The notes under the pieces were generated by a model. That model was not told the origin of the DNA. It did no database searches and saw only the letters and a program-made list of their open reading frames with translations. Positions 1-43,701 of a stretch of DNA of 43,701 bases are shown here, piece after piece. This DNA comes from Psammoneis japonica (lineage: Eukaryota). Position 1 is the stretch's first letter. Each line of letters begins with the position of its first letter. The stretch covers positions 1 through 43,701 of the forward strand of contig QPGO01000355.1 in the NCBI GenBank assembly GCA_008632985.1, written 5' to 3'. Both the position numbers and the translations under genes were made by a program.

Positions 1-278
1 CACAGACACATCTTTTGAATGTTTCACACATCTCGCAAACAGCTTGCAAGCACCTCACACACACATTGCACACATCTCACAAGTGCCAGCACACACCTTG
101 TGCACATTTTGCAAACACCTCTTGCACACCTTGCACACATCTTTCAAACTTTTTTGTGCGCATCTTGTGCACATCTCACAAAACCCTCAAATGTGCCACT
201 TCACACACATCTTGCACACATCTCAAAAACATCTCACACACATCATGAGCACATCTTGTGCGCACCTTGCAAACACCT

Positions 279-860
279 CCAAAACAGATTGCGATGTGTT
301 CCAGCTGCACATGAACCAAATCGTGCATAAAAACAACATTTGCATGATTTTTGCGCGATCCCCAACTTGCGATCGATCTTTCACCACCAAAAGCATGGAT
401 TTGAGCAAGTGCAAATGTTTTGCAACACTGACAACACTCTTGTGAGTGCTGCAATGTCATTGTCACTGTGCTGTCTGTGTTTTTCATTGTTGTCACTGTG
501 CTGTCTGTGTTTTTCATTGTGCCAAAAGATTGGCAACACAACGGATGATTTTCCGCAAAAATGTTGCCATCGCTTGGATGTCACCTGAGTGTGTCTTTCT
601 TCGATGCCACTTGGCAGGTTTTCCACCTGCAAAGAAATCTCAGCAAAAACACACTGATGTGCAATCAGCGTTGAGTCTGCTGAGGAAGTTTGTGATGCAC
701 ACCCCACAACAAACTGCTCAACTGTTCACACTCTGGACACCCACAGAAGCCAATCCGCTTGAGCGTTTTGTGTGAAAATGCTCCATGCACTTAAAGACAC
801 ACAATTTACGTTCAAAGTCGATTGTCGTTTTGTGCATCATCTGGGACTGGAACACGTCTT
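279..860 (+). repeat. Module B copy 1 (decayed coding-like fragment; other copies at ~8138-8690 and ~17538-18090)
   Basis: Three near-identical copies starting CCAAAACAGATTGCGATG and ending CTGGRRCTGGARCACGTC. Copy 1 has an internal ~30-bp tandem duplication at ~461-520. Confidence 0.9.
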
Positions 861-1487
861 GCACACATTTTGCACACATTTGGCAAACATCTCACAAACA
901 CCTCATGCACAGGCACCACACACATCTTGCAAACACCTCTCACACACATTGTGCACACATCACAAATGCCTTGCACACATTTTGCAAACACCTTGCACAC
1001 ATCATTTCAAACTTTTTGCACCCACAAGTCAACATTGTCACAAAGCTTGCACACACATCTTGCAAACACATGACACACATTTCACACAAATCTGGCAAAC
1101 ATCTCACAAACACCTCATGTGCACACTGCACACCACATGCACACATCCTGCGCACCTCACATGTGTGCCCTGCAAATTGCTTGCACACACATCTTGCAAA
1201 CACACCACACAAGTCAGCCACACAGCTCCCACACATCTCCAGTGCCTCAGACATGCACAAGGTGTTTGTGAGATGTCGTGTCTGGTGTGTCGGAGCATGA
1301 GTGAGGTGAATTTGTCAAAGCAAGAGCACCTGCAAAACAGTTGTGGCACAAACTTTGTTGGCACGTTTTGCAGTTGTTGTGCTTGTGCTCAACTTTCCAG
1401 GAGCTTTCTCATGCAAAGTGCATCCAACCCCACATTTGCAGCCACATTCTCCAGTGTGAACCCCGGCGCTCATCAGCATCTCAACAA

Positions 1488-1952
1488 NNNNNNNNNNNNN
1501 NNNNNNNNNNNNNNNNNNNNNNNNNNNNNNNNNNNNNNNNNNNNNNNNNNNNNNNNNNNNNNNNNNNNNNNNNNNNNNNNNNNNNNNNNNNNNNNNNNNN
1601 NNNNNNNNNNNNNNNNNNNNNNNNNNNNNNNNNNNNNNNNNNNNNNNNNNNNNNNNNNNNNNNNNNNNNNNNNNNNNNNNNNNNNNNNNNNNNNNNNNNN
1701 NNNNNNNNNNNNNNNNNNNNNNNNNNNNNNNNNNNNNNNNNNNNNNNNNNNNNNNNNNNNNNNNNNNNNNNNNNNNNNNNNNNNNNNNNNNNNNNNNNNN
1801 NNNNNNNNNNNNNNNNNNNNNNNNNNNNNNNNNNNNNNNNNNNNNNNNNNNNNNNNNNNNNNNNNNNNNNNNNNNNNNNNNNNNNNNNNNNNNNNNNNNN
1901 NNNNNNNNNNNNNNNNNNNNNNNNNNNNNNNNNNNNNNNNNNNNNNNNNNNN
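1488..1952. other. Assembly gap (465 N)
   Basis: Run of N characters. Confidence 1.
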
Positions 1953-2299
1953 TGCACACATCTTTCAAACATTTTGCACATCTCACAAACATCTGTCAAA
2001 CACCTTGCACACACATTGTGCACATCTCACAAATGTCCTGCACACACCTTGCACACATTGTGCAAACATGTCACATGCATTTTGTGCGCGCATCTTTCAA
2101 TTGTCCCTCACAAACCTTTTGAAAAATTCATGCACATCTGCAAACACCTCACACACACCACTTCACACACATCTTGCACACATCTCACAAATGTCTTGCA
2201 CACATCTGGCGTGCATGTTGCGCACATCTTGCTGCTGACCACACATCTCATGCACACCTGGCAAACATCTCACAAGCAAATTGTGCACATGCTGTGCAC

Positions 2300-2536
2300 A
2301 TGGACCCAACAGCAGGCCATCAAGTCTCAAGCTTTTCATTTCCAGGTGGAAGCCCTGGGGTGCAACAAAACAGTTGGCAAACTTGGTTTCTGCCACTTCA
2401 AATTGCTCACAACAACAGCGAGATCGCCATCACATGCACCCGCAACAGACACGTGTTTCATTGTGGCTCTCCCCTCCAATTGCAATTTCAGAATCATCTT
2501 TTCCATCAGCAAGGATCAGATCTTGAACAAAAACTG
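2300..2536. repeat. Module H (copy at ~9675-9912; shorter variants at ~7060-7240, ~16005-16185, ~27900-28080)
   Basis: Shared GCAACAAAACAGTTGGCAAAC...CAATTTCAGAATCATCTTT...AACAAAAAC sequence, usually directly upstream of module C. Confidence 0.85.
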
Positions 2537-3146
2537 AGTGCAACAGGAGCAGCTCATTTTGAGAGACTTTGACAATGCCAGCTGAAGCAGCGGGTCTTTG
2601 ACTCCAATGTCAATGTCCATCAACATTCTTTTCTTGTTGTCCTCTTCCGCTGTTGGTGCTTGGTTGCCTCCACCCAATGGGGCACCCCTTCTTTAGAAGC
2701 TGAATGTGCACCTTGATGATGCCAATCATCAAATTCTGCACTCCAACTTGCTCCACGGCTTGCAATGTTCTCTGCCTCTTCCCAAGACACAAGTTGTCCA
2801 TTGCTCTCCAATTTGATTGCGTGTTCCAGCAAACAGAGCAATTCTTGGATGACACGGTCTGCCACTTTTGCTGATGGCGTTGCAGCTTCTTTTGCACCAG
2901 AAAAGTCTGGTTTCAGAATCTCCTGAGACCAGTTCTTGCTGCTCTGAATGAGTGGGCTGTCTTTGTCACAGATCTTGTGTTTCTTTGACTTGTCAATCAA
3001 AGTCTCCACAATGACGCAGAGAACAGACTGTTTGCATCCCATGTTTTCACTGCAACTCTTGTGCCCAAGGTTGTCAAAATGTGCAGTCAAGTGGCAGCAC
3101 TTTTTGAAAAGCATCTGAGATCAATTCCATCTTTGCCGAGTTGTTG
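2537..3146 (-). pseudogene. Module C copy 1: decayed minus-strand coding fragment, unidentified (copies at ~7240-7850, ~16185-17245 with TRIM insertion, ~19354-19964, ~28082-28690)
   Basis: Five copies in two subtypes. The minus frame stays open for 164-197 aa (ETLIDKSKKHKICDKDSPLIQSSKNWSQEILKPDFSGAKE...WSAEFDDWHHQG) with protein-like composition and no Tyr. Family not recognised. Confidence 0.55.
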
Positions 3147-3819
3147 CACTCATCATTGACACATCTTTTGAATGTTTCGCACAGCTCGCAAACAACTCAC
3201 ACACACATTGCACACATCTCACAAGTGCCAATGCACACACCTTGTGCACATTTTGCAAACACCCCTTGCACACCTTGCACACATCTTTCAAACTTTTTTG
3301 TGTGCATCTTGCACACATCTCACAAACCCCTCAGTTGTGACACTTCACACACATCTTGCACACATCTCAAAAACATCTCACACACATCATGAGCACATCT
3401 TGTGCACACCTTGTGAACACCTCAAGAACAGATTGCACACATTTTGCACACATTTGGCAAACATCTCACAAACACCTCCTCACGCACAGGCACTGCACAC
3501 ATCTTGCAAACACCTCTCACACACATTGTGCGCACATCACAAATGCCTTGCACACATTTTGCAAACACCTTGCACACATCATTTCAAACGTTTTGCACCC
3601 ACAAGTCAAACATTTTGCACAAAGCTTGCACACACATCTTGCAAACACATGGCGCACATTTCACACACATCTGGCAAACATCTCACAAACACCTCGCACA
3701 AACACTGCCCACCACATGCACACATCCTGTGCACCTCGCATGTGTGCCCTGCAAATTGCTTTCACACACATCTTGCAAAGACACCACACAAGTCAGCCAC
3801 ACAGCTCTTGCACATCTCC

Positions 3820-4275
3820 AGTGCCCTCAGATGTGCACAAGGTGTTTGTGAGATGTGTGTCTGGTGTGTGTGGAGCATGAGTGAGGTGATTTGTCAAAGC
3901 AAGAGCCACCTGCAAAAGAGTTGTGGCACAAACTTTGTTGGCACGTTTTGCAGTCATTGTGCTTGTGCTCAGCTTTTCCAGGAGCTTCCTCATGCAAAGT
4001 GCATCCAACACCACATTTGCAGCCACATTGTCCAGTGTGAACCCCGGCACTCATCAGCATCTCAACAACATTTGATGGCATGACACTCTTGCACCACAAG
4101 AGTCTTTTGAGGGCCAAAGAGTGTGCACAAAGCTGGGCAAACGGGGACAGGATGAGATGGATCTCTGCTGAACAACTTTTGCAGATGGAAACAGCAAGCC
4201 CTTTTCATGATCAAACCTTCTGAGTCAGCAAAATCTTTGTTGGGGTTTTCCAAACTCCTGCTGTGCTTGAAACAT
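3820..4275. repeat. Module G (copies at ~1240-1487, ~11120-11440 plus 13119-13226, ~18470-18925, ~20568-21022, ~22731-23502 plus 25180-25307, ~29377-29829)
   Basis: Recurrent GTGCCTCAGACATGCACAAGGTGTTTGTGAGATG...CTCCTGCTGTGCTTGAAACAT block. Two copies are split by module E. Confidence 0.9.
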
Positions 4276-4700
4276 CTTGCACACACCTCGCACACATGTT
4301 GCGCACATCTTTCAAATGTTTTGTGCACATCTTGCACACATCTTGCAAATCTGACACACACAATTTGCACACATCTTAAACACACACACCTCACACAATG
4401 TTGGCCAACATCTCATGTGCACATCTCACAAACACCCCACACACATCTTGTGCACATGTTTCAAATGTTTGCGCGCATCTTGCGCACACATTGCAAACAA
4501 CTCACAAACACTTTGCACACATCTCACACACATTCTGTGCACATCTTTTGAACACATCTTTCAAACATTTTGCACATCTCACAAACATCTGTCAAACACC
4601 TTGCACACACATTTGCACATCCCAAAAATGTCCAGCACACACCTTGTGCACATTGTGCAAACACATCATGTGCACTTTGTGCGCGCATCTTTCAATTGCC

Positions 4701-6745
4701 TTTGCTGAAACACACATCATGTTTCAGCAAAATTTGCTGAAACATGCGCTTTGCTGAAACAGGTTTGAGCAAAATCTGCTGAAACATGAGTCCTGTTTGA
4801 GCAATTTTGCTGCAATGATTGTGGCGGCATTTTGTTCATGCTTGTCTGGGTGGTTGGCCAGTCAGAGTGTCCGCTGGTGACAAGATCAGTTGCCGTGCAG
4901 ACAACGTGCAGATGCAATGAAGGACAGCCGATCCAATCCATTTGAGCATGGATTTGGAACGAGCTCAACGAGCCAGTTCCAGATCCGATTGCCAATGGTT
5001 TGGAGCTCCTGTCCATTGCACTTTTGGTTTCATGCACTGTCCCATGACAAAGCACACCACGTGCCACATCGTGCAGCCAAGCTGCACTGACACCATGGGG
5101 AAATGAGCAAGGTGTCATGATTGCTGCTGTTGCTTTGACAGGGAAGCAAAAAATGTTCCAAACAAGGCACCAACAATTGTTTGCAGCATCCAACAACAGC
5201 GCTTGCTGCAAAAATTAGCTCTTCTTCTCTCTTTAAAAAAAAATCATTCCATTGTTCCTTTTCCATGTCCCGCATGGTGCGTTGTCGACGTTGAAAATCA
5301 GAGTGTCATTTTCTGCATCTGTCATGGGAAACTGGCAGAAACAAAATGACGCTGTCCATGCACGTGTGTTCCTCAGATGCTGACAATTCCTTGGATGCTG
5401 ACAACTGCATCTGCAGCGGAAATCAACCCAGTGATTGCAGACTTGCTGGTGTCAGCGCAGTGGTCGTGAGAGCCCTGCAGAAAAAAGTCAGCAAACACAC
5501 TGCTTGTTGGCATGTCTGAGTGCAGCACAACAGCCAACGGTGCTGAGAAATCAAGTGCAACCATCAAAACAAGCACTGCTTTACAGTGGTGTGACTGCAC
5601 TCTCATCTTGATTGACGTTGTGGCCACTGATCTACAAATGATCAAGCCCCATGGTGGGAGATGTGGTGTTTTCCATTGTTCTGAGCATTGCATGAGATGC
5701 AACTTCAAAATGCCATGTCATGTGCCATGATGTCGCGTGGCTTCATGTGCAATGCATGGGGTGAACCTCAAGCAACCAGGAGGTGGTGGCTGCCCAATGC
5801 ACCCCAAGTGACCCGGATGTTGGGATTCTTGATTTGCCAAAATCACATCCATCATTGCACGCCCTCACCTGACAAACCTTGAAAGCTGCTGCTGCAATGT
5901 CGACAACCACGTGGCACTCTCAACAAGCATGACAATCATCTCAAATGTGCAACCCAATTGCATGATCAAATTGCACACATTCAAATTGGTGCGCTGGTGC
6001 ATTCTTGCCTTTCTTGCATCTAAAACGGGTGCTGTGAGATGACACAAGCAACAAAACTTTTCATCACGGTGATTGGTGATCGGTGCACACATCTTGTGCT
6101 GGAGTCATGCAGAATCCTGCAGGCAAAGCAGTTGACAGCCGTCATTTTTCTGAAAAGTCTTGGTGGACGTGCGCTGTGTTGTTCGATGCCTGCTTCACCT
6201 CCACAGCCACAGAAGCAGCCCATGTCAATTGGCTTGAAATGACACAGCATCTGAACGAAAGATTCCGGCAGAATGAGGTGTGAAAGACCCCAAAAAGAGG
6301 AAAAACACTTTGCCACAGCAATTCTCTGTTGTGACAAGGCAACGTTGACCATGCAGTGATTAAAGCGCATCATCGCCACACAGCATTGATGCAGCAGACT
6401 GGTTGAAATGTGGGCTGCTTGAACATTTTGCTTTTGCAGCAACTTGTTTGCTTCAAGCCTTGCCAAAGCACTGGCAAGTTTGTGCTTCAATGCGCCATGT
6501 GGTTGTGAGTGGAGTCAGTGCCAGCAACATGGGTGGCATTTTTTTTGTTCAGAAACTGAGTCACTCATCAACACACAATTTTGCCTGTTGCATGTTTCAG
6601 CAAAATTTGCTGAAACATGGCATGTTTCAGCATTTGCTGAAACATGACAGGTTCAGCAGAATCTGCTGAAACATTTGGCAGGTTTCAGAAATTGCTGAAA
6701 CGTGCATTTTTGGTGATGCACGACTCAGCTTTTGATGAAACATGC
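4701..6745. mobile_element. Module D copy 1: ~2-kb putative DNA element with palindromic subterminal repeat clusters
   Basis: Both ends carry arrays of TTTCAGCA/TGCTGAAAC motifs, including the 29-bp palindrome CATGTTTCAGCAAA-A-TTTGCTGAAACATG at 4718-4746 and 6591-6619. The interior is decayed and coding-like. No TSD or transposase motif recognised. Confidence 0.55.
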
Positions 6746-9700
6746 AGCAAATGCAAGACTGAAATGCAGTTTTTTAGTCATGAATGTCAACAACACTTGC
6801 AGCCGGGGTTTGCTCATTTCCGTTGAAATTGTGTGATGTCGCACATTTCAGCAGATTGCCCAGATGGCACTGCAAACACCCCACACATGTCAGGCACGCA
6901 ACTCCTGCACATCTCAAACAAACCTCACACACACCACACAACTGCCCCACACAGGCCTGGCACACTTGCTGTGCACACCTTGCACATGTGTTGCTCACAT
7001 CTTTTGCACATGCCACGCACATCTTTCAAACATTTCATGCATGTGTCGCGCACATTTCAAGCCCTGAGGTGCAACAAAACAGTTGGCAAACTGCCGCTTC
7101 AAATTGCTCACAAAAACAGCGGGACTGCCATCACATGTGTTCATGATGGACACGTGTTTCATTGTTGGCTCTCCCCTCCAACTTGCAATTTCAGAATCAT
7201 CTTTTCTGTCAGCAAGGATCAGCTCTGAAACAAAAACAGAGTGCAACAGAAGTGACTCATTGCATGAGACGTTGACAAGTCTCGCTGAAGTGGTGGGTCT
7301 TTGACTCCAAGGTCAGCGTCAAGCAACACTCTTTTCTTGTTGCCCTCTTCTGCTGTTGGTGCTTGGCTGCCTCCACCCAATGGGGCGCCCCCTTCTTTAG
7401 AAGCTGAGTGTGCACCTTGATGATGCCAATCATCAAATTCTGCGCTCCAACTTGCTCCATGGCTTGCAATGGTCTCTGCCTCTTCACAAGACACAAATTG
7501 TCAATCACTCTCCAATTTGATTGTGTGTTCCAGCAAACGGGGCAATTCTTGGATGATGCGGTCTGCCTCTTTTGCTGAAGGCATCACAATTTCTTTTGCA
7601 CCAGAAAAGTCTGGTTTCAGAATCTCCTGAGAGGACCAGGTCTTGCTGCTCTGAATGAGTGGGCTGTCTTTGTCACAGATCTTGTGTTTCTTTGACTCAT
7701 CAATCAAAGTCTCCACAATGACAAGGAGAGCAGACTGTTTGCATCCAATTTTTCACTGCAACTCTTGTGCCCAAGGTTGTCAAAATGTGCAGTCAAGTGG
7801 CAGCACTTTGAAAAGCATCTGAAATCAATTCCATCTTTGACGAGTTGTTGCGCTCGTCACAGACACATCTTTTGAATGTTTCACACATCTCGCAAACAGC
7901 TTGCAAGCACCTCACACACACATTGCACACATCTCACAAGTGCCAATGCACACACCTTGTGCACATTTTGCAAACACCTCTTGCACACCTTGCACACATC
8001 TTTCAAACTTTTTTGTGCGCATCTTGCGCACATCTCACAAAACCCTCAAATGTGCCACTTCACACAGATCTTGCACACATCTCAAAAACATCTCACACAC
8101 ATCATGAGCACATCTTGTGCGCACCTTGCAAACACCTCCAAAACAGATTGCGATGTGCTCCAGCTGCACATGAACCAAATTGTGCACATGAACAACATTT
8201 GCGCAATTTTTGCGCGATCCCCAACTTGCGATCGATCTTTCACCACCAAAAGCATGGATTTGTGCAAATGCAAATGTTTTGCAACACTGACAACACTCAT
8301 GTGAGTGCTGCAATGTCATTGTCGCTGTGCTGTCTGTGTTTTTCATTGCGTTAAAAGATTGGCAACACAACGGATGATTTTCGGCAAAAATGTTGCCATC
8401 ACTTGGATGTCACCTGAGTGTGTCTTTCTTCGATGCCACTTGGCAGGTTTTCCACCTGCAAAGAAATCTCAGCAAAAACACGCTGACGTGCAATCAGCGT
8501 TGAGTCTGCTGAGGAAGTTTGTGATGCACACCCCACAAAAAACTGTTCAAATGTTCACACTCTGGACACCCACAGAAGCCAACCCGCTTGAGCGTTTTGT
8601 GTGAAAATGCTCCACGCACTTGAAGACACACAATTTACGTTCAAAGTCAATTGTCGTTTTGTGCATCATCTGGGACTGGAGCACGTCTTGCACACATTTT
8701 GCACACATTTGGCAAACATCTCACAAACACCTCACACACAGGCGCCACACACATCTTGCAAACACCTCTCACACACATTGTGCACACATCACAAATGCCT
8801 TGCACACATTTTGCAAACACCTTGCACACATCATTTCAAACTTTTTGCACCCACAAGTCAAACATTTTGCACAAAGCTTGCACACACATCTTGCAAACAC
8901 ATGACACACATTTCACACACATCTGGCAAACATCTCACAAACACCTCATGCGCACACTGCACACCACATGCACACATCCTGCACACCTCGCATGTGTGCC
9001 CTGCAAATTGCTTTCACACACATCTTGCAAAGACACCACGCAAATCAGCCACACAGCTCTTGCACTTGCACACACCTCACACACATGTTGCGCACATCTT
9101 TCAAATGTTTTGTGCACATCTTGCAAATCTGACACACACATTTTGCGTGCATCTCAAACACACACACCTCACACAATGTTGGCCAACATCTCACACACAT
9201 CTCACAAAAACCCCACACACATCTTGCGCACATGTTTCAAACATTTGCGCACATCTTGCGCACACACTGCAAACACCTCACAAACACTTTGCACACATCT
9301 CACACACATTCTGCACACATCTTGTGCACACATCTTTCAAACATTTTGCACATCTCACAAACATCTGTCAAACACCTTGCACACACATTGTGCACATCTC
9401 ACAAATGTCCTGCACACACCTTGCGCACATTGTGCAAACACATCACGTGCATTTTGTGTGCGCATCTTTCATTTGTCCCTCACAAAACTTTTGAACAATT
9501 CATGCACATCTGCAAACACCTCACACACACCACTTCACACACATCTTGCACACATCTCACAAATGTCTTGCACACATCTGGCGCGCATGTTGCGCACATC
9601 TTGCATGCTGACCACACATCTCATGCACACCTGGCAAACATCTCACAAGCAAATTGTGCACATGCTGTGCACATGGACCCAACAGCAGGCCATCAAGTTT

Positions 9701-10739
9701 CAAGCTTTTCATTTCCAGGTGGAAGCCCTGGGTGCAACAAAACAGTTGGCAAACTTGGTTTTCTGCCACTTCAAATTGCTCACAACAACAGTGAGATCGC
9801 CATCACATGCACCCGCAACAGACATGTGTTTCATTGTTGGCTCTCCCCTCCAATTTGCAATTTCAGAATCATCTTTTCCATCAGCAAGGGTCAGATCTTG
9901 AACAAAAACTGAGTGCAACACACACACCACTTCACACACATCTCACAAATGTCTTGCACACATCTGGCATGCATGTTGCACACATCTTGCACACTTGCCA
10001 CACATCTCACACACATCTGGCAAACATCTTACAAACAAATCATGCACATGCTGTGCACATCTCACAAACACCCCACACATGTGTTGAGCACATCTGGTGC
10101 ACCTTGCGTGCATCTTTCAATGTTTTGCACACACCTGTCTTGTGCGCCATGCACACATCTTGCAAACACCCCACACGTGTCAGGCGTGCAACTCCTGCAC
10201 ATCTCAAATGAGCATCACACACACCACACAAATGCCCCACACAGGTCTGGCACACATGTTGTGCACACCTTGCACATGTGTTGCTCACATCTTCAGCACA
10301 TGCCATGCACATCTTTCAAACATTTCGTGAACGTGCCGCGCACATTTTGCAAATGCCTCGCACACATCTCGCGTGCATCTCACACACATCATCCAAACAA
10401 TTTGTGCACATCTCTCGCACATTTCTCAAACATCTTGCACACACCTCACATGCACATTTTGCACACATCTCACAAACACCTCACACACAATGTGCTTGCA
10501 CATGGCTTGCATTCATTTTGCTGGTGTCGCACACACACCTTGCCAGCACCTCACTCACATCTTGCACACATCTCATCCACATCTTTCAAACATTTTGTGC
10601 GCACCTTGCAAACACCTCATCTTGCAAGTGACTTGCACACATCTCACAAACACATCATAAAAAGATCACACACACCACACACAAATCTCACAAAAAATTT
10701 GCAAACAACTTGCACACACGTGTCCCACAATTTTTTGGA

Positions 10740-11070
10740 AGATCGCACACACAAAACATGTGGTGGATGATGAAATGCAATTGCATCACACGTTGCACTG
10801 CAAGCTCTCACCTGGAGCTGGAAAGCATCCAGTGCAGGTCCCAAGACTGCCTCTGTCATGCTCCAGAAGCACTGCAGTTTGTCTGGCTCAGCACACCATG
10901 GCATGCTGCCAGCGCACAACATGCCCTGCTTGGCTGGACTTGTGTTGAAAGACAAACAAAATGCTGTGCCATGATGCTCTCAGCAGCTTCTTTTGTTGTT
11001 GAGAAAATCAATGATGATGAGAGCATGTTTCAAGCACAACAGGAGTTTTTGGGTCAACCCAACAAAGGCT
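10740..11070. repeat. Module I (copy at ~22350-22680)
   Basis: Two near-identical copies. The 3' end (11025-11067) is an inverted copy of the end of module G (13187-13226). Confidence 0.85.
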
Positions 11071-11440
11071 CTTGCAAACACACCACACAAGTCAGCCACA
11101 CACAGATCCTGCACATCTCCAGTGCCTCAGACATGCACGAGGTGTTTGTGAGGTGTGTGTCTGATGTGTGTGGAGCATGAGTGAGGTGATTTGGCAAAGC
11201 AAGAGCTGCCTGCAAAAGAGTTGTGGCACAAACTCTGTTGGCACATTTTGCAATCATTGTGCTTGTGCTCAGCTTTGCAGGAGCTTTCTCATGCAACGTG
11301 TGTCCAACCCCACATTCGCAGACACATTCTCCAGTGTGAACCCCGGCGCCCATCAGCATCTCAACAACATTTGATGGCATGGCACTTTTGCACCATGTGA
11401 GTGCCTTTTGAGGGCCAAAGAGTGTGCACAAAGCTGAGCA

Positions 11441-13118
11441 CATGGGAGGACGCCGACTGTGGGTTGCCCCATGTCTTGCACCTTGACCTCCTTCACTCAA
11501 CATTGGAGGTCATTCTGGGGTGGGCACAGAGCTGAGGTTGGGAGGAGAGATGGGTGCTTGACCTTCTCTGTTCCGTCAATGCCAAAAGTGCCCAGCTCCA
11601 CAGGAGCAGCTTCTCACACAGCTGCTTCACTTGTGCGCAAAGCCTTTTCTTCCTGGATCTTCTGCAATTTTGCGGCAGTTGCCCGCCAATGACACCTGCG
11701 TGTGTTTCTGTGTGCACTCCCGCGCTGATGTTGCCCTTCTCAGATGGCATTTTGCTGGGTCTCCCAAGACCATTCTGGCCATTTCAGCCAATGGCATGCC
11801 CTCATTTCAGCATGACAAGCAATGTTTCTAAGTGGAAAATGACCCTGACCCCTGGCATCGACTCCTTGTGGTTCGCATGCTCGTTGATTTTTTTGCAATT
11901 TTCTGCAGACTCAAGAAATTGCCCACACGGATCACAGCACAAATTCCACACCACGCGACAGCAACAACCACTGACGACTGCTGCGCCAATGCTCCAAACT
12001 GCTTGTGCCAATGCCCGTCAGTCCTCAACAACCTTCTTTGTCCCTGTCTGCCAATCAAGTGCTTTGCTGCATTTGGCGAAAGCACCTCTCCTCTGTTGTG
12101 GCACTGACAAGCATGAAAGTGAGTCTCCCTTTGGCACTGAGCGATGATTGTCCTTTTGCTGCGGATCACAGCACAAACTCCACACGTGACAGCAACAACC
12201 ACTGATGACTGCTGCATCAATGCTCCAAACTGCTTGCGCCAATGCCCGTCAGTCCTCAACAACCTTCTTTGTCCTTTTCTGCCAATCAAGTGCTTCACTG
12301 CATTTGGTGAAAGCACCTCTCCTCTGTTGCGGCACTGACAAGCATCAAAGTGAGTCTCCCTTCGGCACTGAGCGATGATTGTCCTTTTGCTGCATGCATC
12401 GGCATGTCTGCACAAGATCCGGCATGGTTTCTGCATGAGACAATTGTTTTTTCAGATGACTGACAAGGTCTGTCAACAAGGCTTGTTGTTTCACATCTGC
12501 AAGTCCTGTGCTGCCTTGCTTCTGTCTGCTGGCTAATCAAGCTCACTGCTCTGAGTGGCAATCTTGCTGTTTTTGCTGCAGTTCCTCAAGGTGTGCAAAC
12601 AATGAGAAGCCTCATGATGCCAGTTGGTGTCTGTCACTCAAGCAAATTCCAAGGTCCCTTTTGGTTTCTGGCATGGCTCCCATCAAATTTTTTCCCAAAA
12701 TCAACTGTCCTCTGTGGTCACAGTGGCGCTGATGTGTGCATCACCAGCAAGACTGCAGCAAACTCCATGTGTTTTGTTCTCTGTTTCAGCTGTTTCCGTT
12801 GGGCGTCTCCTCTGGGAGATGCCATTTCAGGCTGGTTGCGTGCACTTCTGCCGCATCTCCAAGTGGGGTGCGCTGGAAGTGTGGGTCAGCCGGTGCCGGC
12901 GTTGCTGGGAAAAGGTGCAATGGCACCCAAAACAGTTGATTTGGTTTTTTTTTCTGGATCTTCTGGCCTTTCTTCTGCAACTGTGGGTGTGTGTTGTTTT
13001 GTCCTCCACTTCTTTCACGTGCCAGCAACAGATCCCCAAACATGCTCAATGCATGGGAATGAATGCACCATCCTTCCAAAAGCTCTTTGCACATGACTCA
13101 CCACCCTGTGCACCCAAA
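11441..13118. repeat. Module E copy 1: 1.7-kb decayed coding-like segment interrupting module G
   Basis: Lies between GCTGAGCA and ACAGGATGAG, which are 7 nt apart in uninterrupted G copies (e.g. ~18782-18806). Second copy at 23503-25179. Confidence 0.85.
11929..12393. repeat. Tandem duplication, 2 units (234 + 231 bp), within module E
   Basis: Units start with GGATCACAGCACAAA at 11929 and 12163. Same structure at 23991-24455. Confidence 0.92.
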
Positions 13119-13623
13119 ACAGGATGAGATGGATCTCTGCTGAACAACATTTGCAGATGGAGACAGCGGGTCTGAGTCAGCAAAATCTTTGTTGGGTTGA
13201 CCAAACTCCTGCTGTGCTTGAAACATCTTGCACACGCCTCACACACATGTTGCACACATCTTGCAAATCTGACACACACATTTTGCACACATCTCAAACA
13301 CACACACACACCTCACACAATGTTGGCCAACATCTCATGTGCACATCTCACAAACACCCCACACACATCTTGTGCACATGTTTCAAACATTTGCGCACAT
13401 CTTGCGCACACATTGCAAACAACTCACAAACACTTTGCACACATCTCACACACATTCTGTGCACATCTTTTGAACACATCTTTCAAACATTTTGCACATC
13501 TCACAAACATCTGTCGAACACCTTGCACACACATTGTGCACATCCCAAAAATGTCCTGCACACACCTTGTGCACATTGTGCAAACACATCATGTGCACTT
13601 TGTGCACGCATCTTTCAATTGCC

Positions 13624-15690
13624 TTTGCTGAAACACACATCATGTTTCAGCAAAATTTGCTGAAACACGCGTTTTGCTGAAACAGGTTTCAGCAAAATCT
13701 GCTGAAACATGAGTCCTGTTTGAGCAATTTTGCTGCAATGATTGTGGCGGCATTTTGTTCATGCTTGTCTGGGTGGTTGGCCAGTCAGAGTGTCCACTGG
13801 TGACAAGATCAGTTGCCGTGCAGACAACGTGCAGATGCAATGAAGGACAGCCGATCCAATCCATTTGAGCATGGATTTGGAGCGAGCTCAACGAGCCAGT
13901 TCCAGATCCGATCGCCAATGGTTTGGAGCTCCTGTCCATTGCACTTTTGGTTTCATGCACTGTCCCATGACAAAGCACACCACATGCCACATTGTGCAGC
14001 CAAGCTGCACTGACACCATGGGGAAATGAGCAAGGTGTCATGATTGCTGCTGTTGCTTTGACAGGGAAGCAAAAAATGTTCCAAACAAGGCACCAACAAT
14101 TGTTTGCAGCATCCAACAACAGCGTTCACTGCAAAAATTAGCTCTTCTTCTCTCTTTAAAAAAAAATCATTCCATTGTTCCTTTTCCATGTCCCGCATGG
14201 TGCGTTGTCGACGTTGAAAATCAGAGTGTCATTTTCTGCATCTGTCATGGGAAACTGGCAGAAACAAAATGACGCTGTCCACGCATGTGTGTTCCTCAGA
14301 TGCTGACAATTCCTTGGATGCTGACAACTGCATCTGCAGTGGAAATCAACCCAGTGATTGCAGACTTGCCGGTGTCAGCGCAGTGGTCGTGAGAGCCCTG
14401 CAGAAAAAAGTCAGCAAACACACTGCTTGTTGGCATGTCTGAGTGCAGCACAACAGCCAACAGCGCTGAGAAATCAAGTGCAGCCATCAAAACAAGCACT
14501 GTTTTACAGTGGTGTGACTGCACTCTCATCTTGATTGACGTTGTGGCCACTGATCTACAAATGATCAAGCCCCATGGTGGGAGATGTGGTGTTTTCCATT
14601 GTTCTGAGCATTGCATGAGATGCAACTTCAAAATGCCATGTCATGTGCCATGATGTCGCGTGGCTTCATGTGCAATGCATGGGGTGAACCTCAAGCAACC
14701 AGGAGGTGGTGGCTGCCCAATGCACCCCAAGTGACCCGGATGTTGGGATTCTTGATTTGCCAAAATCACGTCCATCATTGCACGCCCTCACCTGACAAAC
14801 ATTGAAAGCTGCTGCTGCAATGTTGACGACCACATGGCACTCTCAACAAGCACGACAATCATCTCAAATGTGCAACCCAATTGCATGATCAAATTGCACA
14901 CATTCAAATTGGTGCACTGGTGCATTCTTGCCTTTCTTGCATCTAAAACGGGTGCTGTGAGATGACACAAGCAACAAAACTTTTCATCACGGTGATTGGT
15001 GATCGGTGCACACATCTTGTGCTGGAGTCATGCAGAATCCTGCAGGCAAAGCAGTTGACAGCCGTCATTTTTCTGAAAAGTCTTGGTGGACGTGCGCTGT
15101 GTTGTTCGATGCCTGCTTCACCTCCACAGCCACAGAAGCAGCCCATGTCAATTGGCTTGAAATGACACAGCATCTGAACGAAAGATTCCGGCAGAATGAG
15201 GTGTGAAAGACCCCAAAAAGAGGAAAAACACTTTGCCACAGCAATTCTCTGTTGTGACAAGGCAACGTTGACCATGCAGTGATTAAAGCGCATCATCGCC
15301 ACACAGCATTGATGCAGCAGACTGGTTGAAATGTGGGCTGCTTGAACATTTTGCTTTTGCAGCAACTTGTTTGCTTCAAGCCTTGCCAAAGCACATTCAA
15401 AGGCACTGACTGCAGTGGCAAGTTTGTGCTTCAATGTGCCACGTGGTTGTGAGTGGAGTCAGTGCCAGCAACATGGGTGGCATTTTTTTTGTTCAGAAAC
15501 TGAGTCACTCATCAACACACAATTTTGCCTGTTGCATGTTTCAGCAAAATTTGCTGAAACATGGCATGTTTCAGCATTTGCTGAAACATGACAGGTTCAA
15601 CAGAATCTGCTGAAACATTTGGCAGGTTTCAGAAATTGCTGAAACGTGCATTTTTGGTGATGCACGACTCAGCTTTTGATGAAACATGCA
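13624..15690. mobile_element. Module D copy 2
   Basis: Collinear with 4701-6745. Palindromes at 13641-13669 (one mismatch) and 15535-15563. Has 21 bp that copy 1 lacks. Confidence 0.55.
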
Positions 15691-16483
15691 GCAAATGCAA
15701 GACTGAAGTGCAGTTTTTTAAGTCATGAATGTCAACAACACTTGCAGCCGGGGTTTGCTCATTTCCGTTGAAATTGTGTGATGTCGCACATTTCAGCAGA
15801 TTGCCCAGATGGCACTGCAAACACCCCACACATGTCAGGCACGCAACTCCTGCACATCTCAAACATGCCTCACACACACCACACAACTGCCCCACACAGG
15901 CCTGGCACACTTGCTGTGCACATCTTGCGCATGTGTTGCTCACATCTTTTGCACATGCCACGCACATCTTTCAAACATTTCATGCATGTGTTGTGCACAT
16001 TTTAAGCCCTGGGGTGCAACAAAACAGTTGGCAAACTGCCGCTTCAAATTGCCCACAACAACAGTGGGACTGCCATCACATGTGTTCATGATGGACACGT
16101 GTTTCATTGTTGGCTCTCCCCTCCAACTTGCAATTTCAGAATCATCTTTTCTGTCAGCAAGGATCAGCTCTGAAACAAAAACAGAGTGCAACAGAAGTGG
16201 CTCATTGCATGAGATGTTGACAAGTCTGGCTGAAGTGGCAGGTCTTTGACTCCAAGGTCAGCGTCAAGCAACATTCTTTTCTTGTTGTCCTCTTCTGCTG
16301 TTGGTGCTTGGCTGCCTCCACCCAATGGGGCTCCCCCTTCTTTAGAAGCTGAGTGTGAACCTCAATGATGCCAATCATCAAATTCTGCACTCCAACTTGC
16401 TCCGTGGCTTGCAATGGCCTCTGCCTCTTCACAAGACACAAATTGTCCATCACTCTCCAATTTGATTGCGTGCTCCAGCAAAC

Positions 16484-16930
16484 TGCAACACACAGCTGCC
16501 AACAAGAGTCAACGCATCACAGCGACGTGTTGCAGCCTTTAAATGTCACAAAGGGCGTGACAAAAATGACCTTTTGTCTGCACGCATGCTGCATCATGAA
16601 TTCACAGCGGAGTGGTGCATCGCAACCACTGGGCAGGAGGCCAGGGGTTCGAAACCCTGAGTGGGAGTTGTCTGCAGCAACGTTGATCACTGTCGAGCAC
16701 GTGAAACTCTGTGCAGTTCTGCATGTTCCTTCGCATGCACCCACACTGTTCTGCCAAAACCATGCAGTGTCAGCACACATCAGCAAAGAGCCGCACGGGC
16801 GCGCGACACATGGGGAGGAGTGCAACACACAGCCACTGATGAGAGCCAATGTGTCACGGCGACGTGTTGCAGCCTTTAAATGTCACAAAGGGCGTGACAA
16901 AAACAACCTTTTGTCTGCACACATGCTGCA
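16484..16930 (+). mobile_element. TRIM (non-autonomous miniature LTR retrotransposon), 447 bp
   Basis: 110-bp LTRs at 16484-16593 and 16821-16930 with TG...CA termini. PPT GGGGAGGAG at 16812-16820. 4-bp TSD AAAC at 16480-16483 and 16931-16934. The empty site CCAGCAAACGGGGC is present in paralogous module C copies (~7530, ~28372). Confidence 0.95.
16598..16666 (+). promoter_or_regulatory. tRNA-derived sequence / Pol III internal promoter (A and B boxes) inside the TRIM
   Basis: A-box-like CAGCGGAGTGG at 16605-16615 (fits TRGCNNARYGG except first base C) with a D-stem-like GCGG/TCGC pairing. B box GGTTCGAAACCC at 16646-16657. No complete anticodon arm, so not a tRNA gene. Confidence 0.7.
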
Positions 16931-19900
16931 AAACGGGGCAATTCTTGGATGATGTGGTCTGCCGCTTTTTTGCTGAAGGCATCACAATTTCTTTTGCACC
17001 AGAAAAGTCTGGTTTCAGAATCTCCTGAGAGGACCAGGTCTTGCTGCTCTGAATGAGTGGGCTGTCTTTGTCACAGATCTTGTGTTTCTTTGACTCGTCA
17101 ATCAAAGTCTCCACAATTGCATGGAGAACAGACTGTTTGCATCCAATTTTTCACTGCAACTCTTGTGCCCAAGGTTTTCAAAATGTGCAGTCAAGTGGCA
17201 GCACTTTGAAAAGCATCTGAAATCAATTCCATCTTTGACGAGTTGTTTTGCACTCATCACAGACACATCTTTTGAATGTTTCACACATCTCGCAAACAGC
17301 TTGCAAGCACCTCACGCACACATTGCACACATCTCACAAGTGCCAATGCACACACCTTGTGCACATTTTGCAAACACCTCTTGCACACCTTGCACACATC
17401 TTTCAAACTTTTTTGTGTGCATCTTGCGCACATCTCACAAAACCCTCAAATGCGCCACTTCACACACATCTTGCACACATCTCAAAAACATCTCACACAC
17501 ATCATGAGCACATCTTGTGCGCACCTTGCAAACACCTCCAAAACAGATTGCGATGTGTTCCAGCTGCACATGAACCAAATCGTGCACAAAAACTGCATTT
17601 GCACAATTTTTGTGCAATCCCCAACTTGCGATCGATCTTTCACCACCAAAAGCATGGATTTGTGCAAATGCAAATGTTTTGCAACACTGACAACACTCGT
17701 GTGAGTGCTGCAATGTCATTGTCACTGTGCTGTCTGTGTTTTTCATTGCGTTGAAAGATTGGCAACACAGCGGATGATTTTCGGCAAAAATGTTGCCATC
17801 ACTTGGATGTCACCTGAGTGTGTCTTTCTTCGATGCCACTTGGCAGGTTTTCCACCTGCAAAGAAATCTCAGCAAAAACACACTGACGTGCAATCAGCGT
17901 TGAGTCTGCTGAGGAAGTTTGTGATGCACACCCCACAAAAAACTGTTCAAATGTTCACACTCTGGACACCCACAGAAGCCAATCCGCTTGAGCGTTTTGT
18001 GTGAAAATGCTCCATGCACTTGAAGACACACAATTTGTGTTCAAAGTCGATTGTCGTTTTGTGCGTCATCTGGGGCTGGAGCACGTCTTGCACACATTTT
18101 GCACACATTTGGCAAACATCTTACAAACACCTCACACACAGGCACCACACACATCTTGCAAACACCTCTCACACACATTGTGCACACATCACAAATGCCT
18201 TGCAAACATTTTGCAAACACCTTGCACACATCATTTCAAACTTTTTGCACCCACAAGTCAAACATTTTGCACAGAGCTTGCACACACATCTTGCAAACAC
18301 ATGACACACATTTCACACACATCTGGCAAACATCTCACAAACACATCACGCGCACACTGCACACCACATGCACACATCCTGCGCACCTCACATGTGTGCC
18401 CTGCAAATTGCTTGCACACACATCTTGCAAACACACCACACAAGTCAGCCACACAGCTCCTGCACATCTCCAGTGCCTCAGACATGCACAAGGTGTTTGT
18501 GAGATGTGTGTCTGGTGTGTGTGGAGCATGAGTGAGGTGATTTGTCAAAGCAAGAGCCGCCTGCAAAACAGTTGTGGAACAAACTTTGTTGGCACGTTTT
18601 GCAGTCATTGTGCTTGTGCTCAGCTTTCCAGGAGCTTTCTCATGCAAAGTGCATCCAACCCCACATTTGCAGCCACATTCTCCAGTGTGAACCCCGGCGC
18701 TCATCAGCATCTCAACAATGTTTGATGGCACGACACTCTTGCACCATGAGAGTCTTTTGAGGGCCAAAGAGTGTGCACAAAGCTGAGCAAACAGGGACAG
18801 GATGAGATGGATCTCTGCTGAACACCTTTTTGCAGATGGAGACAGCAAGAACCTTTCATGATCAAACCTTCTGAGTCAGCAAAATCTTTGTTGGGTTGAC
18901 CAAACTCCTGCTGTGCTTGAAACATCTTGCACACACCTCACACACAGGTTGCACACATCTTTCAAATGTTTTGTGCACATCTTGCAAATCTGACACACAC
19001 ATTTTGCATGCATCTCAAAAACACACACCTCACACAATGTCGGCCAACATCTCACACACATCTCACAAACACCCCACACACATCTTGCGCACATGTTTCA
19101 AACATTTGCACACATCTTGCACACACACTGCAAACACCTCACAAACACTTTGCACACATCTCACACACATTCTGTGCACATCTTGTGCACACATCTTTCA
19201 AACATTTTGCACATCTCACAAACATCTGTCAAACACCTTGCACACACATTGTGCACATCTCACAAATGTCCTGCACACACCTTGCGCACATTGTGCAAAC
19301 ACATCACGTGCATTTTGTGCGCGCATCTTTCAATTGTCCCTCACAAACCTTTCAGTGCAACAGGAGCAGCTCATTTCGAGAGACTTTGACAATGCCAGCT
19401 GAAGCAGCGGGTCTTTGACTCCAATGTCAATGTCCAGCAACATTCTTTTCTTGTTGTCCTCTTCCGCTGTTGGTGCTTGGTTGCCTCCACCCAATGGGGC
19501 GCCCCTTCTTTAGAAGCTGAATGTGCACCTTGATGATGCCAATCATCAAATTCTGCACTCCAACTTGCTCCACGGCTTGCAATGGTCTCTGCCTCTTCAC
19601 AAGACACAAGTTGTCTGTTGCTCTCCAATTTGATTGTGTGTTCCAGCAAACGGAGCAATTCGTGGATGACACGGTCTGCCACTTTTGCTGATGGCGTTGC
19701 AGTTTCTTTTGCACCAGAAAAGTCTGGTTTCAGAATCTCCTGAGACCAGTTCTTGCTGCTCTGAATGAGCGGGCTGTCTTTGTCACAGATCTTGTGTTTC
19801 TTTGACTTGCCAATCAAAGTCTCCACAATGACGCAGAGAATGGACTGTTTGCATCCCATGTTTTCACTGCAACTCTTGTGTCCAAGGTTGTCAAAATGTG

Positions 19901-22892
19901 CAGTCAAGTGGCAGCACTTTGAAAAGCATCTGAAATCAATTCCATCTTTGACGAGTTGTTGCACTCATCATTGACACATCTTTTGAATGTTTCGCACAGC
20001 TCGCAAACAACTCACACACACATTGCACACATCTCACAAGCGCCAATGCACACACCTTGTGCACATTTTGCAAACACCTCAAATGTGACACTTCACACAC
20101 ATCTTGCACACATCTCAAAAACATCTCACACACATCATGAGCACATCTCGTGCACACCTTGTGAACACCTCAAGAACAGATTGCACACACTTTGCACACA
20201 TTTGGCAAACATCTCACAAACACCTCCTCACGCACAGGCACCACACACATCTTGCAAACACCTCTCACACACATTGTGTGCACATCACAAATGCCTTGCA
20301 CACATTTTGCAAACACCTTGCACACATCATTTCAAACATTTTGCACCCACAAGTCAAACATTTTGCACAAAGCTTGCACACACATCTTGCAAACACATGG
20401 CACACATTTCACACACATCTGGCAAACATCTCACAAACACCTCGCACAAACACTGCCCACCACATGCACACATCCTGTGCACCTCGCATGTGTGCCCTGC
20501 AAATTGCTTTCACACACATTTTGCCAAGACACCACACAAGTCAGCCACACAGCTCTTGCACATCTCCAGTGCCTCAGACATGCACAAGGTGTTTGTGAGA
20601 TGTGTGTCCCGGTGTGTGTGGAGCATGAGTGAGGTGATTTGTCAAAGCAAGAGCCACCTGCAAAAGAGTGGTGGCACAAACTTTGTTGGCACGTTTTGCA
20701 GTCGTTGTGCTTGTGCTCAGCTTTCCAGGAGCCCCCTCATGCAAAGTGCATCCAACCCCCACATTTGCAGTCACATTGTCCAGTGTGAACCCCGGCACTC
20801 ATCAGCATCTCAACAACATTTGATGGCATGACACTCTTGCACCACGAGAGTCTTTTGAGGGCCAAAGAGTGTGCACAAAGCTGGGCAAATGGGGACAGGA
20901 TGAGATGGATCTCTGCTGAACAACTTTTGCAGATGGAAACAGCAAGCCCTTTTCATGATCAAACCTTCTGAGTCAGCAAAATCTTTGTTGGGTTTTCCAA
21001 ACTCCTGCTGTGCTTGAAACATCTTGCACACACCTCGCACACATGTTGCGCACATCTTTCAAATGTTTTGTGCACATCTTGCACACATCTTGCAAATCTG
21101 ACACACACAATTTGCACACATCTTAAACACACACACCTCGCACAATGTTGGCCAACATCTCACGCACATCTCACAAACACCCCACACACATCTTGCACAC
21201 ATGTTTCAAACATTTGCGCGCATCTTGCGCACACACCACAAACACCTCACAAACACTTTGCACACATCTCACACACATTCTGTGCACATCCAGTGCACAC
21301 ATCTTTCAAACATTTTGCACATCTCACAAACATCTGTCAAACACCTTGCACACACATTGTGCACATCTCACAAATGTCCTGCACACACCTTGCACACATT
21401 GTGCAAACACATCATGTGCATTTTGTGCGTGCATCTTTCAACTCCCCCTCATGAACCTTTCAAACAATTTGTGCACATCTTGCAAACACCTTGCACACAT
21501 CTTGCAAATCTGACGTGCACATTTTGCACACATCTCAAACACACACACACACACACACCTCACACAATGTTGGCCCACATCTCACACACATCTCACAAAC
21601 AACCCACACACATCTTGAACACATGCTTCAAACATCAGCACACATCGTGCGCACACATTGCAAACACCTCACAAACACTTTGCACACATCTCACACACAC
21701 TCTGTGCACATCTTGTGCACACATCTTTCAAACATTTTGCACATCTCACAAACATCTGTCAAACACCTTGCACACACATTGTGCACACTTCACAAATGTC
21801 CTGCACACAACTTGTGCACATTGCCTCACACACACCACACAAATGCCCCACACAGGTCTGGCACACATGTTGTGCACACCTTGCACATGTGTTGCTCACA
21901 TCTTCAGCACATGCCATGCACATCTTTCAAACATTTCGTGAACGTGCCACGCACATTTTGCAAATGCCTTGCACACATCTCACGCGCATCTCACACACAT
22001 CATCCAAACAATTTGTGCACATCTCTCGCACATTTCTCAAACATCTTGCACACACCTCACATGCACATTTTGCACACATCTCACAAACACCTCACACACA
22101 ATGTGCTTGCACATGGCTTGCATTCATTTTGCTGGTGTCACACACACACCTTGCCAGCACCTCACTCACATCTTGCACACATCTCATCCACATCTTTCAA
22201 ACATTTTTTGCGCACCTTGCAAACACCTCATCTTGCAAGTGACTTGCACACATCTCACAAACACATCATAAAAAGATCACACACACCACACACAAATCTC
22301 ACTAAAAATTTGCAAACATCTTGCACACATGTGTCCCACAATTTTTTGGAAGATCGCACAAACAAAACATGTGATGGATGATGAAATGCAATTGCATCAC
22401 ACGTTGCACTGCAAGCTCTCACCTGGAGCTGGAAAGCATCCAGTGCAGGTCCCAAGACTGCCTCTGTCATGCTCCAGAAGCACTGCAGTTTGTCTGGCTC
22501 AGCACACCATGGCATGCTGCCAGTGCACAACATGCCCTGCTTGGCTGGACTTGTGTTGAAAGACAAACAAAATGCTGTGCCATGATGCTCTCAGCAGCTT
22601 CTTTTGTTGTTGAGAAAATCAATGATGATGAGAGCATGTTTCAAGCACAACAGGAGTTCTTGGGTCAACCCAACAAAGGCTCTTGCAAACACACCACACA
22701 AGTCAGCCACACACAGATCCTGCACATCTCCAGTGCCTCAGACATGCACGAGGTGTTTGTGAGGTGTGTGTCTGGTGTGTGTGGAGCATGAGTGAGGTGA
22801 TTTGGCAAAGCAAGAGCTGCCTGCAAAAGAGTTGTGGCACAAACTCTGTTGGCGTGTTTTGCAGTCATTGTGCTTGTGCTCAGCTTTGCAGG

Positions 22893-23339
22893 TGCAGCAT
22901 GCATGCAGACAAAAGGTTGTTTTTGTCATGCCCTTTGTGACATTTAAAGGCTGCAACACGTCACCGTGATGCATTGACTCTCATTGGCAGCTGCGTGTTG
23001 CACTCCTCCCCATGCACCACGCGTCCATGCGGCTCTTTGCCAACATGCACTGACACTGCACGGTTTTGGTGGAACAGTGTGGGCATGCACGAAGGAACAC
23101 ACAGAACTGCACAGAGTTTTGCGCATTCGACAGTGATCAACGTTGCTGCAGACAACTCCCACTCAGGGTTTCGAACCCCTGGCCTCCTGCCCAATGGCTG
23201 CGATGAACCACTCCGCTGTGAATTCACAGTGCAGCATGCACGCAGACAAAAGGTTGTTTTTGTCATGCCCTTTGTGACATTCAAAGGCTGTGGCACATCA
23301 CTGTGATGCATTGACTCTTGTCAGCAGCTGCATGTTGCA
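22893..23339 (-). mobile_element. TRIM copy 2, 447 bp, independent insertion in the opposite orientation
   Basis: LTRs at 23230-23339 (5') and 22893-23002 (3'). PPT complement CTCCTCCCC at 23003-23011. 4-bp TSD CAGG at 22889-22892 and 23340-23343. Empty site AGCTTTGCAGGAGC at ~11271-11284. Confidence 0.95.
23157..23225 (-). promoter_or_regulatory. tRNA-derived A/B-box sequence inside TRIM copy 2
   Basis: Reverse complement reads CAGCGGAGTGGTTCATCGC...CAGGGGTTCGAAACCCTG. Confidence 0.7.
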
Positions 23340-23502
23340 CAGGAGCTTTCTCATGCAAAGTGTGTCCAACCCCACATTTGCAGACACATTCTCCAGTGTG
23401 AACCCCGGTGCCCATCAGCATCTCAACAACATTTGATGGCATGGCACTTTTGCACCATGTGAGTGCCTTTTGAGGGCCAAAGAGTGTGCACAAAGCTGAG
23501 CA

Positions 23503-25179
23503 CATGGAAGGACGCCGACTGTGGGTTGCCCCATGTCTTGCACCTTGACCTCCTTCACTCAACATTGGAGGTCATTCTGGGGTGGGTGCAGAGCTGAGGT
23601 TGGGAGGAGAGGTGGGTGCTTGACCTTCTCTGTTCCGTCAATGCCAAAAGTGCCCAGCTCCACAGGAGCAGCTTCTCACACAGCTGCTTCACTTGTGCGC
23701 AAAGCCTTTTCTTCCTGGATCTTCTGCAATTTTGCGGCAGTTGCCCGCCAATGACACCTGCGTGTGTTTCTGTGTGCGCTCCCGCGCTGATGTTGCCCTT
23801 CTCAGACGGCATTTCGCTGGGTCTCCCAAGACCATTCTGGCCATTTCAGCCAATGGCATGCCCTCATTTCAGCATGACAAGCAATGTTTCTAAGTGGAAA
23901 ATGACCCTGACCCCTGGCATCGACTCCTTGTGGTTCGCATGCTCGTTGATTTTTTTGCAATTTTCTGCAGACTCAAGAAATTGCCCACACGGATCACAGC
24001 ACAAATTCCACACCACGCGACAGCAACAACCACTGACGACTGCTGCGTCAATGCTCCAAACTGCTTGCGCCAATGCCCGTCAGTCCTCAACAACCTTCTT
24101 TGTCCCTGTCTGCCAATCAAGTGCTTTGCTGCATTTGGCGAAAGCACCTCTCCTCTGTTGCAGCACTGACGAGCATGAAAGTGAGTCTCCCTTTGGCGCT
24201 GAGCGATGATTGTCCTTTTGCTGTGGATCACAGCACAAACTCCACATGTGACAGCAACAACCACTGATGACTGCTGCATCAATGCTCCAAACTGCTTGCG
24301 CCAATGCCCGTCAGTCCTCAACAACCTTCTTTGTCCCTGTCTGCCAATCAAGCGCTTCGCTGCATTTGGTTGAAGCACCTCTCCTCTGTTGCGGCACTGA
24401 CGAGCATCAAAGTGAGTCTCCCTTTGGCACTGAGCAATGACTGTCCTTTTGCTGCATGCATCGGCATGTCTGCACAAGATCCGGCATGGTTTCTGCATGG
24501 GACAATTGTTTTTTCAGATGACTGACAAGGTCTGTCAACAAGGCTTGTTGTTTCACATCTGCAAGTCCTGTGCTGCCTTGCTTCTGTCTGCTGGCTGATC
24601 AAGCTCACTGCTCTGAGTGGCAATCTTGCTGTTTTTGCTGCAGTTCCTCAAGGTGTGCAAACAATGAGATGCCTCATGATGCCAGTTGGTGTCTGTCACT
24701 CAAGCAAATTCCAAGGTCCCTTTTGGTTTCTGGCATGGCTCCCATCAAATTTTTTCCCAAAATCAACTGTCCTCTGTGGTCACAGTGGTGCTGATGTGTG
24801 CATCACCAGCAAGACTGCAGCAAACTCCATGTGTTTTGTTCTCTGTTTCAGCTGTTTCCGTTGGGCGTCTCCTCTGGGAGATGCCGTTTCAGGCTGGTTG
24901 CGCGCACTTCTGCCGCATCTCCAAGTGGGGTGCGCTGGAAGTGTGGGTCAGCCGGCACCGGCGTTGCTGGGAAAAGGTGCAATGGCACCCAAAACAGTTG
25001 ATTTGGGTTTTTTTCTGGATCTTCTGGCCTGTCTTCTGCAACTGCGGGTGTGTGTTGTTTTGTCCTCCGCTTCTTTCACATGCCAGCAATGGATCCCCAA
25101 ACATGCTCAATGCATGGGATTGAATGCACCATCCTTCCAAAAGCTCTTTGCACATGACTCACCACCCTGTGCACCCAAA
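23503..25179. repeat. Module E copy 2
   Basis: Collinear with 11441-13118 at an offset of ~12062. Confidence 0.85.
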
Positions 25180-25709
25180 ACAGGATGAGATGGATCTCTG
25201 CTGAACAACATTTGCAGATGGAGACAGCGGATCCTTTCCATGATCAAACCTTCTGAGTCAGCAAAATCTTTGTTGGGTTGACCAAACTCCTGCTGTGCTT
25301 GAAACATCTTGCACACGCCTCACACACATGCTGCGCACATCTTTCAAATGTTTTGTGCATGTCTTGCACACATCTTGCAAATCTGACACACACACACCTC
25401 ACACAATGTTGGCCAACATCTCATGTGCACATCTCACAAACACCCCACACACATCTTGTGCACATGTTTCAAACCTTTGCGCACATCTTGCGCACACATT
25501 GCAAACAACTCACAAACACTTTGCACACATCTCACACACATTCTGTGCACATCTTTTGAACACATCTTTCAAACATTTTGCACATCTCACAAACATCTGT
25601 CAAACACCTTGCACACACATTGTGCACATCCCAAAAATGTCCTGCACACACCTTGTGCACATTGTGCAAACACATCATGTGCACTTTGTGCGCGCATCTT
25701 TCAATTGCC

Positions 25710-27650
25710 TTTGCTGAAACATGCTGCATGTTTCAGCAAAATTTGCTGAAACATGCATTTTGCTGAAACAGGTTTCAGCAAAATCTGCTGAAACATGAGT
25801 CCTGTTTGAGCAATTTTGCTGCAATGATTGTGGCGGCATTTTGTTCATGCTTGTCTGGGTGGTTGGCCAGTCAGAGTGTCCGCTGGTGACAAGATCAGTT
25901 GCCGTGCAGACAACGTGCAGATGCAATGAAGGACAGCCGATCCAATCCATTTGAGCATGGATTTGGAACGAGCTCAACGAGCCAGTTCCAGATCCGATTG
26001 CCAATGGTTTGGAGCTCCTGTCCATTGCACTTTTGGTTTCATGCACTGTCCCATGACAAAGCACACCACGTGCCACATCGTGCAGCCAAGCTGCACTGAC
26101 ACCATGGGGAAATGAGCAAGGTGTCATGATTGCTGCTGTTGCTTTGACAGGGAAGCAAAAAATGTTCCAAACAAGGCACCAACAATTGTTTGCAGCATCC
26201 AACAACAGCGTTCACTGCAAAAATTAGCTCTTCTTCTCTCTTTAAAAAAAAAATCATTCCATTGTTCCTTTTCCATGTCCCGCATGGTGCGTTGTCAACG
26301 TTGAAAATCAGAGTGTCATTTTCTGCATCTGTCATGGGAAACTGGCAGAAACAAAATGACGCTGTCCATGCACGTGTGTTCCTCAGATGCTGACAATTCC
26401 TTGGATGCTGACAACTGCATCTGCAGCGGAAATCAACCCAGTGATTGCAGACTTGCCGGTGTCAGCGCAGTGGTCGTGAGAGCCCTGCAGAAAAAAGTCA
26501 GCAAACACACTGCTTGTTGGCATGTCTGAGTGCAGCACAACAGCCAACAGTGATGAGAAATCAAGTGCAGCCATCAAAACATGCACTGTTTTACAGTGGT
26601 GTGACTGCACTCTCATCTTGATTGACGTTGTGGCCACTGATCTACAAATGATCAAGCCCCATGGTGGGAGATGTGGTGTTTTCCATTGTTCTGAGCATTG
26701 CATGAGATGCAACTGCAAAATGCCATGTCATGTGCCATGATGTCGTGTGGCTTCATGTGCAATGCATGGGGTGAACCTCAAGCAACCAGGAGGTGGTGGC
26801 TGCCCAATGCACCCCAAGTGACCCAGATGTTGGGATTCTTGATTTGCCAAAATCACATCCATTGTTGCACGCCCTCACCCGACAAACCTTGAAAGCTGCT
26901 GCTGCAATGTCGACAACCACATGGCGCTCTCAACAAGCATGACAATCATCTCAAATGTGCAACCCAATTGCATGATCAAATTGCAAACATTCAAATTGGT
27001 GCGCTGGTGCACTCTTGCCTTTCTTGCATCTAAAACAGGTGCTGTGAGATGACACAAGCAACAAAACTTTTCATCGCGGTGATTGGTGATCGGTGCACAC
27101 ATCTTGTGCTGGAGTCATGCAGAATCCTGCAGGCAAAGCAGTTGACAGCCGTCATTTTTCTGAAAAGTCTTGGTGGACGTGCGCTGTGTTGTTCGATGCC
27201 TGCTTCACCTCCACAGCCACAGAAGCAGCCCATGTCAATTGGCTTGAAATGACACAGCATCTGAACGAAAGATTCTGGCAGAATGAGGTTTGAAAGACCC
27301 CAAAAAGAGGAAAAACACTTTGCCACAGCAATTCTCTGTTGTGACAAGGCAACGTTGACCATGCAGTGATTAAATCACATCATTGCCACACAGCATTGAT
27401 GCAGCAGACTGGCTGAAATGTGGGCTGCTTGAACATTTTGCTTTTGCAGCAACTTGTTTGCTTCAAGCCTTGCCAAAGCACATTCAAAGGCACTGACTGC
27501 AGTGGCAAGTTTGTGCTTCAATGCACCATGTGGTTGTGAGTGGAGTCAGTGCCAGCAACATGGGTGGCATTTTTTTCATTCAGAAACTGAGTCACTCATC
27601 AACACACAATTTTGCCTGTTGCATGTTTCAGCAAAATTTGCTGAAACATG
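25710..27650. mobile_element. Module D copy 3 (right end shortened)
   Basis: Palindromes at 25727-25755 and 27622-27650. About 190 bp present in copies 1 and 2 is missing directly after the right palindrome. Confidence 0.55.
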
Positions 27651-30600
27651 TTTGCTCATTTCCGTTGAAATTGTGTGATGTCGCACATTTCAGCAGATTG
27701 CCCAGATGGCACTGCAAACACCCCACACATGTCAGGCACACAACTCCTGCACATCTCAAACATGCCTCACACACACCACACAACTGCCCCACACAGGCCT
27801 GGCACACTTGCTGTGCACACCTTGCACATGTGTTGCTCACATCTTTTGCACATGCCGCGCACATCTTTCAAACATTTCATGCATGTGTTGTGCACATTTT
27901 AAGCCCTGGGGTGCAACAAAATGGTTGGCAAACTGCCACTTCAAATTGCTCACAACAACAGTGGGGCTGCCATCACATGTGTTCATGATGGACACGTGTT
28001 TCATTGTTGGCTCTCCCCTCCAACTTGCAATTTCAGAATCATCTTTTCTGTCAGCAAGGATCAGCTCTGAAACAAAAACAGAGTGCAACAGAAGTGACTC
28101 ATTGCATGAGACGTTGACAAGTCTGGCTGAAGTGGTGGGTCTTTGACTCCAAGGTCAGCGTCAAGCAACACTCTTTTCTTGTTGCCCTCTTCTGCTGTTG
28201 GTGCTTGGCTGCCTCCACCCAATGGGGCGCCCCCTTCTTTAGAAGCTGAGTGTGCACCTTGATGATGCCAATCATCAAATTCTGCACTCCAGCTTGCTCC
28301 GTGGCTTGCAATGGTCTCTGCCTCTTCACAAGACACAAGTTGTCAATCACTCTCCAATTTGATTGCGTTTTCCAGCAAACGGGGCAATTCTTGGATGATG
28401 CGGTCTGCCGCTTTTGCTGGGGGCATCACAATTTCTTTTGCACCAGAAAAGTCTGGTTTCAGAATCTCCTGAGAGGACCAGGTCTTGCTGCTCTGAATGA
28501 GTGGGCTGTCTTTGTCACAGATCTTGTGTTTCTTTGACTCGTCAATCAAAGTCTCCACAATGACATGGAGAACAGACTGTTTGCATCCAATTTTTCACTG
28601 CAACTCTTGCGCCCAAGGTTGTCAAAATGTGCAGTCAAGTGGCAGCACTTTGAAAAGCATCTGAAATCAATTCCATCTTTGGCGAGTTGTTGCGCTCGTC
28701 ACAGACACATCTTTTGAATGTTTCGCACATCTCGCAAACAGCTTGCAAGCACCTCACGCACACACTGCACACATCTCACAAGCGCCAATGCACACACCTT
28801 GTGCACATTTCGCAAACACCTCTTGCACACCTTGCACACATCTTTCAAACTTTTTTGTGCGCATCTTGCGCACATCTCACAAAACCCTCAAATGTGCCAC
28901 TTCACACACATCTTGCACACATCTCAAAAACATCTCACACACATCATGAGCACATCTTGTGCACACCTTGTGAACACCTCAAGAACAGATTGCACACATT
29001 TTGCACACATTTGGCAAACATCTCACAAACACCTCCTCACGCACAGGCACCACACACATCTTGCAAACACCTCTCACACACATTGTGCGCACATCACAAA
29101 TGCCTTGTGCACATTTTGCAAACACCTTGCACACATCATTTCAAACTTTTTGCACCCACAAGTCAAACATTTTGCACAAAGCTTGCACACACATCTTGCA
29201 AACACATGGCACACATTTCACACACATCTGGCAAACATCTCACAAACACCTTGCACAAACGCTGCCCACCACATGCACACATCCTGTGCACCTCGCATGT
29301 GTGCCCTGCAAATTGCTTTCACACACATCTTGCAAAGACACCACGCAAGTCAGCCACACAGCTCTTGCACATCTCCAGTGCCTCAGACATGCACAAGGTG
29401 TTTGTGAGATGTGTGTCTGGTGTGTGTGGAGCATGAGTGAGGTGATTTGTCAAAGCAAGAGCCACCTGCAAAAGAGTTGTGGCACAAACTTTGTTGGCAC
29501 GTTTTGCAGTCGTTGTGCTTGTGCTCAGCTTTCCAGGAGCTTCCTCATGCAAAGTGCATCCAGCCCCACATTTGCAGTCACATTGTCCAGTGTGAACCCC
29601 GGCACTCATCAGCATCTCAACAACATTTGATGGCATGACACTCTTGCACCACGAGAGTCTTTTGAGGGCCAAAGAGTGTGCACAAAGCTGGGCAAACGGG
29701 GACAGGATGAGATGGATCTCTGCTGAACAACTTTTGCAGATGGAAACAGCAAGCCCTTTTCATGGTCAAACCTTCTGAGTCAGCAAAATCTTTGTTGGGT
29801 TTTCCAAACTCCTGCTGTGCTTGAAACATCTTGCACACACCTCGCACATGTGTTGCGCACATCTTTCAAATGTTTTGTGCACATCTTGCACACATCTTGC
29901 AAATCTGACACACACAATTTGCACAAATCTTAAACACACACACCTCGCACAATGTTGGCCAACATCTCACGCACATCTCACAAACACCCCACACACATCT
30001 TGCACACATGTTTCAAACATTTGCGCGCATCTTGCGCACACACCACAAACACCTCACAAACACTTTGCACACATCTCACACACATTCTGTGCACATCTTG
30101 TGCACACATCTTTCAAACATTTTGCACATCTCACAAACATCTGTCAAACACCTTGCACACACATTGTGCACATCTCACAAATGTCCTGCACACACCTTGC
30201 ACACATTGTGCAAACACATCATGTGCATTTTGTGCGTGCATCTTTCAACTCCCCCTCATGAACCTTTCAAACAATTTGTGCACATCTTGCAAACACCTTG
30301 CACACATCTTGCAAATCTGACACACACATTTTGCACACATCTCAAACACACACACACACACACACACACACCTCACACAATGTTGGCCAACATCTCACAC
30401 ACATCTCACAAACAACCCACACACATCTTGCACACATGCTTCAAACATCAGCGCACATCGTGCGCACACATTGCAAACACCTCACAAACACTTTGCACAC
30501 ATCTCACACACATTCTGTGCACATCTTGTGCACACATCTTTCAAACATTTTGCACATCTCACAAACATCTGTCAAACACCTTGCACACACATTGTGCACA

Positions 30601-31007
30601 TCTCACAAATGTCCTGCACACACCTTGCACACATTGTGCAAACACATCATGTGCATTTTGTGCGAGCATCTTTCAACTCCCCCTCATGAACCTTTCAAAC
30701 AATTTGTGCACATCTTGCAAACACCTGGCACACACCACTTCACACACATCTCACAAATGTCTTGCACACATCTGGTGTGCATGTTGCACACATCTTGCAC
30801 ACTGACCACACATCTCATGCAAACCTGGCAAACATCTCACAAGCAAATTGTGCGCATGCTGCGCACATCACACAAACACCCCACACATGCGCTGACCATG
30901 TCTGGCACACCTTGTGTGTGTTTTTCAACATTTTGCACACACCTGCTTTGCACACCATGCACACATCTTGCAAACACCCCACACATGTCAGGCGCACAAC
31001 TCACGCA

Positions 31008-32245
31008 CATCTCAAACATGCCTCTGGCACACACCCATGGCGTGCACATCTCTCACACACCGCGCACATCTCACACACATTTTTGCAAACACTTTGCACA
31101 CATCACTCAAATGTTTTGTGCACGTGCCACACACACCTTGTTGCAAACATCTCACAAACACCTTGCACACATTTTGCAAACACACCTTGCACTCATCTTG
31201 CACACATTTTCCACACATCTCATGCACATCTTGCACACATTGTCCAAACATTTTGCACACATTTCTCAAACATCTTGCTGATGCCTCGTGCATTTTGCAC
31301 ACACTTTGCACACATCTGGTGTGCACGTCTTGCACTCACACACATCTTGCAAACACCCTGCACACACCTTGCACAATTGCAAGCATCTTGCTGACACCTC
31401 ACACACACATCTCTTTTGAGTGTGTTGCGTGCATCTCAAACATGCCTCTGGCACACACCCATGGCATGCACATCTCTCACACACTGTGCACATCTCACAC
31501 ACATTTTTGCAAACACTTTGCACACATCACTCAAATGTTTTGTGCACGTGCCACACACACCTTGTTGCAAACATCTCACAAACACCTTGCACACATTTTG
31601 CAAATGCACCTTGCACTCATCTTGCACACATTTTCCACACATCTTGTGCACATCTTGCGCACATTGTCCAAACATTTCGCGCACATTTCTCAAACATCTT
31701 GCTGATGCCTCGTGCATTTTTGCACACACTTTGCACACATCTCGTGTGCACGTCTTGCAAACACCCTGCACACACCTTGCACAATTGCAAGCATCTTGCT
31801 GACACCTCGCACACACACATCTCTTTTGAGTGTGTTGCGCGCATCTCAAACATGCTTCTGGTGCACACCCATGGTGTGCACATCTCTCACACACCGTGCA
31901 CATCTCACACACATTTTTGCAAACACTTTGCACACGTCACTCAAATGTTTTGTGCACGTGCCACACACACCTTGTCGCAAACATCTCACAAACACCTTGC
32001 ACAAATTTTGCAAAAACACCTTGCACTCATCTTGCACACATTTTCCACACATCTTGCACACATTGTCTGAACATTTTGCACACATCTCTCAAACAACTTG
32101 CTGATGCCTCGCGCATTTTGTGCACACTTTGCACACATCTCACATGCACGTCTTGCACTCACACACATCTTGCAAACACCCTGCGCACACCTTGCACAAT
32201 TGCAAGCATCTTGCTGACACCTCACACACACATCTCTTTTGCGTG
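31008..32245 (+). repeat. Higher-order tandem repeat of the satellite, 3 units of ~410-424 bp
   Basis: Marker CATCTCAAACATGCYTCTGG at 31008, 31432 and 31842. Confidence 0.9.
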
Positions 32246-32796
32246 CTTTGCACACATCTTTCAAGCGTTCTGCACACATGATCTTGCAATCACCACATTT
32301 TGCAACCACCTGCGCACATCTCATGCACCACATCGTTCAAACGCTTCACACACATCTCACACACAGCATGGTTTTTCAAACATCTGGCAAAACACCTCAC
32401 ACACACTTCTTCACAAACATTTTGCAAACATCTCACAAACACCTTGTGCACATCATTCATGTCATGCACCTTTTGTTTGTGCGCATCTTTCAAACATTTT
32501 GCACACATCTCACCCAAGCACCTCACACACATTTGACACACATCTTGTGCGCATCTTGTGTGCACGTCTTGCACACACCTGGCACACATCTTGCACACAT
32601 CTTCCAAACAATTTGTGCACAACTCACACATGTCTTGCAAACACCTCACACGCATCTCCAGTGCACATCTTGCACAAATCTTTCAAACACTTCACACATC
32701 TTGCACACACACTGCAAACACCTCACTCACATCTCACACACATCTTGCACAACCACCTTTTTGTGCACATTTCACATGTTGTGCACATCTTTCAAA

Positions 32797-34278
32797 CAGG
32801 ATGCTGAGACCTGCTGCAGCCATGGAAATTGGGGCACAATTCAGGGCACAATTTGGTGGAGTGCAATTCAGGGCACAATTTGGAGGTGCAAAAATGTGCG
32901 CCGCGCAAATGTGCGCCCAAAATTGCGCCCATTGTCACACGAGTGCAAGTGTGTGAAATTGGGTGTCTGCAATTCTGAGAGAAATGATGTGTCCATTGAA
33001 CACATGCTCCTGAAATTTTGATGATGACTGAGCAGGAATGACTCCACATCTCTGATTTTGGTCAACTTGCATGTGTGCAAAACTGAACACTCCAATGACA
33101 GCATCAAAACACTGTGGTGCTCAGCAGCTCCGCTGCAACCTTGTGCACGCCAAATCATTGTTCTGACAAGTCCTGTTCATTTGCGATGACTTGGCTGACA
33201 TTGCAAATTGCTGTTGCATCCATGGGCTTTCAGCAACCACATGACGATGTGTTTTTCTTGTGAGGTGGCATGAACTTGCCTTCCGTCTGTCATCCGTTGA
33301 TGGCAATCTCATCATTTTTGCCACTGTTTCTTTCATGAATGTGCCACACAATGGCTCCCCAGCAAGCAGTCCCTCTGCATCTCTTGCTGATTGAAGTTCA
33401 TTGTTGGTTGTTGGTTGTCACTGTTGTTTGACACTCTGATGTTTGTTGCCATCATGGGCAATGATGAGTCTGGAAAAGAGTGATGTGGGCTGCGTGCTGT
33501 TGCACATTTTGCACATGTGTCTTGGTTTGCACATGACGCCAGCAAAGCAAGCCAAAGTTTGCTTCACACACCGCATCATCAAGTTGCCATTGTGGTTGTC
33601 ATGACTGCAGAAACAACACAAATTGACAGTGTGAAATGAACACAATGTGTCTCTTGAAGGAACTGGCAAAGCACACAGCAGTTCTTCTGCAGCGGACCTT
33701 TTGTCCTCAAAAGATTTTGCCAGTCTTGATGTGCATCATAGAAAGTCAATGCATGAGATCACCAAAGTGCATCTGTGTGACACAGAAACAACTGTGCTGA
33801 CCAATTTGGATGCAACCACTTCAATGGCACTGTTGTTGTGTTGTTTGAATTTAGGCTGGGGGCTCGAATGGCCCAAGAAGGAGTGAGCAAAAGCTCTCTC
33901 CACTTGACAACCACTTGAGTTGCTCCACAAGCTTGTTGCATTTGCACTGAACAAAAAAAAAAGGCACCCCCAGACTGAGAAAAACATGGCGGCTCTGATG
34001 GCGTCATTCTTGTTGTCACAAGGCAGAGCTTTGGTGCCATCATCATGGGCTGTCATCTTCATTGCACCAGGCAGGGTGTTTGCAGCACCTTTTTGTTTTT
34101 CACACCAGCTGGGTTGCCAAAATGCCAAAATGAAAAAGAACTGAGGTTGGCTCTTTTTCATTTTCTTTTTTTGCTTGCCCAGGGTTGGCCTTGCACCCCA
34201 AAGTTGCGCCCCAAATTGCGCCCCCACCCCACTCGCACTGTGACTGCAACGGGTCTGAGACCAGCACACAGCATCCTG
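32797..34278. mobile_element. Putative TIR DNA transposon remnant (~1.48 kb)
   Basis: Left end CAGGATGCTG-AGACCTGCTGCAGCCA. The right end reverse-complements to CAGGATGCTG-(12 nt)-AGACCCGTTGCAGTCA. Subterminal GGGCRCAATTTGG repeats in inverted orientation at ~32831-32930 and ~34191-34225. No TSD or transposase motif seen. Confidence 0.6.
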
Positions 34279-34329
34279 ACTGCAACAACTGAAAAAGTGA
34301 AAAAAGCTTGTGTCATTGCTCAAGGATCA

Positions 34330-35300
34330 AACAGCAAAGAGAGGGTGGGGAAATGACATGATGGCCCCACCTTCTGGAAAATGATCACTGGGTGACACAA
34401 AAATCGCAGGACAACTTTGTTCCCCACCAAGCAAGAAGCCAAACTGCTGCCACCTTTGAAAAATGATGTGACTCCTCAGAAGTGCAAATGACTCTAGCCA
34501 AAAGTTTTCCAGAGGCAAAATGTTTGGGTTGGTTGGGCTGCAGCCAAATCAACTCACACAAGCCAGACCTTTTGCAGCCACGATGAAGGCACTTGTGCCC
34601 ACTCCCTCTCAAGGGAACATGAGAGCTGTGCCCTGCACAACTCCCACTGTGGTGTGTGCTGCAGAAAAGCTGGCATTGCCAAATGACTCTGTTGCCAAAT
34701 GTTTGTGTTGCCTCTCTTTGCTGGTCAAAGCAACGATGACCAGCTTCTCTTGCTGAGAACTTTCTGAGGCTCTGGAGCTGCAAAAAACTTTCTCCAAAGC
34801 AGGCCCTTTTTCAGCTTCTTGCAATCATGCAACACAACTCATGCCCACACAAACATGATGCCATTGATGGATCCACATTCACGGGATGTTGCAGCACCAG
34901 TGAACAGGGCTGCGGCAAAGATGAGTGTTGTGACAGCAGCTTTAAATGGGGCGGTCTGCTGTGTGCGTGCATGTGTTGAGACCTGCCAAAACGACATGTT
35001 GATGGATCAGAAGCCTTTGCAGGTTTTCACTGGAACACCAAAAATGAGCTCTCCAAGCTGTCCATCATCATTGGGGGGGGGGGGGGGCTCCTCTTCAACA
35101 GCCGCCAACCCCACTCTGTTGGAGAACATTTCGACCCAAGCCCTTTCCCCACCCTGCAACACCAGCAAGTTTTCAACCACCTTGATGGCGTTCTTCACGT
35201 GCAATTTTGCAGAACTGCCTCAAATGAGATGACCATCCTTCATCTGGATCTCATCGATGTCCACTCCTCGAACATCGGAGTCGTTTCTCCCATTCGTTTC
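34330..35300 (-). pseudogene. Possible decayed minus-strand gene remnant at the compartment border
   Basis: Protein-like stretches (DSDVRGVDIDEIQMKDGHLI*GSSAKLHVKNAIKVVENLLVLQGGERAWVEMFSNRVG; TTLIFAAALFTGAATS) broken by TGA stops and frameshifts. Family not recognised. Confidence 0.3.
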
Positions 35301-35317
35301 TCTCTACGAGTCGTGCA

Positions 35318-36817
35318 ATGACGTCATCTACGACCGATCGACTTCAGTCGTGTCGCAAGAGAAGAGCGCGATCCAACGCATTTCAGCGAGCTTGTTGTTC
35401 GGGGCAGAAGCAAAAGGCAAAAGATAGGATGTTGTCGTTGTTGTACAGCAGTGCTATTGCATCGCGAGTCTCGTGGGTAACCGAGAGGATGACGAAATGC
35501 AAAGAATTACTCTTTATTCTTGTGGGCATCGGTCTCATGCGCCAGCTATCGAACCAGTCTCTCTTTGAATACCTTCAGTCTTGTGTTGATAACAACATGA
35601 CTGCGGTCGAAGTTGTGCCGCCCACGAAGCGAAAGCCCAAAAACGAATTGAAGTTTCGTGTTTGTAATAGTGCCGACAAAACGAATAATGTAACTCTGCC
35701 CTCGGCATCACTGGACAATGAGGGAGTATCGTATCAGTTCTGTTTGAATTGCAAAATGGACGCACAGGAGACCTTTGGAGACATTACGTGCGGGCAACGT
35801 GCCTTGTTTTTGGAGCAATCCACAAACTACAATTATTCCACTCCTGAACTTGCGATTCGAGCGGTTGTTGCTGAATCACCCAAAAGTTGTTGCCAACAAA
35901 TCCCTGAGAAACGAAAAACACGAGATGCTGGAGTTCCGGGCACAATTGGGGATGAATCGAACACCATTACGGCGTGGTGTATTTTGGGAGGCAGCAACGC
36001 GTCCACGTGGAAGGGGTTTTCCCATTCGGCTGAAGCCCTTGTACCTTGTTGGAGCTACTTTTGTCGTGTACGAGAACGTTTGCCGGAATCGAAATTCGGT
36101 ATTTGGTTTCTGCCGCCACAAGACTCGACCTTTCGCAGTCACATTGAAAAGAGTGGGTGGGTGGGGGACTTTCTACAAAGATTCGAGTTTTTATACAACT
36201 TTGGTAGCAATGAACCGCCCAATTTGTCATGGTATTATCGACCAGAGAAGTCTTGGTTTCAAGATCCATCTGACGCAACCCTTCTTTCTGAGGTCATCTT
36301 TCGAGATACAAGTTCTGAGAATCTCGTCAGCCAGACAATGAATCAGACTGATACACTCCGTATAGGCCTCGTGCAGCGACAGGGGCATCGTCGCAACATT
36401 TCCAATTTGCAAGAGATCCAACAACAAATCAAGTCATACTATCCTGATGCAACAGTGGAGTGGGCCGAAATGGAGGACATGTCGTTCATGGAACAGGCGT
36501 CGTATTGGCACCGCCAAGATGTTATAGTTGCCGCCCATGGTGCCGCCATGACGAATGCATTGTTTATGCGACGCGGAACGGCGGTCGTGGAAATCTTTCC
36601 CATTCACTATTATGTATTCATGTATCAACGACTCTGTCAAAGTATGGACGTGAATCATTTTGCTTGGATTGACGATGGGATTCCGTACCCGGAATATGAC
36701 TATTTAAAGCATGCTTCGTCTCGTTTCCGATTGAGATCAACTCTATTGACTCCCCCAGTTTGGCGAATCATGGACCTGGTGCATCAAGCAGTCAATGCAA
36801 GCAAAGGGATGCACTAA
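35318..36817 (+). CDS. Glycosyltransferase family 61-like (DUF563) protein, intronless; probable start at ATG 35429 or 35489
   Basis: 499-aa ORF with normal Tyr content. C-terminal GT61-type signature R...RRNISN...MSFMEQASYWHRQDVIVAAHGAAMTNALFMRRGTAVVEIFP. Hydrophobic LLFILVGIGLM after 35489 fits a type II membrane anchor. Confidence 0.85.
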   Translation: MTSSTTDRLQSCRKRRARSNAFQRACCSGQKQKAKDRMLSLLYSSAIASRVSWVTERMTKCKELLFILVGIGLMRQLSNQSLFEYLQSCVDNNMTAVEVVPPTKRKPKNELKFRVCNSADKTNNVTLPSASLDNEGVSYQFCLNCKMDAQETFGDITCGQRALFLEQSTNYNYSTPELAIRAVVAESPKSCCQQIPEKRKTRDAGVPGTIGDESNTITAWCILGGSNASTWKGFSHSAEALVPCWSYFCRVRERLPESKFGIWFLPPQDSTFRSHIEKSGWVGDFLQRFEFLYNFGSNEPPNLSWYYRPEKSWFQDPSDATLLSEVIFRDTSSENLVSQTMNQTDTLRIGLVQRQGHRRNISNLQEIQQQIKSYYPDATVEWAEMEDMSFMEQASYWHRQDVIVAAHGAAMTNALFMRRGTAVVEIFPIHYYVFMYQRLCQSMDVNHFAWIDDGIPYPEYDYLKHASSRFRLRSTLLTPPVWRIMDLVHQAVNASKGMH

Positions 36818-37489
36818 GCTGTGCGATTGAAACAGACGATAACGGTGTCACGGTGCAACTCCCTGACAAACGTTTCGAAGCAACTGCTTCAAACGCAATG
36901 GAACGCATCAGTCTCGATTGTTTTCTCCATTTGTAAGCCACGGGTTCGATTCGGGACCAAAGCCAAAAATGGGCAAATAGAAGTGCCGCTGTAACGTGCC
37001 GCTATGTGAAGAGCCGCAGGAATACGTGATCGACATGACATTCCGATACGAGTGGATGAAATACCTCAAGAAGTAACCAACCGGGTCCTTACTAACGTCG
37101 TTAGTTGTGTTCTTGTCTTGGTTCTGCACGGTATCATGGTATTGAAACCAGGTACAATGCACTACTGATAGCAAATTTCAAATTGAAACCATTTGGAAGT
37201 CAACCCTTATCTAAGCACTAGCTAGTAGTAGAAAGTAAGTAGTGAATCTGTTTCATTCCGCGTATCTCTTTTCAACGTTGTTGTAGCCAGTGTACTGCTT
37301 GTTGAAGGGGTGGGGATACAGTAGCATTATTTTAAAGAGATTCATTCGCCAATCACTTCAGAACCTAGGATTCTAGAATGTTTAAAATGTTCGTGCATTT
37401 TTCCAAAAAGTTATCTTTGAATTGTACAGCACTCAAATTGCGACAATCATTTGGTATGATAATGTATTAAAACAGGTCTTTACAATTAT

Positions 37490-39060
37490 TTTGCTGGTTC
37501 GTCCCCAAGAGCCCTCAACTGCGTGATGTTCGTCGGCCTGTGGCAGCAGAATGGGTTCTCATGGCAAACTGCCTCCGCATGAAGCCGGGATGTTTGGTTG
37601 TTGACTCCTTTGGATGGCCCATTGCCGTGAAAGGAAAATGGCTGCCTTTCTACAGACAGACATTCTTCCACCTCTTGCATCTTAACATGAAATGATGTCT
37701 TGTTGGCGACACCCATCCGAGGTCTAGAAACCCACCGCATCCTGCCCCACCCCCGTGTGCATTTCTGCCACAAACTACACTCCCTTTTGTGCTATTGCCG
37801 TCAATCCACCCAAGCATCAAGCTTCGAAAGATGAGCGCATTGAGATCCAGAGCGGCAACATTGTGATTTCTGGCAAACCACACAACGAAAACACGCCCTG
37901 GTCATCAACATTGCCTGTTCTGTAAAGAGGCATTGCTTCCATTTCCAACTAGTCCTTCAACATGTGCAACACTGAACCAGCATCTCCCATGTGCTGCCTG
38001 GAATTCAAGAACTGGATCTCCACTGTTCCAGGTTCCAGCATGATGCAAAAACACGAGTCGACCCAAGTGCCGTGCAAGGATGCACCCGAATCAGCCTCAA
38101 TGGGTAGAGACAAATGTTGTCAAATGCAAAAATCTTTGGGTCAGCAGAGTGCAGCTGCATCACATGTATTTGCACCCGGTCAAAACATGATGTTTGACAA
38201 AGGGGAGGGGGTGAGTGTTGCCGGCTTGGATTTTGTCCCATGCAGCAGCACAACACCAACAAGCCCAATGAGCTCCAAGTGGATTTTTTGTTGTGTTTTG
38301 GGAGATTTGACTGACTCCAGTGGTTGAACCAGGAAGTGATGCAGCAACACAGGCATTGAGGGTGCTCTGGAAACTCAGCAGGTCACGACACCTTGCACAG
38401 CTGGCACACCTGCAACTCAGTGGATTGCAGTTGATGCAGAATTTCAAAAAGACACAGCTGGACGCACACATTGTTTCTGCACTAAAAATCATTTGCAAAG
38501 TTGAGAATTGTTGAGCTTGTGCATCTTGTTTTGCCTCCAAGATGATGGACTTGAACGAAGCTCTGTGCTGGTCATCTGCTGCACTCTTGACAAAAAAATT
38601 TGCTTGTTTGTTGCCAGCTTGTTTTCAATCTTTCTGCTCTGCACATTTGTTGCCCTGCTTGCATTGTTGCATTGTCTGCCCTCAGACAGAACACAAACAC
38701 ATCTTCAAGAAAAGAAATCGGCATCGTTGACACGCAATCATGCTGTTTTCCATCATCCCTTGCTTCTTGATGCCCAGAAGGAGCCTGGGGGTCATCAAAA
38801 TCAGAAAGATTCCAATCTGCGCACAAAAGTCAAAGGTTGGCTCAACATTGGCTTCACAGTCAGAGTTGGTGTCAAATCAGCGCATCGGCTCGCTTGAGCT
38901 GGAGACAACGGTGCACTCCCATCCTCTTCATCCTCCTCCATCCAGTGCTCTTTTCGACCAAAAAGGCGAGTGGCAACAAGGGCAGAAAAAAGGCTCAGGA
39001 ACGAACCACCCATGCGCGATGATGCGCGAAAACATTCGGCATCTTGCGCCGCCGAAAACA
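37490..39060. other. Second TpA-depleted island, probably a decayed transposon or gene copy
   Basis: About 10 TpA in ~1.55 kb by eye, between TpA-normal flanks. Fragmentary Cys/His-rich, Tyr-poor ORFs. Family not recognised. Confidence 0.6.
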
Positions 39061-39167
39061 CATTTTATTTCTTGCCCTCCGACAATGATGCAGTGCTAAG
39101 TACAATAGTAGAATCAGCCGCAATGCATTCGAGAATGTTCTTATCCGATCGACAATTATGCAGACGA

Positions 39168-40852
39168 ATGAATGGTTCTTGGGCAGTTCGATTTGTGTTT
39201 TTCCTGATGTTCGCATCTGGATTTTCTCCACCAAGATCACCTCATTTTTTCGACACGTCCTTGAGTGTTACCAGCGAGCAAACAGTGGACGAGAAGCAGA
39301 AACAAGACAATTTTGTCATTACCGACATTCTTCGAATTCCGGATGAGGTTGTTGTTCCGACACTTGCTCCAAAGAATGGTTGCAACGTTGGAAACCGCAC
39401 TTGTCTCCAACTCCCACAAACGTCACTCTGCCCACCTGCCTCGTTTTGATGCAACCCGACCTGTATCCGACAATGTCTCGAGCCAAAAAAGCAATACGAC
39501 GCGGCAAAATTCTATTTCATCCCCCATCCACATCCTTCAATGCCTCTTGTGCCATTCGTGCAAGAGCCGACACGCGAATACACCCCCAAATGTGGATTGC
39601 CAAACGTCAGTATCAACCTTCACGGGGTAATGTGGGATATCGGGGATTGAGTTATGCTAGACCGTGGGGTGTGGGCTTCCTGTTGTTATGAAGATGAACA
39701 AATGGCAATCGGTAGTATAGTTAGAGTGATATCGTTTCTTTTTGTGACATTGCTATACAAGTTTCCATCCTTGCGTCTCACATAGTTGAAAAATTGAAAT
39801 CTCTGAACCCTTACGGTAGTCAATAAACCATCCGGAATGATTGGCTACTCACATACAAAGGGAGGATTTGATAATAACTCTGTCAAACGGTATGTTTTCT
39901 AATGATAATGGATACTGCGAAGCGCTCTTGACTCAAACTATTAACGTTTTGTGTTGTTTTTCATTTTACAGAATTGCACCACACGTCTTGATGCAACCGT
40001 CGGTGGACGACGCCTTGGATTGGCCCGTACCGGTCATCGTCTCGACTTGGCAACTTGTGGCTTGTTGGTGATTGCCAAGACACAATCGGCAGCGGTAAGC
40101 TTGGCCCATCAATTTGCCACTCGCCAAGTCACCAAAACCTATCGTGCCATTTTGAATGGAATACCACAGACAAATAGTAATCATGTCAGCAACGCGTGTA
40201 ACGATGAGTTGACTGCAAAACTCGACATGCAAGACAGTGTGTATGATTGGAATGTGATTGATTATGACATCAATGACAAGCCGGCATTGACTCTTTGGAG
40301 AGAATTGAGCAGATCAAGATGCATGGCGGCCCGCAACAATACTGTGACACTAGTCGAGTTTCGTCCATTCCATGGGCGAAAGCATCAACTAAGGAGACAT
40401 GCAGTGAGTAATGTGTTTTATTTCTAGAGCTTTGGCTCGGTAAGATGTCAACGCATTATAACGCTTCGACTCTTTTCTTATTTTAGGCTGAGGTGCTGAA
40501 ATGCCCAATTGTCGGTGACATGCTATACGACGATGACAGTCAAGGTGCCATTCATATGAGAAAACAAAACGGCAAGAGCATTTATCTTTGTTCCAATGCC
40601 ATTTCACTCGAGCATCCCACGGGAGCCGTCGACGTGGATGCGTCGAGGACGGCAAATTCCACGCTATTCAACAAGGACGGTCGACTGTGGGTTGAAGCAG
40701 AGATCTCTGTACCGAAAAGGTTCGATAAGTTTATCAAACAAGAAGAGAGGCGAATGAACAAGTACGAAAAGTGGATGATGCGTGAGGGATTAGCGTGCTT
40801 ATGGGATGTTTACCAAGTTACAAAAGACTACGATTTTCGGAAAATTGATTAG
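39168..40852 (+). CDS. RluA/RluD-family pseudouridine synthase, probably plastid-targeted; frameshifted as assembled (assembly errors or pseudogene)
   Basis: Motifs YEDEQMAIVNKPSG, HRLDLATCGLLVIAKT, GRKHQLRRH and CPIVGDMLY, plus S4-like TMSRAKKAIRRGKI. Introns 39712-39819, 39890-39971 and 40404-40486 are GT-AG and join these motifs in frame. N-terminus MNGSWAVRFVFFLMFASG/FSP resembles the diatom signal peptide plus ASAF motif. About four -1 frameshifts are needed. Alternative ATGs at 39123 and 39135. Confidence 0.85.
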
Positions 40853-41355
40853 GGAGTTGTTCTGGTGCCTTTGACTCTCCTTTCAACTTTTACTCTATTT
40901 CTAGGTAGACTTAGACTACGAATATCCTTATCTCGCCATTTATAACTTGCGCTAGGGCCTAGATACACCCTACCAGTACACTAGAGCGGGTACCATGACC
41001 GTATGGATTTCCAAAATGTGACGAGACTGATCGCGATTGGAACGAACAGATGGAAGGTCGCGCCAACTCATCCTCATGTTGAGGTCCACTCAGTATGGAT
41101 TCTACGTACGAGTCGATGACGAAGCACTTTGTGCGCAGATACATACGAGAAAACACGTAGATTCTATGCGAACACCGCACTCAAATCTCATTGGCTGTGA
41201 AGCGCTCTCCGTGCAATGCGCGACAAAAACCGACTGCTGCAAGCATGCAACAGAACAAACACGAGACGAGAGACGATCGAAAGTCATCGACAAGGAGGAG
41301 GCTTTGTTCGAAAAGCCGCTTTGCTGCATCTGCGCTTGTTGATGAAGAAGGTCCA

Positions 41356-43701
41356 ATGAATCCGACAAAATCAATGGACGGCAGTGGTGACACTTGTCGG
41401 AGATGTGGGCATCCTGGCAGCGATCTTCGGCTGCTCGGGTGTGGATGCACCCTTCATGTTGTGAGTCTTATTTGACGGCGTACTGTCCATACTGTAGCTT
41501 TTAGCATCATCATCGTGTGCGCCACTACGATATGATGCGTTGATGCTTGTTTCAGGATGAATATGAGTGTTTTGATTTCGTTCTTGGCATTGCCGTTCAT
41601 CGCCATTGTTCCCCTGAAAAAGCGTGAACAACACATACCGCCGAAGTAGATCTCAGTAGCAACCTCGTACAAAATGGGCAGAGTGACGAATGCATTCCGC
41701 GAATCGTGCTTTCTTCCGACCGGATTTATGGAACTTTGGGCCAAAAGTGATATGCAACTCGTGGAAGTTTGTATTTTCGTTAAATAGAGCAAGTGCAGTT
41801 TGGTATGTTGAGGCGTTATTCTGTTTATGGACAGTGACATTGCATCTGTTTTGACTTTGTCTGCACTCGTCATGGGGCAGTAGAGAATGAATTCTTTTAC
41901 TTTGTGACGTCAACGCTTCTTCTTCGTTCAATTCGTCCGTGAACCGCAATCATTGATGAAAAAATAAACCGCTTCCTAACAACTTCCGACATCCTATCGC
42001 TTTTGTACCGTTTTCATTCATAGAAATGCACACCTCTCTCTCTGATTGTTGCAGACAAGAGTCAGGCAGCAGAGTCCTTTGGTGCTATACCTAATCCAGC
42101 CCCACCGAACTCTCGACCATGTCCTATTTGCCACGGCATAGTTTCTAGTATTCACTTGTTCCCGGTATCTTTTTTGGATTTGGACACGGCGATCGATTTA
42201 AGGAAACGTCAAGTCAAGTCGGTCGCTGACCAGGAAGGAGGATCGGGCTCGAAGCGTCCCAGGGAAGACGACATTATGATGGAACAAATTCATGGCGAAT
42301 CATCGTATTTTCTGCTATCGCACACATCTGGCGGTCATGGGCATGGCGATCACCAGTGTCATCGTACAGGACGATGGGCCGCAGAAGAAATCGCGTTTGT
42401 CGATCATTTGGTACAAGGGTTTGACCAGGGTTTGCTTGCTTTGCCGCACGGTGTCAAGCTAAACGAGTTCTTGGGTGATATGCTTGTCTGTAAATCGTCG
42501 AGATTGACCAAGAAGATGAAGAATGCTAAACTCAGCACGCGCTCATACACGATTCGAAATACCCAACCCGCCCTCTCTGGTATCAACGAATATTGCGAGA
42601 CACTCTCTGTGCTACAGCAGCGATTCTTGCAGTCGCTTTCTTCGCGAGCCACGCAGTTGGAGCTTCGATTTAATATGAACAAGCTGTGGAGGACTCACTT
42701 TTCAAATCTGTGTCTACAAGTTGGATACAATGGGTTGGACGCGCGTGACTGGCTCACGAGTTTGGAGGAGATGGAGAACCGTGCCTCCAATGCCGAGGAC
42801 ATGATTCGTAAAGCTAGGCGGCGACGAATGGGCCTAGCTCTGAGAAAGGATGTTGGGCAGGCAGCGAACCCGGGAGTTTTCATTGGGGATATGGAAGCCA
42901 AGGGTGCATCTGCTTTGCTTGGAGATGTCTCGGAGAGCGGTTTTTCAATTCCTGCTCCTGCGACCGTGTCGTCTAGCAGCATCAACCAGGAGAATGGAGA
43001 GTACAATGCGTCTTCCCAGTTCAACGATTCCTCACAGTTTAGCGAAGAAATGGAATCGCTCAACAACTTTTTGGAAATGGGCGATGCAGACGAGCCCAAC
43101 TCCAAACGATCTCGACTTTTCAGTGTGGATATCGGCTTGTCTTTGGATGATTTGGCCGACCCACTTAATCTTATGACCGATATCATGAGCAACTCATCGC
43201 CGGCCAAGGATGCTTGTGGGCCATTCCTTCAGAGCGTCGCTTCCTTTTTGAAAACAGCGAATCTTCCTTTTGAGCATGTGGATGCATGGGTGCCTTCGTA
43301 CGTTTCTTCTGGTCAGGAAACGTCGTCTGTGGGAGCGGGTTCTGAAGGCGAGGGCAAGAAAGAACTGCGACTCTTCCACGCTGGCCATGCCACCAAATCC
43401 GGCGTCGACCCTGTGTTGGCAGGTCAACTCGAAGAGTACGGACACTATAGTACGAACTTCTCTTTTAAACCCGGTGCGGGCCTTCCTGGCCGAGTCTACG
43501 TGTCAGGGCAGCCTCACTGGGAAAACTCCATCCATGAAGCCGATCCCCATATTTTTGAACGTGCCGGGGGCGCAAAGGTGTACGGCGTGAAGGCTGCTCT
43601 GGGTCTTGCGATTGATAGCCCTGATGTTGGACGTGTTGTTGTTGCAATGTACAGCACATTGGATGTGGCAAAGGACCCCTTTGTAATCCAACAGTGCTTG
43701 G
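41356..43701 (+). CDS. RING-like zinc finger + Myb-like domain + NLP-type GAF domain protein (putative transcription regulator), 3' truncated by the window
   Basis: Exon 1 ends at 41460 (CRRC...CGCTLHV; in-frame ATGs at 41245, 41356, 41374). Phase-0 intron 41461-42023 (GTGAGT...CTAAC...CATAG). Exon 2 is open from 42024 to the end: KC...CPIC, RTGRWAAEEIAFVDHLVQGFDQGLLALPHGVKLNEFLGDMLVCKSSRLTKKMK, EHVDAWVP...FSFKPGAGLPGRVYVSGQPHW. Absent from the ORF track because there is no stop in the window. Confidence 0.85.

Follow-up and report, generated by a model that had tools for sequence, protein, structure and literature searches.

How does a stretch of about 35 kb of repeat-rich DNA, adjoining ordinary diatom genes, come to lack about 98% of its TA dinucleotides? 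The question is raised by positions 1–35300 of a 43,701-nucleotide sequence from Psammoneis japonica (the window, that is, the whole stretch of DNA analyzed here), in which 50 TpA are seen where 2405 are expected from base composition, an observed/expected ratio (o/e) of 0.02. Our answer, which we consider probable, is a regionally targeted hypermutation of silent DNA from TpA to TpG or CpA, now saturated and lying atop ordinary CpG decay.

Within 1–35300, AA, TT, and AT persist (o/e 1.09, 1.27, and 0.87, respectively), CpA and TpG are raised to 2.06 and 2.16, and CpG falls to 0.33–0.34; in the neighboring 35301–43701, TpA stands at 0.48 and CpG at 0.93. Each of the 35 one-kb intervals of 1–35000 holds 0–5 TpA (o/e at most 0.07), with a CA+TG o/e of 1.76–4.16, and the TpA frequency in the compartment is 0.0009–0.0021. 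The compositional part of the original prediction is borne out by these figures. It had counted about 19 TpA in 1–13000 (there are exactly 19, against 852 expected) and 9 in the 120 bp at 36601–36720 (again 9 on recounting), and had described AA, TT, and AT as still common and CpA and TpG as enriched. It had also described ORFs in all six frames as free of Tyr and ending in TGA, with which the codon census on both strands of 1–35300 agrees (TGA 1649, TAA 63, TAG 23, TAC 10, and TAT 4); with TpA missing, this follows trivially.

The TpA-erased, CpG-depleted compartment (1–35304) is a mosaic of satellite and of segmental duplications with 86–98% identity, and its boundary coincides with the start codon of a glycosyltransferase family 61 (GT61) gene. 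About half of 1–35000 is satellite-rich, the 11-bp consensus being CACACATCTTG, a unit that itself contains no TpA; the longest arrays (29826–32259, + strand) are CA-rich on the + strand and show higher-order periods of 424–428 bp. A run of 465 N at 1488–1952 is either an assembly gap or sequence that was withheld. As had been claimed, unrelated sequences share the depletion: it affects the 11-bp satellite, segmental duplications of several unrelated families, and two segments of which the window has no other copy. The TpA-free segment at 32800–35300 has no in-window copy of at least 400 bp; the property is therefore not tied to one repeat family. Where the same sequences had been named as TRIMs, a TIR element, and coding remnants, the naming was not upheld, with 0 of the 65 ORFs of at least 90 aa from the non-satellite parts having a credible Pfam family. 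Comparison of these 65 compartment ORFs with Pfam likewise yielded no reverse transcriptase and no viral or transposon protein domain, for which the sequences may be too degraded, and one ORF, searched exhaustively with HMMER, had a single, spurious match.

The GT61 gene (35318–36817, + strand) consists of one open frame and has TpA and CpG at normal levels; spliced-type contigs of run X2 cover 35484–36966. Beyond it lie a transition zone (37500–38199), low in CpG and partly depleted of TpA (9 in 700 bp), and a single-copy TpA-free patch (38200–39060; 1 TpA) that stops no more than about 40 bp before position 39098, where contigs of the next gene set in. The TpA-poor stretch from about 37500 to 39060 falls beyond the range covered by the original prediction. 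The next gene (39098–40908, + strand) encodes a pseudouridine synthase (PseudoU_synth_2) and has an intron at 40404–40486 (GT..AG) with 8 TpA. The last gene (41145–43701, + strand) runs off the window; its bHLH-MYC_N-type match is weak (25 bits, below the Pfam cut-off of 30.2), its named homologues are exclusively from diatoms, and its intron at 41461–42023 (GT..AG) has 27 TpA and 33 CpG. It is by the homologues of this gene that the window is assigned to the nuclear DNA of a diatom, the matches of a second gene being all unnamed. The edges of the depletion are sharp, at 35305–35318 (the GT61 start codon) and at about 39060, and the depleted regions are discrete, the genes, introns, and 3′ flanks of the same contig being normal. 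Introns and 3′ flanks retain TpA at 0.0595 of dinucleotides, so codon selection is not the cause.

What the missing TpA became can be approached through a mass balance, the baseline for which is 6.8 kb of mostly coding neighboring DNA that need not match the ancestral composition of the compartment. From normal to TpA-free DNA, TA falls from 4.0 to 0.2% and CG from 5.7 to 2.0%, CA+TG rises from 15.0 to 23.6%, and G+C is unchanged (0.467 vs. 0.479). The CpA+TpG gained equals the TpA lost plus the CpG lost: the four dinucleotides together make up 24.8% of normal DNA and 25.9, 24.4, and 23.5% of three non-satellite TpA-free sets, and when five unrelated segments are balanced by purine/pyrimidine flank class, the total loss is 76.4 and the total gain 78.0 sites per 1000. 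The direction, TA to CA/TG, is one that we infer from composition rather than from an outgroup or an intact copy. Methyl-CpG decay alone was rejected, as it covers the CpG loss of 3.7 points but neither the TpA loss of 3.8 nor the full CA+TG gain of 8.6. Such decay does operate here as a second process, CG versus CA/TG being the commonest class of paralog difference, although it leaves TpA intact and covers only about half of the CpA/TpG excess.

The flanking bases of the survivors should also be considered. Relative to CA+TG sites with the same flanks, surviving TpA number 0/3629 in RTAY, 14/3997 in mixed flanks, and 36/1370 in YTAR. Within the mixed class, the gain is +30.0 for RCAR/YTGY versus +8.1 for RTGR/YCAY, and the same is seen in all five segments, though this asymmetry could also arise from flank-dependent CpG decay or from CA to CG flux. 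The target on each strand looks like 5′-T-A-Y-3′ (A to G), equivalent to R-T-A (T to C) when the opposite strand is read. The motif rule has exceptions, as 7–8 of about 26 independent survivors have TAY on one of their strands. Sequence cannot distinguish T to C at R-T-A from A to G at T-A-Y, since TpA reads identically on both strands. A runs test on the order of CA and TG in five segments (z from −1.35 to +1.14) revealed no strand clustering.

Comparison of paralogs speaks to timing. Four sites at which copies had been said to differ do so on alignment: TTAAAG at 791 (column 792, TA vs. TG in two copies), TTTACG (columns 807 and 8636, TA vs. one TG), GCTAAT at about 12532 (12534, TA vs. TG), and GTTAAA at about 8350 (the column of 8352, with TA, CA, and TG). 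CA/TG double differences number 158 in 36209 aligned columns, against about 725 expected under independent conversion of copies; the copies share their CpA/TpG states, and most of the erasure is therefore older than the duplications seen here. A cluster of seven surviving TpA at 5216–6775 (5216, 5234, 5582, 5633, 6021, 6361, and 6775), most of them in YTAR context, is retained at homologous sites in the copies at 14139–15719 and 26225–27371. Seven TpA sites are kept in all 3–5 copies, and parsimony gives about 3 losses versus 3 gains; surviving TpA is thus fairly stable, which excludes a very fast present-day process hitting every TpA. When the singleton is taken as derived, a polarity that is unreliable with three copies, a non-star tree, and hypermutable CpG, TpA-creating transitions occur at 2/4635 sites versus 11/2999 for G to A after A/G (p = 0.001), A to G with a preceding A/G occurs at 12/960 sites before C versus 5/2775 before a purine (odds ratio 7, p = 1.3e-4), and changes of A to G and T to C number 67 versus 42 of C to T and G to A. 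GpC has an o/e of 1.35 versus 1.01, and other genomic copies show 275 differences from the window, of which the 40 listed include one that creates TpA.

The compartment-wide conversion of TpA to TpG/CpA proposed at the outset is consequently still the best reading, carried by mass balance, context dependence, and the rarity of TpA creation among paralogs; what does not survive is its "RIP-like" triggering by duplication, given that the single-copy patch is equally TpA-free and that the double differences fall so far short of expectation. The course of events was probably as follows. A silent compartment, comprising repeats and at least one single-copy intergenic patch, would have been exposed to two context-specific transition processes, one by which CpG, presumably methylated, decays in the ordinary way to TpG/CpA, the other a regional A:T to G:C hypermutation at TpA that would leave TpG on the hit strand and CpA opposite. 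The TpA process would be nearly complete, with RTAY (a target on both strands) erased and YTAR providing the main survivors, and a weaker A-to-G drift at N-A-C, enriching GpC, may still be ongoing. The process would halt at the 5′ ends of transcribed genes and spare introns, which suggests guidance by region or chromatin state and not by codon selection; the compartment itself we infer to be silent or methylated. Provided that the process is real, its enzyme might be a TadA/ADAT2-type adenine deaminase acting on DNA, a guess to which we give rather less than an even chance. No deaminase gene was found within the window, the three genes of which are unrelated to deaminases.

The same regional process from TpA to CpA/TpG could instead rest on thymine or on repair. 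Here, either an enzymatic modification of T in R-T-A (e.g., oxidized or hypermodified) would mispair with G, or mismatch/base-excision repair in silent chromatin would be biased to C:G. Self-complementary TpA fits a T-directed change equally well, and aberrant thymine-DNA-glycosylase repair, reported to yield TpG/CpA to CpG changes (PMC4041421), could explain the suggested flux from CA/TG to CG. However, the preference for a +1 pyrimidine, especially C, is also present in A to G changes outside TpA/CpA and resembles the YAC of TadA-type enzymes. To our knowledge, there is no modified thymine at TpA in diatoms, and we assign this alternative a small though real share of the probability.

It is decidedly unlikely that there was no TpA-specific mutation, the region owing its state to TpA-free ancestors (the CA-rich satellite and its derivatives) or to selection against TpA, for instance to escape a nuclease that cuts TA or transposons that target it. 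The satellite-rich half of 1–35000 with its TpA-less unit suits such an origin, as do the age of the erasure (shared CpA/TpG states) and the stability of surviving TpA, and the scarcity of new TpA among paralogs also fits purifying selection. Against this, TpA is just as absent from five mutually unrelated non-satellite segments, of which one is single-copy and two have no in-window copy; the missing TpA is matched by CpA/TpG of the same flank class at constant G+C, which selection would not specifically predict; and the transition zone at 37500–38199 is graded. No function is known to us for which TpA would have to be kept out of 35 kb of mixed non-coding DNA yet tolerated in introns 100 bp away.

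Conversion chemistry would yield such extreme dinucleotide loss, and one should therefore keep in mind a technical artefact, be it mis-assembly, chemical conversion in the library, or a modified base misread by polymerases, very improbable as we judge it to be. Logan contigs, rebuilt from the public DNA run X1, differ from the window at 0 positions over 34326–35064 (739 bases) and at 2 over 37800–39229 (1430 bases, depth 36), although X1, the best-matching run, may be the window's own source sample and is thus not fully independent. Contig depth in X1 is 77–987 in bins of 26000–34273, versus 57 for a single-copy gene contig. The original prediction had proposed such a check for artefact, and the recovery of TpA-free DNA in these contigs makes an assembly artefact unlikely. 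The same contig has normal genes, introns, and 3′ flanks, the contigs match at single-copy depth, and a misread base differing between strands would give mixed TG/CA reads everywhere, breaking such contigs. GC-biased gene conversion, or a general push from AT to GC where repeat arrays recombine, deserves almost no credence, for although repeats do exchange sequence and the singleton-polarized changes lean the right way (67 vs. 42), AA/TT (o/e 1.26) and AT (0.85) are not depleted, G+C is unchanged, and the single-copy patch is in the same state.

Among known systems, fungal RIP turns CpA into TpA, creating TpA and lowering G+C. The likeness is that context-specific transitions degrade repeats inside a compartment bounded against genes, but RIP was rejected: the direction is opposite (TpA o/e 0.02, CpA 2.06), G+C here is 0.465–0.479, as in genes, single-copy DNA is also affected, and most of the erasure predates the duplications. 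ADARs are known from metazoans; ADAR/APOBEC editing of genome-fixed retroelements is similar in that hypermutation of selfish DNA is visible as clustered transitions, whereas here no reverse transcriptase was found among the compartment ORFs and CA/TG are unclustered by strand. The natural target of TadA/ADAT2, A34, follows U33, and the natural enzymes act on tRNA, so the resemblance here is one of motif only. These enzymes and TadA-derived adenine base editors convert A to I, which is read as G; a TadA variant is reported to edit within "YAC" (PMC13109818), which fits both the erasure at T-A-Y (RTAY 0/3629 vs. YTAR 36/1370) and the drift at N-A-C (12/960 vs. 5/2775 for N-A-R), with the polarity uncertain and T-directed chemistry fitting equally. 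A review table gives 5′ACG for TadA/ADAT2 and 5′UAG for ADAR (PMC10661471). ADAR-type editing was rejected, since it prefers 5′-UAG, yet TAG/TAA contexts are spared here and CA/TG are not strand-clustered.

The original prediction knew of no described natural system of this kind, a statement overtaken by work on Bigelowiella natans in which hypermutation from TpA to TpG/CpA was measured (Mettrop et al., 2026, bioRxiv 10.64898/2026.01.13.699255). The preprint describes how integrated DNA of giant viruses and virophages is hypermutated specifically at TpA. In mutation-accumulation lines, two viral insertions acquired 231 new mutations, 230 of them A to G or T to C, reportedly all at TpA and at about 1000 times the background rate. 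TA-specific hypermutation of foreign DNA has so far been described only in B. natans, an alga unrelated to diatoms. It is possible, though doubtful, that diatoms have an adenine-deaminase defence acting on DNA, guided by chromatin and with a TadA-like target, T-A-Y (more weakly N-A-C), the defence being homologous or convergent to the Bigelowiella system. Were this so, such a mechanism would occur widely in the SAR supergroup, and in this species it would reach saturation over tens of kb, promoter-proximal single-copy DNA included; together with methyl-CpG decay, it would bring both self-complementary pyrimidine-purine dinucleotides of silenced DNA to CpA/TpG, permanently scrambling coding capacity with G+C unaltered, while a side activity at C-A-Y would restore CpG in RCGY contexts.

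The two cases differ in several respects. The host of the one is a chlorarachniophyte (rhizarian) and of the other a diatom (stramenopile), a term that does not occur in the preprint; the targets here are satellite, segmental duplications, and a single-copy patch, and the compartment ORFs yielded no viral or transposon domain. The giant-virus region of B. natans is reported to retain 3.3% TpA, whereas saturation here extends over 35 kb, joined by strong CpG depletion and by a readable extended T-A-Y context, the latter unreported in the preprint. Mutations there were observed de novo, and here the signature is known from sequence alone. The likenesses are as follows. The target dinucleotide and its products (TpA to TpG/CpA) are the same, and both systems affect discrete regions with normal neighbors. 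The long-term signature of the preprint (runs of at least three one-kb intervals with Rho TpA no higher than 0.43 together with Rho CpA+TpG no lower than 1.52) is found here, with Rho TpA at 0.02 and CpA+TpG at about 2.1, and the most depleted CDS subgroup of B. natans (mean TpA frequency 0.0018) lies near the 0.0009–0.0021 of the compartment. The best reading is that the diatom process would be of the same kind as that seen in the B. natans mutation-accumulation lines.

The first 35,300 positions of the window hold 50 TpA by exact count against 2405 expected from base composition (observed/expected, o/e, 0.02), and each one-kb window up to 35000 has between 0 and 5. Over the same range CpA stands at an o/e of 2.06, TpG at 2.16 and CpG at 0.34, with AA, TT and AT around 1; in 35301-43701, TpA is at 0.48 and CpG at 0.93. 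On both strands of 1-35300, the codon-type triplets comprise 1649 TGA, 63 TAA and 23 TAG, and Tyr codons number 14 in any frame. The counts in the original prediction, about 19 TpA in 1-13000 and 9 in 36601-36720, proved exact (19 and 9), and its four examples of paralogs differing by TA versus TG/CA were all found in the paralog alignments. The TpA-erased feature is genuine and striking. A second TpA-poor stretch lies outside the range first described, with partial depletion at 37500-38199 (9 TpA) and almost full depletion in a single-copy patch at 38200-39060 (1 TpA).

Three ordinary genes, all on the forward strand, make up the right part of the window: a GT61 glycosyltransferase gene (35318-36817) and a pseudouridine synthase gene (PseudoU_synth_2, 39098..40908), as well as a third, at 41145..43701, with a bHLH-MYC_N-type match that is weak and scores below the Pfam cut-off. 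The last has 497 homologues, with a best identity of 54%, and among the best 120 of these all organism-named matches are diatoms (Asterionellopsis, Seminavis, Fragilaria, Cylindrotheca, Epithemia, Amphora, Mayamaea and Bacillariaceae bins), which argues that the window is probably nuclear DNA of a diatom whose own proteins are absent from the collection searched, judging from the homologues of this one gene. The GT61 protein gave five matches, none carrying an organism name, and mixed eukaryotic taxa in an Atlas look-up.

The TpA-erased compartment, at 1..35304, ends at 35305-35318, that is, at the start codon of the GT61 gene, and the single-copy patch stops at about 39060, roughly 40 bp short of where contigs for the following gene start. 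Composition is normal in the intron at 40404-40486 (8 TpA in 83 bp), in that at 41461-42023 (27 TpA and 33 CpG in 563 bp) and also in the 3' flank of the GT61 gene; therefore, the contrast is regional and not a by-product of codon selection. Nor is it confined to repeats, since the single-copy patch is TpA-free as well. Two expressed genes have promoter-proximal DNA (34900-35317 and 38900-39097) that is itself TpA-free, so both promoters function without a TATA-like element.

Could the pattern be an artefact of assembly? In a public DNA sequencing run (X1, used as assembled contigs), 72% of sampled words from the window are present; its independently built contigs show 0 differences against 34326-35064, and one contig spanning the single-copy patch (37800-39229) shows 2 differences at a depth of 36, the gene contig having a depth of 57. 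A base misread in a strand-dependent way would leave TG and CA reads in conflict at each site, making such contigs impossible. The TpA-free state is thus unlikely to be an artefact, though X1 may be the source sample of the window assembly. A second public run (X2, also as assembled contigs) has no RNA label on its record and behaves like a transcriptome, because two GT..AG stretches are missing from its contigs: 40404-40486, an intron of the pseudouridine synthase gene, and 41461-42023, an intron of the bHLH-MYC_N-type gene. No X2 contigs were found on 26000-34864 or 37229-39001, and absent contig cover should not be taken as evidence of silence.

The left 35 kb combines, in mosaic fashion, an 11-bp satellite (consensus CACACATCTTG), whose higher-order periods range from 22 to 428 bp, with segmental duplications that are 86-98% identical. 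Higher-order satellite repeats lie at 29934-30734 (428 bp, 96% identity, 1.9 copies) and 31004-32259 (424 bp, 88% identity, 3 copies), and 465 N at 1488-1952, within a satellite-rich part, represent either an assembly gap of set length or sequence that was withheld. One duplicated segment carries a 231-bp unit twice in tandem (11928-12393 and 23991-24454; 92% identity). The duplications are direct except for an inverted pair, 16484-16930 and 22893-23339 (86.6% identity over 449 bp), both arms of which retain a TTAA, one of few (16540/16877 and 22945). Over 26000-34273, X1 contig depth summed per bin runs from 77 to 987, compared with 57 on the single-copy gene contig; therefore, these satellite and duplication families have far more copies elsewhere in the genome.

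No credible Pfam family was found among 65 ORFs from the non-satellite parts of the left 35 kb: an NblA match (18.8 bits) was under its cut-off, and a Thyroglobulin_1 match, at its cut-off and without a matched stretch, is an artefact of the Cys-rich translation of the 231-bp unit. Protein homology was sought in order to polarise changes through Tyr to His or Cys, and the protein-like ORF at 2623-3120 (-) lacks a true homologue in a set of 1.84 billion representatives, its lone match, a zinc-finger repeat protein (pairwise E of at least 0.19), being judged spurious. Scans of the window revealed no Rfam families or tRNA genes. That the surviving TpA serve as functional TAA or TAG stops was considered and set aside, the compartment showing no sign of coding. 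A satellite 20-mer retrieved four metagenomic contigs, all with normal TpA (0.43-0.92), and these are chance matches.

The lost TpA can be accounted for by mass balance. TA, CG, CA and TG together form 24.8% of dinucleotides in the normal DNA of the window, and 25.9%, 24.4% and 23.5% in TpA-free DNA (non-satellite, 32800-35300 and 38200-39060, respectively). Between normal and TpA-free non-satellite DNA, the share of TA drops from 4.0 to 0.2%, that of CG drops from 5.7 to 2.0% and that of CA+TG climbs from 15.0 to 23.6%, with G+C unchanged (0.467 vs 0.479). When sites were classed by purine (R) and pyrimidine (Y) flanks, which are invariant under transitions, and five unrelated segments were pooled, 76.4 sites per 1000 were lost and 78.0 gained, with a fair balance in each class, against a baseline of 6.8 kb of neighbouring, mostly coding DNA that is the weak point of the comparison. 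This balance is what conversion of CpG and TpA, both self-complementary, into CpA/TpG predicts. General GC pressure would not lead to this pattern, as AA/TT has an o/e of 1.26 and AT of 0.85 in TpA-free DNA, and selection against TpA does not specifically predict it either.

The sequence context of the erasure is uneven. There are about 26 independent surviving TpA sites, some 18 of them in YTAR (TTAA, TTAG/CTAA, CTAG), a context that makes up 16% of the 274 TpA in the window's normal DNA. When survivors are set against CA+TG sites in matching flanks, the ratios are 0/3629 for RTAY, 14/3997 for the mixed class (YTAY/RTAR) and 36/1370 for YTAR. For mixed flanks, the products RCAR/YTGY are in excess by +30.0 per 1000 versus +8.1 for RTGR/YCAY, in the same direction in all five segments; assuming symmetric CpG decay (about 10.8 per product), the entire mixed TpA loss (19.7) went to RCAR/YTGY, so that the adenine hit is that of Y-T-A-Y and not of R-T-A-R. 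Survivor ratios and this asymmetry together lead to a per-strand target of T-A-Y (A to G), equivalent to R-T-A (T to C), although the asymmetry could also be obtained from flank-dependent CpG decay or from CA to CG flux. A test of CA versus TG runs showed no clustering, and processive, strand-coordinated conversion was discarded.

CpG sites show flank effects as well. Paralogs differ more often by RCGR versus RTGR (97) than by RCGR versus RCAR (49), and RCGY versus RCAY/RTGY differences are very frequent (216); CpG retention is 61% for RCGY, 29% for mixed flanks and 21% for YCGR. Both the differences and the order of retention fit A to G change at C-A-Y. GpC has an o/e of 1.35, against 1.01 in genes, over 2240-3170, 4700-6800, 10700-13200, 32800-35300 and 38200-39060. 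The GpC enrichment and flank-dependent CpG retention may reflect A to G change at N-A-C and C-A-Y regenerating GpC and CpG, or else the enzymes of methylation and deamination may prefer certain flanks.

When did the erasure occur? The 36209 paralog columns that were aligned contain 5566 CA/CA, 3452 TG/TG and 158 CA/TG pairs, part of the last stemming from CpG, where about 725 CA/TG pairs would be expected had the copies each lost about 4% TpA independently. Most of the erasure is therefore older than these duplications, which speaks against "RIP-like" in the sense of a process triggered by duplication. The CA/TG pairs are about 2.4 times as many as a homogeneous CpG-only model gives in the class of at least 95% identity, an excess that rate heterogeneity among CpG sites can explain, so these double differences were dropped as proof of TpA decay. 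Seven surviving TpA are common to all 3-5 copies, and parsimony gives about three losses versus three gains among survivors. A very fast process hitting every TpA is not active at present. Taking the singleton as derived, which with three copies and an unknown tree is an unreliable polarity, transitions that create TpA affect 2 of 4635 sites, whereas G to A changes of a comparable kind affect 11 of 2999 (p = 0.001), and A to G away from CpA tracks the next base, with 12/960 at N-A-C versus 5/2775 at N-A-R (p = 1.3e-4). The rarity of new TpA, the N-A-C bias and the GpC enrichment are suggestive of continuing pressure. One TpA-creating change is found among the 40 listed of 275 differences between the window and other genomic copies.

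To our knowledge, no natural DNA A-to-G mutator acting against silent or foreign DNA was known before a 2026 preprint on the chlorarachniophyte Bigelowiella natans. We consider it probable that the feature is a second, saturated case, in a diatom, of TpA to TpG/CpA hypermutation of silent DNA, on top of CpG decay; we infer the TA to CA/TG direction of mutation and the epigenetic state of the compartment, and the target DNA may be of foreign origin. Provided that the process exists, we tentatively favour a TadA/ADAT2-type deaminase acting on adenine as its mechanism, the main alternative being chemistry directed at thymine or repair that is biased. If true, the process would not be a curiosity confined to one lineage, and it could be pursued in diatoms, which are ecologically important and genetically well established. 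The finding would also offer a far stronger signal for reading the preference of the enzyme, here T-A-Y with YTAR spared, would stand as a third mutational genome defence next to fungal RIP and APOBEC-type cytosine deamination, and would suggest that a DNA adenine deaminase exists in nature, which is of interest for base editing. Those annotating such genomes should keep in mind that TpA-free compartments are almost without TAA/TAG stops and without Tyr codons, so that long ORFs arise spuriously and both gene finders and binning by composition can be misled.

Among known systems, fungal RIP works in the opposite direction. Full-text literature searches brought up a single relevant work, the B. 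natans preprint, and nothing on a diatom compartment of this kind. A modified thymine at TpA, as in dinoflagellates, was entertained and abandoned, as a short spliced-leader motif gave one match with three mismatches, which is chance level, and the gene homologues point to diatoms. The 5'-UAG preference listed for ADAR in the available part of one source (PMC10661471) is the reverse of the contexts spared here, and the YAC context of TadA-type enzymes, as given in the available part of another (PMC13109818), is compatible with the pattern. The original prediction knew of no described natural system, a view superseded by the B. natans preprint, whose available text describes TpA to TpG/CpA hypermutation (bioRxiv 10.64898/2026.01.13.699255). 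There, 231 of 302 new nuclear single-nucleotide mutations in mutation-accumulation lines fell in integrated giant-virus and virophage regions, 230 of the 231 being A to G or T to C, reportedly all on TpA, at rates about 1000-fold over background; genome-wide clusters are depleted in TpA and enriched in CpA+TpG, one CDS subgroup has a mean TpA frequency of 0.0018, and ADAT2 is the candidate enzyme proposed (bioRxiv 10.64898/2026.01.13.699255). The window lies beyond the compositional thresholds in that text by a wide margin, and the same text mentions no diatoms and reports no wider motif. What the window adds to the B. natans system is the host lineage, the saturation, the concurrent CpG decay and the context rule.

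Follow-up and report, generated by a model that had tools for sequence, protein, structure and literature searches.

Flanking-base bias among surviving TpA dinucleotides in a TpA-erased repeat domain of a diatom suggests a domain-targeted A:T→G:C mutator

The stretch of DNA analysed (the window; 43,701 nucleotides, Psammoneis japonica contig QPGO01000355.1) carries a long repeat domain, three genes and a separate TpA-poor island (Table 1). In the repeat domain, an 11-bp satellite of CACACATCTTG type alternates with segments outside the satellite. Self-BLAST finds 2-9 copies of these segments, diverged but mostly 85-97% identical and, with few exceptions, in one orientation; an assembly gap (465 N, 1488-1952) lies within the domain. 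The product of the bHLH-MYC_N gene has 51 homologues, and the relatives named with their organism are diatoms (Nitzschia, Attheya, Skeletonema, Thalassiosira and Conticribra among the names). The window is diatom DNA. One public sequencing run, which may be the source sample, contains 0.77 of its words, and no RNA run was among the matches listed in the sequencing-run search. A Pfam search of 16 ORFs gave nothing credible inside the erased DNA, nor did a search of 42 six-frame read-through translations from seven erased segments; a short match to Thyroglobulin_1 (E=5e-5) falls within a 231-bp tandem repeat rich in Cys and was judged spurious. No deaminase gene was seen within the window.

Table 1. 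Features of the window and independent surviving TA sites of the array (first copy listed)
Feature	Position	Strand	Evidence or remarks
TpA-erased, CpG-depleted repeat domain	1..35300	none	composition, tandem-repeat search, self-BLAST
Polarised loss within array	806..809	+	TTAC at 807 and 8636, TTGT at 18036; product TG, fits TAY→TGY
Segment with six surviving TAs (four YTAR, TTAC, CTAC)	5200..6400	none	self-BLAST, copy alignment
Polarised site	34238..34242	+	CTGTG in window, CTACG in other haplotype or copy (public-run contigs); TAC→TG plus adjoining CpG decay
Glycosyltransferase family 61 (GT61) gene, intact	35318..36817	+	PF04577, E=1.2e-18; TA and CG normal; control compartment
TA-poor island between two intact genes, separate from array	37515..39060	none	composition
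RNA pseudouridylate synthase gene, exon	39951..40427	+	PF00849, E=1.9e-21; TA normal; control compartment
bHLH-MYC_N-domain protein gene, part	42156..43701	+	PF14215, E=2e-5, under curated cut-off; control compartment
TTAA survivors	792, 4377, 5234, 6361, 8352, 15719, 16003, 16540, 16877
TTAG survivors	2694, 5216, 6775, 33852
CTAA survivors	6021, 11829, 12534, 22303
TTAC survivors	807, 5582, 10030, 18122
Other survivors	ATAA 328, 10658; CTAC 5633; ATAG 33739; CTAG 34495

The observed/expected ratio (o/e) of TpA per kb is 0.00-0.07 in the repeat array (1-34.9 kb) against 0.34-0.71 in the neighbouring genic kilobases of the same GC content. Over positions 1-35,000, TG (o/e 1.7-4.4 per kb) and CA (1.6-4.1) are enriched while TpA is depleted, and CpG is scarce there as well (CG o/e 0.17-0.55 per kb). 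Beyond the array, TA reappears at 35,305. Erasure is restricted to discrete domains: the three genes are TA-normal, and the second eroded tract is the island at 37.5-39.06 kb.

Positions 1-34,900 retain 49 TAs (TTAA 17, CTAA/TTAG 17, GTAA/TTAC 7, ATAA 3, CTAC 3, ATAG 1, CTAG 1). Many are paralogous copies; for example, the site at 7398 copies that at 2694. Collapsing by self-alignment leaves 26 independent sites, spanning 328..34496: TTAA 9, CTAA/TTAG 8, TTAC 4, ATAA 2 and one each of CTAC, ATAG and CTAG. By context, 18 are YTAR, eight are YTAY/RTAR and none is RTAY. The original prediction had described the survivors as mostly TTAA, TTAG and CTAA with a few TTAC, CTAC and ATAA; the tetramers at all 12 positions it had listed (12/12, 7398 included) are those it gave, and none of the 49 is GTAC, ATAT, GTAT or ATAC, as it had reported.

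The flanks of these survivors are strongly biased. Five nulls were used for the expected YTAR fraction: TA+TG+CA+CG sites of 12,812 non-redundant bases (0.153), the same classes with the satellite removed (0.213), genic TA (0.157), a first-order Markov model (0.251) and a weighting by routes of TA gain (0.183). Against the 15-25% so expected, YTAR at 18/26 gives p = 9e-10 to 3e-6, and the 0/26 of RTAY compares with 24-40% expected (p = 2e-6 to 9e-4). NTAN survival is therefore non-uniform after paralogue collapse and correction for composition, as had been proposed. Protection follows the base 3' of the A in the order A>G>>C~T. When each strand is modelled as losing its TA quickly if a pyrimidine follows, the negative log-likelihood drops from 30-40 to 11-15; relative to 3' A, fitted rates are 9-41x for Y and 2-5x for G, depending on model and null. 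Moreover, the +2 base is A at 21 of 36 strand-sites against a 32% background (p=0.001), a second A adding protection. The rule is thus finer than Y versus R, 3' A protecting more than 3' G, with the second-A effect on top. An 18-base motif of the window was found in 23 metagenome loci, which served as controls only, since 0/23 are TA-erased. Control loci with CG o/e of 0.36-0.45 have TA o/e of 0.52-0.57 (YTAR 82/361 in L004); because CpG-depleted loci keep their TA, CpG decay alone occurs without this effect.

The tetramer rule is nevertheless incomplete, as the segment 5200..6400 illustrates. Further copies lie at about 14.1-15.3 kb and 26.2-27.4 kb, at about 4-5% divergence, and all six of its TAs are retained in 3/3 copies, including the two YTAY sites, TTAC 5582 and CTAC 5633. 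This points to site-level or regional protection over and above the tetramer, though the clustering is no more than marginal (p=0.03 to 0.08).

Comparison of repeat copies shows that new TAs have been removed since the copies split. In the aligned columns, a new TA arose at 2/1208 CA/TG positions against 10/794 for other non-CpG C→T changes (p=0.0025, 15 expected), and CA↔TG double changes were found at 16/1208 against 1/3420 for other double transitions (p=6e-9). Part of the CA↔TG flips may have passed through CG rather than TA. Between copies, A preceded by C changes to G scarcely more often than A preceded by A or G (34/1208 and 27/1336). Loss was seen in only one of eight majority-TA columns, which is not as predicted by a uniform fast tetramer rule.

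The island is less eroded, with 10 TAs of which 4/10 are YTAR and one is RTAY (GTAT at 38167), and it makes a weaker case outside the array finding. A diverged copy is present in two sequencing runs, X1 and X2, the latter of which behaves like RNA, since its island copy has a GT..AG skip. At three sites where this copy has TA, the window has GCAG (37547), ATGT (37592) and TTGC (37624), all of which fit TAY→TGY; two more TAs of the paralogue differ from the window by transversions (37603 and 37644-5). A search for protein homologues covered two of the six frames, with no hit for frame P0001 among 2,319 candidates or for frame P0003 among 1.84 billion representatives.

Survival alone gives no means of telling whether the target is TAY or RTA, because YTAR lacks RTA as well, on both strands; the survivors fit both equally, so only products can distinguish TAY→TGY from RTA→RTG. 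The proposal that TAY is preferred on either strand, and that YTAR lasts longest because it contains none, therefore stands as far as YTAR surviving longest and the per-strand fit are concerned, but the same survival suits RTA, and it is the products that point weakly to TAY. The polarised sites, five in all, each point to TAY→TGY (p=0.03); scoring an ambiguous loose end before 33096 (CTAT where the window has CCAA) as contrary makes this five of six (p=0.11). Haplotype or copy differences were taken from 40 of the 412 differences listed. Polarity (TA ancestral) is assumed for four of the five, and at one of the five the 5' base differs in the other copy. At 807/8636/18036 TA is ancestral, because copies 8636 and 18036 resemble each other more than either resembles 807. 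The GT61 gene, which is normal, has a TTAC/TTGC difference as well (35870); pairs of this kind therefore form without the mutator.

A YTGY-versus-YCAY composition test of direction (observed 0.624; TAY model 0.607, RTA model 0.443) seemed decisive for TAY, with a YTGY fraction of 0.62-0.73 in erased DNA against 0.54 in genes, but was discarded because three control loci with normal TA and depleted CpG scored 0.669-0.685. The direction of CA↔TG flips among paralogues in Y..Y context, with few events, did not differ significantly (singletons 4/194 vs 3/360, p=0.25; polarised 1/194 vs 1/360), and no homologues were found for the erased DNA by which Tyr→Cys could be polarised against Tyr→His.

TpA hypermutation has been measured directly in integrated NCLDV and virophage DNA of Bigelowiella natans, where the de novo rate is raised about 1000-fold in some lines only, an ADAT-like deaminase is proposed but untested, and TpA-poor coding sequences are enriched for transposon domains (Mettrop et al., bioRxiv 10.64898/2026.01.13.699255). 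The two cases share A:T→G:C change at TpA (to TpG/CpA), discrete domains and TpA loss with CpA and TpG gain; in the window the change is seen, in small numbers, as the five polarised TA→TG/CA sites, the new-TA deficit and the CA↔TG flip excess. However, the host is a chlorarachniophyte there and a diatom here, and the target there is DNA of viral or other foreign origin, here a satellite and segmental-repeat array without a recognised viral gene. Likewise, TA o/e is about 0.02 here against 0.45 in the B. natans NCLDV region, and CpG decay accompanies erasure here. The words flank, context, trinucleotide and diatom do not occur in the main text of the preprint; its supplementary mutation table may hold flank data. 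Comparison of a 24-base satellite consensus with viral contigs gave no match, a weak test since the exact string is absent from the window too.

Repeat-induced point mutation (RIP) of ascomycetes is similar in being a dinucleotide-specific transition hypermutation of repeats with sharp boundaries against genes. Triggered by sequence duplication and dependent on the methyltransferase-like protein RID, it changes C→T, for the most part at CpA, and raises TpA. Its polarity is opposite to that of the window, because TpA is the substrate here and is lost. RIP-type C:G→T:A change creating TpA does not describe the window, where C→T before A is the rarest C→T class (2/1208). As to duplication as a trigger, the domain is repeated and the island has a paralogue, yet 34.3-35.0 kb and similar stretches are erased at single-copy-like depth and the island paralogue retains TAs.

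In the available parts of the respective papers, TadA-derived editors favour YAY over YAR (PMC12528748), as does ABE7.10 (PMC10188366); a 5' T is favoured, and ABE8e has genome-wide off-targets at TA (PMC13225742). Going by these portions, such editors (ABE7.10, ABE3.1, ABE8e, ABE8e-YA) resemble the present case in A→G change on DNA, 5' T preference and, probably, YAY>YAR. Unlike it, they are laboratory-evolved and accept CA as well as TA, whereas only TA is lost here and CA is enriched. The parallel with TadA drawn in the original prediction has published support in the YAY>YAR preference of these editors. The accessible part of PMC6604790 gives CG as the most mutable dinucleotide in Phaeodactylum tricornutum, in line with the CpG decay of the array, and does not name TA as a mutagenic dinucleotide; the term 'TpA' is absent from the paper's main text. 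The accessible part of a Prasinoderma spectrum paper (PMC11884799) likewise has no mention of TpA and is not relevant.

The reading that we favour, at a probability of about 0.65, is a domain-targeted mutator making A:T→G:C changes at TpA, with per-strand rates that depend mainly on the base following the A. It would act at TpA of silenced, CpG-decayed repeats in the diatom. The A of each strand would be hit independently, TAC and TAT fast, TAG more slowly, TAA slowest and TAAA slower still, and the loss rate of a duplex site would be the sum of the two strand rates, so that RTAY would go before YTAY/RTAR, and YTAR, TTAA and TTTAAA especially, would survive longest. Ordinary C→T would make new TAs, to be re-erased, often to the other product, which would give CA↔TG flips between copies. 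The enzyme would most likely be a TadA/ADAT-fold adenine deaminase that acts where the DNA of methylated repeat chromatin is transiently unpaired, a proposal with roughly even chances. Enzymes of this type have an HxE..PCxxC motif and an inosine intermediate. The mutator may have a role in genome defence. More tentatively, it seems possible that diatoms, or this lineage, carry a natural, still active DNA adenine editor for methylated repeat chromatin, strict for 5'-TAY and avoiding TAA(A), as an A-to-G counterpart of RIP/APOBEC that is shared or convergent with Bigelowiella.

An unlikely alternative keeps the duplex rule but places the lesion on the T of 5'-RTA (e.g. oxidised and miscopied as C), or invokes an error-prone repair polymerase in the domains. 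It is compatible with all the counts, sequence being blind to TAY→TGY versus RTA→RCA because both are the same base-pair change, and gains from the strict TA specificity with CA untouched, unlike TadA editors, and from the occurrence of TET/JBP-type thymine oxidation in some protists. The WA rule of Pol-eta-like enzymes is unsupported, however, A→G after A not being raised between copies (18/838), and the YAY>YAR match with adenine deaminases favours the A side. We consider it quite improbable that any TpA is taken and that DNA shape or chromatin shields T-run/A-run junctions or local patches, with YTAR as a by-product. TTAA is indeed protected best, A is over-represented at +2, T or A runs often adjoin the TTAC and CTAC survivors, and the six sites of 5.2-6.4 kb persist in all copies; yet CTAA/TTAG and CTAG sites without long runs survive too (12534, 34495, 5216), the regional clustering is marginal, and the asymmetry of the polarised products is not what a wholly shielded duplex would yield. 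Very doubtful is the same mutator reading the 5' base of the T, with target RTA and product RTG (= TAY→CAY). It is mathematically identical to the TAY model for survival and may fit the loose end before 33096 and a satellite unit position with many TCAC beside TTGC, but the polarised products all go the other way. An artefact of duplicated sites, composition, TA-gain routes, plain CpG decay or sequencing error can be dismissed, composition and duplication being refuted as the cause: although the raw sites reduce to 24-26 and CpG is depleted in the same domain, merging two further doubtful pairs by hand leaves YTAR at 16/24 (p<=2e-5), the gain-weighted null expects 18%, the CpG-depleted controls keep TA, and short-read contigs of a public run that may be the source sample show 0 differences from the TA-poor sequence over 34326-35064.

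The literature searched contains one report of targeted A:T→G:C hypermutation in genomic DNA, the 2026 chlorarachniophyte preprint, and no identified enzyme; near-complete erasure in a second, distant lineage suggests a wider eukaryotic genome-defence route. The flanks of the survivors provide a sequence fingerprint of the proposed A-to-G DNA mutator, and the flank rule makes the question of the enzyme testable, since any candidate deaminase has to show the order TAY > TAG > TAA and leave CA alone. Developers of base editors would also be interested in a natural DNA adenine deaminase strict for TA, if there is one. Erased repeats evade homology searches, and many false open reading frames appear in them because TAA and TAG stops vanish.

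Homologues of the protein at 42,156-43,701 indicate that the window is diatom DNA: 51 were found, and the named ones with an organism given are diatoms. Genes in 35.3-43.7 kb (glycosyltransferase 61 [GT61], pseudouridylate synthase, bHLH-MYC_N) are ordinary in composition, with TA observed/expected (o/e) of 0.34-0.71 and GC content nearly equal to that of the repeat domain, or array. There, per kb, TA o/e falls to 0.00-0.07 and CG o/e to 0.17-0.55, and TG and CA stand at about 2x.

The few surviving TA sites are not a random remainder. The original prediction held them to be mostly YTAR, and its twelve sites all carry the tetramers assigned to them (12/12); YTAR accounts for 35 of 49 TA in 1-34,900 and RTAY for none (0/49). 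Paralogous sites were merged wherever self-alignments (minimum length 200 bp, minimum identity 84%) linked their positions, which reduced the 49 to 26: 18 YTAR, 8 YTAY/RTAR and 0 RTAY. Five null models predict 15-25% YTAR (p = 9e-10 to 3e-6). Uniform survival fails by a wide margin, since even with two further possible paralogue pairs merged by hand the excess persists (16/24, p<=2e-5). The bias among survivors is genuine and robust; it is weaker in the island of 37.5-39.06 kb (YTAR 4/10 TA, one GTAT).

To explore the shape of the flank rule, the A on either strand was treated as a site of its own and assigned to a class according to the nucleotide 3' of it. Negative log-likelihood falls from 30-40 (uniform) to 13-20 (purine versus pyrimidine) and 11-15 (A, G and pyrimidine classes); separating C from T gains little. 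Relative to 3' A, rates are 9-41x for pyrimidine and 2-5x for G, but vary with the choice of model and null; the order pyrimidine > G > A can be relied on, the magnitudes cannot. Moreover, the +2 base of YTAR survivors is A in 21/36 strand-sites against a 32% background (p=0.001). We give a probability of about 65% to a mutator that targets domains, converts A:T to G:C at TpA regardless of strand and works fastest at TAY. If the T of RTA carried the lesion instead of the A, the base-pair change would be identical to TAY->TGY.

The competing direction, RTA->RTG, cannot be separated from TAY->TGY by survival because YTAR lacks both TAY and RTA on both strands; the survival argument originally offered for a TAY substrate thus fits without settling the direction. 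Mutation products can separate them. Three public runs, from one sample that is possibly the source, were compared with 32,780-43,701, and 40 of 412 differences were listed. TAY->TGY fits 5/5 product sites (see table; p=0.03, four with polarity assumed), and the TAY reading, which rests on these five, is probable. A loose end before 33096 (CTAT, window CCAA) could count against it, giving 5/6 and p=0.11. Two other TAs in the island's paralogue differ from the window by transversions, and the normal GT61 gene also has a TTAC/TTGC pair (35870). CA<->TG flips among array paralogues show no significant directional bias, and the searched frames of TA-erased DNA returned no protein homologue for a codon-based test. 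The YTGY share (non-satellite array 0.624, island 0.727, genes 0.538) was dropped and carries no weight, because three CpG-depleted, TA-normal metagenome loci give 0.669-0.685.

Paralogue columns with at least three copies bear on continuing removal. New TA appears in 2/1208 CA/TG columns versus 10/794 for other non-CpG C->T (p=0.0025; ~15 expected), and CA<->TG double changes in 16/1208 versus 1/3420 for other double transitions, the trace that TA creation followed by rapid re-erasure would leave. CG decays fast (30/136), and some flips, by rough estimate ~1/4, can pass via CG. Six TAs in 5.2-6.4 kb, TTAC and CTAC among them, are nevertheless retained in 3/3 copies, and loss is seen in only 1/8 majority-TA columns. 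Neither is what a fast rule applied evenly to every site would predict; the survivors thus form a resistant tail that owes its persistence to broader context or to local protection. Among singleton differences in 1-34900, A->G outside TpA (18-28 per 1000) equals or exceeds non-CpG C->T (10-15 per 1000), which is unusual for an AT-biased spectrum, with polarity uncertain.

The leading chemistry, at roughly even odds, would be adenine deamination by a candidate TadA/ADAT-fold enzyme, because TadA-derived editors prefer YAY over YAR (excerpts of PMC12528748, PMC10188366) and act on TA genome-wide (excerpt of PMC13225742). The TadA parallel drawn originally holds in part: the editors take CA too, whereas array CA is untouched. 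Targeting may proceed via methylated chromatin, since CpG and TpA losses share their extent. CpG decay alone yields neither the erasure nor the bias: among metagenome loci sharing an 18-base window motif, 0/23 show TA erasure, 8/23 are low in CpG (o/e 0.36-0.45) but retain a TA o/e of 0.52-0.57, and in one, L004, YTAR is 82/361. RIP is rejected, its polarity being opposite. The nearest precedent comes from Bigelowiella natans, in which integrated viral DNA undergoes hypermutation restricted to TpA (bioRxiv 10.64898/2026.01.13.699255), as described in a preprint whose main text mentions no flank, context, trinucleotide or diatom, although its supplements may hold flank data. The literature searched, with few subscription papers covered, held no diatom or stramenopile report of TpA hypermutation; in excerpts of a Phaeodactylum mutation-accumulation study, the dinucleotide given as most mutable is CG rather than TA (PMC6604790). 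Within the literature searched, the process has been reported once before; host lineage, repeat target and flank rule are new here.

Features and product sites in the window
Position	Feature	Observation
1 to ~35,300	repeat domain	11-bp CACACATCTTG-type satellite; non-satellite segments in several copies
1-32800	satellite	TTGC/TCAC/TCGC alternate at one unit position
807, 8636; 18036	array product site	TTAC; TTGT (TA copy as outgroup)
5200-6400	segment, copies near 14.1-15.3 and 26.2-27.4 kb	CpG slightly higher, 25.8 per kb vs 13-22 elsewhere
11928-12393; 23991-24454	231-bp tandem duplication	inside erased domain
16484-16930; 22893-23339	sole inverted pair in array	87% identical; each with internal repeat holding TTTAAA survivors
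29.9-32.3 kb	higher-order repeat	periods 424-428 bp
33145-34239	multi-copy element	contig depth ~10x neighbouring level; some copies stop near 33472, adjoining TA-containing DNA
34240	product site, among differences listed	window CTGTG, other contig CTACG
37515-39060 (~37.5-39.06 kb)	second TA-poor island, by composition	between GT61 and pseudouridylate synthase genes
37547	island product site, among differences listed	window GCAG, diverged copy GTAG
37592	island product site, among differences listed	window ATGT, diverged copy TTAT; 5' base differs
37624	island product site, among differences listed	window TTGC, diverged copy TTAC
41460-42024	intron of gene that includes bHLH-MYC_N region	563 bases, GT..AG ends, skipped in run X2 (behaves like RNA)

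A ~90%-identical island copy elsewhere, present in the RNA-like run, retains TAs. Island homology begins abruptly at 37515, which suggests an inserted duplicate or mobile element, perhaps erased post-insertion. The tenfold depth identifies 33145-34239 as a dispersed multi-copy TA-erased element, and segment 5200-6400 may be younger or protected. The satellite's variation is what descent from an AT-richer unit with TA in it would be expected to leave. A Thyroglobulin_1 match in the tandem duplication was set aside as spurious-looking, from a Cys-rich translation. The metagenome loci L001, L004, L008-L010, L013, L018 and L020 are alike in composition (CpG o/e ~0.4, TG/CA-rich, TA normal), and the eight CpG-depleted loci are probably one repeated or viral element.

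Follow-up and report, generated by a model that had tools for sequence, protein, structure and literature searches.

The transition-only differences between the sister LTRs of two short retroelement copies in Psammoneis japonica are, on balance, best explained by a decay of CG and TA to TG/CA that affects a whole compartment of the genome and is not aimed at the elements. The window, i.e., the whole stretch of 43,701 nucleotides that was analysed (contig QPGO01000355.1), contains both elements in a virtually TA-free, CG-poor and TG/CA-saturated compartment (positions 1–35000). The dinucleotide o/e values are 0.02 for TA (50 TAs per 35 kb), 0.32 for CG and 2.08 for CA/TG, while the neighbouring genes show 0.55 for TA and 1.0 for CG at equal GC content. 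The compartment is built mainly of three tandem host units (4147–9065, 13119–18465 and 25180–30100), and its remainder includes CA-rich arrays with an 11-bp period. A second depleted island (37500–39050; TA o/e 0.10, CG 0.46, CA/TG 1.65) lies between two genes of normal composition. No repeats within the window were found for this 37.5–39 kb island or for the 31–35 kb stretch. The window also holds a scaffold gap of 465 N.

Copy 1, on the forward strand, is made up of a 110-bp 5′ LTR with TG...CA ends (16484–16593), a non-coding internal domain of 227 bp (16594–16820) and a 3′ LTR (16821–16930), both LTRs being defined by repeat family D20 and LTR alignment. The polypurine tract GGGGAGGAG, read from the sequence at 16812–16820, abuts the 3′ LTR and is kept unchanged in copy 2, where it is the complement of 23003–23011. 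Copy 2 lies on the reverse strand, with the 3′ LTR at 22893–23002 (repeat family D18 and LTR alignment), the internal domain at 23003–23229 (whole-element alignment to copy 1) and the 5′ LTR, which carries a TTTGAA variant, at 23230–23339. Both copies measure 447 bp (110 + 227 + 110), and all four LTRs begin with TGCAAC and finish with GCTGCA. Comparison of filled with empty paralogous sites placed the 4-bp target-site duplication of copy 1, AAAC, at 16480–16483 and 16931–16934; that of copy 2, CAGG on the forward strand, was mapped to 22889–22892 and 23340–23343. The filled site of copy 1 reads CCAGCAAAC, element, AAACGGGG, and its four empty counterparts in the window (words starting at 2807, 7511, 19624 and 28353) read CCAGCAAACGG/AG. 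Similarly, the filled site of copy 2 reads GCTTTGCAGG, element, CAGGAGCTTTC, with six empty paralogous counterparts (for example, the word starting at 11252). With their 4-bp duplications and empty paralogous sites, both copies are real insertions, which upholds the earlier note in treating their LTRs as sisters.

We identify the element as a TRIM-like non-autonomous LTR element. It resembles known TRIMs in its direct terminal repeats of ~110 bp with TG...CA ends, its short non-coding core and polypurine tract, its 4-bp target duplications and its very high copy number. The ORFs crossing either copy matched no Pfam family, so that coding capacity is absent. The element differs from TRIMs in matching no tRNA model and in having only a putative primer-binding site next to the 5′ LTR: the sole TGG-initiated candidate lies ~20 nt past the LTR (by eye), with no tRNA gene in the window for comparison (none found by ARAGORN). 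Rfam gave no match in the window, no tRNA-like sequence was found inside the LTR, and relaxing its threshold to E ≤ 10 over 16450–16960 brought up no tRNA either. A T-arm-like motif was noticed by eye at 16646–16656, in the internal domain of copy 1, whereas the abstract on Helenus places such a part in the LTR. A tRNA origin of the element core was rejected as unproven, no tRNA model having matched. A 21-nt LTR core had no match in public genome or viral contigs, and its one match in public metagenome contigs was due to chance (no TRIM, ordinary composition); a 24-nt internal core had no match in public genome contigs.

The two LTRs of an element are identical at insertion, and LTR-pair dating is based on this identity. 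As the earlier note had reported, the LTRs of copy 1 (16484–16593 versus 16821–16930) give a gap-free alignment with differences at 14 of 110 positions, every one a transition. Five TG↔CA doublets (LTR positions 14–15, 17–18, 20–21, 32–33 and 84–85), three CG-versus-TG/CA sites (positions 30, 38 and 101) and a lone T/C difference (position 26, GTC versus GCC) make up the set. The LTRs of copy 2 differ at 12 of 110 positions, again by transitions only, giving divergences of 12.7% (copy 1) and 10.9% (copy 2) with no transversion among the 26 differences; all 25 variable columns across the four LTRs are likewise transitions. At the transition share of the host paralogs, the chance of such an outcome is 0.014 for 14/14 and 0.0004 for 26/26. 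When fourteen transitions were scattered at random in 20,000 trials, swaps averaged 0.43 and P(≥5) was 5e-5. Pyrimidine-purine (YR) dinucleotides hold 24 of the 26 differences but only 68 of the 110 positions (P = 0.0005), and the divergence is 13/68 and 11/68 at YR positions versus 1/42 in each pair elsewhere. The relation of the four LTRs is star-like, with sister distances of 14 and 12 and non-sister distances of 16, 10, 20 and 12. Over all 447 columns, the two copies differ by 61 transitions, one transversion and no indels, and their states comprise 12 CG/CG, 12 CG-versus-TG/CA and 20 swaps.

The motif CTTTAAA is found in three of the four LTRs, and the 5′ LTR of copy 2 has CTTTGAA (forward-strand C at 23282, T at 22945), as described before. 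Loss of TA is still the simplest reading of this difference, TA being present in three LTRs and the family tallies holding no other letter at 16541; it is the one TA to TG change among the four LTRs. The proposal that the LTRs once ended in TGTAAC...CTACA did not hold up: all four have TGCA at both ends, and the tallies, with thin 5′ cover, hold no alternative at 16486 or 16591.

Family states were tallied from short unitigs of one sequencing run (X1), weighted by depth, with 768 pieces aligned; runs X2 and X3 added one piece and none, respectively. The family is very abundant, the summed unitig depth (which is not copy number) reaching ~396,000 in the LTR core versus 118–371 in the flank. Because the tallies are thin at LTR positions 1–35, three of the five copy 1 swap sites are without a score. 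At the two scorable sites CG is not the majority state, which is instead CA (~80%) or a mix of TG and CA, and the family does contain TA; this differs from the consensus with CG at all swap sites and TA already absent that, according to the earlier note, would have let CpG deamination alone explain the divergence. Relative to clear family majorities, copy 1 shows six CpG losses (16521, 16699, 16736, 16752, 16762 and 16779), along with one TA loss (16703), two non-YR transitions and one transversion. At 16702–16703 the family majority is T (70%) and A (93%), where TG stands in copy 1 and CA in copy 2. In the flank of copy 1, X1 shows CA>TG at 16448–16449 and 16451–16452. Most single changes with an assignable direction are thus CpG losses; within the element, TA loss is real but makes a minor contribution. 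Neither the number of swaps nor the TA-free compartment is explained by CpG decay alone. A swap cannot by itself tell a CG from a TA ancestor, as the earlier note cautioned; for most changes that could be oriented, CG and not TA is the ancestral state.

Host DNA of the compartment carries the same signature. Nine pairs of host paralogs contain 67 TG↔CA swaps among 537 transitions, with 191 transversions (26%) and 64 gap runs (one per 11 mismatches). Their ts:tv ratio is 2.8:1, against 61:1 between copies 1 and 2 (Fisher p = 6e-7), and no gap run separates the two copies versus 5.5 expected from the host paralogs. CG was lost to TG/CA at 40 of 228 lineage-sites (0.175), with the reverse gain at 31 of 3126 (about 1%), and the C>T rate is 8.8% at CpG versus 0.3–0.6% elsewhere. 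At CpA, C>T is at background (0.38%); 10 of 12 such changes are coupled to a neighbouring A>G, and one or two new TAs are left standing. Existing TA was retained at 20 of 21 lineage-sites in the host units. Swap-only host sites number 10, versus ~2 predicted by the rates at which CG was gained and lost (hand arithmetic), and at 29 host swap sites the third state is CG in 10 cases and TA in none. The sister relations of the host units are mosaic, which suggests that gene conversion may have acted among them. Since the host paralogs have the same swaps and the whole 35 kb is at the TG/CA end state, a TRIM-specific process is unsupported. The earlier conclusion of targeted hypermutation rather than age therefore survives in one half: ordinary ageing does not fit the young transversion, indel and non-YR clocks, but targeting of the TRIM is not supported.

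In the compartment-wide reading that we favour, two copies, both old, of a TRIM-like 447-bp element that is very abundant would have entered a non-genic compartment of tandem repeats in which CG and TA, the two self-complementary YR steps, are unstable, transitions converting them to TG or CA. Each LTR would then decay separately. Sites that started, at insertion, as CG in most cases and as TA in some would show as a swap once one LTR had turned to TG and its sister to CA, and a site intact in one LTR only would appear as CG versus TG/CA or as TA versus TG. Because only the CG and TA steps would be fast, the LTRs look 11–13% diverged though the slow clocks (transversions, indels and non-YR transitions) are young. 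The process would be a property of the compartment and not of the TRIM. Its CpG arm would most simply be methyl-cytosine deamination, and its TpA arm may be a separate, context-dependent T to C/A to G process. Several observations run counter to this scheme. The comparison of copy 1 with copy 2 shows more swaps and also more intact CGs than uniform CpG/TpA decay would leave (hand chi-square ~18), and a CpG o/e near 2 would have been required in the element for all swap sites to be CG at the same time. Host TAs are stable, and TA is never the third state at host swap sites. The apparent loss per presumed CG/TA site, based on small counts, is ~0.7 per lineage in the LTRs versus 0.175 in the host units, and this higher LTR loss could mean an extra targeting of the element.

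Under such targeting, for instance if new insertions are densely methylated de novo, each CG/TA site of the TRIM would mutate at several times the rate of those in the repeat DNA around it. The inferred loss rates and the contrast in ts:tv (61:1 versus 2.8:1) speak for it, as do the absence of both insertions from paralogous host units that are 2.5–2.85% apart, yet with LTR pairs at 12.7% and 10.9%, and the number of unit-2-private changes, raised just 5′ of copy 1 (13/300, 4.3%) relative to its 3′ side (4/298) as if spreading. We nevertheless consider it unlikely. At the five LTR sites with a CG family majority, the loss in copy 1 is just 2/10 and thus host-like, and host DNA shares the end-state composition. 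The age bound is soft, blurred by the possible gene conversion among the mosaic host units; the non-YR LTR divergence of 2/84 permits an age up to ~5 times that of the units, and a fresh element offers more CG/TA than DNA already at equilibrium. A similarly low probability is given to ectopic gene conversion with family members, or a mosaic assembly path, by which the differences would be family polymorphism and not post-insertion mutation. In its favour, family members are very abundant, the same sites vary across the family (LTR positions 32–33, 48–49, 84–85, 38 and 100), sisters are no closer than non-sister LTRs, and the differences of copy 1 are clustered (11 of 14 within positions 14–38); moreover, its non-YR difference (C at position 26) is shared with a family variant that appears as a loose end among the unitigs, and the scaffold is broken by the 465-N gap. 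Independent decay predicts a star tree equally, however, the hypervariable region is the densest run of YR sites, and old copies 13% from the rest are easily assembled uniquely. Family polymorphism is itself 34/35 transitions (X1 tallies), so the same mutation process would still be needed.

Two further explanations appear far less probable. Miscalling of modified bases in repeats, with a true CG or TA randomly written as TG or CA, would account for swaps as single events, for the swap excess and for the sharp repeat/unique borders. It is very improbable given the X1 unitigs, which hold half of the sampled 31-letter words of 15000–24500 (X1 may be the source data and is not fully independent) and match the TA-free flank with CA, TG and CG as the sole alternatives and no TA; exact 31-mers at depths of 30–100 are unlike noisy long reads, and scaffolding from short reads, to which the 465-N gap points, makes no such errors at 5mC or modified T. 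Plain age, i.e., old elements under the ordinary spectrum of the genome, could draw on the universality of CpG decay in methylated DNA and on the 4.3% private change in the 5′ flank of copy 1. It is disfavoured, and hardly credible, in view of transversion counts of 0/26 and 1/62 with no indels, versus a transversion share of 26% and a gap run for every 11 mismatches in the host, and of insertion sites that are both empty in units only ~2.7% apart. Editing of a retro-intermediate by APOBEC- or ADAR-type enzymes was rejected: the changes of copy 1 from the family majority have no one-strand bias (G>A 6, C>T 2, T>C 4, A>G 2), sister LTRs differ from each other, and non-retroelement host DNA has the same pattern.

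Methyl-CpG decay of silenced repeats, CG to TG/CA, is known from vertebrates, plants and other methylated genomes. The CG depletion of retrotransposons is discussed by de Mendoza 2018 (PMC5890265). The compartment-wide decay resembles it in the CG o/e of 0.32 with TG/CA excess, in directed losses that far exceed gains per site, and in swaps that arise from separate loss on either strand. It differs in that TA is removed too, and far more completely (o/e 0.02), and in that swaps are several-fold above the prediction from measured CG turnover. RIP turns CpA into TpA, so that TA is enriched and CA/TG depleted. Transition-only damage in repeated DNA and sharp gene borders are shared with fungal RIP and RIP-like CpG hypermutation, but here the TA direction is reversed and the stretches at 31–35 kb and 37.5–39 kb have no repeat within the window. 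Fungal RIP was rejected on the TA o/e of 0.02 and CA/TG of 2.08 in the repeat compartment and on the frequency of CA to TA or TG to TA in host units (1 of 3126 lineage-sites).

It is possible, though we propose it tentatively, that a compartment-limited process erases TpA, fastest in R-TA-Y, by T to C/A to G alongside CpG decay. Of the surviving TAs, 72% are YTAR and 0% RTAY, the corresponding shares in the normal region being 17% and 35%; TA survives before G or A and is lost before C or T. This context, read from the sequence, points to a context-specific process that would remove TpA in the direction opposite to fungal RIP. New TAs from ordinary C to T at CpA would soon be flipped on to TG. 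GC-biased conversion was rejected as the cause of TA loss, GC being 47% inside and outside the compartment with AT, AA and TT not depleted. An ADAR-like preference was rejected on the survival of TA before G/A and its loss before C/T. For dinoflagellate 5hmU, PMC11572971 cites older work in which TA and TC are preferred in Crypthecodinium, and states that 5hmU is enriched on transposons; in Breviolum, PMC11071213 describes no sequence motif. A TpA-preferring, repeat-biased T modification of this kind would fit a compartment-limited T to C process and is taken as a lead only, but here the introns have GT-AG borders, and diatoms are the group in which the closest protein clusters occur most often. 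A dinoflagellate spliced-leader motif fitted the window at chance level. The taxa of related proteins, likewise leads only, are green plants/algae for GT61 and diatoms for the pseudouridine-synthase relative. A simple 5hmU-at-TA/TC model is weakened, TC not being depleted (TC/GA o/e 0.84; CC/GG 0.65). No description of TpA-loss hypermutation of repeats was found within the literature searched.

Like LTR-pair dating in general, an age estimate here rests on sister-LTR identity at insertion, but the clock is dominated by two hypermutable dinucleotides. Raw LTR divergence thus overstates age, which in such genomes would be several-fold if the TpA arm is a real mutational process, and transversions or non-YR sites should be used instead. 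With thousands of sister-LTR pairs, each carrying its own internal control, the abundant TRIM family would allow the process to be measured directly. If true, a TpA-erasing process would account for the near-zero TA across 35 kb of sequence that is complex, the missing new TAs, the several-fold swap excess and the unchanged GC, and would represent a repeat-silencing hypermutation opposite to fungal RIP at TA, possibly tied to thymine modification. Should the TpA arm be real, it would make TpA a second hypermutable dinucleotide beside CpG, limited to silent or repeated DNA and with a defined four-base context, and thus a new kind of genome defence or of modification-linked mutagenesis.

We were able to delimit two TRIM-like elements of 447 bp each, copy 1 at 16484-16930 on the + strand and copy 2 at 22893-23339 on the - strand. 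Both carry two 110-bp direct terminal repeats (LTRs), starting with TG and ending with CA, around a 227-bp core in which no Pfam-recognisable ORF was found. A polypurine run, GGGGAGGAG (16812-16820), adjoins the 3' LTR of copy 1 and is conserved in copy 2. Copy 1 is flanked by the 4-bp target duplication AAAC and copy 2 by CAGG, and the element-free host sequence occurs at four and six further sites of the window, respectively, which identifies both copies as real insertions of a non-autonomous LTR retrotransposon of TRIM-like type. The core motif GGTTCGAAACC resembles a tRNA T-arm; neither ARAGORN nor Rfam gave a tRNA match to the element, even at E <= 10, and no primer-binding site was confirmed in it. 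The structure is that of a TRIM, the primer site excepted, and differs from that of Helenus, for which PMC10886601 describes a tRNA-like LTR.

Realignment reproduced exactly the earlier note's observation that the LTRs of copy 1 differ at 14 of 110 positions by transitions only: five TG<->CA doublets (swaps, with TG in one sequence and CA in the other), three CG-vs-TG/CA differences and one T/C. The copy-2 LTRs differ at 12/110 positions, again by transitions, as do all 25 variable columns across the four LTRs. Between the copies, 447 columns without gaps hold 62 differences, 61 of them transitions; swaps number 20 and CG-vs-TG/CA sites 12, and the rest are one TA-vs-TG and nine changes outside pyrimidine-purine (YR) steps. 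Five swaps arose from 14 random transitions in 5e-5 of trials; the observation is correct and non-random. At 16734-16741, six mismatches running (CATGCA vs TGCATG) admit two readings, three neighbouring swaps or a TGCA-type repeat out of register by 2 bp.

Nine pairs of host paralogs (19,352 aligned bases, with some segments in more than one pair) gave 537 transitions, 191 transversions and 64 gap runs. Under this spectrum the 26/26 transitions of the LTR pairs have P = 0.0004, the 61:1 ratio between the copies departs from that of the paralogs (Fisher p = 6e-7), and ~5.5 gap runs would be expected between copy 1 and copy 2, where none is seen. In each LTR pair 1/42 non-YR positions differ, vs 13/68 and 11/68 YR positions. 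Moreover, the elements are missing from the sister host units. The insertions are young by every slow clock, and the 11-13% LTR divergence stems almost wholly from YR steps, which supports the claim of the earlier note that age is not its source.

These host units, in which the elements lie (4147-9065, 13119-18465 and 25180-30100; three in tandem, about 9-12 kb), diverge pairwise by 2.5-2.85%, and the closest pair changes block by block, which suggests gene conversion or unequal exchange between them. A scaffold gap of 465 N lies at 1488-1952, inside the first. In addition, 11-bp-period degenerate arrays of CACACATCTTG-like units, strongly skewed towards C over G on the + strand, were seen at about 17250-17560, 18090-18440, 18920-19330 and 20000-22330 and in paralogues.

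Another way for sister LTRs to become unlike, at sites polymorphic in the family, would be ectopic conversion or a mosaic assembly path: sisters (distances 14 and 12) are no closer than non-sisters (16, 10, 20 and 12), and the copies of the family are very many. However, a star of independent decay fits these distances equally, and the same transition-only process would have to underlie the family polymorphism. Base-calling is an unlikely source of the TG/CA letters: unitigs of a sequencing run, X1, reproduce half the 31-mers of the region, as well as the flank with its lack of TA, although this run is possibly the source data.

Decay of this kind is not confined to the elements. Hypermutation targeted at the TRIM, as the earlier note had proposed, could not be established, since host paralogs hold the same swaps (67, with 231 CG-vs-TG/CA differences) and the depletion is regional. 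The host flank, too, has CA>TG alternatives in X1, at 16448-49 and 16451-52. Observed/expected ratios for TA, CG and CA/TG are 0.02 (50 TA in 35 kb), 0.32 and 2.08 in the compartment 1-35000, and 0.10, 0.46 and 1.65 in an island at 37500-39050, vs 0.53-0.55, 0.99-1.03 and 1.21-1.22 in the gene-bearing stretches 35001-37499 and 39051-43701. GC is 47% in all regions, a sharp composition mosaic at constant GC; near the compartment border at 35.0 kb, TA per 500 bp rises from 0-2 to 6-39. At CG ratios of 0.67 and 0.50, the elements are simply less advanced in CG depletion than their surroundings. The island (1.55 kb, complex, with no repeat within the window) is flanked by two normally composed genes; a Pfam search of its ORFs gave no match, and it is possibly a degraded mobile element. 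A single-exon glycosyltransferase-61 (GT61) gene was located at 35726-36814 (+) and an RluA-type pseudouridine-synthase gene of three exons, with GT-AG introns of 145 and 83 nt, at 39383-40819 (+); the Atlas cluster of a relative of the latter is commonest in diatoms.

Per presumed CG/TA site, the LTRs appear to have lost more (~0.7) than the host units (40/228 = 0.175), which leaves room for some extra targeting of the element. Conversion may have reset host-unit divergence, however, because sister relations are mosaic along the units, and at five LTR sites with a CG family majority copy 1 lost only 2/10; these points and the small counts weaken that reading. Changes private to unit 2 are raised ~3-fold 5' of copy 1 (16180-16483; 13/300, two TG>CA swaps and three transversions among them) vs the 3' side (4/298).

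For the ancestral state we used depth-weighted letter tallies of the family in X1, in which half the words sampled from 15000-24500 occur and which gave 768 pieces on 16400-16820. Summed depth, which is not copy number, reaches ~396,000 in the LTR core vs 118-371 in the flank. Transitions account for 34/35 variable places over 16400-16820. Against clear family majorities, copy 1 has six CpG losses (16521, 16699, 16736, 16752, 16762 and 16779), one TA loss (16703), two non-YR transitions and one transversion. At 16702-03, the family letters T (70%) and A (93%), with TG in copy 1 and CA in copy 2, indicate a swap with a TA ancestor. Only two copy-1 LTR swap sites out of five could be scored, the other three lying in thin cover with clipped alignments: site 32-33 is ~80% CA (T 18.6%, G 11.1%), and site 84-85 is about half TG and half CA. 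By letter shares TA exceeds CG in 8/9 family doublets; the family therefore does not have CG at all swap sites with TA absent, the state that the earlier note had named as refuting its reading. The host paralogs lean in the opposite direction: among 29 swap sites, ten show CG in another paralog and none shows TA. LTR sites 8-9 and 100-101 have CG alongside TG and CA among the four LTRs. On these comparisons, CG is the commoner ancestor and TA a minor one.

Simple decay leaves part of the pattern over. Between the copies, CG is intact in both at 12 YR sites and lost from one at 12, while 20 sites are swaps, which no single loss rate can fit, the swaps being too many; had every swap site once been CG together, the element CpG ratio would near 2. 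Similarly, the host units have ten swap-only sites vs ~two expected from the measured CG gain (~1%) and loss (17.5%). Host C>T rates are 0.38% at CpA, which is ordinary, 0.56% at CpC and 0.32% at CpT; 10/12 of the CpA changes are coupled with a neighbouring A>G, so that TG arises instead of TA. The 50 surviving TAs of 1-35000, mostly of TTAA/TTAG/CTAA type, are 72% Y-TA-R and 0% R-TA-Y, vs 17% and 35% between 39001 and the window end, where composition is normal. T is never the next base of a survivor, and the three tandem units share many of these survivors. On the indirect evidence of the swap excess, the CpA/A>G coupling and the YTAR/RTAY bias, we suggest that TA, above all RTAY, is short-lived in the compartment, resolving to TG or CA; contrary to this, existing TAs in the host units are stable at 20/21 lineage-sites.

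The CpG arm of the pattern appears to agree with methyl-CpG decay. Fungal RIP is the nearest repeat-restricted, transition-only process, but it makes TA from CA, the reverse of the TA loss seen here. The changes do not fit one-strand editing of the APOBEC or ADAR type. For 5hmU, PMC11572971 cites a TA/TC preference in a dinoflagellate and reports transposon enrichment; this thymine modification could serve only as a lead, as TC is not depleted here and PMC11071213 reports no 5hmU motif. The literature searched yielded no report of repeats hypermutated through loss of TpA. The core cause is ordinary in kind, hypermutable dinucleotides decaying in silent DNA; what is unusual, and merits genome-wide attention, is the surrounding TA-free compartment with its RTAY rule, together with the excess of swaps.

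Follow-up and report, generated by a model that had tools for sequence, protein, structure and literature searches.

How does an LTR retrotransposon begin reverse transcription when no TGG follows its 5′ LTR, and what might a tRNA-derived promoter do just inside that LTR? Both questions are raised by a 447-nt element that occurs twice in contig QPGO01000355.1 of the diatom Psammoneis japonica (assembly GCA_008632985.1), the whole 43,701-nt stretch of which was analysed and is referred to here as the window. An initial annotation, made from the letters alone, had described a TRIM with a tRNA-derived Pol III promoter where the primer-binding site (PBS) should be.

The element has the build of a TRIM: 447 bp in all, 110-bp LTRs, a 227-bp interior without coding capacity and a polypurine tract (PPT), GGGGAGGAG, that directly adjoins the 3′ LTR and is nearly invariant among 78 full-length copies. 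The two copies in the window (Table 1) are 86% identical to each other, and their LTR pairs differ at 14 sites in copy 1 and 12 in copy 2, by transitions only. Paralogous tandem-repeat units near window positions 7535, 28377, 2834 and 11278 keep the empty site with a single TSD copy, so the two insertions are independent. This bears out the initial description of two separate 447-bp insertions with 110-bp LTRs, a PPT and 4-bp TSDs. Both sit in a tandem array whose multi-kb units abound in an 11-bp minisatellite (window 1-33000); ordinary genes lie further on, at 35228-36817 and 39945-40852 (glycosyltransferase 61; pseudouridine synthase).

Table 1. Coordinates of the TRIM copies in the window and of the second TRIM family elsewhere in the genome
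Feature	Position	Strand	Remark
Copy 1, whole element	16484..16930	+	
Left TSD AAAC, copy 1	16480..16483	+	Empty paralogous sites carry one copy
5′ LTR, copy 1 (110 bp, TGCA..TGCA)	16484..16593	+	TTTAAA, TATA-like, at LTR 55-60 (16538-16543); T4 at LTR 89-92 (16572-16575)
1-nt spacer and 12-nt palindromic putative priming site	16594..16606	+	Palindrome 16595-16606; TpA-mutated in copy 1
tRNA-derived segment, degenerate; length 70 nt, or 72 nt in one subfamily	16598..16667	+	Local scores best for Asp/Glu
Pol III A box	16605..16615	+	First 2 nt are the palindrome's last 2; T8 changed to C in copy 1
Predicted hairpin, 6-7 bp	16611..16630	+	Loop holds between-box subfamily variation
Pol III B box GGTTCGAAACC	16646..16656	+	Within T-arm-like hairpin
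Polypurine tract GGGGAGGAG	16812..16820	+	
3′ LTR, copy 1	16821..16930	+	T4 at 16909-16912, first T4 3′ of promoter
Right TSD AAAC, copy 1	16931..16934	+	
Copy 2, whole element	22893..23339	-	TSD CCTG (element strand)
5′ LTR, copy 2	23230..23339	-	
Palindrome, copy 2	23217..23228	-	
A box, copy 2	23208..23218	-	
B box, copy 2	23167..23177	-	
PPT, copy 2	23003..23011	-	
3′ LTR, copy 2	22893..23002	-	
Second TRIM, five copies (L298-L302)	G000, C74:24135-24746, C57:196717-197321, C26:51533-52131, C16:172144-172750, C35:241504-242089	-	

Across the genome (91.4 Mb, 597 contigs) the family numbers ~250-320 copies. The search gave 321 candidates for the element (40 scored) and 598 for the LTR query, with 172 exact junction matches against 1 in the control and 251 A+B-box matches against 3; a metagenome scan with the TRIM head returned 0 matches. 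Among the 78 distinct full-length copies a 4-bp TSD is exact in 68 and present in 75 when transitions are tolerated, and a 5-bp TSD in none. Because LTRs and a PPT are combined with a TSD of fixed 4-bp length, the copies were inserted by integrase and not by target-primed reverse transcription. One tandem TRIM array (LTR-interior-LTR-interior-LTR) lies beside inverted fragments at G000:C26:363500-366200, an arrangement that is rare among the copies seen.

The family has been heavily altered at TpA. The observed/expected ratio of TpA is 0.00-0.05 in the repeat block of the window (1-33000) and 0.3-0.6 in the gene-bearing part from ~36000; with a TA-rich natural copy as reference, transitions per 100 amount to 40 at TpA, 5 at CpG and ≤4 elsewhere. 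The same signature is described, in passages of a recent report, for integrated viral DNA in Bigelowiella (10.64898/2026.01.13.699255). This hypermutation explains why the initial annotation contained two differing readings of the post-LTR letters. At the ApT step of the LTR end (16593-16594; element positions 110-111), which is not a TpA, A>G is found in 13 and T>C in 24 of the 78 copies, and these changes are a second hypermutation context. TpA inside TTTAAA is mostly spared, with 8 and 12 changes per 78 copies in the two LTRs versus 42-77 at most other TpA, which may be a context effect or protein protection. A special protection of the CpG in the B box was considered and rejected, since with 3 changes in 78 copies it does not stand out from other CpGs.

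Read with this in mind, the apparent lack of a canonical PBS is half correct. No TGG follows the LTR, as had been noted, but the site is not missing: the post-LTR letters are the TpA-mutated form of a T plus a perfect 12-nt palindrome, TATGAATTCATA, which is intact one base after the LTR in 12 natural copies (control, 1) and has a computed duplex energy of -11.6 kcal/mol. The palindrome is probably the equivalent of a priming site, and the proposal that a tRNA-like piece has taken the place of the PBS fails, the piece merely overlapping the palindrome that stands there.

The host's Gypsy elements have the same design. Among 36 loci around RNase H matches, taken from 150 listed, 32 have an LTR pair; in these a palindrome 0-1 nt after the LTR is exact in 15 and transition-tolerant in 30, the two exceptions have poorly defined LTR ends, and none starts with TGG. 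Metagenomes supplied 79 related reverse-transcriptase loci, 33 of them covering the expected region; in 32 of these 33, CA and one base are followed by a 12-nt palindrome, which takes 14 different sequences (control windows, 0/79). What is conserved across this Gypsy clade is self-complementarity, the sequence itself being free. Throughout this broad clade a 10-12-nt palindrome replaces the tRNA PBS, and it was seen in host families with 4-bp and with 5-bp TSDs.

Conventional sources of a primer did not fit the TRIM. Priming from a tRNA 3′ end was rejected: the post-LTR site matches the 43 host tRNA genes (a set lacking Ile, Tyr and some others) no better than it does shuffles, the best tRNA-complementary match being 6 nt, the shuffle level. 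In Tf1-type self-priming the PBS is complementary to the first bases of the transcript, in the LTR; this too was rejected, the 16 nt after the LTR having a complement of at most 4 nt anywhere else in the element, LTR included. The earlier suggestion that the element supplies its own primer is likely to hold via the palindrome, as across the Gypsy clade, but not via the tRNA-like part, where the complement is 4 nt. Searches of mainly open-access literature found no palindromic priming mode described in Gypsy elements and no experiment on palindrome priming for any element, and passages of PMC6317226 and PMC2806351 do not mention a palindromic PBS. Recurring across a broad Gypsy clade in at least 14 sequence variants, the palindromic site suggests a priming mode undescribed in Gypsy elements in the literature searched.

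The A and B boxes were scored with matrices built from host tRNA genes, against a null of 1500 dinucleotide shuffles. TA-intact copies reach 26.6 bits, close to the host tRNA median (~27) and above the shuffle maximum of 17.6 (0/1500 reach the TRIM score), with an A-B spacing of 41-43; both window copies score 20.3 bits, lower because T8 is mutated to C. The boxes lie at element positions 122 and 163, in the interior only, and the LTR alone scores -7.8 bits, which upholds the placing of the tRNA-derived boxes in the internal domain. Around the PBS, 32 Gypsy relatives score ≤14.1 bits, which makes the boxes an acquisition of the TRIM. The A box shares 2 nt with the palindrome and requires it to end in TA, an ending found in 1 of the 32 relatives, and the next base is C, not G, in 25 of them; the join of the tRNA piece is therefore placed at the end of the palindrome. 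An ordinary PBS without conserved boxes had been named in advance as the result that would speak against this reading; the copies have instead the palindrome, together with boxes that score above chance.

Only part of a tRNA is recognisable here. Host tRNA-Asp or Glu align collinearly with the segment (local scores 51-59 versus a shuffle maximum of 50), and these two score best among host tRNAs without the scores singling out a donor isotype. Likeness is limited to the boxes, the variable loop and the T-arm, and a cloverleaf is absent: ARAGORN found no tRNA gene in the window and, at a relaxed threshold, one among 12 TA-intact copies, while Rfam gave no tRNA match in the window and no family at E≤10 for a TA-intact copy. 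The tRNA-like segment first described is thus genuine in its boxes (26.6 versus 17.6 bits) but not in its fold. The 3′ half of the A box pairs into a predicted hairpin unlike a tRNA D arm (95% of cells paired), and with no cloverleaf either, the idea of a tRNA mimic was abandoned. This hairpin was counted in 46 of 68 copies (10 copies unparsed), an undercount because the anchor is a TpA-mutable base; covariation of the hairpins amounted to no two-sided change in 13 sequences. Among host tRNA genes, most appear single-copy outside a tRNA-Thr/Ala-like cluster with varied anticodons and a shared body at G000:C310:35097-37551. The host genome also holds many silicon transporter genes (up to 697 bits), one of them triplicated in a 1511-aa frame at G000:C38:226311-230342, a gene content that points to a diatom.

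Within the family (78 copies), transversions and indels per 100 are 1.57 and 3.13 between the boxes and 0.12 and 0 in the B box; transversions are 0.58 in the A box and 0.12-0.20 in the LTRs. Conservation of the boxes does not exceed that of the LTRs, which gives no sign of selection on them within the family. The proposed SINE/TRIM hybrid found no counterpart either: the head of this TRIM is on 95 of the first 100 listed A+B matches (of 251), and a free tRNA-headed SINE2 was seen neither among those 100 nor in a search for other A/B-box repeats.

Dependence on Gypsy, the other part of the initial picture, is borne out by the 4-bp TSD, the LTR ends and the priming-site design, all common to host Gypsy families. 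The best candidate for the helper is a Gypsy family with 379-bp LTRs (L125), whose first 8 LTR bases, 9 of the last 10 and 4-bp TSD are those of the TRIM, and whose palindrome differs from the TRIM's by paired changes. BLAST of the TRIM against the 36 host and 79 metagenome Gypsy loci gave no similarity and no autonomous element with its LTR or interior; of the autonomous partner that had been sought, the matching LTR ends and TSD length were found, but not the LTR or interior sequence. One locus with the same LTR and palindrome (L182), considered as this partner, is a TRIM copy split by a Gypsy insertion, and a supposed relative (L210) was an unrelated chance match. At G000:C160:138500-158300 the insertions are nested, a TRIM being split between its A and B boxes by a member of the 379-bp-LTR family that itself holds a Copia-like element.

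In yeast, Pol III starts 18-20 nt upstream of the A box, and by this rule the start in the TRIM would fall ~10 nt 3′ of the T4 in the LTR. T4 is the first T-run 3′ of 19 of 43 host tRNA genes; in the element it occurs only at LTR 89-92 (78/78 3′ LTRs, 76/78 5′ LTRs), with a further T4 in two copies. A Pol III review gives type-2 A-B spacing and T4 termination, and in the passages used here no start distance (PMC11346459). Since the predicted start falls downstream of T4, a transcript ending at the next T4 would have no R region and would be unable to rebuild the 110-bp LTR. Retrotransposition would then depend on read-through of T4, which would give an R of 5-10 nt, on transcription starting earlier, or on a genomic RNA made by Pol II.

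A search of RNA runs returned two metatranscriptome runs from two studies, with shares of 0.19 and 0.06, and none with at least half of the words. Two RNA contigs of depth ~3, from mixed samples, cover positions 1507-1681 and 1498-1765 of a TRIM locus (L174). They begin +5 and -5 from the LTR end, 9 nt apart, leave the upstream LTR uncovered and do not reach the 3′ LTR; such contigs show neither strand nor transcript start or end, and their DNA content is possible. Neither has a listed TpA-type change, and T8 is kept in 13 of 95 listed genomic heads (counted by eye). The more diverged contig has 13 substitutions and 15 gap letters in 257, with the divergence in its 3′ part; its A box is free of listed changes, and its B box shows a single one, which falls on a degenerate position. 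A 36-nt RNA piece on the element flank in one run (X1) was set aside as a chance fit. That the contigs fit a Pol III start at the LTR end is a weak hint, and with it the suggestion that the element may be Pol III-transcribed is plausible.

The search for further repeats with A/B boxes (25 matches against 19 in the control) yielded a second TRIM family: five copies of 586-612 bp with 152-bp LTRs and a 5-bp TSD exact in four, and seven matches in all. Its promoter is split: the A box lies in the 3′ end of the LTR, a canonical PBS that matches the 3′ end of the host initiator tRNA-Met over 11-12 nt comes next, and the B box (33.1 bits) follows inside the interior. Every LTR holds a single T4, whose end is 9 nt ahead of the A box; under the 18-20 nt start rule transcription would begin 5-7 nt upstream of this T4, and R would be ~10 nt. 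The family is young. A common origin of the tRNA-like parts of both TRIMs found no support: their score of 52 exceeds the shuffle maximum of 49, yet host tRNAs reach 48-58. In both families the B box lies directly behind the PBS, which leaves a complete promoter at the 5′ LTR alone. That two differently primed TRIMs share this placement is the strongest indirect case for a function.

We hold with moderate confidence that the element is a palindrome-primed, Pol III-driven TRIM mobilised by Gypsy. A Ty3/Gypsy element of diatom type would move it in trans; the anatomy, TSD and priming-site design of the TRIM are observed, and the helper is a candidate. The minus strand would be primed without a tRNA by the 12-nt palindrome one base behind the LTR: two element RNAs may pair via the palindrome and one of them, cut at the palindrome's 3′ edge, could prime the other. 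TFIIIC on the boxes would set a Pol III start in the last bases of the 5′ LTR, and only that LTR would fire because the boxes lie outside the LTR. The predicted Pol III RNA would comprise palindrome, interior and PPT and run into the 3′ LTR, with T4 as sole terminator, a course to which the RNA contigs point weakly. The terminal redundancy needed for reverse transcription could arise if the polymerase reads through T4 or begins the RNA 10-20 nt farther upstream.

A further version, which we consider unlikely, gives the 21-nt stretch of palindrome and A box a double role as self-complementary priming site and promoter. One-period RNAs would prime each other, needing neither a host tRNA nor a Pol II promoter, and a full two-LTR copy would be made with little or no redundancy, by an end-to-end jump or on a circular template. 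If true, this would, with the second family, make a TRIM class in which the Pol III promoter becomes whole only by spanning, or lying behind, the 5′ LTR boundary.

An ordinary Pol II TRIM is a possible explanation, though on balance a doubtful one. Its genomic RNA would start in the LTR behind the TATA-like TTTAAA, which would solve the R-region problem, and the tRNA piece would be a passenger relic, an RNA structure (packaging or dimer hairpins) or a TFIIIC-bound boundary. Box conservation no higher than that of the LTRs agrees with this, as does the retention of a hairpin unlike a D arm while its loop varies. However, the hairpins lack any two-sided change, the boxes score like those of working tRNA genes, the RNA contigs start at the LTR end with the LTR uncovered, and the second family has the same B-box placement with another primer system. 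Rather improbable, in our view, is a division of labour, in which Pol II would make the genomic RNA and Pol III an abundant short RNA with the palindrome at its 5′ end, cut to a primer of ~12-20 nt that acts Tf1-like in trans. Such an RNA needs no R region, the predicted start and both contig ends fall within ~10 nt of the palindrome's 5′ end, and the palindrome duplex amounts to -11.6 kcal/mol; against this, autonomous palindrome-type Gypsy elements have no A/B boxes, so Pol III is dispensable for priming, and the second family has boxes yet primes on initiator tRNA-Met. Half-tRNA priming on the initiator tRNA-Met anticodon loop, comparable to Ty5, copia and, as reported in passages of Kojima 2024 (PMC10886601), fungal Helenus, is barely credible, and the palindrome series has largely refuted it. 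Complementarity to that loop does exist over the first 6 nt behind the LTR, but 300 shuffles give 6 nt more often than any other value (host tRNA set without Ile, Tyr and some other isoacceptors). A single tRNA could not pair with all 14 different palindromes of the relatives, and reports of this mode concern Copia with 5-bp TSDs.

We return to the palindrome-primed, Pol III-driven reading to place the element among known systems. Helenus belongs to the TRIMp3 and, as described by Kojima (PMC10886601), has tRNA-like sequence in both LTRs and a tRNA-complementary PBS, in fungi, animals and a lycophyte. Like Helenus, the diatom TRIM is <1 kb and has a PPT and conserved tRNA-derived A/B boxes without a functional tRNA, and it shares the 4-bp TSD of animal Gypsy-dependent Helenus. 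Unlike Helenus as there described, its boxes are internal, single-copy and overlap a palindromic non-tRNA site; it lacks both the LTR-borne tRNA sequence and a PBS that could pair with a tRNA 3′ end or anticodon loop. With a Pol III promoter sequence of small-RNA-gene origin inside a TRIM, it is best read as a new variant of TRIMp3 and not Helenus, set apart by the published description. Cassandra and Ajax are the 5S-derived TRIMp3 (PMC10886601; PMC10853983) and likewise hold a Pol III promoter inside a TRIM, which according to these sources is of type 1, in the LTR, with a tRNA PBS; here it is of type 2, outside the LTR, with no evident R region, and a TA-intact copy had no Rfam match to 5S rRNA-derived sequence. 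A Cassandra Pol III RNA with an 18-nt terminal repeat can retrotranspose (PMC10886601). Literature searches, mainly of open-access papers, found no diatom TRIM and no TRIM with an internal tRNA-type promoter, and the latter is absent from passages of PMC13570524 and PMC10853983.

For the priming site the nearest published case is the Conserved Hairpin Site (CHS) carried by GalEa Ty1/copia elements in fungi, likewise a palindrome at the PBS position with no tRNA-complementary site (PMC5445492). As described, the CHS belongs to Copia, spans 9-10 nt including the last A of the LTR, is near-fixed in sequence and has a complementary arm 12-41 nt downstream, whereas the TRIM's site is Gypsy-type, 12 nt long and free in sequence if self-complementary, with no second arm (4 nt). 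Tf1/sushi, Tcn1 and TAR elements are self-priming (PMC6317226) and resemble the proposed mechanism in taking a primer from the element's own RNA, but differ in that the LTR complement of the TRIM's site is 4 nt. In its degenerate tRNA head, whose A/B boxes lie close to the 5′ end of the predicted RNA, the TRIM recalls SINE2, but it has no tail, and no free SINE with this head was found among the A+B matches listed or the other A/B-box repeats.

Annotation based on the PBS misses palindrome elements, more so under TpA hypermutation. With near-intact copies available, the 447-bp non-coding element is a small substrate for testing promoter and priming together. Pol III TRIMs described so far hold the promoter within the LTR and are thereby assured of the terminal repeat that strand transfer needs. 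A promoter placed behind the PBS departs from this logic, and the ends of the element's RNA therefore test the minimal redundancy for LTR reverse transcription.
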